In this document: positions 1 to 64,000 of the stretch, piece by piece
Layout of the letters: the number at the start of each line of letters is the position of its first letter
Numbering within the stretch: position 1 is the stretch's first letter
NCBI GenBank assembly: GCA_965637545.1
Contig: OZ281494.1
Location: 5,704,001-5,768,000 of the forward strand
From: Phallusia mammillata
Lineage: Eukaryota
Direction of reading: 5' to 3'
DNA: 64,000 nt
Position numbers and translations under genes: made by a program
The notes under the pieces: model-generated
Told to the model about the DNA's origin: nothing
The model's database searches: none
What the model saw: the letters and a program-made list of their open reading frames with translations, nothing else

Positions 1-1153
1 GAGACATTGCCCTTAAAAATAAGGACAAATCTTAGAAATAAGGACGGTATGGCAACCCTGCTTATACGCAAGGTTCCAATCGACATGGACCCCAGAATAA
101 ATTATAACCGCAATATGGCTTAAAAAGTAACAAAACACACTATGGCTTTTTTGGCGAAACGAAATATAGGTTTTTAAACAAATCTTTGCATTTATACGAG
201 CCATGATATACTACACGGCATATTTTTGTCATAACAATCTTGGTTTACTTTTACTTGTAGGAGGGTTTTGACATTATCCACAAATTGTCAAAACAAGACA
301 AAATAGGGTCACAAGGTCTTACAAGTAAGGACAAAATTTTTTTTTTCCAAGACATTACCCTTCGAAATAAGGCCAAATCTGCGAAATGAGGACAGTATGG
401 TAACCCTGCTTACACGTGATACTCTGTAGCAAACAGTATTTGTTTCCGCTTGTCTGTTTCAGCATTTTTTGTGTTATTTTGGCAACAATCAAGATCTTTT
501 GATTAATTTTTTTACAGCCCGTCTGCTTCTTCCAGTTAAAATTAGTAATGTGCGTTCTGCATTTATACAAATAAGATGCTTCCTTGTTTTTTTGAGCGAC
601 AAAACCTACATTGACTGCGTTTTCATGTCCTATCAGACGTTACTTATTTGCACCAACAGCCAAAAAACTCAGTTAAAGCTGCAAACACTACCAAACAAGG
701 CAGATCCTCAATTTGCTGAGAGGGATATACTTGGGAAATAGTTTTTTTTTTTTAAATGACTAAGCTTTGAACCAAGTTTTGTAGCAGTTTCAATGAATTT
801 ACCTTTCCCACTTCCCCATAAGCTCTACGCGCCAACATTTTTACAGATAGACTATATCGATCGTTTTAAATAGGTCTCAGTAGTTGTTGCCGGAATCTGT
901 TTTCAGCTGATGTTTAAAGAACGTCATTATTTTACTTTGTAAAAGATGTAGCTTTTTAGGGAATTTCGGAACCATTTTTCTACCTGCGAATACAACAACA
1001 AACTAACGACATAAGCTTACTTTGGTCCGATGATTTTGTTATCCGAAACTGTTTCTTAAATCGACAGTACGCCCACAGGCCTAACGTTAACGACCGACTC
1101 GCGTTTGCTACAAGCTTCAAAACAAATTGATAATTGACTAATTTAGATTTCCC
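1..1153. repeat. Apparently exact direct duplicate of 1780-2932, ending at the N gap (probable unmerged contig overlap)
   Basis: The sequence and all ORFs recur at offset 1779 (e.g. 13..204 = 1792..1983, 469..741 = 2248..2520). No mismatch was noticed by eye. This copy ends exactly at the gap. Confidence 0.9.
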
Positions 1154-1353
1154 NNNNNNNNNNNNNNNNNNNNNNNNNNNNNNNNNNNNNNNNNNNNNNN
1201 NNNNNNNNNNNNNNNNNNNNNNNNNNNNNNNNNNNNNNNNNNNNNNNNNNNNNNNNNNNNNNNNNNNNNNNNNNNNNNNNNNNNNNNNNNNNNNNNNNNN
1301 NNNNNNNNNNNNNNNNNNNNNNNNNNNNNNNNNNNNNNNNNNNNNNNNNNNNN
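1154..1353. other. Scaffold gap (200 N)
   Basis: Run of exactly 200 N. Confidence 0.99.
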
Positions 1354-1457
1354 AAAGAGTAATACTTCTTGATAGTTCGTACAAAATCTTCTTTCAAAAA
1401 ATAGATTTTGTTTTTTGTGTTTTCATTCTTTTTCTTTTAAATTTATTGACTTATACG

Positions 1458-1839
1458 CAGGGTTGCCATCGACTTGAAACCAAAAATAAGGACAACCGCA
1501 AAAATCAAATTTTCATACGAAACAAAGCAAGCGTTTGTGAACAAATCTTTGCATTTATACGAGCCATGACATATCATATGCAATATTTTGGCCAGAAACA
1601 ATCTGTTCCAGCAACCCCTTGTTCGTAGAAAATGTTTCGTGCATTTCACAACAGCTCAGGTCTAGGTTTACTTTTACTTGTAGCAGGGATTTGACTCATA
1701 ATTGTTGAAAATAAGACAAAAGAAGGACTACAGTCAAAAATAAGGACATTTCTTAGAAATAAGGACAATACATTTTTCTGAGACATTGCCCTTAAAAATA
1801 AGGACAAATCTTAGAAATAAGGACGGTATGGCAACCCTG
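1458..1839. mobile_element. hAT-type MITE (382 bp)
   Basis: TIRs CAGGGTTGCCA (1458-1468) and TGGCAACCCTG (1829-1839). 8-bp TSD CTTATACG at 1450-1457 and 1840-1847. Subterminal AAATAAGGAC repeats. The right end is also present at 1-60 in the duplicated block. Confidence 0.9.
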
Positions 1840-1847
1840 CTTATACG

Positions 1848-2187
1848 CAAGGTTCCAATCGACATGGACCCCAGAATAAATTATAACCGCAATATGGCTT
1901 AAAAAGTAACAAAACACACTATGGCTTTTTTGGCGAAACGAAATATAGGTTTTTAAACAAATCTTTGCATTTATACGAGCCATGATATACTACACGGCAT
2001 ATTTTTGTCATAACAATCTTGGTTTACTTTTACTTGTAGGAGGGTTTTGACATTATCCACAAATTGTCAAAACAAGACAAAATAGGGTCACAAGGTCTTA
2101 CAAGTAAGGACAAAATTTTTTTTTTCCAAGACATTACCCTTCGAAATAAGGCCAAATCTGCGAAATGAGGACAGTATGGTAACCCTG
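1848..2187. mobile_element. Second, older copy of the same hAT MITE in tandem (340 bp)
   Basis: Degenerate TIRs CAAGGTTCCAAT and TGGTAACCCTG. Internal homology to 1458-1839. Flanked by CTTATACG (1840-1847) and CTTACACG (2188-2195). Also present at 69-408. Confidence 0.8.
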
Positions 2188-3670
2188 CTTACACGTGATA
2201 CTCTGTAGCAAACAGTATTTGTTTCCGCTTGTCTGTTTCAGCATTTTTTGTGTTATTTTGGCAACAATCAAGATCTTTTGATTAATTTTTTTACAGCCCG
2301 TCTGCTTCTTCCAGTTAAAATTAGTAATGTGCGTTCTGCATTTATACAAATAAGATGCTTCCTTGTTTTTTTGAGCGACAAAACCTACATTGACTGCGTT
2401 TTCATGTCCTATCAGACGTTACTTATTTGCACCAACAGCCAAAAAACTCAGTTAAAGCTGCAAACACTACCAAACAAGGCAGATCCTCAATTTGCTGAGA
2501 GGGATATACTTGGGAAATAGTTTTTTTTTTTTAAATGACTAAGCTTTGAACCAAGTTTTGTAGCAGTTTCAATGAATTTACCTTTCCCACTTCCCCATAA
2601 GCTCTACGCGCCAACATTTTTACAGATAGACTATATCGATCGTTTTAAATAGGTCTCAGTAGTTGTTGCCGGAATCTGTTTTCAGCTGATGTTTAAAGAA
2701 CGTCATTATTTTACTTTGTAAAAGATGTAGCTTTTTAGGGAATTTCGGAACCATTTTTCTACCTGCGAATACAACAACAAACTAACGACATAAGCTTACT
2801 TTGGTCCGATGATTTTGTTATCCGAAACTGTTTCTTAAATCGACAGTACGCCCACAGGCCTAACGTTAACGACCGACTCGCGTTTGCTACAAGCTTCAAA
2901 ACAAATTGATAATTGACTAATTTAGATTTCCCTTGTCGTGCAGTTTCGTGACGAACGCTACGTTTTAATTATATTTAACGCTCTATAAAGCACCACTAAA
3001 AACCTATATGTGCAAGGTGTTCTGATTAATACTATATTTTTCCGCTTTTCTCCGTTGAAAAATAACATATACCTGTTTTTATCTTCACATAAGTGTAAAC
3101 ATATTTCATCTTGTTTCACCTGTTGAACGTCCACAACCAAATGTAAATAAAATTGTCTTGCTTTACTTGTAGTTTGTGGATAAACACAACAGATCAAAGC
3201 AGCGATCGCTTTTAATTTTTACAATAAACTTTTCGCAAAATGTAAACTGTAAACTCTCCTAACACAAAGAACTACACCTTCAACTAGCCTAATCACGAAC
3301 ATCAGCAAAAGCACAGCAGTGTGCAGCGTAATTACACAAAGGGGACCGCAAGCGTATTTGCTTAATTTTTGGACAAAAATGTTAATTACTGAGCCTCTGC
3401 ATACGGCACCACGGTAGATAAAAGAACAAAAATAATGACAATTGACGTAACTGGTCATGTTTCATCAATAAAACGTAACTAAGATTTAAACTCTTGTTAC
3501 AATGTATCTAAAACGGGCGTCGCGCATCTGGTCGATAATTACCTTATTGAGTTAAAGATTTCACAGTGGGAAAAACTAGCTACGGCAATATTTTTGTATT
3601 GAAAACAAAACCAGAAGACATCAAAACAACAACCATGTGGTGAAAGTACAAGACCGAGAATGCGGATCAA

Positions 3671-4420
3671 CCTTTTCAACGATACCCCGATTGTCGCTCC
3701 AGGCTCTTTGCAAGGTCGCGAATTCTGGTCAAGAAAGTACACTTGCTGCAAGCATAGGCCTTTTACGTTGTTGAAGTCCGCGATTACGTCACTTCGAGGT
3801 GCACCATTGGGGCAGCTCTTAACGACAGACCCTTTGAGGTATCAATTCGAAATTTTGTACGAACTATCAAGAAGTATTACTCTTTCCATCGAGCGCGGTC
3901 CCATAATTTTACCATAATCCGTTGTGACGTCACAATGCGACGAAAATCACCTTTGTTTAAACAATCGCTGGGTGGCGCACGTCCTTGGGAGGGCAAAGTG
4001 AGGGGGTGCAAGGTCGAGAGGAGGGATGGACCTTTCCAACGGTACCCCGATTGTCGCTCTGTGCGCTCTAATATTTGCGTAGTGCGATCGCGAATTCTGG
4101 TCAAGAAAGTACACTTGGTGCAAGCATAGGCCTTTTACGTTGTTAAAGTCTGGGATTACGTCACTTCGAGGTGCCCCCCTTGGGGCAGCTCTCAACGACA
4201 GACCCTTTGAGGTATCAATTCGAAATTTTGTACAAACTATCAAGAAGTATTACTCTTTCCATCGAACGCGGTCCCATAATCCGTTGTGACATCACAATAA
4301 GACGAAAACCTCCTTTGTTTAGACAATCGCTGGGTGGCGCACGTCCTTGGGAGGGCAAAGTGAGGGGGTGCAAGGTCGAGAGGAGGGGTGGGCCTTTCCA
4401 TCGATTTCGGGATTGTCGCT
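3671..4420. repeat. Tandem array of a ~360-bp unit (2 full copies plus the start of a third), probably part of a non-autonomous element
   Basis: Units start at 3671, 4031 and 4393 (CCTTT..CAAC/TC...GATTGTCGCT). TGGTCAAGAAAGTACAC recurs near 4995. 1354-1387 is the reverse complement of 3852-3885. Confidence 0.85.
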
Positions 4421-4765
4421 TTGTAAAGAATTGCCTTTTCCATCGAACCTGATCCAATGTTTTGCAATATTCTTTTTGGGCGCAATTCACATCTCCACAT
4501 ATTATTGTTCATTTGATTTTCGGCTGTTGGTGACTTGTAATTGGGTCAGTATGATCACGCGCGGGTGAAACCATATGAACACGCATTTCCATGCACGGTT
4601 TCTTGCTTTGGATGCAATCATTCATCATCGCCATTTTGAATATTATTTCGGGAGTGTACCTAACTCCTGTTTTACGGCAGAGACGCGACTGTTGTGATTG
4701 CGTTGGTCGCGTCACAGGGTTAACTTAGTTTAAGATGTAAAAAAGTTGTGTTAATGACGAGCGAT

Positions 4766-4972
4766 TGACGTCATTTTTTACATGACGTCATCAGAAGGTG
4801 TGATGACGTCATGTACAAAGTTTGGGCTCGCTACGATGAGTATTTCACAAAATGGCGTTTTTTAGAAGTCCTGTAAAATTTTATGATGACGTCATAGTGA
4901 CGTCATTATGTGTGTGACGTATCCGGGTTATGACGTAGTTCATTATATATCAATATTGTTAGGTTACGTCAT
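4766..4972. repeat. Cluster of TGACGTCA (CRE-like) palindromes within repeat-derived sequence
   Basis: Perfect TGACGTCA at 4766, 4783, 4804, 4887 and 4898, with near matches near 4915, 4931 and 4965. Confidence 0.7.
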
Positions 4973-5379
4973 AGGGTTCGGAAGTTATTGCGTTTGGTCA
5001 AGAAAGTACACCAGACCCGATAATTTAAAGTTATTGATACTACTAATATGTATCCAAAGGCATTCATAGCAAAAAAAAAACAATAAAACATTGCCAATAA
5101 TTGAAAGATTTCGTACCATTTAGTCCAAAGACAAACAAAATAATACTTGCCTGTTTAATTTGTCAAGACATTGTCCTGAATATTTTTCGATAGATACCAG
5201 CTTTCTGCGGTTCATATTTGTGTCCTAATTTACATTGAAAATCAGTCACAGCAATTTCTATTGTAATGATATTTTCTGGAAAAAATGCGGATCCAACTTA
5301 AGTGTTAGTAATAAACTACCATATGATTCAGACACATGTATGACAACAACCAATTTTCTTGTGTGATGTTTTATAAACG

Positions 5380-5670
5380 CACGACCTTCAACTCAGAAGA
5401 ATCAGAGCTGTTTGCTGAGCAGTTTTAACAAAACTTTTACAGCATTTTTTCGAGTACGCAGCGCTTTGTTGGCAAAAAAACTGTAAAAAGCCTATTGATA
5501 CTAGCACAACTAAAATTTTCCTATTTGCGAAGAAATTATTATCAACGTAACTAAGGTAAATTCCAACCAAAACTATTCCATCAAATTTTGCGACTTCGTT
5601 GTTTACTTTGTTTGTGGGAAATTCCCTACCCCGAAACAATGATTTTATCACAGACACAAAAGTTTTCAAA
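5380..5670. repeat. Diverged interspersed repeat, second copy near 42440-42790
   Basis: GTTTACTTTGTTTGTGGGAAATTCCCT (~5600) resembles GTTTACTTTTGTTTCTGGGGAATTCCCT (~42720), with weaker flanking similarity. Boundaries are approximate. Confidence 0.45.
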
Positions 5671-6586
5671 TCTTTACGAAAATCTTTATTATTCTCGTTG
5701 GTTGGTCAATTTCCCCTTTTATTTCACGCAATTTTCAAGCAGCGCCTAGGTGAGGGCGTCACCGCAAATATGGAAAAGTACTGATTTAAAGCGCTCGTAA
5801 TTGATACCAGCCCAAACACAAAAAAGGGACCTGCACAGTCTTTGCTTTTTGTGGTCGGCACGAGAAATATGATACGTATCAGCTCACGAGAAATATGATA
5901 TGTGTACAGCTCTGGTTCCAGAATGTCTGGTTTTTATGGGTCTGGGAAATTAATATAATTTTGGTTAAACTGACCTAAATGTGTCGTCAAAACGCCCAAA
6001 CTATAACATATTGCCAAATGATCTACATTCAAGTTCACATCTAAAAGCAATGGTCAAGGCATTATTAGACTTGCTGGTTAAAAAAAACAGTTTATCGGGG
6101 GTGATGGCGTAGTTAGGTTATACGTGATTGATTCAACAGAGTTGCGGGTCGGGCTTGTGGGATCGGGTTCGGACTTTGGTTTTAATGTAACATTTTGCCA
6201 AAATTTCACAGACAATGTTTCCCCCAGTTCGGGCCTTGTTTTTTTAATGCGTGTTTGGAAATCAATATAGCTTGTATTATGTTGAATTGTATTGTGAATT
6301 ATGAAAATGGCCTATAGGCTACCCAGCTTACAAATTAATTATCGCAACGTAACAAATGAAATGCACATTGTATTGTTAAAAAGTCTGGTGCAACAATTAA
6401 GTGCATGCGTTACACGTAACAAAGTACCCAATGTTGCTCCACGATTGCGAAAACAGATTTACAGTAACCAACCTTGGGCAACCCATGCAGCACAATAGGG
6501 AAATTTGCGTTACAAATGTTTTTTTATTAAAACTATTTGCATTGCCCGCGTTTTGATCAAACTCCCACATCGGTAAGTGATGATAT

Positions 6587-6737
6587 TGTGGCGACCTCTC
6601 TTGCATGTGTACAATCGTGTTTATCGAAGCGTGCGTTTTGCCTTTTTCTCGCATTGTCGTTGTTGCCTTATAAGCGCGTTTTTGTTGTTGCGCGTTCTTC
6701 TATCATCGAACTGCATTGAAATAAAGCATCCGCTTTA
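6587..6737 (+). repeat. 5' LTR
   Basis: TGTGGCGACC...CCGCTTTA. 150/151 identical to 10065-10215 (taagCgcg vs taagTgcg). AATAAA near the end. Confidence 0.97.
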
Positions 6738-6738
6738 C

Positions 6739-6756
6739 TGGTGACCCCGACGTGAT
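6739..6756 (+). promoter_or_regulatory. Primer-binding site complementary to tRNA-Trp
   Basis: TGGTGACCCCGACGTGAT is the reverse complement of the 3' end of eukaryotic tRNA-Trp (...ATCACGTCGGGGTCA-CCA). Confidence 0.93.
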
Positions 6757-7260
6757 CAAGCTACAGCAGCTCGCTTAATTGACCTGCTTGAACGCCAACC
6801 GGCAGAAGGTAAATATACAGCAATTAAGGAAAGACTGCTTCAATCGTTTGCCCTTTCCAGACAGGAACGTGCAGCGCGTCTTTTGAACATGCCTCCTTTG
6901 GGCGACAAAAAACCATCGGCCTTAATGGATGAGATGCTTTCTCTTCTTGGAAATCACAATTCGTGTTTACTTTTTGAACACTTGTTTCTCCAGCACATGC
7001 CCGAGGATATCCGATTGGTATTGGCGCATGAAGACACACAAGATCTGCGCCAATTAGCCCAGAAGGCCGACGTATTATGGCTTTCTCGCGATCGCAACGC
7101 GGAGTTTGCTCTAAGCAAAGCACGTCAAGGTAAACCCACCCGCAGTGACAACAAGAAGCCTTCCGGCATGTGCTACTTCCACTGGCGTTTTGGATCTGAT
7201 GCAAACCAATGCCGTCCACCTTGTTCTTTCCAGGGAAACAGCAAGGCCGGTTGCCTTTAA
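6754..7260 (+). CDS. gag: Gag, N-terminally truncated; CX2HX9CX3C knuckle (CYFHWRFGSDANQCRPPC, 7171-7224)
   Basis: The frame is open from the PBS (DQATAARLIDLL...KPSALMDEML...LFLQHMP). The normal Gag N-terminus and leader are absent. First ATG at 6889. Confidence 0.85.
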   Translation, partial: DQATAARLIDLLERQPAEGKYTAIKERLLQSFALSRQERAARLLNMPPLGDKKPSALMDEMLSLLGNHNSCLLFEHLFLQHMPEDIRLVLAHEDTQDLRQLAQKADVLWLSRDRNAEFALSKARQGKPTRSDNKKPSGMCYFHWRFGSDANQCRPPCSFQGNSKAGCL

Positions 7261-10037
7261 TGGCTGGGGCAACCGGCAATTCTTTCAGCCTTTTCTTTCT
7301 CTGGGACAAAGTCTCTGGGCGCAATTTCTTGGTTGACACGGGTGCTGAGGTTAGTGTAATTCCACCCACTGGTGCTGAACGACGTGCCAACCATAAGGGT
7401 TTCTTTCTTAAGGCCGCTAATGGAAGTTCCATAGCTACTTACGGCTACAAATCTGTTACACTTCATTTTTCAGCTGGAGTTTTCAAATGGAGGTTTGTGT
7501 TGGCTGATGTATCGCGTCCACTGCTTGGTGCAGATTTTCTTCGTGCTAATCGTTTGTTGGTCGACATTGACAAAAAACGTCTTGTGCACTCCGAAGCGTT
7601 CACAAGTTTTCCCATGAAAAGGTCTCTTTGTCAACCGCCACAGCTTAGCACTCTTCATTCTTTGCTTTCTCCATACGACAAGCTATTGCAGATGTTTCCC
7701 CAGGTAAAAATCCCCCGGTTTTCTGATACCTTGCCCAAACACGGTGTGCAACATCACATTGTGACCACAGGGCAACCTGTGCATTGCCGCGTCAGGCGCC
7801 TCTCGCCTGAGAAGTTGTTGTTGGCAAAGGCAGAATTTCAGAAGATGCTCGATTTGGGTATAGTTCGTCGGTCATCAAGCCCATGGTCTTCCCCTCTTCA
7901 CATGGTAGAAAAATCTGCCGGTGGTTGGCGCCCATGTGGCGATTACCGTCGTCTCAATGAGGCCACGCAGGCTGATCGTTATTCTATACCGCATATCCAC
8001 GACTTTACCGCCCGCCTTGCTGGCTGTACTGTCTTTTCAAAGATAGATTTAATACGCGGCTATCACCAGATTCCGGTAGCAGAGGCAGACATTGCAAAGA
8101 CTGCTGTCATCACGCCGTTTGGTCTCTTTGAATTTCTTCGAACCCCGTTTGGGTTGAAGAATGCCGCACAAACATTTCAAAGACTAATGGATTCCATTTT
8201 TCAAGGTTTGCAGTTTCTATATGTATATCTTGATGACATTCTGGTTGCAAGTCCAGACCAGACAGCTCACATGGAACACTTAAAGCAAGTTTTTCAATGC
8301 CTTTCCAATCACGGACTTGTTGTTAATCCCCAGAAGTGTGAGTTTGGCAAAAGCAGCATACAGTTTCTCGGCCACTTGGTCGACCAACATGGCATTAAAC
8401 CTCTTCCTGCAAAAATTGATGTTGATGCTTCTCAAACAGCTGTTGGCGCAGTACTCGAACAATTTACAGAAGGTCATTGGGCCCCTCTTGCGTTTTTCAG
8501 CCGTCAGCTGCGAAAACCTGAAACCAAGTACAGCGCCTTTGATCGCGAACTTTTAGCACTTCACCTGGCCATTAGGCACTTTCGTTATTTTCTTGAAGGG
8601 CGCAAGTTTGCAGAATTCACCGATCATAAACCCCTCACTTTCGCATTCAAGAAGGTTTCTGAACCATGGTCTGCTCGACAGCAACGTCATCTGTCGTGTA
8701 TCTCGGAGTATACAACAGATGTCAGACACATCAGCGGCAAGTCAAACACTGTCGCAGATGCACTTTCCAGATCGTTTGTTAATGCTCTACACAGTTCTTT
8801 GGCCGATTTCGATCATAAGGCTCTTGCTGAAGCACAACAGACCGATGAAGTTCAGTCTTACCGCACTGCAGTGACTGGGTTGCTTCTTAGGGATGTTCCA
8901 ATCGAAGGTTCGCCGACTACTATTCTATGTGATGTTTCTCTTGGACGACCACGTCCTGTTGTTCCCTGCTCTTTGCAAAGGAAAGTTTTTGACGCCATCC
9001 ACGGGTTGTCACATCCTTCCATCCGTACCACGAGGAAGCTTATATCATCCAAGTTTGTTTGGCATGGGCTGAAAAAGAATGTTGCGTTGTGGGCTAAACG
9101 ATGCTTTGCTTGCCAACGGGCAAAAATTCAACAGCATGTTCATTCCCCACTTCACGAGTACAGCCCTCCCACTTCTCGTTTTCAGCACGTGCACATAGAC
9201 ATTGTAGGTCCACTTCCACCTTGCCGCGGGTATAGGTATTTATTAACCGTCGTCGACCGTTTTACCCGCTGGCCCGAAGCCATACCCATGGAAGATGCTA
9301 CAACCGCCACTTGCGCATGTGCTCTTACTTTCCATTGGCTTTCTAGATTTGGCATTCCCTGCCATGTATCCTCTGACCGTGGCCCTCAATTCACGTCAGA
9401 TCTATGGACTTCTCTTGGGCAACGTTTAGGTATGCATCTTCACCGCACGACGGCTTTCCACCCTCAAGCGAATGGTCTTGTGGAACGCTTCCACCGCCAC
9501 CTAAAGAGTGCATTAATGGCTCGATTAACGGGATCCAATTGGCTGGACGAGTTGCCGTGGGTGTTGCTTGGGATACGCACCGCCCCCAAAGACGATTTGA
9601 ATGTTTCGTCTGCCGAATTGGTTTACGGCACTCCTTTGACGGTGCCTGGTGATTTTCTGGCCACTGAAGATACTTCCGTTGCAACTTTTTTGCCAACGTT
9701 GCGAGATACTCTGCAACGCCTTTTGCCCCAACCGATGTCACGCCACTGCAACCCACGCGTGTCCATCCCTTCAACGCTGAAGGGCAGTCCTTATGTGTTT
9801 GTCCGTCGTGACACTCACCGACCTCCTCTGACCCCACCATACGATGGTCCGTACAAGGTCCTTCATACGTCGGACAAAACGTTTACGTTAGACATGGGCG
9901 GTCGTCCGCAGACGATTTCTATTGACCGATTAAAGCCCGCCCACGTAGATTTGACCGCACCTGTACCAGTCGCGCATCCTCCGGCCAGAGGACGACCAAG
10001 ACGGAACGTGCATCCCCCGCAACGCTACCAAGCGTGA
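7209..10037 (+). CDS. pol: Pol polyprotein (PR-RT-RNaseH-IN) with an in-frame deletion of the RT thumb/connection
   Basis: Motifs LVDTGA, YLDD, DAS...TDHKPL, HHCC, DDE core and GPY. 'PLPAKI' is joined directly to 'DVDASQ' at 8417/8418. Confidence 0.93.
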   Translation: MPSTLFFPGKQQGRLPLMAGATGNSFSLFFLWDKVSGRNFLVDTGAEVSVIPPTGAERRANHKGFFLKAANGSSIATYGYKSVTLHFSAGVFKWRFVLADVSRPLLGADFLRANRLLVDIDKKRLVHSEAFTSFPMKRSLCQPPQLSTLHSLLSPYDKLLQMFPQVKIPRFSDTLPKHGVQHHIVTTGQPVHCRVRRLSPEKLLLAKAEFQKMLDLGIVRRSSSPWSSPLHMVEKSAGGWRPCGDYRRLNEATQADRYSIPHIHDFTARLAGCTVFSKIDLIRGYHQIPVAEADIAKTAVITPFGLFEFLRTPFGLKNAAQTFQRLMDSIFQGLQFLYVYLDDILVASPDQTAHMEHLKQVFQCLSNHGLVVNPQKCEFGKSSIQFLGHLVDQHGIKPLPAKIDVDASQTAVGAVLEQFTEGHWAPLAFFSRQLRKPETKYSAFDRELLALHLAIRHFRYFLEGRKFAEFTDHKPLTFAFKKVSEPWSARQQRHLSCISEYTTDVRHISGKSNTVADALSRSFVNALHSSLADFDHKALAEAQQTDEVQSYRTAVTGLLLRDVPIEGSPTTILCDVSLGRPRPVVPCSLQRKVFDAIHGLSHPSIRTTRKLISSKFVWHGLKKNVALWAKRCFACQRAKIQQHVHSPLHEYSPPTSRFQHVHIDIVGPLPPCRGYRYLLTVVDRFTRWPEAIPMEDATTATCACALTFHWLSRFGIPCHVSSDRGPQFTSDLWTSLGQRLGMHLHRTTAFHPQANGLVERFHRHLKSALMARLTGSNWLDELPWVLLGIRTAPKDDLNVSSAELVYGTPLTVPGDFLATEDTSVATFLPTLRDTLQRLLPQPMSRHCNPRVSIPSTLKGSPYVFVRRDTHRPPLTPPYDGPYKVLHTSDKTFTLDMGGRPQTISIDRLKPAHVDLTAPVPVAHPPARGRPRRNVHPPQRYQA
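7233..7239 (+). promoter_or_regulatory. -1 ribosomal frameshift slippery site G GGA AAC
   Basis: XXXYYYZ heptamer in the gag frame, inside the gag/pol overlap. Pol lies in the -1 frame. Confidence 0.8.
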
Positions 10038-10052
10038 CGCATGCCCGCTTCT

Positions 10053-10061
10053 GGAGGGGGG
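10053..10061 (+). promoter_or_regulatory. Polypurine tract
   Basis: GGAGGGGGG three nucleotides upstream of the 3' LTR. Confidence 0.85.
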
Positions 10062-10064
10062 TCC

Positions 10065-10215
10065 TGTGGCGACCTCTCTTGCATGTGTACAATCGTGTTT
10101 ATCGAAGCGTGCGTTTTGCCTTTTTCTCGCATTGTCGTTGTTGCCTTATAAGTGCGTTTTTGTTGTTGCGCGTTCTTCTATCATCGAACTGCATTGAAAT
10201 AAAGCATCCGCTTTA
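10065..10215 (+). repeat. 3' LTR
   Basis: Matches the 5' LTR and is followed by TSD ATAT. Confidence 0.97.
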
Positions 10216-11339
10216 ATATTGTATATATCAACTAATTGACTCGCAGAAGACGTAACAACAAAGTCAAAACCTGTACCTAAAAAGTTATAAGTCGCTACGT
10301 TAGGTGGTGTAAATGGTGCAACGGTCAAGTGCCCATAACCGTCTATTAGGCTTATGAATGTCAAAGTTTAAAACTCACATTAGCATATAGGATTGAGGTT
10401 TTGTCTTTTCTTTTAAACTGACACATATTGACATTGACGGTGCAAATATCGCCACCATATGCTCCACTGGCCGATCTACATCTGTCTCGGCAGTTTGTCT
10501 TTTGTTTTTCCAATTATACTCCAATGTAGGCCTATCGCTTTAAACTTGCTATGTAAATACCGTATACCAAAATCCTGTTGAATGAGCTAAAGTTTTTGGG
10601 TTGTTTGATTTTACTATTAGGTCCAATTATAATAACTTTATAAGTAGTTTGTACATGGTTTTGAAGTGGGAGAAAAATTTAACAAAACATCCAATGACTA
10701 GATGCTTTTGATTCAAACTACCCACAGAAAGAATAAACACTTGAATTACCAGTATGGACATTGCATATATTTGTAACGACGATTTGCACTTAAAACAAGT
10801 AAGCCTAGTTTCAAGTATCTTCGACATATATTGGTAAAATTTCGAAAGTCCAATGTAACTTCAATTGTCGAATGTACTAGTTTTTTTTCAGCCAAGATTG
10901 AGGCACCCTTGTAAGGTTATTGTTGCCCTAGTATACAGCAGTATGGAACCAGAGGTAAAAATGCAACAAAACTATCATAGAGAAACCGTCGTACTGCACC
11001 TATGTGAAGAAAATAGCAATAGACACAACCTAAAGAACAACGACACCACAAAGCATGTCCACAAAAATATGTTCAGACTAATGGCGGCTTGAGGTTGTAT
11101 AAGACACCCCTCTGAAACTAAAAAGGGGGGGGGGGGGTAGGATGAGTCGATATATATCGGTAAAACGTTAATAGGCCTGACGTTCTATGAATAAAAGCAC
11201 CATTTATACACCTCTCGGTGGATTATTTAAGCTTCGAAGGTGTGACTGTTCCCATACGGGTAAGATACTATCGCTTTTAAAACCGCCATTTTTGTGCAAA
11301 TCTAAATTACCATGACGTGATTTGGCATTAACTGCTAAT

Positions 11340-14300
11340 CTATGGAATCAAGAAGCTGTCAACTCTTAATAACCTTTCTCACATCTTATCTTACACTACA
11401 TCCTGCCACAATGTAAGAAATACTGAAACTGTTCCGTTTATATTAAACTCAGTGAGCGTGAAAATATATTGTGTTGTATGGAATGATATTTAGGTGTGTG
11501 TCTTATGTGGCAACAAAGTATTCTTTGCTGTGTCTGTGCAGGTTTATTTGTGCCAGAATGTGGCACTAGTTGATGGGGAGGTTTAGTTAAAGCGTTTGTT
11601 TATGGAAAGTTGCAATTCGAGTTGTAAATGTGTAGAAAGGCGACGATGTTGTTGATTATAGGCATTATTAATTTGTAATGAGAAAACATACATGTGAAGT
11701 TAAAATTAACAACTTTAGTAGCTATCCAGTAGGTTCTAGACTTTGTTTGCATAGGGGTTATTTTTAAAACGCGGTATACTGGAAAATGATTTTTACGAAA
11801 TCTAAATGTTTTATTCAATTGAGTTACTTCTTTTGTTTTAATCATTTTGTGATAAATGTTGCAACATTTATGGCTACGAAAGTAATGAGTGCTTTAAAAC
11901 TTTAAAACTACTTGTGTTTCAGTATAATTCACTTACGTGAAATCAACGATGACTGTAGCAAGGACGAATCGACGTCTTTGGATTTTTGGTACAATTTTGT
12001 GGATATCCGTCATCAAACTCTCCAAATCTCAAAGTTTGTTGACACGTCTTCTTGTTGTTTTTATAGTTACTATTATAACAATCAACTATTACACTATCGT
12101 CTTAATAAAGCCACTACTTGTTGCAACATTGTGGCTATTTGTTTCTGAGGTAAGCTGGGCTATTGGATTTAGACATATGTAATACATAACTTTTTTTGCA
12201 GGGGTCCAGACATGCTTGGCTGGCAACATGACAAAAGTGAATGCATCAATTAAACCACCTCGATCCTGCGCTCATAATACTTTGAATCTTAACGATGGAG
12301 GTAAGTTATGTGCATCTACCAAACGCGTGGCGTATCCATAGTTTAGAGTTCTTTCGGGTATCATGAAACGCGAGCGTCCCGGGGTAAAAAATGATGAGGA
12401 GATTAAAGTTGAGCACCGTGTTTTACTACAATATTATTTTATGTAAATATTATTTTATTAAATAAAGTCTGACCTAAACAAATCGTCGATATCAACACAA
12501 AACTACCTTGACCTGCGACAATAGCGGGCATTTTAATTGTGTTTTTTCAGTCTGTGTGTTTTGATAAAATGTTAGATTAGGACCAAAAGAATACTATGCT
12601 AGTAGGAATGTTGGTGTCAGTGCTTAGTTTAGATTGTTGTTGAGGAACAACCACATTGCTTTGAGCTAATAAATCAACACTATAACGTTTAAAACTGATT
12701 GTTTGGTAGAATTGTAATAGATTACGATAATTAGTTACAAGATTTGATTGAAGTCAATGCTTTGTTACAAGGTGTGGATTTGTAATATTGCATGTAATAA
12801 AATTTGTTTTCCAGATCAGTCAGCCATACAGATTGGAGGTAAGAAAAATCATTTAAAATGTTCAAAATAAGTAAAATTCTGAGGGTTAAATATTTAATTT
12901 ATTACCTTTCTTTGTTGAGGATTTTATAAATGTTCTCTGTTTTTTTATACGATTGTTTTTGGTGAGATAACAACCTTTGGCAAACGCTCTGGTGAATTCT
13001 ACCTTACGTAACTAATTTAGTTAACGAGGTTTGTTTTGGGATTGTTAAGAAAAAAACGGCAAATGCTGCTACAGCTATAGGAAAGGATCCTGCCTCGAGG
13101 CAACAACCTACCGTTTGGTGAGTGTACAAAATTAATACAGTAGTGTTTCGATTTGATAATTATGAGCAAAATATTCTGGCGAAATACATATGTATGTTTT
13201 GATATGTTCATATGTTTTGATCAGGAATGTGGAAAACATATTAGCCTAGATAAACGTAATTGTACGGAAAATGTGTGGTGTTTTTAGCGTTTGTTTTTGG
13301 CGATTGCAATGTCAAAAACCTCGAAAATTGGAACCAAGTGAATACCCTCTATCACAGCTTTAAAGTCGAAATCATAATTAAGAACGGAAATTGTAAGTAA
13401 CTTTGGTACTGTTTATGCAACATTTTTTAAAGTAAATTTTAGGTCAAAACGTTTCACGTTAAAGCTTCTCAAATAATTGTTATTAAATCAATTTGGCCCT
13501 CTGGTAAAAAAGTTTGGCCACCCCTGGTCTAATATTACACCTGATTTGGCGCAATAAGTTTTAACGGAAAACAGTAGAATTTAAAAAGTTAAAATATTCA
13601 AACATTATTAGAGATTCATATCAGCATTGGAAACTCTAAAGTTTATTGTGACAAAGACGACCGAAACGTATAATAGGACTATAAATTGAAAAAGTTCTTC
13701 GAAAATTTTACCCCACTGAACTGTGTAAACTTTCCAATTGTTTTTAGGAACCTGTTCGAAAGTGACTACTACCACGGCCATGATTTCACCCACCACAGCA
13801 TCTTCGTCTGGAGCTTCCCAAACCCATATCAGTCATAACAGCGTCAACGCAACTGTCCCACCTGGGCATAACTGTACGTCGATCACCGCAACTGAAGTTA
13901 CAACAAACGCTCAGCAGGAAGGTAACTGTTTTTTATTACTATGCTACAGGTACAAGTTGCTCGATAGTATTAAAACCAGAAGCAAAAGGTATGTGACATG
14001 TGTTTCAGAACTTCAAGACACAATAAACGAGGTTTTAGGTGGATTTGTCCAGCCCAATGCAACACAAACCAACGCAGAGTTGCTTAAAAGTTTGAAAAAG
14101 TTTGACGAGTTTGTAGTGAACTTGACCATTAACAACGCTGGCAACACAACAACCAAGTTATCGGTCCCTGGCATCGCTGAAATAGAATTCGGACAAATCC
14201 CTGACGTCAATCACATTTTTACCACCAATCTTGATTGATCAACTCAGCTACTGGAATTCAGTAGCATCGGGGGTCGTGGGAAGAGATCACCTTCTTTTAT

Positions 14301-17300
14301 TGTGTTTGTTTTCACGCAGTTTATATTCGAGCTTAGCAAGCTGCGACCGTTCTACGTTTTTCGCGACACAACCAGCTCCTTCTGGCAGATTGCAAACCAC
14401 ACATCGATTCATCCAAGCACCGCCGCCCCTTACCTACGAATTCAAGCATACCAGTTGCTTGATGGATCCCCAATCCACGTCAATGTAAAATTCAGTGTAA
14501 ACGTGATAGGTAAGTCTAACAGTTTTCATTATACACCAAAGTAGATGTCGTTAATTAGCTTCGCAGCATAGTAATCTGCTGTTGTTGTTAACGGCATGCG
14601 GGGTCATGTTACAAAATATCAGGACGCCTAGAGCGGAAATATTTGTCACAACCAGTCAGTGTTAGCTGTCTGCTATGAAAGAGACTCTTCTGATTAAAAT
14701 ACCGACTTGACGTTTATCCACATACACAATTTAACGCACACACATTACAATCCAACCTTACTGTTCTATAATATCGCTAATGAGCAAATTAAAAATAAAT
14801 TGTTACAACATTGCTGCATATAGCCGATTTTTGTATCACCCAACAATCATAAGAAATGCATGCCCACGTCGAGTCATAGAGTTTGTTTGGCAAAACAAAT
14901 GCAAAACATCTGAAATGTAGCATATTGTGTCAATAAAATGTAACTTGGTTTGCAGTTGACTCGACATTGGAGGAAGAAGCACCACGAAAGTTGTTCGACG
15001 TTTACAGATCGTGGTACAAGATATCGTGGTTTCAGTTCATCTGCTTACGTCTGGATTATAATGCAAGTCGTTTCACACGCGATGGTTGCATGGGACAGTC
15101 AGTTTACGGAATGGTGACGTGTTCGTGTGATCAACCTGGTTTCTTCACTGTGGCTCCGCAAATCGTCGCACAAGTCAGACCCGATGGAATCAGTGTAAGT
15201 CGAACCGTTCAAATGTACTTAAATTAATTTGTGTTTTTTATCCCTAGTTTTTTGGTCAATCTGTCTCAAAAAAACAACCCAGAAATTGTGTTTGTAGTTA
15301 AAAACAACAACAACATGCATTATTTTAGGTAATTTTCTTCGGTGGATTAGTAGTAGGTCTTGTCGTTCTCTTTCTCACGTGGATGGCACTTCTCAAGTTC
15401 AGTGTACAGGTGGAGTGTGACCGAATCGCAGTGCAAATAAGCTTTGTCTGTGCCCTCTTTTTTTTGCACATTGTTCTCTTGTTCGAAGGACTGTCAATAA
15501 ATGGAAAAACACAGTGTGAAATGGTCACATTTTTCTGCCATTACTTTATGATGACCACCGGTAAGTTTAAAAATATCAACTATTTATTGCTCGACTAAAC
15601 ATAACTTGCATATCCGGTATAGTCAAACATGTACAATTTTATCAAATTACTTGGCATTTGGGACTGTAATATTTTTTGTGTCAGGACTTCTGGCTCTCGC
15701 CGATGGAGCGACGATCCTCGCCAACTTGAATCCTCGATCTCTTCGATTCAAACGTCAAAATCCGGGTCGCCTCCTTCAAATTCAGCTCGCTATATGTTTG
15801 GGAATTCCCCTTATCATAGCTGTCGTCACAATTGCCGTCGCGCTTCCACAAGTCGATTACATCTCGATGAGCGAGTACGGATACGAGCGTTGCTGGATCA
15901 ATCACGGTTCCATTGCCCTTGTTGCCGGGGTAACCGTTCCCATAGCAATTATCTTTATTGCTTGTTTCTTGCTGGCAATTCTGATCGGCGCCTTTGCTTC
16001 CCGAGCAAAGCCAAACTCCCCGGACGCAGCTCACCAGGCAACCACCTATGACGCCATGACAGTTTATGACGTAGATAATGATCACGTGTTCCGGATGTTG
16101 GTGGAATACGTGATGACGTGCTTTGCTTTGCTGGTGCCGTGGATCAAGTACTTTATACCAGGTTGGTGCGTCACAAACTCAGCTTTTGCTTGGTTTATCT
16201 GTTGTAATGCAGCATTTAATGAGTAAAACATCGTTTATTTTATTTCCCAATATTACTTTAATACTGCAGTTACGTTTAGGGCATAATAAATTGTTCTTTT
16301 TCATTTCACTTGGGTGCTCCAAAATATTAAGTGTTTACACATTGTTTTTTCTTTTTAGGAATTCACAACATTGAAGTCACTCTGGCTGATATGTACGTCA
16401 CTATGACGTTAATCGGCTTACAAGGAGTTTTTGTCTTCATTATCTATGTCATCGTGAGTCCAGATGTAAGACGCACGTTCTGCGGAAAAGGCACAAATTA
16501 TCCTGAGCGGTACAAGCTTTACTGGTACGGACAAGAGAGAGATCCAGATCCAATTCCTCTTGAAACTTTTGAGGAAAACATTTAAACATTTCCTTGCCCA
16601 TGACGTGTTCGTTACGCCATGTGGGCATAATACTGTAATGACAGTTTTATATTGATGCTTTTAATACGGATTTTGAAATGTATTTTTATCTTTGTTATCT
16701 TCTGTCAGCGATAACAGAAATTCAATACAAACGTTCGCAAAAAAATTATGATTTATTTGCATTAAACTGTTGATAAACATTGCGACAGTTCGTAATGGAA
16801 GCACAAGTTGTTAAATTTCTTTTGTTTTTTTACCTTTTGTTGTTTACAATTTGATTTACAAACGTACTTTACTGTTTTTTAAGCAACATTAGGTTATTAC
16901 AACTTGACGTTAGTGTTTAATTTGTTGTTGTTTCGTTTGAACTGATTTGCATTACGATTTAAAAGTTAGTAATTTGTTCGGCGCCAAGGGCATAATTTGT
17001 CGTTTTTTATTCACGAGCTTGGTAGAGTTTATAATGTGTTTTTTACGTAATAGTAATTTCCGTTAATGTATATTATTCCCCGAATTTGAATGGCAATGTT
17101 TTTTGAGACTTTTGTTTTGACGCTATTCTTTCTCAGTCATACATATGCACCATTCTCTTTTATTTAATTGACAAGTTTTATTTTTTTTACTTTGGAATTT
17201 CTAAGCAACATTTGTCAAACAACAGGAAAATGTTTTTTACAAAAAGCATTTTTTGGCAGCTAACTTGCAAGACTTTTTGGGTTTAAGTACCTGACTAGCA

Positions 17301-17860
17301 AAACAGCATTTCTGGGTTAACACAACTCATGCACCTCAACAGGCAAAGGAATTGAGTGCTACAAATGTGCCACAGACGGAAATTACTCGAAAGAAAAGTA
17401 CAAGACAGTGATCAATCAAAAACCAAAGTACACGAAACATAATTATAAAAAATATTGGGTCACAATGTTGTACAGTGTTCATGAGGTCACGATATAAAAA
17501 ACTTATTTTTATATTTGAATATTTAAAACATCATTACAATGAGTGTAATTTTGGAATAAACCACCCTTTGCTAGAACTACCAATGGGATAAAGAAAAAGG
17601 AAGCTGTCTTGATTTTAACTGTTCCTATTGTAAAACAAGGCCAACATATAGATTATGCGGAAAAAAGCATCATGACTCAACACATTTTGTTCGAGAAATA
17701 ATTAAAATGTGGTTGAAGAAATACATGTACATGTTGTATTGGGCAACACAACAAAAATATCTCTATAAACCTAATTATCTGTTACGTTGTGCATAATTAT
17801 CACTTGAAGCGTATACAAAATAAATAAATACATGCATACTATTTAGAATCTGATATTTGA
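11340..17860. repeat. Segmental duplication, copy A (paralog of ~28289-36852)
   Basis: Homology runs from upstream non-coding sequence (CTATGGAATCAA) through all exons and many introns to CTATTTAGAATCTG. Ends are approximate. Confidence 0.9.
11949..16585 (+). pseudogene. Adhesion (class B2)-like GPCR, copy A, disabled
   Basis: Exons: ~11949-12033 (signal, uncertain), 12202-12300, 12815-12838, 13050-13117, 13288-13392, 13748-13921, 14009-14509, 14956-15194 (GPS-like), 15329-15560, 15685-16161, 16359-16585 (TM7 LQGVFVFIIY). Lesions: TGA at 14236-14238 where copy B has GGA; exon 4 is one base short at the donor; the homolog of B's 39-nt exon is not recognisable. Confidence 0.8.
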
Positions 17861-18013
17861 AAAAATTCATTGAGCTGATTGCAACTGCAATCAAAAGGAT
17901 TAAATTAAAACTAATTCGGTCAAATAGAGATTGCAATGAGATGAAATACTTTCTTCAATTCACAAATTTTTATTTTACAGTGTCATAACGTTTTTACAAT
18001 ACTGTTCTATTAG

Positions 18014-19286
18014 ACCAAAGTGACAACCGCATTAAAGTCTTGCCGCCATTTGGCGAGGTTTGTGAGGGCAATGACTACAATAGCTTTGGTGATCTTGATT
18101 TCAGGGATGTGCAAAAATATTTTAAGAGGACACCACTTTGTGTAAGTAATCTGTTAGTTTCAGTACACGAATTTGTTTTTGTTTTCCGGTTTTGTAGGAA
18201 ACGGAACCACATATGTTTTGACTTAAGGACATACCGACATTGTATCATAGGTTGCTTTAAATTTGAACATATTTGATACTGCATGGTGTTGAACTATACC
18301 AACAATTAGGGTCCCACCAACTGGAAATTTACTAAACTTACAGATTAATTTAGAGGTTAATAGGTTACACCAATTAGCAGAATAGAACAACTTTTCTGTA
18401 TAACAGATGAATAGTAAAGACGTTATGCGTTCTGCCTTGGATGACTGGATGAAACGGGATCAAGAAAAAAGTAAACGTCAGTACTTGATACAATGTGGGG
18501 AATCAACAGAAAGAGGTTAATATCGTCAATTACCAAACGAAAACAAATCGTGATTTTCACAAATCTATTATTGACCAAAATTTAATGTTGAATACAGATA
18601 GACAAATCACAGCTAACCCAATCTTCGTTAGTTAGACCAAATACCCCCAATGAGAAGCAATTATTCAATAAATGGCAGGATGTAAACAATTGTAATGTGT
18701 CAGTACCGACATTGTTATTTGTGTTTATGATGTCATGCACTGTTTTCTATTTGGTTTCCTTTCATTAGTTTATTTTTCATGACATACATATACCGTTACG
18801 ACGTAAGCTTTTTTGGTCCATGTCATATACTGATTGTATTATGCAATGATCATTTGGCACAAAAACTAAGCACAACTGTGGTACTTGTAGGATCATCGAG
18901 TCGATGCGGTTATGACTGCTCATTGTGTAGCGCTGTGGAACGACAGCCGCACCATCACCTTCAAACTTTACAGGAAACATTTCCGCTTTTTCACGACCTG
19001 ACTTGTGAGGACAGCGGGGTCGCAGTCCTTACTTGTAGGTTGTGTGCAGAACAACATGTGGTACGAGCCGATGAACAAACTTTCGAGGCAAGGTTTGTTG
19101 ACATACGATCAAAGTTCAAAACAAAAAATAATGGAAAATTTGTGGAGCATTTTACCAGCAGTGTATGGGAACCCTTCTCCAATGCAGCCTAAACTTAGCG
19201 ATTACTACTCTGTAATGTTTGTGGAACGTTCCACCGTCAAAAGGGACTGGAAAAAGAAGATCGATGCCAAAATAAATGCTAATTGA
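18014..19286 (+). pseudogene. Unidentified spliced coding-like region with two in-frame TGA codons; 5' end missing
   Basis: Phase-compatible GT-AG exons 18014-18141, 18198-18250, 18769-18802 and 18891-19286. TGA at 18219-18221 and 18999-19001. Translation includes VLPPFGEVC, DHRVDAVMTAHCVALW and GCVQNNMWYEP. Family not recognised. Confidence 0.5.
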
Positions 19287-21111
19287 CCTTTAATAGGAAA
19301 GTAAATTAAGAAAAACAACGACGTGGGTGGGATGAAAAAATCGAATATTGATGTCTTAGTAAACGTTTTTACTTGATATTTGATAATTTAGTATTTGGAA
19401 ATATATTAACCATGGTCGTAAATCAGGCCAATTTTTCCGGTCAGATTCGTATTTGCTCTTGAACAAAACAGGCTTGCTTCGGGGCTGGCTTTACACTTGG
19501 CCACGCTGTGTCGCAATTTCACTTTGGTAATTCTTAGTTTTGCGCCTAAACTGGCTCATACGTTTGGATTTCGGGCCGAGTTCAAACTCTAACTTTGCGA
19601 CCGTCTACTACTGTGACATAAAACTATAATAACTTGTATGTACTGTAGTAACTTGATTGTGAGATAAGCTGTACTTGTGAATATATCGTGTACATGACTT
19701 GTAGTTAAAATACAATCTGTGTAATGACATCATTATTTGGATTTCGAAGCTGTGTCTGTTCAGGTAGTACTCTTGCACTTGTGTTGTAGATTTAAGATTT
19801 TTTTGTAGATTTTTTTAGGGTGTATGATTTATTTCATACAAAAGCCTAATACGAAATTACTACTAAAAAAATCGATGGAGAAGGACAGTACTAAACTTGT
19901 CATGAATTCGGAATGGATGTAGAAACTGACTCAGCACGATTTGCAGCATGTGGTGAGCCACGAATCGCTACTATAAGTAGACATTTGGGCCACAGACCGA
20001 AAAACGATATTCTTGTTTATTTGGCTTTATCATTTGAAAGACTTTAGTTATTTTATCTCTCATCTTGTAAGTTGTAAGGCAAATAGGCGATTGTAAAGTA
20101 TCCTTATTTCCGTTTACATTTTAAGATTATTTGTGGTATCATAAACAGGCACAAAGTGCTAGCTAACAATACGGTTTTACAAGTCTTTTATTGACTGTTT
20201 CAATAAGTTTAAAAACACAAATCTGTCCTCTGGCTTGCAGGTGCGCCAATTCAAGACGTGCACTGTAACCTTACTTAGAACCGGTTTGAATTGCTGACTT
20301 CGAGAAGCGTTGTGGTCAAAGGCACATGGTGGATCAAGTAAATATTTTTTCTGTTTTGCTGAACAAAAGGGACGAGAAAAACATTTTCTCAAATCGACTT
20401 AAGCTATGAAACCAAGCAAACTTCGTTGCGTCACGAATAAACATCCAACCCTTGAAGGGAAACTAAAGAAAACTGCACAAATTCTTTGTGAATCTAAAGC
20501 TTCGTGAGATTAATATTATCAAGGTCAGATCACGTTTCACGCCCCATTGTCAGATCTAAGGAAGTTTGAACTCGTCGTGTGTTTAGTTTTGTATATTTTT
20601 GTTAAAATAAGTTTAAAGAAGTTGTTTTGAGTTTCTGTTTGAGCAGTGAGCTAGTGAATCGAAGTTGATTATATTTTGATGGCTACCTCGAGAAATATAA
20701 CTGTAAATTTTCAGTCTATTGCAGGTGTTAGAAATGCGTTAAACGTTAGGGATTTATATAAGCCGACGTTTCGACGTCATATACAGGTCGCTTTCATCAA
20801 GGTAAATAACACTGAATGCGCGTGGAACAAGATCAAGGATTTATTTCCTTAAAGCTGTATTTCGGATACGTTCCCTTATATAATTTAAAACGATAATCGG
20901 TTTCTATGCAAAGTTTTAAAGCAAGTCCGGTGCAATAATAAATACACTGATTTTTCATAATACTGGGTAAAATGTAAATAAGATCGATTTTCATTGATGT
21001 TTTATCGCACAATGCAAAGCCAAGTCGGTGACCAAATTATTCTCACCAACTTTGTTACCGATGTCATGTATTTAAATTTTCGCAGATTGAGTGCTGCTCG
21101 AGTATAACATA

Positions 21112-24100
21112 ATGGCCAAAGTTGGGATCCTACTGTATCTATGCTGTATTTTTATAAAACAAGGTAAGAGCTAGAGCAGGGTTTCAAATATATTAACAGC
21201 TAACGACGGTACATTATACACGAGGGTCTGAAAACCCATTTTTGGCGAAGAACATACAAAAGTTCCACAAGCGAACATTTGTTTTTGTAGTAAGCAGCGC
21301 TCCTGGTAAGTCACTCTGCAGAGAGGAGGACGGCTACCATCGCTGCGTTGGATCCAGCTTGTGTATTCCGCGGTATATGGTTCACGATTATCACCCAGAC
21401 TGCCCGGGAACTGACAAAAGCGATGAATATATGGGTTCGTGATTTGTTTTGAATGGTTGATGTGGCATATCTGCACAAGTGCATGAACATTAAATGCAAA
21501 GACATTGGGATGGTTTTGTGTCGCTTGCAGTGTTTCTTTGTGATACAAGTGCCACACAACAGCAAAACTTTATGCTGCAAAAAAATCAAATATGAAAGTT
21601 TGTAACCGGTTTTCAGAAAACTTATCAAATGAATCACTTTATAATAATTTCACTCACTATCATTATTTGTCCAAAGATTCCCTCAAATGCAATGACGATG
21701 AATTCGTCTGCCGCCTTTCAAAAAAGTGCGTACCTCGGCATCTGGTTAACACACCGGAAAGCTGCAAACTTAACGAAATCTTGGTTTTACCATGCAGGAA
21801 TGATTCAGGTAAGATGAGAGCAAAACACATTAAAAGTTATTCACAGTCAACACTCGCGTCTGGAAAAATATTGTGTCAATAAATTGGGCGACTCCATTTT
21901 CCATCAGGAGCAAACCAAAACGACTGATATGACTCGATCATTGACGTTTGTTTGTTATAGAGTTCACATGCAAGCGAAGCAGGATTTGTATTCCACGTTG
22001 GCTGGTGCAAAACGGAAAGCGTGACTGTGACACGATGGTGGTACGGGACGGAAGTGACGAAGAAATGAGTCTCGCCTCGTGCGATATCTCAGAATTCTCT
22101 TGTTTCAAAAACAACACTGCTCCCCTGCAATGCATTCCAAGAGAATGGGTTCTGGACGGCGTAAATGACTGCACAAATGGACGGGATGAAGTTGACAAGT
22201 TGACAAGTTGTCACAATGACACTGAATTTCGATGCCAGACAAATGGGAGATGTGTGGCAAGATATCGAGTATTAGATGGATTTAACGATTGTCCCGATGC
22301 TTCTGATGAGAAGCAAGCTCTCAAATGCAGTCCAGACAAAGAGTTCCAATGCAGCGACAACGGTCGTTGTATTCCTCGCTCGTGGCGAGGCAACACATTC
22401 GTGAACTGCAAAGACGGAAGTGACGAAGTTCCGTTGACAATGAGCGACACTTGTGTGGAGGGAGAGTTCCGTTGCAACAACAGCAAGCGATGCATTCCCA
22501 ACTACTTGTTGTGCGACGGCATGGATCACTGCGGTGACTGCAGCGATGAGATTGAGAGCTGCAACGAGCCGAGGATGATTCGCTGCTCAAATGATCCTGG
22601 CACTTGCGTTGTCCGGACTTACTCGTGTGATGAATACTCAGATTGTCCAGGAAGTACCGAGGACGTGCGACAAGTTACCGGTTTTAAATGTAACAAGCAG
22701 ATCGCTGGGCTTGACAATCGCCTTGAATACTGCGTAATTCCACAATGGTCGTTAACAGACGAATATCCAAACTGCCAAGACTCATCCGACTTATGTTTTG
22801 TAAACGGAACTTTCAATTGTCACCGCTGTCTGTATTCTGACATCATCATCTCACCAAAGCAGTTGTGTGACGGAATTTTCGACTGTCCAGATGTCACAGA
22901 CGAATGCCTTTGCGCACAGAGTGTCCCAGCATCGGCTTCGTCAAGATATCTGTGTGATAATGTTTGCAACGGAGTCCCTGGAAGCTCACCCTGCATTTTC
23001 TGTAGTCAAGGACAAGTTAAATGCGGTTCTGAAAACGTTTGTATTGCCAAGTCGCAAGTTTGTGACGGTAGAGTAGATTGTCCAATCACGAAGCTTGACG
23101 AGCTGAATTGTGGGAAACAGACCAAACAGAGCAGCATCATAAATATTCCTGACTTTCAATGCAACGTCATTAATTCTGAAGTACGAGCTTTTGCTACACT
23201 TGTTATAGACAAGGACCTTGTTAACTCTTTTGTTCCAGTTCAAGCTAAAAGGTAAGATCAAGTCTTCGAATTAAAAGCAAAACAGTAAATCGGAAATACA
23301 ACTTCCGAAAAAAAATAAAAATTCACTGCGGTACAATTTTGGCTCTTACAAAATATATTTTGCAAAACTTTATAGTTTTAGATTCGACGACAAAACGAAA
23401 ATGCAAGATAAAATCTTGTGTGCTTTGTACTTTGCAGGTGTGATGGTATTGTTGAATGTTCTGTGTTTGAAGACGAATGCAGCGAAAGAGCAAACTGCAG
23501 AAACCGACTTTCAGTGTGCGACCAAATTGCCGGTCATCACGTAAGTTTTATAATCTCAAAAAATCTCATTTGCAACATCAAATGGTTATTATTTCTATGC
23601 TGATTCCAGAAGTTCAATTATTTCGGTTTTGCGTTACAGCCTTTTCCTAGTTTGACTCAGTACTTTGTTGTCTTTTGTCACGACAAAGCACAAAGTGAAG
23701 ACAAAGCACGCACAGTGATCACGGTGTGTATTTGTTTATGATTTTCAGTTCCAAGTTCCTGCAAGTATGATTGGAGGTCAGCAAGTATGGTTTGAATTGA
23801 GAAAGTGCACTCCGTTGTTGGACCTAATCTTCGGTAAATCGGTTTGCAACGGGATAGACGAATGCAGAGAAGGATACGACGAAACAAATTGCCCCAACCA
23901 CTTTAAGTGCAACGCCGGCAAAGTGAGCTCTATACTTCAAGGTAATATTTAAAGTTTGTGTACCTAAGATTTATTCTGGAGAAAGTAAGAAAGTTTTTTT
24001 GTTTTTTAACTTCGTTAGCAACACTTTTCTTAACATCGTCAGCAAAACATCGTTTTAATAGTCACACATTTAGAGCAAAAAACTAAACCTCAGTTGTCAA

Positions 24101-25820
24101 AACATGTCTTTCAAAATTTGTAATTTTAACGTACTAACATTTCTTCACTTTAACATTGCGTCTGAAAGTGCGATAATAAATTGAAACAGTAATGAGCAAA
24201 AACGAAAAATCAATACGTATTAAACTACACTCGAGCTTTGACACTTTGCAGGGTCAGAAATCCCGATGTGGGAAGCTTTGTTATTTGGGGTACAAATCTT
24301 TTGAGCTTTGTTTTTGTTGTGCCACAAAAAATCTAAGATTAACCAAGTCCATTTGCATTAATCTGTCACCATATGCAGGTTTTCGCGATCGTATCAGCAT
24401 TCCAGTAGAGAAAACCTGCGACCTCGTGTCCGACTGTGTAAACTCGACTGATGAAGTGAACTGCTCGACCACCTCACACTTCTACTGCGGCAACAAAAAA
24501 CCTCTGTTTGTTCCAACGACCAAAGTCCTCGACGGTGTTTCTGACTGCAGCGATTCCTCGGACGAATGTCCTCCAAACTACTTGCAAAACGACGCACTTG
24601 CATCCAACGAGCAAATGATCAAAGTCCGCGCCCTGGAGATCCTCGTCTGGTTCATGGCTGTCTTCGCGTTGTTTGGCAACCTGGCAGTCATGATGAAGAC
24701 GGCACTTTACTTTCATCGGTTGACTAGCGATAAAACACGTGTCAAGTTGGGATTAATAAATCGTGTATTGATATTTAATCTTGCGGTGTCGGATTTGCTG
24801 ATGGGGATTGTTCTGCTCGTGATCGGGATTAAAGCGGTTGAGTTTTCAGGCATCTACTGTCTGTTTGATAAAGCATGGAGATCAAGCGACTTGTGCAACG
24901 CCGTTGGTGTTTTGACTGTAGTTTCGAGTGAAACATCGGTCCTTACCCTGGTTTGTATTACTTCATATCGACTCTACAGCGTCTTCAACCCCTTTAACTC
25001 CCGGAGCGTCAGAGCACGAATCGTTATGATGTGGATCTGCATCATCTGGCTCATTTCCTTTTTCACCGATTTGCTTCCACTCTCCCGCTTCCTCTCATCC
25101 GATATGATCACAAGCGCTCAAATCACACCAAGTCCTTATTTTCACACTGACAAAGTTTCACTCGCTGAAGTCAGGCAGTTCGCGTTACGCATCGGTGCCC
25201 TCGAAAACAAATCTCAACCACAAGTGACGTCATATGACTGGGTTGACCTTGCCGAGTATTTAAGGTCAAGTCACAGCTATATGGCGCCCATGTGGGACAA
25301 TTATTTCGGTTATTACAGCAGCAGTAGCGTTTGCATTCCTCGCCTGTTTCGCATCAGCAAAGAGGACACAAGCGTCAACATGATGTCATCAATCGTGATT
25401 ACGTTTAACTTCGTCGCACTTTTGTACATCGCCACCGCGTATGTGATGATTTATATGAAATCCCGCGAAAGAGGGTTGGTGAAAGCGAAGAACCATCAGA
25501 TCAAGAGCATGCAGAAGAAGATCGCGGTTCTCATAGCAACCGACTTCTGTTGTTGGTTGCCGATTTGCATCATGACTTTCATGAGCATGTCAGATCACAT
25601 TTTGACCCCAGACTCCTACGCAGTTTCAGCGATCGTCCTTCTTCCCATCAACAGCTCACTTAACCCGATAATCTACACCAACCTCCCACAAACCATCTAC
25701 TCAAATGTAAAGAAATTAATAGATCGTGTCAGTTTGGCTAGAAGGATGAACTCTAATTTAGTTGCTTTTAGCGAAGGGCAACCACGCACTACGGGAAATT
25801 CAAAAAGCTCGGAGGTCTGA
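21112..25820 (+). CDS. LDLa-repeat rhodopsin-class GPCR (GRL101/RXFP-related 7TM) lacking leucine-rich repeats
   Basis: Seven phase-compatible exons: 21112-21163 (signal MAKVGILLYLCCIFIKQ), 21291-21434, 21677-21808, 21961-23251, 23438-23540, 23749-23941, 24379-25820. About 14-16 LDLa-like modules (C..F.C....CI...DG..DC.DGSDE). 7TM with FGN, NLAVSDLLMG, TDFCCWLP and NSSLNPIIY. Confidence 0.92.
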
Positions 25821-26593
25821 TTTAGACAGCACGATGAACACAAAACATCACGCAGAACGTCCTCTCATCCAACTGTATGTCGATGATAGTTAAATAAACT
25901 TCTAAAATTAGTCAGCATGCAAAAAAATCCTTTCTTCTTCTCCTGTTGTGTAGTTAATTTAAAACAATGTCACCAAGTTGTCGTTTTCAAACATCAAACA
26001 TAATACCATGTTCGCAATATTTTGAATGGCCGCTTGTTAATAAATGTGTGTGTGGAGTGTTCTTACAAGATGGGTTGATTTGAAACTTAAATTAATCTGA
26101 GTGTACGGTATTATTTCAAACACAGCTTAAAAAATACTAATAGATGAATGTTAAATCTTTAGTACAGAAGAAAAGTAGAGCTAATAGGAAAATCTTAAGA
26201 TTAAGGTAGCACGTGACACAGATGCTGTTTTGCAAAAACTGATTACAGATTAACTTGATACATCACAAAATTACAACACAAGGAAGAGCATGGCAAATGA
26301 TTTTAAACGCGAAAACTTTTTAAAAAAAAACTAAAGTACACACTGGGTTGTTTTAACATTCACAGTCACAGCATGCGGAATTAGCCAGCCAAACTAAAAG
26401 AGTTTCAAAATTGATATAAAACTTTGCATGGATATCGCATCAGCCAATAAATACTAACTTCATAATAGGTAACAGCAGATTGTACATTCATGGCAAACGT
26501 AAGTATAACGGTAAATGTTCTGTCAAATATTTTTTTTGTCACCAGTAGCGAGGAATTAAACGTGAACAAAAAGTCATTAACTGTGATATTAGG

Positions 26594-26879
26594 TTTAACT
26601 TCGTCGCACTTTTGCACATCACCATCGCGTAAGTCATGATTTACATAAAATCCCGCGATAGAGGGTTGGTGAACGCGAAAAACCATCAGATCAAAAGAAT
26701 GCAGAAGAAAATCACAGTTCTCATAGCAACCGACTTCTATTGTTGGTTGCCGATTTGCATCATGACTTTTATGAGCATTCCAGGTCACATTTTGACCTCA
26801 GACTCTTACGCAGTTTCAGCGATCGTCCTCCTTCCCATCAACAGCTCACTTAACCTAATCTTACACAGGCCATCTACAC
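26594..26879 (+). pseudogene. Duplicated TM5-TM7 fragment of the LDLa-GPCR
   Basis: Aligns to 25404-~25690. TAT changed to TAA at 26630-26632, NPxxY disrupted, and interrupted by a MITE. Confidence 0.9.
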
Positions 26880-27201
26880 CATGGGTTCTTAACAAGGGTA
26901 TGTGTACCCCTTGGGGGTACGAAGTATCAAAGTCGCGGGTACGACATGCAGGCTGAAATTATATGCTATTTAGGCATATTTGTAAAGAATGCGTAACAAG
27001 TTGCTTTGTTATATGTCTAGAGCAGGTTAGTTTTGTCTTACTTAAAAATATTGTTTTCATGCATGCATTCAACACCCAAGTTATATTACACTTACTTTAA
27101 TTCCTTTCATTACAAATTTATTTACTTCCGTCGGCTATTGTAGACAGGGTACCAGAAAATTTTATAAAATTTACGAGTGCAAAAAAGGTTAAGAAACACT
27201 G
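26880..27201. mobile_element. hAT (Charlie-like) MITE, 322 bp
   Basis: Imperfect TIRs CATGGGTTCTTAAC and GTTAAGAAACACTG. 8-bp TSD ATCTACAC at 26872-26879 and 27202-27209. Confidence 0.88.
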
Positions 27202-28698
27202 ATCTACACGAATATACGAATAAATAAAGTTGGCTACTTTAAGTTACGCGTCTCGCAGTTATACCCGGCTCCTTACTTCATACGGTTATTTAATACACAA
27301 AAACCTCAAAAATTTGATCCAGTTTTGCCAGGGTGCCGCAATCTATTTATCTCTATGATAGGGTGCCACAAGGTCAAAAAGGTAGGGAATCACTTATCTT
27401 CACCAACATCCCACAGACCATCCACTAAAAGAGAAAAAAATTGAAGCATCGTGTCAGTTTGCCCACAAGTAGAATAGCGAAGAGCAACCATGTGCTACAG
27501 GGAATCTAAAAAGTTCAAAAGTCTTATTTTAACAGCCCTTCCCCTCTACTGGTTTACGACAGAAAATATTTACAAACATGTGTAGAGAATTGAAATGTCA
27601 ATTTCCAACGTTGGGTACATCTGACTTACATTTGTGTTCATTTTCCATTCATGTACATTTGTAAATGCCGCTTGTAACGAGCCCACAAAAATATGACCAG
27701 TCGAAACCGCTATTGAACAGGTTTAAGTTTGTGGGTTGTGTGATTGTACCACTAGGTCCAATTATAATGAGTGCATCGATTATAATATTTGTATGAGTAA
27801 ATGGAACAGCCTAAAAGTTTTAAGTAGTTAAAGGCTACAGATGATGTGAGAATTGTTGAAAATAACTATGTGTACAAATTGAGAAATTCTATGTACTTAT
27901 AAACATGCGGTGTTTTATGCTTCCATAAATACAATGAAAAAAACATCACCAGTATTAATACAAAAAAATACGCTGCAATCTTAAAGGTATAGTCACTTCG
28001 TGTAGTCCACAGCAAGGGACCAGAAGTATAAGCAATTAAATATAAAAAAACGCCGCCCTAAGCTGGAGTAGCAAACACAACCTGCGTATGGACAATACAA
28101 AACTTGTGATCTTAGGACCATAGCACATATTTATTTGTCGAACACGATTTTAAGTTTTAGAAGCGTGAGTTCGTCATAACATGTAAAACGTATGTTGCTT
28201 TTGAAGCTGTTGTTTTTTGATTAGGAACGCGAATTTAATGCTCTACAAATCCACCTTGTCATTTCGCATCTCAGTAGTCTTTGGTACTCTATGGAATCAA
28301 AACGACGTAAATAATCGTCAACTGTCATGAACCTTTGCTACATCTTATCGTGCACTGCATCCTGTCATAAAGCAAGAAATACTGAGCTTGTTCCGTTCAA
28401 ATTAAACTGGTTATGTGTGTTAATAGATTGAGCTGTATATAGAATGATATATAGCTGTGCCTGTCACCCGGCAAAGAATTATTCCTTGTTGTTTGTGCGA
28501 GTGTTAGTTTTAAATGTTGTCTCTGATTGATTGTATATTTAGTTGGGTTTAGTGTTTGTTTGTAGTTTTTTGTTACGCTTCAGTAAATGTTGTGACGATT
28601 GATGATGTATCAATACGAACATTCTTTGCATATAAACAAAACAGCTAGTATTTCTAAATAGTGTGCTCAAATTAAAATCAATTGTGATTGTAACAAGG

Positions 28699-31600
28699 AT
28701 GGATCGACGACTTTTGATTTGCTGTGTTATTCTGTGTCTCTCCACTATCGAAGGCTGTTCTGGTGCTTGTTGCAACACAGTTTTGTTGTTTGCTGGATTA
28801 TAAAACTATATAAACTATAGACTATACAAGCTACCCTTAATTTAGCTTGAATCTGCTTTGACAATCATTGAATAACTGAAGATAAAATAATACTTTGGTT
28901 TTTGACACGTCAGCGTAATAAAATAACTCCGATCTTTGCAATATCAAAAGCTATTTTGTTCCAAGGAAGTTATGGAATTCACTAACATTTCTACTTAAAC
29001 GTATGTGCAGGGACTCAGACATGCTTATCTGGTTCCCCGTCGTCAGTGGACGCATCGATTCAATCACCCCGATCCTGTGATGATAATACTTTGAAACTTA
29101 TTGATGGAAGTAAGTTATGTGTATCCGAAAATTGCGTGGCGTACCTAGATCAAATTTATTCATCCGACGTCCTCTGTAACCCTATTGTTATGGGACAGAA
29201 AATAATAAATTAAATCAACAAAGTACTATTACTATATTATTATTTAAAAGTCAAAAAAGGCTATTTGTTGTTGATACTCGACCATAAAAAATCGTGACAT
29301 TAACACGGTTGTACACTGAAAACAAATTAAGCTTAAGGTAACACAAATAAAATTTGCTATAAATGCTTTGGTAACTGTTGTTCGGAATCATTCACCATTC
29401 TTGTTCGGAATCATTCACCTTTCTTAATAAATAAACATAGAACATTAAGTTAATTTTATTTTACTAATTGCACCCAATATTCTTAAAAGTCGACAATCTG
29501 CTACAAACAAGGATGGCAGTACGGTACGGTACGTATTGCGTTGACCGTACCACGTACCTCGTTACGTAGAGCGTACCGTACCACCGTACCGTACCAAATG
29601 TCAAAAATCAAAGCGTACCGTACCACCGTACCGTACTCAAGGTACGGTACGAAAATTTGCGTACCGTACCTTCAAATAAACCAATCGGGATTAAGTTGGA
29701 TACATTTTATGTCAATATAACATGCACTTAAAGGAGAGTTGTCTAAACTCTATACAAGCTGTCCCATTACAACCAGCTTATTCGAAATGAAAGGTTGATC
29801 CGTTTTCTACGATGGGCTCGTGCAGTGACAGTGTGTAATTTTCAACAGCATATTTCTTTAAATCATTGGTGCGGAAGAGACTACAACACTAGCTAGCTTT
29901 TTCAACTAACTGAAGAATCAATTACAAATGCCGAGTTAATCTCTGTTCTTGTCATGTGCGCGTTTTAATAATACGGCTGTACGTGTAACCACAGGCGCCG
30001 AGTTTTGTAAAAATGCAAGGTGGCGGACGTAAATTGTGACGTCACTTTTTGTAACGTCACTAATGCGTACAAGCACACGAACCCACTTTAAAGCCCAAGA
30101 AACTTTCAATAGAATGTAACATTCGTTAAATTCTTGAAAAAACATTTCTTTAAAAAAATATTTAGTTGAAACAATTTGCTATAACGTTTTATTCGTTTAA
30201 CAACGTTTAGAAAATGTTTCATCAAATTGTTGCTCCTGTATCACCTTAAGTCTAAACCAACCATTCATTACAGTACAATCGCATTGTACATAATAGTGGC
30301 CATACATTCACTGTCAACAATTTGTTTGACGTCATAAACAAAGCTCTAACCAAAACACGTTGTAGTTAACATCCGTTTTGTTGCTTTTTTGTCAGCATGC
30401 TTGTTTAGTTTCCAAATTTCTCCAGATTTTACGATGTTTCGTACTATACCGCTACAAACAAATCAAAATTTTCGCAGTGGCCGCCACCGTACTTCACAAA
30501 CTCACCCCACCACCGCCCACTCGGCAGTCGTCGCCTATGCGTGTAACCCTCCTTCTGCATAGTAAGCACACATTATTAAGCAGTGACGTTCTAAACTTTT
30601 TTGAGCCCTATTTTGATACAGGGAACTGTGATGAAATCATGTTTCAAACAACTTAAATTCAAGTTTCAGACAAATTTGATATTATCTGCAAATGGTAACG
30701 ATTCAAAAATGACCGTTTAATCAACGTTTAATATGCGTACCAGTACGGTGGTACGGTACGCTTTTACGCTCTAGTGATCGACCGTACCACGTACCGTACC
30801 CGTACCTCAGCTTTCTTTGCGTACCGTACCTACGTACCGTACTTTTTGATGAAATTTGCTGCGTACCGTACCGTACCGTACCATCGTACCGTACCGTACC
30901 GTACTGCCATCCTTGGCTACAAAGAGTGGTTTTGTAATCATTCATTATAATTAAATTTGCTTTTCAGATCAGAAAAGTTCAGCAATAACGGTTGGAGGTA
31001 AAATAATATTTAAAAATTCTGAACGTGGCTTTTTGAGTTTTTAATATTTAATCTATAATTGACCAAATGTTGGTTATGTTAAATTTTCGTAAATAACCGC
31101 TGTTTCAAATAAGATTGTATTTTGAATTTTATTATTTACCTATGTATAAATATTTAATTTAATGATTTCGGATTGCAGTAAAGAACGGCGAATGCTGCTA
31201 CACATATTCTAAAGGAGCTTGCCACGAAGCAGGAGTCTATCGTTTGGGTAAGCGTGCAAAAAGAATATTGTATTTTTTCGTTTGATTGTAACAGCAAAAT
31301 ATTGTGGCATGATAATATACCTTTAATTTAACCATACAAAAAATAGCCTAAACCTAACATTATAGTTAATTATGAAATAAATTATATGCGGATGTTGTAG
31401 CACGGTGTAGCACCACAGGTGCAAATAGTTTACAAACCTCATGTGTCTCATGTGTCGTGTTTTTAGCGTATTTCGGGGGAAGCGATTGCAAAATCAAAAA
31501 CATTGGAGAGTGGAACCAAGTAAACCATAACCTCTACCGCATCTTTAAAGTCGATGCCATACTTAAGAACGGAGATAGTAAGTTGGCTTGTTACTGTTTA

Positions 31601-34600
31601 TGCAACATTTTTTTCTTATTTAGCAGCCGAACAATTTGTCAAGTCAAAACATTCAAGTTCATGTTCTTTAATTAAAAACAAAGTAACCCTCACCCAAGTC
31701 AAAGATATAAATAGTAATGGTAAAGCAGTATGAAAAATTGTGTTAGTTACATGGTTAAAAACTAATGAATTTTTTAAGTAATGAATTTTTAATAAAACTC
31801 ATACTTTTTTAACGTAATTCAATAATATTATTATTTTTGGTTACAGCTGCAATAGAATTTACTGTGAAGCCGTGCATTGTATCAGGTATGTAGCAATGAG
31901 TGAAACGGCCATTGTTAATAAGCCATGTAACATAAATGATAAGCCAAGCTTATAAAAAACTTTCTCATTAGCATGTGCAAAAAAGTTTATTGTGATTATG
32001 AATATGATTTGAGACCCTTATTAGTAAAAAGCATCAAAAAAGCATTTTAAGGTATAGATAGGCTTTTCAATTAAAAAAAGTCTTTTATTTTTTTCATTTT
32101 GAAAAATGATGTAACTTAAGAGTTGCTTTGACAAAAACTTAAAAACACTATCGTAGATTGTGTGACTTATAAATAATCTTTTCAGCAACATGTTCCGAAG
32201 AAGCTTCGATCACGGCCATAACTTCACCCCCCACAGTATCCATGTCTCATCCTTCCCAAACCCAGTATTTTAACAACAGCGTCAACGCAACTGTCCCACC
32301 TGGGTATAACTGTACCCCAATTATATCTTCAACCACCCCAGCCGTCAATCCAAGCACCCCCACAATGAACCTATCTTCAAGAACCGTGATCTCAACCACC
32401 CTTAACGTTAATTTGAGTACCCCCACAATAGACGCAACTACTAAAATCCAAATTACCCAAGCCGTTAGTCCGGCGGAGTCATCTACTCAATCCGTCTTTC
32501 CAATTAACACCACCGCAACTGAAGTTAGTGCAAACGAGAAAAAACAAACCACGCAGCAGGAAGGTAAAATTTGTAGTGCTATGTTTAGGACAGGTTGCTC
32601 TACAGTTTGTCGAAACAGAAGTGAAAAGTATGTGAAATTGTTTTTCAGAACTTCAAGCCACGATAAACGAGGTTCTGGGTGGATTCGTCCTGCCCAATGT
32701 AACACAAACCAATGCAGAGTTGCTAGCAAACTTGAAACAGTTTGACGAGTTTATATTGAACTTGACCATCAACAACGTTGGCAACACAACAACCAAGTTA
32801 TCGGTCCCTGGCATCGCTGAAATGGAATTCGGACAAATCCCTGACGTCAATCACATTTTTACCACCAATCTTGATGGATCAACTCAGCTACTGGAATTCA
32901 GTAGCATCGGGGGTCGTGGGAAGAGATCTCCTACTATCATTGTGTTTGTTTTCACGCAGTTTATATTCGAGCTTAGCAAGCTGCGACCGTTCTACGTTTT
33001 TCGCGACACAACCAGCTCCTTCTGGCAGATTGCAAACCACACATCGATTCATCCAAGCACCACCACCCCTTATCTGGGTATTCAAGCGTACAAGTTACTT
33101 GATGGATCCCAAATCGACGTCAATGTAAAATTCAGTGTAAACGTGACAGGTAAGTCCAACAGTTTTCATTATAAACCAAAGCAGAGGTCGTTAATTAGCT
33201 TCGCAGCATAGTAAGCTGCTGTGGTCGTTAACGGCATTTGGAGTCATGTTACAAAATATCAGGACGCCTAGAGCGGAAATATTTGTCACAACTAGTCAGT
33301 GTTAGCTGTCTGCTATGTAAGAGACTCTTCTGATTATAATACCGACTTGACGTTTATCCACATACACAATTTAACGAACACACATTATAATCCAACCTTA
33401 CTGTTCTATAATATCGCTAATGAGCAAATTAAAATTAATTGTTGTAACATTGCTGCATAAAGACGATTTTTGTAACATCCAACAATCCTAAGAAATGCCG
33501 GCCCATGTCGAGTCATAAAGCTTGTTTGGCAAAACAAATACAAAACCGCCGATAATGTAGTATATTGTGTCAATAAAATGTAACTTGGTTTGCAGTTGAC
33601 TCGACGTTGGAGAAAGAAGCACCACGAAAGTTGTTCGACGTTTACAGATCGTGGTACAAGATATCGTCGTTTCAGTTTATCTGCTTACGTCTGGATTATA
33701 ATGCCAGTCGTTTCACACGCGATGGTTGCATGGGGCAGTCAGTTTACGGAATGGTGACGTGTTCGTGTGATCAACCTGATTTCTTCACTGTGGCTCCACA
33801 AATCGTCGCACAAGTCAGACCCGATGGAATCAGTGTAAGTCGAAGAGTTCAAATACACTTAAATTATTTTGTGCTTTTTATCCCTAGTTTTTTGGTCAAT
33901 CTGCCTCAAAAAACAACCCAGAAATTGTGTTTGTAGTTAAAAACAACAACAACAACATGCATTTTTTTAGGTAATTTTCTTCGGTGGATTGGTAGTGGGG
34001 CTTGTCGTTCTCTTTCTCACGTGGATGGCACTTCTCAAGTTCAGTGTACAGGTGGAGTGTGACCGAATCGCAGTGCAAATAAGCCTTGTCTGTGCCCTCT
34101 TTCTTTTGCACATTGTTCTCTTGTTCGAAGGACTGTCAATAAATGGAAAAACACAGTGTGAAGTGGTCGCATTTTTCTGCCATTACTTTATGATGACCAC
34201 CGGTAAGTTTAAAAATATCAACTATTTATTGCCCGACTAACATAACTTGCATATCCGGTAAACATAACTTGCATATCCGGTATAGTCAAACATGCACAAT
34301 TTTATCAAATTACTTGGCATTTGGGACTGTAATATTTTTTGTGTCAGGCCTTCTGGTTCTGGCCGATGGAGCGACGATCCTCGCCAACTTGAATCCTCGA
34401 TCTCTTCGATTCAAACGTCAAAACCCGGGTCGCCTCCTTCAAATTCAGCTCGCTATATGTTTGGGAATTCCCCTTATCATAGCTGGCGTCACAATTGCCG
34501 TCGCGCTTCCACAAGCCGGTTACATCTCGATGAGCGAGTACGGATACGAGCGTTGCTGGATCAATCACGATTCCATTGCCCTTGTTGCCGGGGTAACCGT

Positions 34601-35249
34601 TCCCATAGCAATTATCTTTATTGCTTGTTTCTTGCTGGCAATTCTGATCGGCGCCTTTGCTTCCCGAGCAAAGCCAAACTCCCCGGACGCAGCTCACCAG
34701 GCAACCAGCTATGACGCCATGACAGTTTATGACGTAGATAATGATCACGTGTTCCGAATATTGGTGGAATACGTGATGACGTGCTTTGCTTTGCTGGTGC
34801 CGTGGATCAAGTACTTTATACCAGGTTGGTGCTTTACAAACTTAGCTTTTGCTTGGTTTATCTGCTGTAATGCAGCATTTAATGAGTAAAACATCGTTTA
34901 TTTTATTTCCCAATATTACTTTATTACTGCAGTTACGTTTAGGACATAATAAATTGTTCTTTTTCACTTCACTTGGGTGCTCCAAAATATTAAGTGTTTA
35001 CACATTTTTATTTTATTTTTAGGAATTCACAACATTGAAGTCACCCTAGCTGATATCTACGTCACTATGACGTTAATCGGCTTACAAGGAGTTTTTGTCT
35101 TCATTATCTACGTCATCGTGAGTCCAGATGTAAGACGCACGTTCTGCGGAAAAGGCACAAATTATCCTGAGCGGTACAAGCTTTACTGGTACGGACCAGA
35201 GAGAGATCCAGATCCAATTCCTCTTGAAACTTTTGAGGAAAACATTTAA
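28699..35249 (+). CDS. Adhesion (class B2)-like GPCR, copy B, apparently intact: signal - Cys-rich domain - mucin stalk - GAIN-like - 7TM
   Basis: Exons: 28699-~28762 (MDRRLLICCVILCLSTIEG; donor uncertain), 29011-29109, 30968-30997, 31179-31247, 31467-31577, 31847-31885, 32186-32563, 32649-33149, 33596-33834, 33971-34202, 34348-34824, 35023-35249. All are phase-compatible and open from exon 2 to the stop. Confidence 0.85.
29508..30915. mobile_element. hAT-type non-autonomous element (1408 bp) in an intron of GPCR B
   Basis: TIR CAAGGATGGCAGTACGGTACGGTACG at both ends. 8-bp TSD GCTACAAA at 29500-29507 and 30916-30923. Subterminal GTACG/CGTAC arrays. Confidence 0.93.
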
Positions 35250-36946
35250 ACATTTCCTTGCCCATGACGTGTTCGTTACGCCATGTGGGCATAATACTGT
35301 AATGACAGTTTTATATTGATGCTTTTAATACGGATTTTGAAATGTATTTTTATCTTTGTTATCGTCTGTCATAAAATTATGATTTATTTGCATTAAACTG
35401 TTGAAAACATTGCGACAGTTCGTAATGGGAGCACAAGTTGTTAAATTTCTTTTGTTGTTTAGAATTTGATTTACAAACGTACTTTACTGTTTTTTAAGCA
35501 ACATTAGGTTATTAAAACCTGAAGTAAGTGTTTAATTTGTTGTTGTTTCGTTTGAACTGATTTGCATTAGATTGAAAAATCAGTAATTTGTTCGGCGTCA
35601 AGGACATAATTTGTCGTTTTTTATTCACGAGCTTGATAGAGTTTATAATGTGTTTTTTACGTAATAGTAATTTTTGTTAATGTATATTATTCCCCGAATT
35701 TGAATGGCAATGTTTTTTGAGACTTGGTTTTGTTTTGACGCTATTCTTTCTCAGTCATATCTATGCACCATTCTCTTTTATTTAATTGACAAGTTTTATT
35801 TTTTCACTTTGGAATTTCGACTTCAGCATGCTTGAGTTTAATAGTTCGGTGATGTAACAAAGTTTGGTATTTTGGCAATTAAAATCATTTAGGGAGTTCT
35901 TAAAAAACTAATGTTACCAAGGATTGTGATTTCTGTGTTTGATTTTGGGATAGAGATTTTGCATGTTGTGTTGTCGTTCGTTTTCGTGCAAAGTGCTGCT
36001 CAGATTTTATACGTTATAATCGATTATAATCGTTAGTATTACATTTGAATGAGACGAAATAAGGTAACAATAAAATAATATTTGTGATTTGGTGAACAAC
36101 AAAAGTGTGGAGCGTTACATAAAAAAAATCATAAAAAGATAATGAGGTCTTTCAAAACTATACTTCAAAAACGTGTGAGATTCAATTTATTGGCGTATGT
36201 GACACACATACAGTTAATTAGGAAAGTTAAAAATCAAGCTAAACAACTACGTATGTACAAGAATAAGCAACAATTGTCAAAAACAGGGAAAGATTCTTTA
36301 CAAAAGCATGTGTTTTGCCAGCTAACTTGCAAGACCTTTTGGGTTTAAGTACCTGACCAGCAAAACAGCATTTTCTGGGTTAAGGCAACTCATGCACCTC
36401 ACCAGGCAAAGGATTTGAGTGCTACAAATGTGCCACAAACTAAAGTTGTATGAAAGAAAAGAAATGTATAACAGTGATACATCAGAAAACAGAGTGCACA
36501 AAACACAATTATAAAAAAAATTGGGGTCTCATTGTAGAACAGTGTATGAAGTCTTATAAAAAAACAAACCAAAAAAATCATCACAAAGGGTGTAATTATA
36601 GAATAAACCGACCTCTACCAAAAGTACTAATGAATAAATAAAGATTATATGGGAAAAAGCACCATGACTCAGCACATTTTGGTTGGGAAATAATTAAAAT
36701 GTGGTTGAAGAAATACATGTACATGTTGTATTGCACAGCACAACAAACATATCTTTAAAATCTTAATTATTTATTACATTGTGCATAATTATTACTTGAG
36801 GTGTAAACAATATGAACAAATACAAGCATACTATTTAGAATCTGCTATTTGAATTAAAAAGCATTAAAGCACTTGCATAGAATGTTAAGCATCTTTGAAT
36901 ATCTGGGTAGGTTGAATCCATCCTGGTACTGGATTTACACAAGAGA

Positions 36947-39900
36947 TTATTTTTTGGCAGTCAATAGACCAGCCCTGATTAATTGCAATGTCTCATTTAT
37001 GTCTGTTTTTTGGTATATGATTTTTCACTTAGTATAAGGTCCAATATTTACATTATGAACCCAAATATTCTGGAACTGATCACAGCTTCTCCCAGTTTTT
37101 CTTGTTCTGTGTAAAGTAATGATTTAAATTTGGTTTTTTAAAAACAATTGGATTCTTTTTAATGGTGAAAATAACGACCCAAATAGATGTAAAAAGCGAC
37201 ATGCTCTATTGTTCAAACGTTTCGCCAAATGCTCATGCCATTATCAGTGATATGAAGGCCACATCAGTTACACCCATTTATATACACCTGAGTCGCATGA
37301 AGGAATGATAAAAGGGTGCAAAACAAGTGTCGCATAAAAAAAAAACACTAATTGTATTTTAAGAATTGTACCTTGCTGACAATTGGTAAATGTGTCTTTC
37401 CATGTGTGTGTTCTTGTACTAAAGCAACATAACTGGGTACTTTGACTGTGAAACATGGTTGATGTTAGGATTCAGTAAATGCTAATTGTTTACAAATCAG
37501 AAAATCATACCCTCCAAGAACAATAATTTCATCATTTGAAAGCACAAAAGATGTTGCATAGTTCAAGACATCTGGTGCATAAGGCAAAGTAGTCCAGGTG
37601 GCATTTTCAGTGCTTGTGTCAAGGAACTCACAACTATTGAAAGGTTGCTTGCTGTGAGAACATCCACCTAATTATTACACACATCATATTGTTTTTAAAC
37701 AAATCCCAATTTTCACTAAATGTGTCAATCGATGACTAGCTAGTTATGAGAACACTATAGAACAGTAACTTTCAATAAAATGATTTTTGAAGAATTAAAA
37801 ATTAATAACACAATAATTTCAATAAGCTGTGATGTTTTACCAAACACGTAGATCACATCACGAACTGTGGAAGCAGCAAAATTCATTCTTGCATCATTAA
37901 GGGGTGCAACTTTCTTCCATTGGTTTGTCCTGATATTTATGGCATCAACAGAATTTATTAGTCTAGCTGTACAAAAGGCAAATTGTTTTACTTCACACTT
38001 ATTATAACTTATCTTAGTAAAATGCTGCACTGATATTAAAATTAGTTTTTGTAAAAACATATGCAATAAAAACATAGAGATTAATAGTTGTTAACTAGTT
38101 CCATTTTAAGTCATATAAACACTATGTAACACAGTGTATCTTTTCTTCAAATATATGTCAAACTGTAAAAGTCAGAATTGTATGTCGGAATGTAACAATT
38201 ATTATTTCTTACATAGACGTGGTCGTAGAGGTCTTGTATCTCTGCCTCCGAGTAAAAAAACGTTTTCTGAAACAAACTTGGAATTGTCTGATGCCAAAAC
38301 TAATATCTTGAACCAAGCAGGTCATTTTTTTAAAGAAGAAATTCTAATAAGTTTTGGTTACAGTTTAATGCAGAAAAATAATTGAATCAAAGGCTATGAA
38401 ATAAATTGTTGTTCCAAATCTAAGAATATTCATACCTCCAATGATCATGGTACATGCTTCAGACCTGTTGTTTAGTTGATCCTTTTGCATGTCATGTTTC
38501 CAACAACCATCAACATACCTTTCTGTTCGATTTTCAAATCTTTGATTTGAGTAACCACCAAAAATGTAAACCGAACCTAAATGACCAGAGAATTCCCAAT
38601 AGTGAAATTACTGTATTTTTATAATTAAAATCCTATAAAAACCTAATGTCAGGTCTCAACATTTTTTATACATTGAGGATTGATTGTCACTTTATATAGA
38701 CCACCACATACCCTTAACTGATACTGCAGTTGCACCAGCTCGATGAAAATTTATACTACATTCTGATGTCCAAGATTTCCCATCAAATGACATAACTGAT
38801 GTTGTCCCACTTTTACAATTGGTATCAAGACCTCCACAAAACATTACTTTATTTTCATGCATAACAAGTGCACTGTGGTAACTCACACGGAGAGATGGTT
38901 GAACAATCTGCAAAAACCCCAAAACAACTATAGCTAAATGTGGGTAATTGCATACAACCAAAGATGTTAATCATATGCTTGGGTTTAACTATCATTTTTG
39001 ATTCATTTGGGCATAAACAATGATCTGACCAAGCAGCTCATGTTATGATATTCCCTCCTTGAGGATCACTGTTTTAGACCACCTGATCTGGGTCCTAAGT
39101 GGGCCAATAAAGCCACACATTTAAAAGTGTAGAGCCACACAATTATTTTTTGCTTCCTTTCCAACTGAAGAATCAAATACAAAGATATATATTTTACGAC
39201 ATACCGTACTGCATTCAAAAATATGAACTAAAATTTGTCTGAGAGCCAGATGCAATTATCAAAAGAGGATCATCTGGCTTACAAACCATAGGTTTCTGAC
39301 ACCTGGCCAAGGTGTAGATTGGGCAACTTTCAATTACAAACCAGATATTATCTGATGGCATGCTAGTATGTTGAAGCATTGTGGTTAAAACCATTGTGTT
39401 ATAAATTAAAGTTGTATTGTTAAACAAAAATACTAAAATCTACATTAATACCTCAGTTTTTGGAGTGGTTTCTGTAAGTTGGAGAGGTTGAACACTGTTT
39501 TGTGGTGTCAAAATGTACAATCCCTTGTTGACTAAAAAAAGTAAGTAATAAATGTAAAAGAACAACTCTGGAATTTTTTACACATTTTTTTAACATATAA
39601 GGTACATTCCATTTTTTAATAAACTGTAAAAAAATGTTTTACAACCAGAAAAGACTTTACCATGAGTGTAGTGTTTTATAGTGTGGTATTGCAGATTGGT
39701 GCCAGATATGGTCAAGCAATGGTTTACCGTTTCTTGGGCCTGTTCTTGGTTGCTGCTTCTCAAAAAGTTCAGGCTCAATGTGATAATGCATTGCATCTTC
39801 CACCAAATCTCTACATGCTGTATTGTCCCTTACAAGTTTCTTATCAGCACAAAAAAAAACAAAGACGATAATAAATAGCTTTTTTTATTTTATTAGTTGA

Positions 39901-42900
39901 TTTCTCCCATCGCATGCTCTACTTATCTTGGTCCCGACAAACTAGAATTAAACACACCTCTTTTCTCACAGTGTTTGAAAGAAATTGCTTTGTGACAGAC
40001 TGAAGTCGCAGCAAACCAAAAAGTTTTGGGAAAGCTTCTTGTCTTTTGGGTAAATTGTGATTTGTCCAATTTACCAGTGCAGTGAAGAGCACATCTTCTG
40101 TTTCTACCTGACATTCAAATGGTGTTAGAAACTAGTTCAGACAAATTGAATTTTACTTAAAATATGTAACACATTATAAATACAAATTATTAAAAGTAAT
40201 ATTTTCTTATTCTTTATTATACAAATATTCTTTAGTTCAGTAATAATACCTGAAAGCAACAACAACATTTTTTTACAGGATCAATGTTATGACAGAGTGC
40301 ATACTTTTATTTTATCAGATTTAAGAAACATCTGTATTTCATTTTCAGGGAGATCCATAAATTTCTTTGATTGACAAACTTCGCCAAAGTTTTTGTAAAT
40401 ACATTTATCAGTTTTTTGTTGAAGAGAGACCAAAGAAAATAGATGACTAATTTCCTTTAGATTCAATGAGTTTGAGGGTTCAACAACATCCAGCAAATAC
40501 TCGTCAATCAGTTCTAACAAATCTGAATAGTTGAAAAAAAAATAAAACATTTACTAGAAATCAGTGTCCCTGTTTTCAAATGCAAGACACGGTGCAAAAT
40601 GCAAAACATTACACAAAATAGAAGGTGGTTTAGCTTGCATTGCTACTTGTGCATCAGTAAGTCTGTGACTTATATGCTTTCAATTTTTTCTTTGGTCCCC
40701 AATTACCAAAAGTTTTGTAACCTCTGTTTGTTTCTGCAGGTAGAAGCTCACAGGTCGCAACACTGGCAAATTTGTGAATAATGCATTTAAAGTGATAAAT
40801 GTGAATAAAATTGCTGATGTAAACCAAACTATGGAAATCAACATACTATTACTTTTGGTTGCACAAAATTGCATGAAGGCCTAAAGAAGAGAAAAAAAAT
40901 GAATACTGTCAGTTTTCGTTTGAATGTTTCCACAATATACAGAAACAAAGCTGTTGAGCGCAGCCGTTAGATTGAACACATCGATAGTCATAATTGTGGA
41001 CTGGGGCCAATTGGTTTCTGCTGTCCAGTGTGTATCTAGTTAACACTGTGCAGTGTGTTCCCAGTGCGAAGTGTAGAGTGATTTATTAAACGAAACACAT
41101 ATTTTTATATATAGCAAAAAAAACAACATGTGGTACAAAATTCAGCAAGGAACACTAAACCACATTTGCAGGTGTATGGCTGGAAACACAAGCTTTCTGA
41201 CGCCATAACAAAGGGAAATTGTAACGGCCTAATCATCAACACACAAACATGAACAGCTATCAAATTTAGGACATGCAAAATCATGCTACGTTTAAATGAC
41301 TTAGAGCTTGGGCAATTTAAGAATTTTATGATGTCAAATCTAATGCTTTTGTATGACAGCCACTACAAAGCCATGTTTATTTTAGGGCTAATGGTTCACA
41401 ACCCAAAATATTTAAAGTGACAACATTTACTTTTCATTTGAAACATGGAAGCAGCTTGTAGAATGCCAAACACTTCTTCAACACAAAGAAAGATGCTTCC
41501 AGAGTAAACAAAATCCAATATTTGTTTAATGGCTTCCCAAGACAGCTCCTTCAGCTCAATAGTATCGGAGTATTTTTCCATCATCTTAGCAAAGAAATTG
41601 TAAGTCATTTATTATTGGCTATGGTGTTTATAGTCTTAACAAACACATAGATTGTGCTGCCAACAGTAGCTGTAGCATTTGATATGTTAATTACAATCTC
41701 AAACAATGGTGTCTGAAATAAAATTTGTGCATGCAAGCGCCGTAAATACAAAAACCTTAAATTTATTCTATGTGTTTCATGGATATAAATTAGGGTGTAT
41801 GATTTCTAAATACTCACATCTGTTCGAAACATTGTTGCAAAGTAATCACAACTTGTTGCTAACACATTTCTATGAGCTGGAAATCTTTTTTCATTCACCA
41901 CAAGTTCAACATCACAAAGAAACCCTTCCTTTCTCTGTCTAAAGGTGAGAGCTTGATAAGTAACAACTAGAATGGTATTACTTTAAATATTGCTTTCATA
42001 CACAGTTTATGACATGATTCAAAAATTTTCATAAAAAATGTAAAGTTGTTGTTTTTAACTCAAAAGTCGCCCCTTCTAGAATTGTTTGACCTTTGCAAAT
42101 TGTAGTTTTGTTTCACTTTTAAACTGGGTTTGGGAAAAAAATACAAAATTAAACATTCTCAAATGAAATTTTGAGGTACAAGTATTATAAATAAGTGTCA
42201 GTCACCACCAATGTTTAATAAATGAACAAAATGAGTTATTCGAAGCTGTTTCTTTACTATTACCGTTTATGCCGAGAAATCAACCATTAAAACAAAACTC
42301 ACCTATTTAGATAATCAAGGCATTGTCCTGGATAGTTTTCAATTGATACCTGTCTTTTATTGCTCATCTTTGTGCACTACAGACTACATCTCTTTAAAAC
42401 ATATAATGACAAATCTCACATCACTGTGTAAGAATCTATACTCTAAAGTTCATTATCAACCATATATTTAGATAAACATCTCAGAAAAATTTGTTGTGTA
42501 CAGATGTACGACCTTGCTTTATCACTGTTTGTTTGCTTACCAGTTTTAAAACTTTTACACCATTCCCTTGAGTACAATGTGTTTTATTCACAAATCCATG
42601 CAACATATTTTACGTGTGTCACCTTATATTACTGAAATTTTGCAACATCCAGAAATAATTACATAAATAAATAAAACTTTACTAAAATAGCAAAACTAAA
42701 TTTCCGTCTTGATTGTTATGTTTACTTTTGTTTCTGGGGAATTCCCTCTCAGGAATAAGGAATGTTTATGACTAGATACAAAAGCCTTGAGTTTATTCTA
42801 TGTGTGTCAAGGATATAAATTAAGATACAGTCTTTGGTAACACTCACATCTGTTCGAAACATTGTTGCAAAGTAATCACAACTAGTTGCTAACACAATTC

Positions 42901-43015
42901 TATGAGCTGGAAATCTTTATCCATCCACAACAAGTTCGACATCACACAGAAATCCTTCTTTTCGTTGTTTAATGGTGAGAGCTTGATCAGTACTTTGAAT
43001 AATGCTTTGACACAT
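36947..43015 (-). pseudogene. BTB-BACK-Kelch (KLHL-like) gene, probably disabled
   Basis: BTB exons 42848-43015 / 41818-41966 (LCDVELVV..RFPAHR.VLATSCDYF) and 41431-41584. BACK exons 40305-40522, 39958-40107 (VETEDVLFTALVNW) and 39661-39839. Kelch repeats near 38.7-38.9, 38.4-38.6, 38.2-38.3, 37.8-38.0 and 37.5-37.7 kb. Last exon 36947-37106. In-frame stops at 42917-42919 and 37025-37027. Exons near 39.2-39.5 kb do not splice cleanly. Confidence 0.8.
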
Positions 43016-43548
43016 GTTCAAAAACATTATTCGCAAGTTGGGTTAAAAAAATTGAAGTTGTAGTTCTTAACCACCTTTAGAAATTTAAGGTTATTGTTCT
43101 ATGTCACTGCCAACCTGTGTTTGCTGTTCCTTACAGCCAAAACAGTGTAAACTAATTGCTTTGTATTTTATACAGTAGTCTGAGGTAGAATTAGAACACT
43201 GAATATTCTCAAATGCAAGTTTGCGGCTTATGTATTGTAAAAAAAGTGTCAGCCAGTAGGTATTTTTAACAAACAAAACAACATCAAATAATAGGATTTT
43301 TTTACGAAATACGTTTCGGACATTCTGAGATGGTGCTCCTAGCCTTTAAAAAACATATAAATCGGCAAGATGTAGAAAAGCCAGGCATGTAGTTAGCAAC
43401 TGTTTTGTAGATAAACAAGTAATACTTGGTTTGTTGTGGCTCACATGTGTATAAGTTGTCAAATTTTTTTCCCCAAATATTTTGCTTTAAAGAGTATTGA
43501 TCAATTGTCAAATATACAATTGTATAAAACAATATCTCTTATTAACAG

Positions 43549-46500
43549 ATCCAACATTCAACATACAGGACCAGCCAAGTGACGTTTTGGTTTCAACAAA
43601 ATCAGAGTTGCGGGTAAATAAAATAGGCCGATCAATAGAACTGTAACAAATATTATTACATGGATGTTCAAATGTTTGGTTTTAATTTAACAGAATACCT
43701 TCAAATATGTGGCAGAAATTGAAGAAAAAATGGTTGACAAAGAAGTAAAACTAACAGTCGGTGGGTGTATTGTTTATATTTTACCGAGGCAGTAGTGAAC
43801 ATCAAACTTACTGCTGTGTATGGAAATAAACACACTGCAAATGCAATTTTGTTACATCAATTGATTTTTACAGCAAACAATTAATTTTTGGCAAAATCAT
43901 TAAACATCTTTTTGAAGAGTCACATAGCTATAAGAACTTTACTTCTTTAACAATTTTTGGGATTTCCCCACAAAACAATGCATTGCATCATGCTTTTTAT
44001 TTACATGAGTTTTAAGCAGCAATAATTTAAATTCTGGCATTAGATTTAACAAGTTTGTATTTTGCGATTGCCATTTTGTGTAAAGTTTTGTTTATACAAT
44101 TAGGCATACTACTGCCATGCATTGGAAAAGCTGAGCTGATACTGAGTCATTTTTGTAATTAGGCAATGATTACATTGCTGCGTAAATTTAGTATTTTAGA
44201 GTTTGTCATTTGTAAAAAATTTAAACAGGAAGAGGTTACACCTCTTCCAATGTGTGAACCCACAGGACAAACATTTAACAAACCTGTGACTGTCCGGCTT
44301 CAAACTTGTTGTATTACTGACCCTGATAAAAACGTTTAGGTTTCGCATACTGGTTGTTTTAAAGTAAACTATATTTTGGTTTGCAGTTATAAAAAAATGG
44401 CTTGGAAGATTTTTTGACTGGCCACAAGTTTATTGAAAATCTTGTGTACACATGACATAAAGTTAATTTTTACCAAAAAAATCTTTAAACATACACCCAT
44501 AATTTATTATTGATATAAATTTTTTAGATTAAATCTGTTGAAAATGGAAAGACATGACAAATAATAATCAAAGTTGATCACAGTGAAGAGGATTACATCA
44601 CTTTTGAAACACACCACTTCTCGTAGTATGTTATTTTAAAAAGCAAAATATTTAACATCATTGATTTCTTCTTTAGTTTTCAGGCATTTCTTGGCATCAA
44701 ACACATTGTAAAACAAGACGTAATGCATAGAATCTACTTTACAACACCATGAGAGTCAAAATTCAGTTCAAAAAGTAAGGTTAAAAATTTCATTGTGTTC
44801 ACTTTTCATATATCTTGTGTAAATCACAAGAAGATGCACATACTTCTTATTGTGGGTTATGTATAATTTAAATATTTTTCCGGGTGCAACTGCAACTCAC
44901 ATGTGCAAAGGGATATGTTTTGTTCGAATATACATAACTTTCCCCTATAGTTACATAACTGTTTATTTTATGGTATACAGAAGAAACTTTAAGTAAAAAA
45001 GAAATTAATCTACAAGTAATCAAATTGTAAATTTTGTTGTTTAATGTGAAAATTTTAGGACTTTAATTAAATCCCAAATTCTTCTGAAGATTTTAATGTT
45101 CTAGTTGTTTGTTTTTGTACTCAGGTCAAATTCTCCAATAAAGGTTTAGTATGGAAGGAATTGAAAACACTGCCGGATATAACATATACATATATCTCAT
45201 TTCAAACCAATCACTTTACCTGGTAACAATATGCCATCAGTGGTAACTATAAGAGTATATATTGCTAAATATAAAATAGTGGTACCCCCAAAATACATAA
45301 TAACCAGTGTATATGTTCATGCTAATGTATTACTTTAAACAAACTTCTCAAACAAAAAAAAGGAGAATACAAGTCACTGAAGCAGCCTTCAGTTAACGAT
45401 GTTTGGAACTACTGATTATAGAAAAACAATATACTTACTATAGAAAGACAAATACTAACTTATGTCTAAATCTATATTTCATAAAACAAAGATTTATTTA
45501 GGTTTGGTACAGATGCAAATGTTATTGCAAAAAAGAAATTTGTGAAATTTGGTGCAGGGAAACCAATAAATCATACTGGAAATTCTCTTCTGCTAGTTGC
45601 TTTTATCAAAGAGAATTTAAACATAATTGGAGACAGTAATATTTTCAGTAGATGCACTCTTGCTCATGAAGATCAGTTCCAAATGGGGTAAAAGATTGTT
45701 GTCGGTCAACAGGAAAAACAATATATAAAAGTCACTTTTAATGTTTACTAGAAAAACTGATGATCCCGTCAGCATACATTTATAATGCGACAGAATGCCA
45801 TCACCATTTAAATCAAAAAAGGTCCATGGCTGTGATAAAGCTATGCTGCAATACCGCATAACTACAGTGATCATGCTTAAGTTGACTACCAGATTTTGGC
45901 TGGACACTGGACCAAAAAGCAATTGGAGATATTTTTGTTCCTGGTGTGCTATTAAATGTGTTAAATCCATGAAGGTAACAAGTTCCAATGTGTTTTTGTT
46001 TGCAGATTTGACACGAGAAGCAACTAGACAAGTTTTAGATCAGTATAAATGCCATTTAAATAAGATCAACAGGTATATAAACATTGTTGTGCACACCTGT
46101 ATATCACTGTGGTGCCCAGTTTAAAAACAGTTGGATATGACACAGAATATTGTGTTGTTTGTCATTGTGGTGCACAAGCGGTTTCATGAACATTTTTAAA
46201 AATGCCCACAACTCAGCATGTACATCTAATGTGGCTCACAGTGGTCATTGGCATACTCCAATATCTCATGTATATTTCCACAAACAGGAAAAAACTAAAT
46301 ATAGTATCGTTATAATATTACACATTTTAGGACATTTAACATATAATTTTGGACTTTAACTGCTCAGAATCAACTGTCCAAAACTTGGTACAAACCTCAC
46401 TAGCCATACCAGAAGAACACTGGAACAATTTCTCAGATATTTTCTTACTGGAAGATGAGATAAGGACAAAAGATTTGATTTCAGAAAATGCACAAAACTC

Positions 46501-46746
46501 AGAAATGCGACGGTTTGCATTTGAAGTCTGGGGTGAAGGAGGTAAAACAATAGAAATGATTTGTAAATTTAGCTGTAACCAGTGAAATAGCAACATTCAA
46601 AAGAGGAATCATCTCAATTAAAATGCAAAATGCATTTTCACATTGTTTTTTTAGAAGGAAATGATGCAGAGAAACTTCTCATACACATTGTCCACTATCA
46701 AAAAGCATTAATTGAGAGGTTAAGAAGATGGTCTCCGAATCGTTAA
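43549..46746 (+). pseudogene. ZU5 - partial ZU5 - UPA-like - death domain protein (UNC5CL/PIDD/ankyrin-type module), disabled
   Basis: 43694- KLTVGGCIVYI with an apparent frameshift and TAG at 43793. 44229- VTPLPMCEPTGQTFNKPVTVRLQTC. 44528- GKT*QII...ITFETHHFS (TGA 44555). TGA at 44750. 45125-45222 VWKEL...ISFQTNHFTW. 46368-46541 and 46655-46746 read like a death domain (IPEEHWNNF...FAFEVWGEG...AEKLL). Confidence 0.65.
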
Positions 46747-48417
46747 CTACATTTGCATTAACCTGTACATTTTAATTAGTTTTTAGAGCATGATTATATG
46801 CTACAGCTTATTAATGTCGATACCTTGAAGTAATCATGCACACTGATATGAAATTTCTAAACAAAAGTAGTGCCTTTGTCTAAAACACTTTCAATTTGTC
46901 TATAAGTTGATTGATTTGTTATACATTCATGTAAATTAATAGCTGTATAAAAACAAGTTTTAGAAACTATTTTGTGAATATTGTTTTTGTTTTTATTATA
47001 ATACTTTCAATTGATGTGTTTTCAATGTTTTTTCTGTTCTGAATTTATTGTTGTGTAGGCACAACCTATTTTATGTCGGAAGTCATTTAAAGATATGCTA
47101 CAGTAGAAATGGAAAGCACTTATTTTGTCATATTTTTGGTTGTAGCCTTATGTTATCTTTGCCATATATTTTTATATTACATTTGTACCTTTCGTGATAA
47201 ATTGTTTCTGAAATCTTATTATTTTCATAAGATAAACATACTCATACTGGGATCAGCCCTGAAGCGTCGATGCTGATTCGGTACGCACCTTTAATAGGCC
47301 TGGTGTACTATGATTTATTATTTTCTTAGTTTAAATTTATGTAGTGCTTCAATTAAATTTTTACTAAACACTGTGCTGTTAATCAAGGGAGGTGCTTTAC
47401 CTAATGCTTTTAAGCGAATATTAGGAGGTTTTATTTATTCTGTAATGATGTATTTAAATGTATACATGTTTTGTATTAATAAAATAACTTACCTTTTACT
47501 AGTATCATTGGAGACACAGTAATAATTTGATTTTTGCATCTGAATAGCAGTTGGAACACAAAAATTTTCACAGCCTATACAACCTAATCCTATCCGTTAG
47601 TACTTCCAAAAAATGTTAAAAAACTTTTGTGGCCTTGTTTGACTGTTGGCAAACCTGCAAACTAAGAAGCTGTGATGTACTTAAAAATGACTACAGACTA
47701 AATCTGCACTGACAACCACACAGGACTCCATTCCGTCTGATGTGCATAAATTAAAGATATAGAGAAACAGCATCATGTTAAAAAATACAAAGAAATTAAA
47801 CATTACCGACTTGCTGCTAAGAAAGTACGTGCAAGCAAATGGCGCTATAAAAGTCTTACCGTTAAAATCATTCCAAAATTCCGTTAGTCAGATGAAGATT
47901 CAGCTGGTCTAAAAGGAGCAACATAGTAACACAATTTCTCTACCCACTACCCCTGAAAAGTAAAGCTTGGAAATTGTCAGACTTTGATATTTTGTTTGTT
48001 ACGTTAATACATTTAAAAACTATTTGCTATTTACGTTTTGTCTCAAAATAAAACTCTCTGCTTCTAATCAATACCTGTACAAAAACTTGTTTTGACAATA
48101 AGTAGTTACAGGAGAAAAAATCAGATTTGGCGCTAAATAATGGAGGGAATGCTTCTAGCCTTCAACAAAACCTGCTTTTAGTGGGTTTCGTGTTTAGCGC
48201 CAAAAATGGATTCAGACTATTTCCGCTAGTTGACGCTGCGGAGTTAGTTAATGCAAAACGTACAATAACACAGCACAAATTTACATTTTTACAAAAGTAT
48301 AGCTAAATTTGAAACGAAAGTAATAAGTTTCAAATGTTAAAACACTTAAGTGCTGAAGAAAACATGATAATATCATAAAGTGGAGTAAAGATTGTATTTG
48401 CTGTATTATTTTAAATA

Positions 48418-50168
48418 CAGACGAATCCGGTTAATCGCATACCGGTTAATCGCATAATCCGTTTAATTGCATCACAATTAAAAATCCCAAACCGTCGCCC
48501 ATCGTTTGTTAAGAAAATTGTCCGGTTAATCGCATACCGGTTTATCACATAAACCGGATATTCGCATCGTTTTTTAACGAAATATGCGATTAACCGGATT
48601 GATGATCTCTATGTGAAAGTCGAACAGACCGAGTTTTTCGAATAAAAAACGACGATATGATAGTAAAATCCTCCGGAGGTAATGTACACGAAGAGACGTG
48701 GATGCATGGTTGCATTCTACACCAAATAACGCATCTAATTTCAACGTTCAAAATGACACGTCTCGACTATAGAATATTTTGGAAAAGTCATTAGGAGATT
48801 AAAACAACGTTCAGTGCACCGCTGTGCGATAACAAGGAGTCGTTGTCTCAAAGCCGTGCACATTGATCCTTTTTTTTTATTGGCTTATCTAATCGCCAAT
48901 AGTGATATAACAGGCGTTTAAAATTTAAATGAAGAGTTCAACGTGTCAAAATTACGAAACTGGTGTTCCGGCAAAGACGCTGATTGTAATTTCTTACTAA
49001 GTAAGAACTGCACCAAATTCGAAGTGTTAAACTATATTGACATTTGAACAATATTAAATGTAAAACAAATGTTTAAAAATGTTTTCTGTTATATTGTTCA
49101 TGACCCGCCAAACACATAATGGTTGTAAAAAATATTAGATCGCAAGTAATCACACGATGTTGTTTAGATTCACGTAATTGATAACGTGCCAACGACTGAC
49201 ATATTTTATGTCTTCTATTCGTGACCTTGCGCAACTTATCAGGAAGAACGCCGATTAAAAAGGCATTTATTCCTCTAGTACTTGTTGCTGCTTTAAATTT
49301 TTGAAGGAACGATCACACGTTGATCACGTGACAGTCACGCTAGTCTTGCAGCTGTAGTTTTGCTGAGTAAGCTAGAAAGTAGCGCCACAATCTGAGTCTT
49401 TAAAGTATTGCTAAAATCAATTATTCTTTTTGTCAATTGTATAACGGGTTATAATAGAAACTGATGATGCAGCTCGCCTTGTGCCAAAGTTGTAAGTTTG
49501 ACTAGGTTTCGGTCGTGTCCCGGTTTGGGCTTGCTTACAAATATGCACCTAGCACTTTGCCGCTTAACACGTTGGTTTGAACTAGAAAATGAAATAGGTT
49601 AGAGACAACAGGCAATTTTACGTGTATATAAAGTAAGACGCCTGGCACATTTATAAGGGAAACTACCCAAAACAAGACTAAAACGTCATAAACCGTCTTC
49701 ATAGGGAAGTTCCCAAATTTAACTTTTGGGCCCCTTGGCTTCGATGCGATGTAACATATCTTTTCAAATAAACCTTACTGCAAGAGAAAGCACAATCGAG
49801 AGAACTGTGTCGTGCGCACGAACTAAGAGTGTGTGTGCGTGCGTTTTTATTGTTTCTTCAACACACTTAGGCGATTGCACCATAGCCACGACAGTTAGGA
49901 AGCATGACGTCATGCATTGCGCTAAGAGTAATAAATCTAGTTTTGACTTGAGAGTACTTTTTTCGATTCTCGGCAACAAAAGAGAGAAAATACTGTCCCG
50001 TTGCCATAGTTGAGCGTCACTGCAACTTTGTTTTAGCTGGGCAAGTGAAAATGAGCACTTTCGTTAACGGCGTGTACTGTTTACATAGCAACCGGATTAT
50101 CGCATCATCCGGTTAATCGCATCAAATACCCGTGGCAAATCGATGATGCGATTAACCGGATTCGTCTG
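48418..50168. mobile_element. Tc1/mariner (pogo/Tigger-like) non-autonomous element, 1751 bp
   Basis: Perfect 23-bp TIR CAGACGAATCCGGTTAATCGCAT (48418-48440 and 50146-50168), flanked by TA on both sides. Subterminal CCGGTTAATCGCAT repeats. No transposase recognised. Confidence 0.9.
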
Positions 50169-50474
50169 TATATTTTTAGTGCTACAATGCACATAAATTA
50201 TATATCAAATATTTTGTTGTTGTCATCTATGAAATTATGGCAATAAACTGTAAAAAGAAAGTGTATGAGGTAGGGAAATAGTCAAAAAATCGCGACATCA
50301 AATTTGACAATACTTTAAACCCCATCAACCGTGTTTGTAGTAGACCAGGTTTGTGGAAATCTGGTCCAAATCCCACACTGTGCAAGTATGCAGACTTTGT
50401 TTCACGACATGAACCACAAAAAGTAAAAAAATACCATATATGCATATATGCGGTAAACTGTTTTCCCACAGAGC

Positions 50475-51068
50475 TGTAGTGTTCACTAAGGTGTCTCGGT
50501 ACAAGCTATAAACCGAGTCACTGCAAATGTTCGCTGATGAGTCTCAAGGTTATAACCGCGTCACTACAAATTAGAAAGGTATACCACCGTCCTTAACCTC
50601 CCAAGCTTCTGGGCTTGTCAGGACCAAGTCCTGGAAACTCCACACACTTCAGTTCGTTTGTTTATTACTTCTGGAAGGCACAAGAAGTAATAGGTTTAGA
50701 AAGAGCAGAGAAGAGAGCGAAATGAACGAATGCGGTTTTATATATACCCCGGAAAAGGCGTTACATCGTACACATGTGCTCTTGCGATTGGCTCTTGCAC
50801 AATTCCCACACAAAGCAATGTCCAATCACAGCACGAGACAAAACATACGGTTAAAACTCGCAAACACCAGATCACAAAGTCGAATCTACATCCTAATTAA
50901 CTGCGACAGGAAATATTACAAAGTCCGAACACGATTTGTCAATACAGTGGGATTTAGTTGCTATACAATTTTAACTTCCTCGCAGCCTTTGAGAAAGCGA
51001 GTCAAAACCGAGCTATTTTGGTAAACAAATATTGCAAAGTTTGCACAAACTATGTCGCAACCGCTACA
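50475..51068 (-). mobile_element. Solo LTR (594 bp), probably Gypsy-type
   Basis: Termini TGTAGTG...CGCTACA. 4-bp TSD GAGC at 50471-50474 and 51069-51072. On the minus strand: TATATATAAAA (50736-50746) followed by AATAAA (50661-50666). Confidence 0.8.
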
Positions 51069-52724
51069 GAGCCAATCAGAAGGGCAACCTTTATGTAGTG
51101 TCAATGTTGCCTCTCAGGTTTCATAATATAAATGCTATCCCGCAAAAACTTGTTGCACATGGAACCTATCACCTAAGCAACATTTAAGTTGATTAAAGCT
51201 GCTTTTCGATTTGTTCGAAATGACACACGTGACAATTATTGTACACGACGGTTGGTGACGTTACAATTTGCGTAAAGCACTGGTGCAAAAAAATTATGCG
51301 GTGAAATAACTTTTTTTCTGAAAAATGAATGACAAAATTCAAAGGATAATTGGGTACATCGTGTTACTACGTGTGAATTCATCCCAGTTTAAAAAATAGA
51401 CAATTCTTTATAATGTCAAAAATCAATTTAAAACCCGATAACTACTTTGACATTATGTTTCGTTTAAAACCATGAACATTTGCCGAAACGTTTGAACAAT
51501 ACAGCATATCGCTTTTTACGTTTATTCATGTAGTGTCCCTGAATCCGGTTCTGCATCACCTCCGAGTTAATCATGACATCACGAGGGGCGCATTTTCTAA
51601 ATTGTATTTTCTACAAATTTATTTGGAGTCAGTATTACAAGATTACATAAACATGTAAGTAAATGGCACAGTCACAAAGGCCACAAATGCAACGTAACAA
51701 TAAAGATCTACATACCTAATATATCATATAACAAAATAGGTGCTACCTGTTTCTGCGAATGATAAATTAAATTTTGAAAAACATCCACATCATTTCGATT
51801 GAAAATTAAACTGATGAAACTACGCACAAAACATTTCTAAAAGTTGCATTCATATGACTAAAAGAACTAACAATAGATCAAATAGGCGCATAGACCAAGT
51901 GATAGTGTTTTAGGCACTACTTGTGTTTGGAAATTTTGATTTCTGTGAGAACCACGCTATTTCTGGTACATCATGTAAGTTATGATTTAAAAATAGACCT
52001 TATATAAAGTTTGACTAGGGCATGATTACTTTAAGACATGAACCCAAAATAAACTGTAAAGTATAATCACAGTACATAAAAAAAATAAAAATAAAAAAAA
52101 TAAATAAATCGAAGTCAATGCAAATGTAGTCAACAAGTTGGAGACCTTCCTCTTAAACTTTCGATCACTTCTTTTTTAAGGGTTGGGCAACTGTTACGAA
52201 ATTATTTCGGCAGCTTTGGGAATACAGCTAAACGGTCTTTCATATGGCGACGTTAAACTTGAATCGACCCCTTTTGCCTGATCCTATATGTTAAACTAAA
52301 ACTGCCTCCCTAATTCGGAAACTTCCCGAACCCTGCAATAACGGCTCACCACTAAGCCAATGAAAGACCACAAACTGGTTTCACTAATAGGCGCCTTGTT
52401 TAAGTAAAAGCGATAACATACACTGGTGTAAAACAACACGTATTTCCAACTTCGACACGTTGCGCTCAATAATCAGTAAACGCCAGTACAGCACAGAACA
52501 GAAACCAACAAGTGTAACTCACACGGCGCCCAGAGGAAGACTGACCTTCATTATTTTACTCGCAAGTGCGACGCGGCCACGCACGTGGAAGAAACAATCA
52601 CGTGACGACCAAAGGCACATCCGCGTAACGATACAACAATCAACCGTAAATTAGTGGCGGGGAAAGGACGATCATACAAACAGAGAAAAGACAACTATTA
52701 CAATATAAAACAAATAGGTGAATG

Positions 52725-52799
52725 GTGTGTGGTAAAACAAGATATATACAGTGTGTGGTAAAACAAGATATATACAGTGTGTGGTAAAACGAGATATAT
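52725..52799. repeat. 26-bp minisatellite, about 3 copies
   Basis: GTGTGTGGTAAAACAAGATATATACA at 52725, 52751 and 52777. Confidence 0.95.
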
Positions 52800-54146
52800 G
52801 CCGTGAAAATATGATTGGCAAAACAAACCAATTAAACACAACAACAATAACAGAGTTAAGTGCCAGGATATTCAATATGCAACATTTCAAAGAAAACGAT
52901 TATAAGTGCACGTAGGTGTGTGAAAATAAAGGAGTTAAACAGTTTATGATTACAAAAGGCGAAAGTGCTAAAAATTCGTCACACAACCAGCAACAACCGA
53001 TGGTAACGATCTATTGGTCACCGAGTGCAAGGCGAAAAGGTAGAGTCACTGAAATGCCTATTCAGCCAAGGTAATCTATTCTAAGTATCCCATATCCAAT
53101 CAAACTGTCAAAAAGTAGATGTTAATAATTCGGCCTGCATAAAATGATAGCTTTATAGTCTGCATACCGTTAAACCAACCGTGTCCAATATCTATTGTCG
53201 GGGATGAAGATCTATTGCAGGATAAATCTATTGTGGGTAGTTATTTTGTGCACACTCATTACATGCAAAACCACCTTTACACAGCATTGAAACGAAGAGA
53301 ATTTCGCAGACTGCTACCCATTGTATGTGATTTTCTAGTAATTTCAGCTAAAGACGTTGTGACCATTTTGTGCACCATGATGATGACATCACCTTAAATA
53401 TGCAGCTCATACCTGTAACATACGGAAGAACGACAGATCGTGGAAAATATCGGAATCTACATGGTTGTAACATATTATCTGTCTGTCGTTTGGTGTTTTC
53501 AAATGACGTGTGTGTCTCGCAAAGGTGAAAACATCAATTGGAAATAAAATCGTGGAAAACGTTAGGATTTGAGTATTCCTCTGTTGCAACAACAAGTTGT
53601 TGTTGATGTGCAATGTGGTCTCATACCAGGTAAAACGTTTTTATGCGTTGTTTTGACATTTAATTGGATGGTATGTTAGGCAGATACGTTCACATGGGCG
53701 TAGTCAGATCGCTACCGTGATCCTTTAAGGTTGTGGTGCGTTAAGAAGTAATAAGAGACCTTAGCCTAAAATATGTCCGTACAACAAGCAAAAGGGATTT
53801 TCCTTGCCAATGTGTAAAATCGACAGCATAGAAGCAATAAACCTAAGAGAACGTTTTCGCGAAAATTGTCCCGAAAAAATAATCCGTTTTTAACTGGTGA
53901 TTCTATTAGATGTATGTGTTTTCTCGCAGTTTACTGGACAAGTTGTTTAATGGTTACCACCGAAATGTTTTTATTTAATTGTTAAGTTTTACAAAATCTT
54001 GAAATGATTTTAATTGTGGTTTTTTTATGGCTTGTTAGAAAAACTGTACGGGTAAATGCATATTACTACTTAATACGAACACGATGTTTCATTTTTTGAC
54101 AGTTCATTATTAGATTGTTCGTTTAACATTCAGGTTTTGATTCAAG

Positions 54147-57100
54147 ATGTTGTTTGTAAAAATTATCTTGCTTTCGGTTGTAAGGACGGTTTGGTCGCTA
54201 CCTGTTCCAGGTAAGGAAATGCGGCGTTATACCATTTCACGAAATAAACCCAACTTAACTCAACTCAATGCAGTGTGTCAAATCGACTTTCTACACACCA
54301 CTGATTTTTCACTGAGGGTGAATTTACCATCTTAATGTATGTTTTATTTAAGGAAATATTGTGCAAAAATATCTTGGTAATATTGTCAAAACAGAATATT
54401 GCTAAAGTGATTTTATTTTCTTAAAAGTTCCAGCTTTGTATGTAAACGTATAGCTTTGCGTTTTCGTACACCTAAAATAAATTTTAAGTTTTGATCTATT
54501 CTTTATGTGTAATACCATCTTTTTGAGTGTAAATAAATTACATGTAGGCTATAGATATATGACTGCATAGATTTGAGTGGCCGAAATTCTTTTTCAAATT
54601 CGTTATGTTATCATAAACTAAAATACGAAAGGCAGTGCTATAAAGGCACAGTTGATTTAAAATTGGTGCTGCTATGTTTAAAACATTCATGTTGTTCCAC
54701 ATTTTTCGCCAGAAAATTTTACTTTTTCTACAAATTGTTTCTTTCGATATAGGTCAATTTTGTCCAAGATACGCTTGCGACGATTTCGTTGATTGCTTTC
54801 TCGAGGGCGAAACGCAGCTTTCAGCCAATGCTACCGGGACAATCTTGCAATTGTGGAGACAATTCCGACAAGGAACCTGTGTAGGGGCATGGCATTTCGC
54901 CGCAGCAGGCAATGGCGGAGATCTTCGCCCTGGAGAAGCATTCTATTGCCAAAAGCTTCTGCAAACTGCTGAAGTTCAGTTGGAGTTTCTCAAAGCAGGT
55001 AACATGGTTTACGCCTAAACAGTTCAGTTGCATTGCAAAACTATATAAGCACTGTACAGAACTGTATGGTCCGCACCAAAACTCATACAAATTAGCGTCA
55101 CTTTCTTGAACCTTGCTCAAACGATTAGAAGTGCTGTTGTTGTTCTACGTTTTAATAAGACATTTCATTTTTGTCAAAAATAACCGCTAATGAGTTGATA
55201 TTAACCCATAAATTCTCACGATCGTTTTTGTAGAATTTTCATGTATAAACGTATAACAGACAGCAGCATTAATTTGGCATATTTTGCTCAAAATCTCACC
55301 ACCGACTTATGCATTCCAGCAGGAAGCTACCTAACACCATAGCCATTACAATTGCTGCAAGCTTGGTGTTTCATCAAGCAAGAAACAAAATCGACGAGTC
55401 CATCAACTGTTAAACTCACAAGCTTTTATTGGTGTTTGCAGGCGTACCAGTTTTTCCTGACTTCCTCATCATGGTCAAAAAGAATGTTACAGACTTTCTC
55501 GAAGCATCATCGCGTACTCCCCAGGGCTGTTACGCTTTACCGGATCCTTCAATCGCTCTTGGCCCGGCCGCTATTGTCAATCAGAAACAGAATGACATCG
55601 TTTCCTGCTTGGGAAGAAATGCATCGACGCCGTTTCTTGTCTTAAGTAAGTGGACACTGATGTATATTTTTACGTTTCTTTGCATATGTAGCTGATTTTG
55701 CTGCTAAAAAAAGCAATAAACAAAAGTTGCAGCATGATAAACTATGAAACAGTTGATGAGAGTTTTTTTAACTAAACCATATACCAAGAACTATATCTTC
55801 GTTGTTGTCCTGAAATAATAACAATGTTGGTAAAAACCTAATAGTAACAAAAACGTTGCAAAAAAGCAAATGTAAAATCAAGGTGGCTTCCTTTGTAAAC
55901 TATACCACATACTTTTTTCCCAAAAGTTTTAGTTAATTTACAGGCGTCCATTTAATATTTTTACGCCCCGGTTAAATTTATCACTAAATGTTTTTTTAGA
56001 CAAGACTTCTTAACGATTTTTTTTACTTTTTCATGGCCAGTTTATTAACAAGTAGATGTTATTTGCATTTTCACTTTTATTTGAAACTGAATACATTTTT
56101 ATACGAGATTTCGAAACTTCCTTTGATTTTAACAAAAACTTTCTTCACTTTTACCCAAATTCACTTTAGATGTAACTTTAGCACTCCTTGTGCCTTTTCA
56201 ACCGAGGTTTTATTTGACTATTCCACAACAACCCTATGTATTTTCAGACGTGACATTGATGGCTACACTAACAAACCTCCCACTTACGCCCCCTGGATTG
56301 GTGGTCCTCTCAGCAACACCGAGTACCACGCATGTGCAGCAGTGCGAGTTTTCGATGGACTCTGGACCAACAGAGATTGCACAAACATACATGTTGCGTG
56401 TAACTACTCGGGTTCGTGTAATAAGACATTAATAAAAACTAAATTAACACAATATGAAATACCAATGTGAATCAGATTTTGATAAACTCAAAACACTAGA
56501 ACCCTTAGATTAAAACATAACAACCACACAAAGGATATGACACATCTGTTTTATGACACAACGGCTGTAACGTACCACCGCTTTTCCGAAACAGTCAAAC
56601 AATAAGCATTTTACCTAACCTTATGATTTGTTGGCGCATACCTGTCAGCTTGAATTTCGTGTAACAGTTTTAGCAAAACTATGTATATAAAAACACGTGT
56701 TCGGCAGGAATCCATCAAACACATGTCGCAATACGAGCTCAATACGTTTTAGTCAAAATGCATCTAAGCATGCGCAGTGTTATAGTGATAGATATATATT
56801 GATTTTATTTTATTTTTTGATTTTACTTTCACGTATTTTGCAGTGTTGCGTTCTCCGGTGGTTGCGTTGATGCAAGACGCAGTAATAGGTACATCAGGTG
56901 ATCCAAATATCCTCATCGGAATTGAACAACAGCTCCGCATAGTGGCAATAAACGACCCCGACTTCGTGAATCCAGGAGAGATTCTTACCCTCGGAAGCGT
57001 GCAGCTTTCCATTAACACCACGAATGTCGACCCCGAAGATAAAGATAAAGTATTGGAGGCGAGTCTCAACCTCACTAGCGCCTTCGTCACATACCGATTG

Positions 57101-60100
57101 TCCTTGGAACCGATCAAAGAAGAAGAAGACGAAAAAGTGGATACCCCAGTCATGGCTTTTCCCCGCAATGTCACCGATTCAATCAAAAGCGATGCCTCAA
57201 GTGGGGACGGAGAAAGGCTCGTCTCGCCAGGAACCGTCTCCTTCATAACAGTCTCAGGCTACTACGGTAAAAACGGGACTTTGCCAGGGTTCGTCGACAT
57301 CCGAACGAAGCGCCCAGAATCGGCTGGGGCTTGCGAAGATCTCATCTTTGCCACAACGAGAACCGAAGGCAAAAGCTCGCTCAAGCTTCGTCCCGTTTGC
57401 GCCTTTATCAACCAAACCACCAAGCTGTACAGCACTTCCGGCTGCTTGACGTCATACGACATCGAGACGAATGACGTCAACTGTACGTGTAACCACCTGA
57501 CCATGTTTGCGGTTCTATTGGCAGTGAGGAACGTGGTTATCCCAACCGGAGTAACTGTGAGTGTGATTTCTATGAAATAATTTATGATCTCTGTAGCTTA
57601 GCATTTTTGGTAAAAAAGCATTTGTCACTTCTTAAGTTTTGCAGTTTTAAAACAACATAAACATCAGGGTTGAAACATCATCTCTTAATGCAATTTCTCG
57701 TTACAGATGGTGTCTTACACTACTGAATCGTCATCCATAGCTTTTCTTGGCATCACCATTGCTATTCTACTGTGGTTTAAGGACAGTGTAAAGGGCGACC
57801 GAACTCCTGTTCAGATCAACCTGGCTTTTGCACTCCTAATTTTCCACGCGGTCAACTTGTCACATGACCTCGCCATCCTGCATGATGAGTTTTGTGTAGC
57901 TCACTGTGCAATCAACCATTACTTCTTGCTTGCCACAGGTTAGTTTGAGTTACAAATTATCGTTGTTAAAATATCGTATACATTGAAACACGAAACATAA
58001 ACGGAAAAGATTGATGTTTGGTTATAGAAATTCAAACGGCTTCTGCGATTTTTTACAAGCAGTTACGAGTATTTACTTGGCTGCAAATGTTTTTTCAACA
58101 AATACATTAACACACAATTACATTTGTATAAACTCAATTAAATCATCCGTTTTTTACCTGCATCCAGCATGAAGTTGAAAAAAGCTTGTTATTGATCATT
58201 TTATCACAAATTGGCACACAAATCTAAGAAGTACAAAATACGTAAAGTTTCTTGTGATAAGTTACAACCCCACATATTTTTGCCCGATTAAATAGATTCT
58301 ATCTGTTCAAGGATGTTGGCTGTGTGTCGAGGGAGTTCGCATCTTCATGGCAACCTCTGATCCGGTGGGTTTCAAGGTGCAGAACAAACAGAAGAGATAC
58401 AGAGTCTTCCTTGTTGTAGGATGGGCCATCCCTCTCGTCATTGTGGGGTCATCACTTGGTGTAGGAATTCCCCTGGGACTACACATGGAGCCCCAACCTT
58501 TTTTTACCCAGTGCCAACAATATCGCAATGAAACCGTTCTCATACCCAAGTATGAGAAATGCTGGTTGGCTCCTGGTACTCCAATCTTCTACTCCACGGT
58601 AATCGCTCCTCTTGCTGTCATCCTCCTCATCAATCTCTTCATCGTGGTGAAGACTTTAGTGGTGATGCTCAACTCGAAGAGGATGCAGAATCGTAATCAG
58701 GGACACAGCATGAAGGACATCTCGAGAGCTGGAAAGTCCCTCTTCTTCCTCTTCGTAATGTTGGGAGGAACCTGGGCAATCGCTTTCTTTACAGGTAAGA
58801 CTATCAGCAGTTTATGTTAATATCTTTTCCAGTCCATTAGGCATGAAATTTTAAATGTCGTCAAACGTTTGTACAGAATCGATTAGCTTTAAACAACGAC
58901 ACTGTAGCGTTGCTTTGTTGCCACATAAGTAAATATAGGTCTGTATTAACATTAATGAACAAAAGAGAGAACAACTATTGCGTTTTGGGATAAACCTATT
59001 GCACTTTACCGACTGTTTGTAATCCTCAAAAGTACAATCAGCCAACGCTACGAACAACTGCCATAAAAAACAATTTAATCTAGGGTTGGCAAGCCGGTCA
59101 ATTGACCGGCCAAATACGGTCAATTGACCGGTCAATTGACAGCACTTTATTTAACCGGTCAAATACTATTTTTAATTTTAAAAATCAAATGTGGTAAATT
59201 TTCTTGTACTTGCTTTTTGGTTGGTGAAAAGGGTAATTTATTTCTAATAACCCTCAGGTAGAACAGTTTAGGGCATACTGTTGTATTAATAAGTGCTTTT
59301 TAAGCTAATGTAGATGTGTTTTGTTCATTTGAAATAAATCCCATAACAATTAGGGGATACTTTTCATTTGAAATTAAGATCTGATTTACGTTACGGCAAA
59401 GGTTTGCAATGCAATTAGAAAACATGCATCACTTCTAGCACCATTTTATCTTAATAAAAATCGGGTGTGATAGGTCGATGAGGGGAAGTTAGTTCATTAG
59501 AATTTACTTGGGCATTTTCGCAAATGTTGCACATTTTGACTGACAGATAAAAAATCTAAGTAATTTAAAGCATCTGTGTAAACTTGTAGGTCTACAGCCC
59601 TTTTTCTATAGTTGATCCAAAAATTATTTGTAGCTATATATTTAGCTTATAATTTCCCAGAATAGATTTTTGTGGATAAGTTACAGGTCAGTACTTATTG
59701 GGATAAAGTACGTACATATCGAGCTATGAATCCAGTTTACAAATGTGATTACTGAATGAAAATTACAGACAAACAGATGGGGCCATTGATGAAATAAAGC
59801 ATGCAATGCAGTCGGAAAAGTCTGTAATAAAATATAAACTGAACATTTCCTATTTCACAAACAAATTTACATGAGTTGAAACCTTCATTTCCATTACTTA
59901 TGGTTTAGCAGACGATTAAACTTCCAACTTTTAACTAAAATTGCAATTTAATACTGGGAATAGTATTTGACCGATATTTGACCTATTTGACAAGTATTTG
60001 ACCGGTCAATTGACCAGATTTTATTTGACCGGTCAAATGCCCAACCCTAATTTAATCAAACTCTTTTCGCAGGAATCGGAAACGAAATCACCTCCCAGGT

Positions 60101-60413
60101 CTTCCTATACATCAATGCGATTGTTAACGGGGCTCAAGGCGTCATCGTCTTCCTTCTCTATTGCGTCATGAATGACGTCATACGCGAGAAGCTCCTTCTA
60201 TTGTTGAACATAAAGAAAAAGAAGAAGAATTCCTCAAAGGGAAAGATCACCGAGTCTAAACCAATCAAAAGCGTCCCACGACCGAAAAAGACGAGTGAGG
60301 CGAAGGCTAAAGCGAAGGTGCAGGCCAATGTGAAAGCAGCCAACCGCAAAACCTGTTTGATCAGGGAAAACCCATCTTCCGGAATAATTCCACTAACAAC
60401 AGACGAGCAGTGA
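54147..60413 (+). CDS. Adhesion GPCR C: signal - Cys-containing domain - C-type-lectin-like domain - GAIN/GPS - 7TM - basic tail
   Basis: Exons 54147-54210, 54753-54998, 55442-55645/55649, 56248-56411, 56844-57556, 57707-57938, 58312-58794, 60073-60413. GPS CAFI...SGC...CTCNHLTMFAVLL. TM3 HYFLLATGCWLCVEG, TM7 AQGVIVFLLYC. One splice-phase ambiguity at exon 3. Confidence 0.85.
59081..60049. mobile_element. hAT-type non-autonomous element (969 bp) in the last intron of GPCR C
   Basis: TIRs TAGGGTTGGCA and TGCCCAACCCTA. 8-bp TSD ATTTAATC at 59073-59080 and 60050-60057. Subterminal GGTCAATTGACC palindromes. Confidence 0.92.
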
Positions 60414-61437
60414 CGTTAGTAACAATCGTGCAAAACTAGACAAAACACAACATGTACAGAATAAAACAAACACACGTTAGAAATTTAAATATCTTATATT
60501 TTAGACATTAGAATTTAAATATATTGTCTTTAAAATGGCGTCGATATCAGTTTTGTGCATTTTATCACTTTTTTTGTGTTTTTTTGCACGCGTGATGCAC
60601 ACAAATACGGTTAATTTCATGTTTGACATTATAAACAAAATGTATCTATTCTGTAAATCAACACCATTCAACGAGTACTCACTTTATGGCACATTTTGTC
60701 ATTGTATATTGAAAAATGTTATGATATCAGTTTGTTTTATTTTAAAACAGCGCATTTTTACTAGTGTTATCACCAACAGCTGTTGTGTTTATTTTGACAT
60801 TTAAATTCCCCCAAAAAATCCAAAAACACTCTCACCTTTGCAAATTTTTGCACATGTCAATTCTTTATTCGTTTTCCAAAGCTTTGTAGTGTTGATTTTT
60901 AACACAAATATCTTACTGTCTTTGGTCGTTTTTTTTTGTTTTGTTTTTTGAACTACGTTGCTTGACGTTAAAACAATTTTAACATACGTGATTAGGGTAA
61001 GATTTGAACCGGTTTTCTACAAACTTGGTATATTACTGTTGAACTGTCGCACAAATCATTGCCAATGTTTTGTAGCTTGACATATCAATTGATTATTCAT
61101 ATATATTAAAATCTTATATAGCAAATTTAACTTCACTTTATAGCTCAACATGTTTTCTTTCTCCAAGCAGTTTTTGTTGTTTTTGCAGCTTTGTATTTGA
61201 CACATATCACTTTTTACTTTGGTTCTGAATTTAGCTACGTAGTTGCATGTATAAATAATTGTACATTAACGTACTCCATAGCGCCGACTAGCAGAAAAAT
61301 GATGATCAATTTTTGACCAGTTTTGTTCGTAGCGTTTAGCCTTTTATTTTTACACAACCCCTGTTTTCTTCTGTAACTTACTTTTGTCAATAAAAAACTT
61401 GTACAGCTATTGATTTGAAAGCAAAGATACAAAACAG

Positions 61438-63162
61438 CAGGGGCGGCTCGTGCGAGGGGTCTGCGGAGCTGCAGCACCCCCTATATTTTTACATGACATT
61501 CCTATTCCAAATTGTTATGCAAAACAATCCATATATATATATAGTTTTTATGTGTGATCAGTGTATATTAAGAATAATTCTTACGGCATTAATCGGCATT
61601 TTATTAAAATAAAAATAAAAAAGTAATAATAATAAGTTATCTATGGTGGAGCTGCAACTCGCATTTCATGACGTTTCGTGACGTTTTGCAGTCGTGCGCA
61701 TGCGCACTTGGAAAAGCTACATGCCGGGCGAAATAGGCGAGAGGGGACTGTGGCTCGCGCAGCACCTCCCGTGACGTAGCGCTAGTTGTGTTGCCTGCTT
61801 CGCGTCAGTGAGCACCAAAGTCAAACCCGTGTACTGTATTTTTAAGTTTGACAGTGAGTACAGTTAAATAATTATTTGGCCATCTTTAAATTTTTTGTTT
61901 GACTGTTAGTCGTGACTTTTTAAGATGACTGTAAGTGGGCTTCAGTTTTTGCAGTTTTCATTGAATTAAATAAGTGCATCTAACACCTTGAAAAAGAAAA
62001 AAAAGGTCATCTAACACATTGCAAAGTCACGATTAACCTTTGTAATAAATAACTGAATAAAAAAGTTTTGAGAAAATATGGGATAGAACATCTGCTACTC
62101 CAATGTCATGCAGGATTAAGCAACAACAAGAAATACTCAGTTTTAGTTCTTAATGCTACTAAAGAAAAAAATAATTTGTGACTGTGAAGTGAAATGCCTC
62201 ACTGAAATTCAGGCAATAAAAAATGCAGAACAAACAATTGCACAAGCAACAGGAATTTTGAAATACGTGAGTGAAGACAGTTTAAAGTTTTGGTTTCTTA
62301 ACACACCATGTGGACAGTATTTGCAATCATGTGCAAAACAAGACAAACATACACACATTAGAAATTTAAATATCTTGTTCTTTTAGACATTAGAATTTAA
62401 AAAATAATCTTTTAAATAGTATACCAGTTTTGTGCATTTTATCACGTTTTAATGTTTTTTCGTTGCACGCAAGATGCGCACAACTACGTTCATTTTTTGT
62501 TTGACATTATGATAAACAAAATTATAGCAGTTAAGAAACTAAAAGACAATTAATAGTCTATACACAAAAATTCAAACAAAAGATGTTTAAATAAACAAGT
62601 TCGGACACAAATGTAATGTGGTTGTTAAATTTGTCTGTTATGATACCAATAAAACGCTGTATGGCTAGTTTTTTTTGTGGCAATAATCTGTGAAGTGTCA
62701 TGGAATATGTTGAAAACGCTGTGACTATAAGTTACTTAAATGAAACATGACCATTTTTTAATGTTGTCTACCTTATAACTATTTTTTCTATTACCTTTTT
62801 TCTATTTGTTTTTCTATATTCTTCTTGTGTTTTACCGTATTTACAACCGCTTCGTTTCGAGTCTGTATCACGTGTGTTTTTGTTCCACATTATTACTGCA
62901 TGTTATGGTGTTTAGCCTGTGCAAGTAAACAAAATACACAAATGATACCGTCTGCTATTTACACTCGTGTACATTGTTGCGTAACAAAAATTACGTCACA
63001 ATGGAGTTGCTAATTAAGATTTGTATTACTTGTTTTTCCACCCAAAACAATTGTTAGAAAACTGAAAATGTAGCTTTTCTATATATTGCCAACTTATATA
63101 TGTTCAATAAAGGCTAAATTTGGAGCAGCACCCCCACAAATTTTAGGCACGAGCCGCCACTG
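61438..63162. mobile_element. hAT-type non-autonomous element (1725 bp)
   Basis: TIR CAGGGGCGGCTCGTGC versus CAGTGGCGGCTCGTGC (15/16). 8-bp TSD CAAAACAG at 61430-61437 and 63163-63170. Confidence 0.92.
61694..61707. promoter_or_regulatory. NRF1-type palindrome in a CpG-rich patch inside the hAT element
   Basis: GTGCGCATGCGCAC is a perfect 14-bp palindrome. Function untested. Confidence 0.35.
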
Positions 63163-64000
63163 CAAAACAGCTAAGAAATTAAAAAAAAAAGAATTGTAAA
63201 ATAATTGCAATTCTAAAAACAATTCTACTGCATATAATTTATACCTATATGTACAAATTACTTAATGTTGCAATCCATCCATATAAGTTACAAGTATGTA
63301 TGTCAAAATTTGACACCCCTTGCAAAATTTTCTAACGGCGCCCATGGTTCTGTCCAGTGTTTTTTTAAGGTGTTTTCAAATTTCTCCAGCAGTTTCCCGA
63401 AATTTGGACTTACAACTACAGTAGAAAAGTAATGGTTGTTTCTCGCTATGTCTTGTCGATAATACGAATATAGCCTACGATCAATAGTTCACGTCCGGAA
63501 AAAAGAAAAGTGGAGGTACAGCTAACAGCTGAATCAAAGAGTTATTCACAAAAAGAAGTGCACCTTCGATACTCGTCAATGTTTATTTCTGATTTAGGGC
63601 GCATAATGATCAGTTTTTACGTGTGGAAACATAACAAGCAGAAGCCAACAAGCACACTTTGTTTGATTGTGCAGCAAAGCTGGCGGCTGGCGGATGGGAA
63701 CGGGATTGCGAATCTGTTTTGTTGCCTGAGATAGAACCTGAAAAATTTGTTCTGTGATTGTGCACTGCCAGTAGCCTAACGAATAATTCGTTTAAGCAAA
63801 TATGGCTATTTTTTGGTATTTAAATGAAACACTTCCGGTCTTTTAAAACTACTTAGCGGTCACCCAAACCAAACCTTAAAAAAAACTGGTATTGCCTACC
63901 ATAAATGCTAGCTTTATTGTCTACATATCATTAAAACAAACGTGTCCAAGATCAATTGTCGGGGATTGCAAGCTCATTTTTCGACATCGTAATTATTTTG

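What the first reader, a model, noticed from the sequence alone, without database searches (positions are those of the whole stretch)
11340..36852. Duplicated adhesion GPCR pair: divergent ectodomains on homogenised GAIN-7TM halves
By manual count, exon 2 differs at 27/99 nt (13 of 32 codons change amino acid). A GAIN tract (14141-14288 vs 32781-32928) differs at only 2/148 and the last exon at 5/227. Introns and the 3' UTR are also nearly identical in the 3' half, and near-identical tracts alternate with more diverged ones inside exon 7. Near-identical introns favour gene conversion or a chimeric duplication over purifying selection alone. The result would be a constant signalling module with diversified sensing tips, as seen in immune and allorecognition receptor families (inference). 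This is the best candidate for an undescribed system in the window.
Basis: partly seen in the sequence, partly recalled or inferred. Interest (0 to 1): 0.72.

Follow-up and report, generated by a model that had tools for sequence, protein, structure and literature searches.

The report
Sea-squirt adhesion receptor duplicates exchanging sequence
Two neighbouring copies of a sea-squirt-specific adhesion-type receptor gene (one broken, one intact) are about 25% different in the part encoding the outer tip but only about 4% different in the rest, because tandem copies keep copying sequence into each other; this is a clear example of a well-known process, not a new kind of system.

Summary

The genome is Phallusia mammillata or a very close relative. 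Both genes are divergent adhesion GPCRs with 11 coding exons. They encode a signal peptide, a Cys-rich N-terminal cassette on small phase-1 exons, a mucin-like stalk, a GAIN-like region with a degenerate GPS (QPG/QPD instead of HL-T), and a 7TM.

Three points change the reading:
- **Copy A is a pseudogene.** It has a 1-nt deletion in exon 4 and a TGA in exon 7. Copy B is intact (808 aa).
- **High identity is not confined to the signalling half.** It covers the rest of an ~18.3-kb tandem unit, including an LDLa-repeat rhodopsin GPCR gene and intergenic DNA. It is shared with paralogs 185 kb away, in a mosaic whose nearest neighbour switches (PHI P<=0.0005).
- **The cassette also sits on a second backbone.** That backbone is only ~30% identical in protein.

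Gene conversion or unequal crossover is supported. An immune-like system of diversified sensors is not shown, since cassette dN/dS is about 1 and not above it. The scan reported a similar array elsewhere in this genome (s1-410946).

The parts
11297..11543 (+). Conserved non-coding block upstream of gene A, probably promoter or 5' UTR. It is not a coding exon.
   Evidence: It is 72-74% identical to the equivalent blocks of B, C and D. B, C and D have an in-frame stop there, and the phase would not fit exon 2.
11949..12033 (+). Gene A exon 1: signal peptide, phase-1 donor
   Evidence: An ATG is followed by a hydrophobic stretch. The exon is homologous to the signal-peptide exons of B-E.
12202..13392 (+). 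Gene A Cys-rich cassette: E2 12202-12300, E3 12815-12838, E4 13050-13117, E5 13288-13392. E4 is 68 nt where all paralogs have 69, which is a 1-nt deletion and a frameshift.
   Evidence: Exon mapping with AG/GT sites. DNA-run contigs cover 11300-13519 with no differences.
13748..13921 (+). Gene A exon 6: Ser/Thr/Pro-rich stalk with N-glycosylation sites. It is 58 codons in A and 89-126 in intact B-D.
14009..14509 (+). Gene A exon 7 (GAIN-like region), with an in-frame TGA at 14236-14238 where B-E read GGA
   Evidence: In run X3 the T is seen at about single-copy depth.
14956..15194 (+). Gene A exon 8: GPS-like motif. The core at 15120-15146 reads CSCDQPGFF, so the HL-T/S cleavage triad is replaced by QPG.
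   Evidence: Pfam GPS scores 17.1 bits, below the 22.5 cut-off. Alignment with canonical GPS proteins.
15329..16585 (+). Gene A 7TM exons: E9 15329-15560, E10 15685-16161, E11 16359-16585 including the stop
   Evidence: tblastn to Phallusia and Clavelina aGPCRs. A cDNA contig confirms the junction 16161|16359.
13902..17201 (+). High-identity tract of A. Per 150-nt window it is 87-99% identical to B (mostly 93-99% from about 14100). It is also 86-100% identical to paralog C and 81-98% to D, in mosaic fashion.
17202..27200 (+). Rest of the tandem repeat unit after A. It holds an LDLa-repeat rhodopsin-type GPCR gene (ORFs 21948-23255 and 24192-25820). To about 26000 it is 88-98% identical to the spacers after paralogs C and D, and about 86% to C and D beyond.
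28699..35249 (+). Gene B, intact 808-aa model: E1 28699-28762, E2 29011-29109, E3 30968-30997, E4 31179-31247, E5 31467-31577, E6 32186-32563, E7 32649-33149, E8 33596-33834 (GPS core 33760-33786, CSCDQPDFF), E9 33971-34202, E10 34348-34824, E11 35023-35249
32543..35818 (+). High-identity tract of B, the partner of A 13902-17201
35819..36263 (+). 445-bp stretch present in B, C and D but absent from A. It marks the 3' end of the A-B near-identity.
36264..36865 (+). Downstream flank of B. It is only 74-85% identical to A 17202-17871, whereas A is 96-98% identical to C and D there.

Best explanation
The window holds two members of a Phallusia-specific tandem family of highly derived adhesion GPCRs. 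A (11949-16585) is a recent pseudogene. B (28699-35249) is intact.

Each gene encodes, in order:
- a signal peptide;
- a ~100-aa Cys-rich cassette on small symmetric phase-1 exons;
- a variable-length mucin-like stalk;
- a GAIN-like region whose GPS has lost the His-Leu-Thr/Ser cleavage triad, so it is probably not autoproteolysed (inferred);
- a class-B-type 7TM.

The genes sit in ~18.3-kb tandem units, each with an LDLa-repeat rhodopsin GPCR gene. Non-allelic homologous recombination repeatedly overwrites most of the unit among copies in two clusters 185 kb apart. The process is mainly short-tract interlocus gene conversion, with some unequal crossovers. This leaves a mosaic at 88-100% identity.

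The ~5-kb segment holding the promoter and cassette exons E1-E6 is not overwritten. It keeps the older divergence: about 15-20% among B-E, and 25% or more for A.

Why the cassette segment escapes is inferred, not shown. Either its own divergence now blocks heteroduplex formation, or converted cassettes are selected against. The cassette has also been recombined onto a second, deeply divergent aGPCR backbone, so chimeric gene formation is part of the family's history.
For: **Organism and family**
- A Phallusia mammillata protein maps at 94-99% to another chromosome of this genome.
- Exon 10 finds Phallusia and Clavelina aGPCRs at 6e-30 to 2.5e-12, and these carry Pfam 7tm_2 and GPS.
- A model of the Phallusia relative P0002, built with this family's exons in its alignment, hits GAIN crystal structures first.

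**Gene models and lesions**
-.

**Step in neutral divergence**
- 7TM dS is 0.043 for A-B and 0.028 for A-C, against cassette dS of 0.48 and 0.37.
- Introns are 93-98% identical in the tract, against unalignable or 70-76% in the 5' half.

**Mosaic**
- Informative sites cluster as AB|CDE, then ACD|BE, then ABE|CD, then ABC|DE along 3.2 kb.
- PHI is P<=0.0005 at three window sizes.
- Segment trees differ.
- D is 98-100% identical to C in E7-E9 but keeps dS of 0.17-0.18 in E9-E11.

**Whole-unit identity**
-.

**No closer donor for A's 5' half**
- Nothing closer exists anywhere in the genome.

**Second backbone**
- Genes D0, C' and Z carry the cassette at 80-84% nt identity on a backbone 27-33% identical in protein, with a canonical GPS.
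- In these genes cassette and backbone are about equally diverged, which serves as an internal control.

**Transcription**
- A spliced cDNA contig carries a template-switch oligo end.
Against: - There is only one genome and one haplotype. No orthologous array from another species is available to show that paralogs cluster by species.
- Segment trees have moderate support (60-100%) because only five sequences are compared.
- Single unequal crossovers could explain some of the larger blocks.
- The TGA in A is supported at about single-copy depth in one DNA run but was not seen among the contigs laid from the other. It could be heterozygous.
- The GAIN fold is shown only through a low-confidence model (pLDDT 61, TM 0.28-0.30) of a 26-47% identical relative.
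- The paralog that produced the cDNA contig could not be identified.
Confidence: 0.8

Rival explanations
1. This is a selected modular receptor system. Conversion is favoured because it keeps one signalling chassis constant, while diversifying or balancing selection keeps many different sensing cassettes, as in immune or allorecognition receptor families.
For: - Six or more cysteines and several scaffold residues are invariant while the positions between them vary.
- Cassette dN/dS is 0.8-1.35 among B-E, against 0.24-0.43 in the 3' half.
- The cassette is reused on two backbones.
- The stalk length varies.
Against: - dN is about equal to dS and to intron K, with no pair significantly above 1 (maximum Z 1.6).
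- Homogenisation also covers intergenic DNA and a neighbouring unrelated gene, so it is not directed at the chassis.
- Two of the five type-1 genes are pseudogenes. Of the three genes on the second backbone, one has decayed and one has a doubtful splice site.
- There are no data on polymorphism or tissue expression.
Confidence: 0.12
2. There is no ongoing conversion. A few recent unequal crossovers or partial duplications placed young 3' half plus spacer segments behind older 5' cassettes, giving purely chimeric duplication.
For: - Chimeras clearly exist, since the same cassette sits on two backbones.
- High identity extends over 12 kb or more of the unit.
- Breakpoints cluster near intron 6 and the start of exon 7.
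Against: - The nearest neighbour switches at least six times within 3.2 kb, with tracts of 100-400 bp.
- D is near-identical to C in E7-E9 yet old in E9-E11.
- Ordinary tandem duplication would also copy a cassette, yet no two cassettes are closer than 87%.
Confidence: 0.06
3. The 3' identity is an assembly artefact, either read collapse or consensus blending of paralogs.
For: - Short-read contigs fragment in the tract, and their summed depth is about 10 times the single-copy depth.
- The window has a true gap artefact at 1154-1353.
Against: - A and B differ at about 4% of sites, including private variants.
- Each copy is flanked by unique sequence that is reproduced without error in read contigs.
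- Five copies at distinct loci show structured, non-random site patterns.
Confidence: 0.02

Closest known systems
TLR1/TLR6 partial gene conversion (PMC2077338)
   Same: These are tandem receptor paralogs. The membrane-proximal and signalling part is repeatedly homogenised by gene conversion while the ligand-binding N-terminal part diverges, with fairly sharp boundaries.
   Different: In TLR1/TLR6 the pattern was shown in nine species and both genes are functional. Here there is one genome, five or more copies, and two pseudogenes. The homogenised zone also extends beyond the gene into the neighbouring gene.
EMR2 (ADGRE2) chimera maintained by conversion with CD97 and EMR3 (as summarised in PMC2077338 and PMC2720389)
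   Same: It is an adhesion GPCR in a tandem cluster whose parts have different nearest paralogs because of gene conversion.
   Different: The polarity is opposite. In EMR2 the ectodomain (EGF repeats) is homogenised with CD97 and the 7TM resembles EMR3. Here the 7TM half is homogenised and the ectodomain cassette stays distinct.
Lineage-specific 'unclassified' adhesion GPCRs and LDLRR-GPCRs of Ciona (PMC2396169)
   Same: The Ciona paper describes ascidian-specific aGPCR expansions, most with only a GPS domain recognisable, and a family of LDLa-repeat rhodopsin GPCRs. Both gene types sit side by side in this repeat unit.
   Different: That paper does not describe tandem units, conversion, or this Cys-rich cassette. 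The proteins here are not in public protein sets, where the best hit is 41% identical.
Gene/pseudogene conversion pairs such as CYP21A2/CYP21A1P (from general knowledge, not checked here)
   Same: A pseudogene in a tandem unit stays nearly identical to its functional neighbour through conversion. It could pass its lesions on to that neighbour.
   Different: No transfer of A's lesions into B, C or D is seen here.
Earlier scan finding s1-410946 (same genome, 1.67 Mb upstream)
   Same: It is a tandem aGPCR array with swapped outer modules and sequence exchange. It contains intact and broken copies and was judged an ordinary fast-evolving family.
   Different: It lies on different DNA and I did not re-examine it.

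Membership tests
Adhesion GPCR (class B2) | Seven-helix domain of the secretin/adhesion type (Pfam 7tm_2) | tested here: met
Exon-wise Pfam hits are sub-threshold: 15.7 and 17.4 bits against a cut-off of 20.6. However, exon 10 matches P0001 at 6e-30 and P0003 at 2.5e-12 by phmmer. Those proteins carry 7tm_2 at 7e-19 and 2.4e-33.
Adhesion GPCR (class B2) | GAIN domain immediately N-terminal of TM1 | tested here: inconclusive
   There is no Pfam or PDB sequence hit for exon 7. A model was made of the relative P0002:100-470, which is 26-47% identical to these exons and had them in its alignment. It gives GAIN structures as the top Foldseek hits (4dlo, 8ikj, 8oek, 8vy2; E about 1e-5, probability 1.0). 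The model pLDDT is 61 and the TM-scores are 0.28-0.30.
Adhesion GPCR (class B2) | GPS motif with four cysteines just before TM1 | tested here: inconclusive
   The four Cys align with canonical GPS proteins. Pfam GPS scores 17.1 and 14.9 bits against a cut-off of 22.5. Both conserved Trp residues are replaced.
Adhesion GPCR (class B2) | Autoproteolysis consensus His-Leu-Thr/Ser | tested here: not met
   The triad reads Gln-Pro-Gly in A, C, D and E and Gln-Pro-Asp in B. The second-backbone genes and the third aGPCR in the window keep His-Leu-Thr. Cleavage itself cannot be tested with these tools.
Interlocus gene conversion / concerted evolution | Paralog identity step that includes introns, UTR and synonymous sites | tested here: met
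Interlocus gene conversion / concerted evolution | Mosaic, phylogenetically incongruent tracts among paralogs | tested here: met
   Clustered site patterns, PHI P<=0.0005, differing segment trees, and nearest-neighbour switches along the 13-kb unit.
Interlocus gene conversion / concerted evolution | Paralogs within a species are more alike than orthologs between species | not testable with these tools
   No related ascidian genome is available. Public proteins give nothing closer than 41%.
Diversifying receptor families (immune / allorecognition type) | dN significantly above the neutral rate in the sensing domain | tested here: not met
   Among B-E, cassette dN/dS is 0.79-1.35. With D0 and C' included, dN is 0.13-0.25, dS 0.12-0.21 and intron K 0.14-0.30, with Z<=1.6. 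Power is low at 99 codons, and no site models were run.
Diversifying receptor families (immune / allorecognition type) | High allelic polymorphism and expression in blood cells or at contact surfaces | not testable with these tools
   Only contigs of a few runs were available. One cDNA contig shows that the subfamily is transcribed, but not where.
Pseudogene (copy A) | Disabling lesions in an otherwise conserved exon set | tested here: met
   E4 is 68 nt against 69 nt in all six other cassettes that keep an open frame. A has TGA at 14236-14238 against GGA in four paralogs.

The most novel reading that the evidence does not exclude
The small Cys-rich cassette may be a germline-variable recognition module of ascidians. 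On this reading it is kept diverse among tandem copies, and perhaps among individuals, by selection. It is moved between unrelated adhesion-GPCR backbones by recombination, while conversion keeps each signalling chassis uniform. That would make it a GPCR-based variable receptor repertoire for self/non-self, gamete or settlement cues.
Probability: 0.1. Interest if true: 0.7.

Novelty: new member of a known kind. Interest (0 to 1): 0.35.

Why it matters
It gives a clean, well-bounded invertebrate example of partial concerted evolution in a receptor gene family. It also shows that the apparent constant module is a by-product of unit-wide homogenisation rather than evidence of design.

It documents an unannotated Phallusia aGPCR subfamily with three features of interest:
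- a novel Cys-rich N-terminal cassette;
- a GPS that has lost its cleavage triad, which is useful for the question of whether uncleaved aGPCRs signal through a tethered agonist;
- reuse of the cassette on two deeply divergent backbones.

Practically, it warns annotators on two points. Copy A looks intact in its 3' half but is dead. Paralog trees built from the 7TM of such arrays are misleading.

Tried and rejected
B, C and D carry an in-frame stop there, and the phase does not fit exon 2. The real first coding exon is 11949-12033.
- **Orphan 5' cassettes D0, C' and Z as protocadherin-like alternative first exons: rejected.** Each has its own, different GAIN-7TM backbone downstream.
- **A recent donor for A's 5' half elsewhere in the genome: none found.** The best match is 73-82% in exon-sized patches.
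- **Assigning the cDNA contigs to a paralog: failed.** The mismatch counts fit B, but the kinds of change fit neither B nor C.
- **GENECONV-like longest-run test: partly uninformative.** It was significant for C-D. Several other top runs were caused by paralog E losing homology at 17150-17201.
- **PDB sequence searches with exons 7 and 10: nothing useful**.
- **Test for dN above intron divergence: not significant**.
- **Joined protein searches: not done.** Only exon-wise references and a public relative were used.
Full report
**What is in the sequence**

Self-comparison of the window shows that A (11358-17871) and B (28317-36865) are direct repeats on the + strand. One block, 13902-17201 against 32543-35818, is 92.5% identical with gaps counted. 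5' of it only exon-sized patches of 73-79% align.

A global alignment gives 89-99% per 200 bases from about 14010 to 17201. It then meets a 445-bp stretch present only in B (35819-36263), followed by 74-83%.

In the 3' half, introns 7-10 are 92.6-98.4% identical and the 3' UTR stretch is 96.6%. Introns 1, 4 and 5 are 70-76%, which is near the level of unrelated sequence in a global alignment.

**Organism and family**

- Exon 10 of A was searched against 1.84 billion representative proteins and found only ten relatives. The best two are 'adhesion G-protein coupled receptor D1-like' proteins of Phallusia mammillata at 39-41% identity (6e-30). Next are Clavelina proteins.
- One of the Phallusia proteins maps to chromosome C5 of this genome at 94-99%. 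The genome is therefore P. mammillata or a very close relative.
- The relatives carry Pfam 7tm_2 and GPS. The window's own exons reach these models only below threshold.
- The window's own proteins are not in public protein sets.

**Gene models**

Models came from multiple alignment of five paralogs, splice sites, reading phase and tblastn. Each gene has 11 coding exons:

| Exon | Content |
|---|---|
| E1 | signal peptide |
| E2-E5 | ~100-aa cassette with six invariant Cys, on small symmetric phase-1 exons |
| E6 | Ser/Thr/Pro-rich, N-glycosylated stalk, 58 to ~147 codons |
| E7 | GAIN-like region, 501 nt |
| E8 | GPS-like motif |
| E9-E11 | 7TM and tail |

A cDNA contig ending in a template-switch oligo confirms the E10/E11 junction 16161|16359. 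This shows that the subfamily is transcribed. The paralog of origin could not be settled.

The GPS keeps four Cys but reads Gln-Pro-Gly or Gln-Pro-Asp where cleaving receptors have His-Leu-Thr/Ser. Autoproteolysis is therefore unlikely; this is inferred.

A model of the Phallusia relative P0002, with this family's exons in its alignment, finds GAIN crystal structures as its top matches. Confidence is low, with pLDDT 61 and TM 0.28-0.30.

**Copy A is a pseudogene**

- E4 of A is 68 nt, whereas all other cassettes with an open frame have 69 nt. Because the neighbouring exons are phase 1, this shifts the frame.
- E7 carries TGA at 14236-14238, where B, C, D and E read GGA.
- Read contigs of two DNA runs cover 11300-13519 without any difference. 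In one run the T of the TGA is present at about single-copy depth.
- B (808 aa), C (773 aa) and D (804 aa) have open frames. E has frameshifts in E6 and E10.
- A's private changes in E7-E11 are 8 synonymous and 14 non-synonymous, not clearly different from B's 11 and 12. Its death looks recent, or it is still being refreshed from live copies.

**The wider picture**

The same 3' tract has exactly four other copies at 88% or more in the genome: B, plus C, D and E about 160-200 kb upstream of A. More distant clusters match at 72-86% in exons only.

The 10 kb between A and B are homologous along their whole length to the DNA after C and after D. They contain an LDLa-repeat rhodopsin-type GPCR gene (Pfam Ldl_recept_a 9.5e-44, 7tm_1 1.9e-18). 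This is the LDLRR-GPCR type described as a Ciona innovation (PMC2396169).

Per 500 bases, the A, C and D units are 86-99% identical from 13900 to about 27000, and the closest pair switches repeatedly. The near-identity is therefore a property of the ~18.3-kb repeat unit, not of the GAIN-7TM module. The exception is the ~5-kb promoter-to-E6 segment.

**Recombination**

Within 13970-17201 there are 124 informative sites. Their patterns are clustered along the tract in this order: AB|CDE, ACD|BE, ABE|CD, ACD|BE, ABC|DE, ABE|CD, and then a long run of ABC|DE.

The pairwise homoplasy index is far below its permutation mean (P<=0.0005 at three window sizes), and segment trees differ.

Synonymous divergence tells the same story:

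| Comparison | dS |
|---|---|
| 7TM, among A, B and C | 0.03-0.04 |
| 7TM, each of these against D | 0.17-0.18 |
| Cassette, among B-E | 0.14-0.21 |
| Cassette, A against the rest | 0.32-0.49 |

D is nevertheless 98-100% identical to C across E7-E9. The background age of the B-E duplications is thus about dS 0.15-0.2. Parts of the unit have since been overwritten in patches.

Purifying selection cannot explain identical introns and intergenic DNA. Collapse cannot explain 4% structured differences. A's 5' half has no closer relative anywhere in the genome.

**The cassette is itself mobile**

Three further genes carry the same E1-E5 cassette, 80-84% identical in nucleotides to those of B-E. This is as close as B-E are to one another. 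The genes are D0 and C' in the upstream cluster and Z, 34 kb upstream of A.

Their 3' halves are a different aGPCR backbone, only 27-33% identical in protein. It has Pfam GPS at 3.1e-9, 7tm_2 at 2.4e-16 and a canonical His-Leu-Thr site. Z is decayed, and C' has a doubtful E2 acceptor.

In these genes cassette and backbone are about equally diverged. This serves as an internal control for the step seen in the A-E type. I first read these three as orphan alternative first-exon cassettes and dropped that reading once their own backbones were found.

**Selection on the cassette**

- Among B-E, dN/dS is 0.79-1.35, against 0.24-0.43 in the 3' half.
- With D0 and C' included, dN (0.13-0.25) equals dS (0.12-0.21) and intron divergence (0.14-0.30). 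No pair is significantly above neutrality (maximum Z 1.6).
- The cysteines and a set of scaffold residues are invariant.
- This fits a mix of constrained and fast sites. It is compatible with diversifying selection but equally with relaxed constraint.

**Comparison with what is known**

- Partial conversion that keeps the signalling half of tandem receptors alike while the ligand-binding part diverges is documented for TLR1/TLR6 (PMC2077338).
- An adhesion GPCR kept chimeric by conversion is known in EMR2, with the opposite polarity (as summarised in PMC2077338).
- Ascidian-specific aGPCR expansions with little more than a GPS domain are known from Ciona (PMC2396169).
- An earlier finding of this scan (s1-410946) describes a similar array 1.67 Mb away and judged it an ordinary fast-evolving family. 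I did not re-examine that DNA.

**Verdict**

Gene conversion and chimeric recombination are supported. The functional reading as a diversified sensor system is not shown. It is weakened by the pseudogene, by unit-wide homogenisation and by omega of about 1. This is a new member of a known kind and of moderate interest.

Noticed in passing
window 1-2932 and C1:5703575-5704000: A 1579-bp stretch is repeated exactly on both sides of the 200-N gap at 1154-1353. Window 1-1153 equals 1780-2932, and the 426 bases before the window equal 1354-1779. These look like unmerged contig ends, which is an assembly artefact.
   Followed up: partly
window 3646-4424 and C1:5699279-5703608: A satellite with a period of about 373 bp. 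At least 11 copies lie just upstream of the window and about two inside it (84-90% identity).
   Followed up: no
window 6587-6737 and 10065-10215: A 151-bp direct repeat at 99.3% brackets a GC-rich (45-49%) stretch of about 3.3 kb. It may be an LTR-type element.
   Followed up: no
window 21948-25820 (+): An LDLa-repeat plus rhodopsin-type 7TM gene of the LDLRR-GPCR kind described in Ciona. It is part of the same tandem unit and 90-99% identical per 500 bases to the copies after paralogs C and D.
   Followed up: partly
window ~56700-60200 (+): A third adhesion GPCR with a canonical GPS (Cys-x-Cys-Asn-His-Leu-Thr at ~57.5 kb). It is 45-60% similar to the second backbone type. It has no cassette of the E2-E5 type upstream, apart from one weak E5-like hit at 52705-52758.
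   Followed up: partly
window 13490-13532: A 43-bp dispersed repeat with 95-100% identical copies on all large chromosomes. Read depth there is about 100 times single copy.
   Followed up: no
C1:5503996-5508680 (L041/L032), C1:5549036-5555000, C1:5679467-5684600 (L043): Genes D0, C' and Z carry the same Cys-rich cassette joined to a different, cleavage-competent aGPCR backbone. Z is decayed, and C' has a doubtful exon-2 acceptor.
   Followed up: partly
window 29500-30930: A 1.4-kb insert specific to B in intron 2, with short GTACCGTAC-type repeat arrays near both ends. It is absent from D and E.
   Followed up: no
window 13748-13921 vs 32186-32563: The stalk exon E6 varies from 58 to about 147 codons among paralogs. 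The variation comes from gain or loss of Ser/Thr/Pro-rich repeats that carry N-glycosylation sites.
   Followed up: partly
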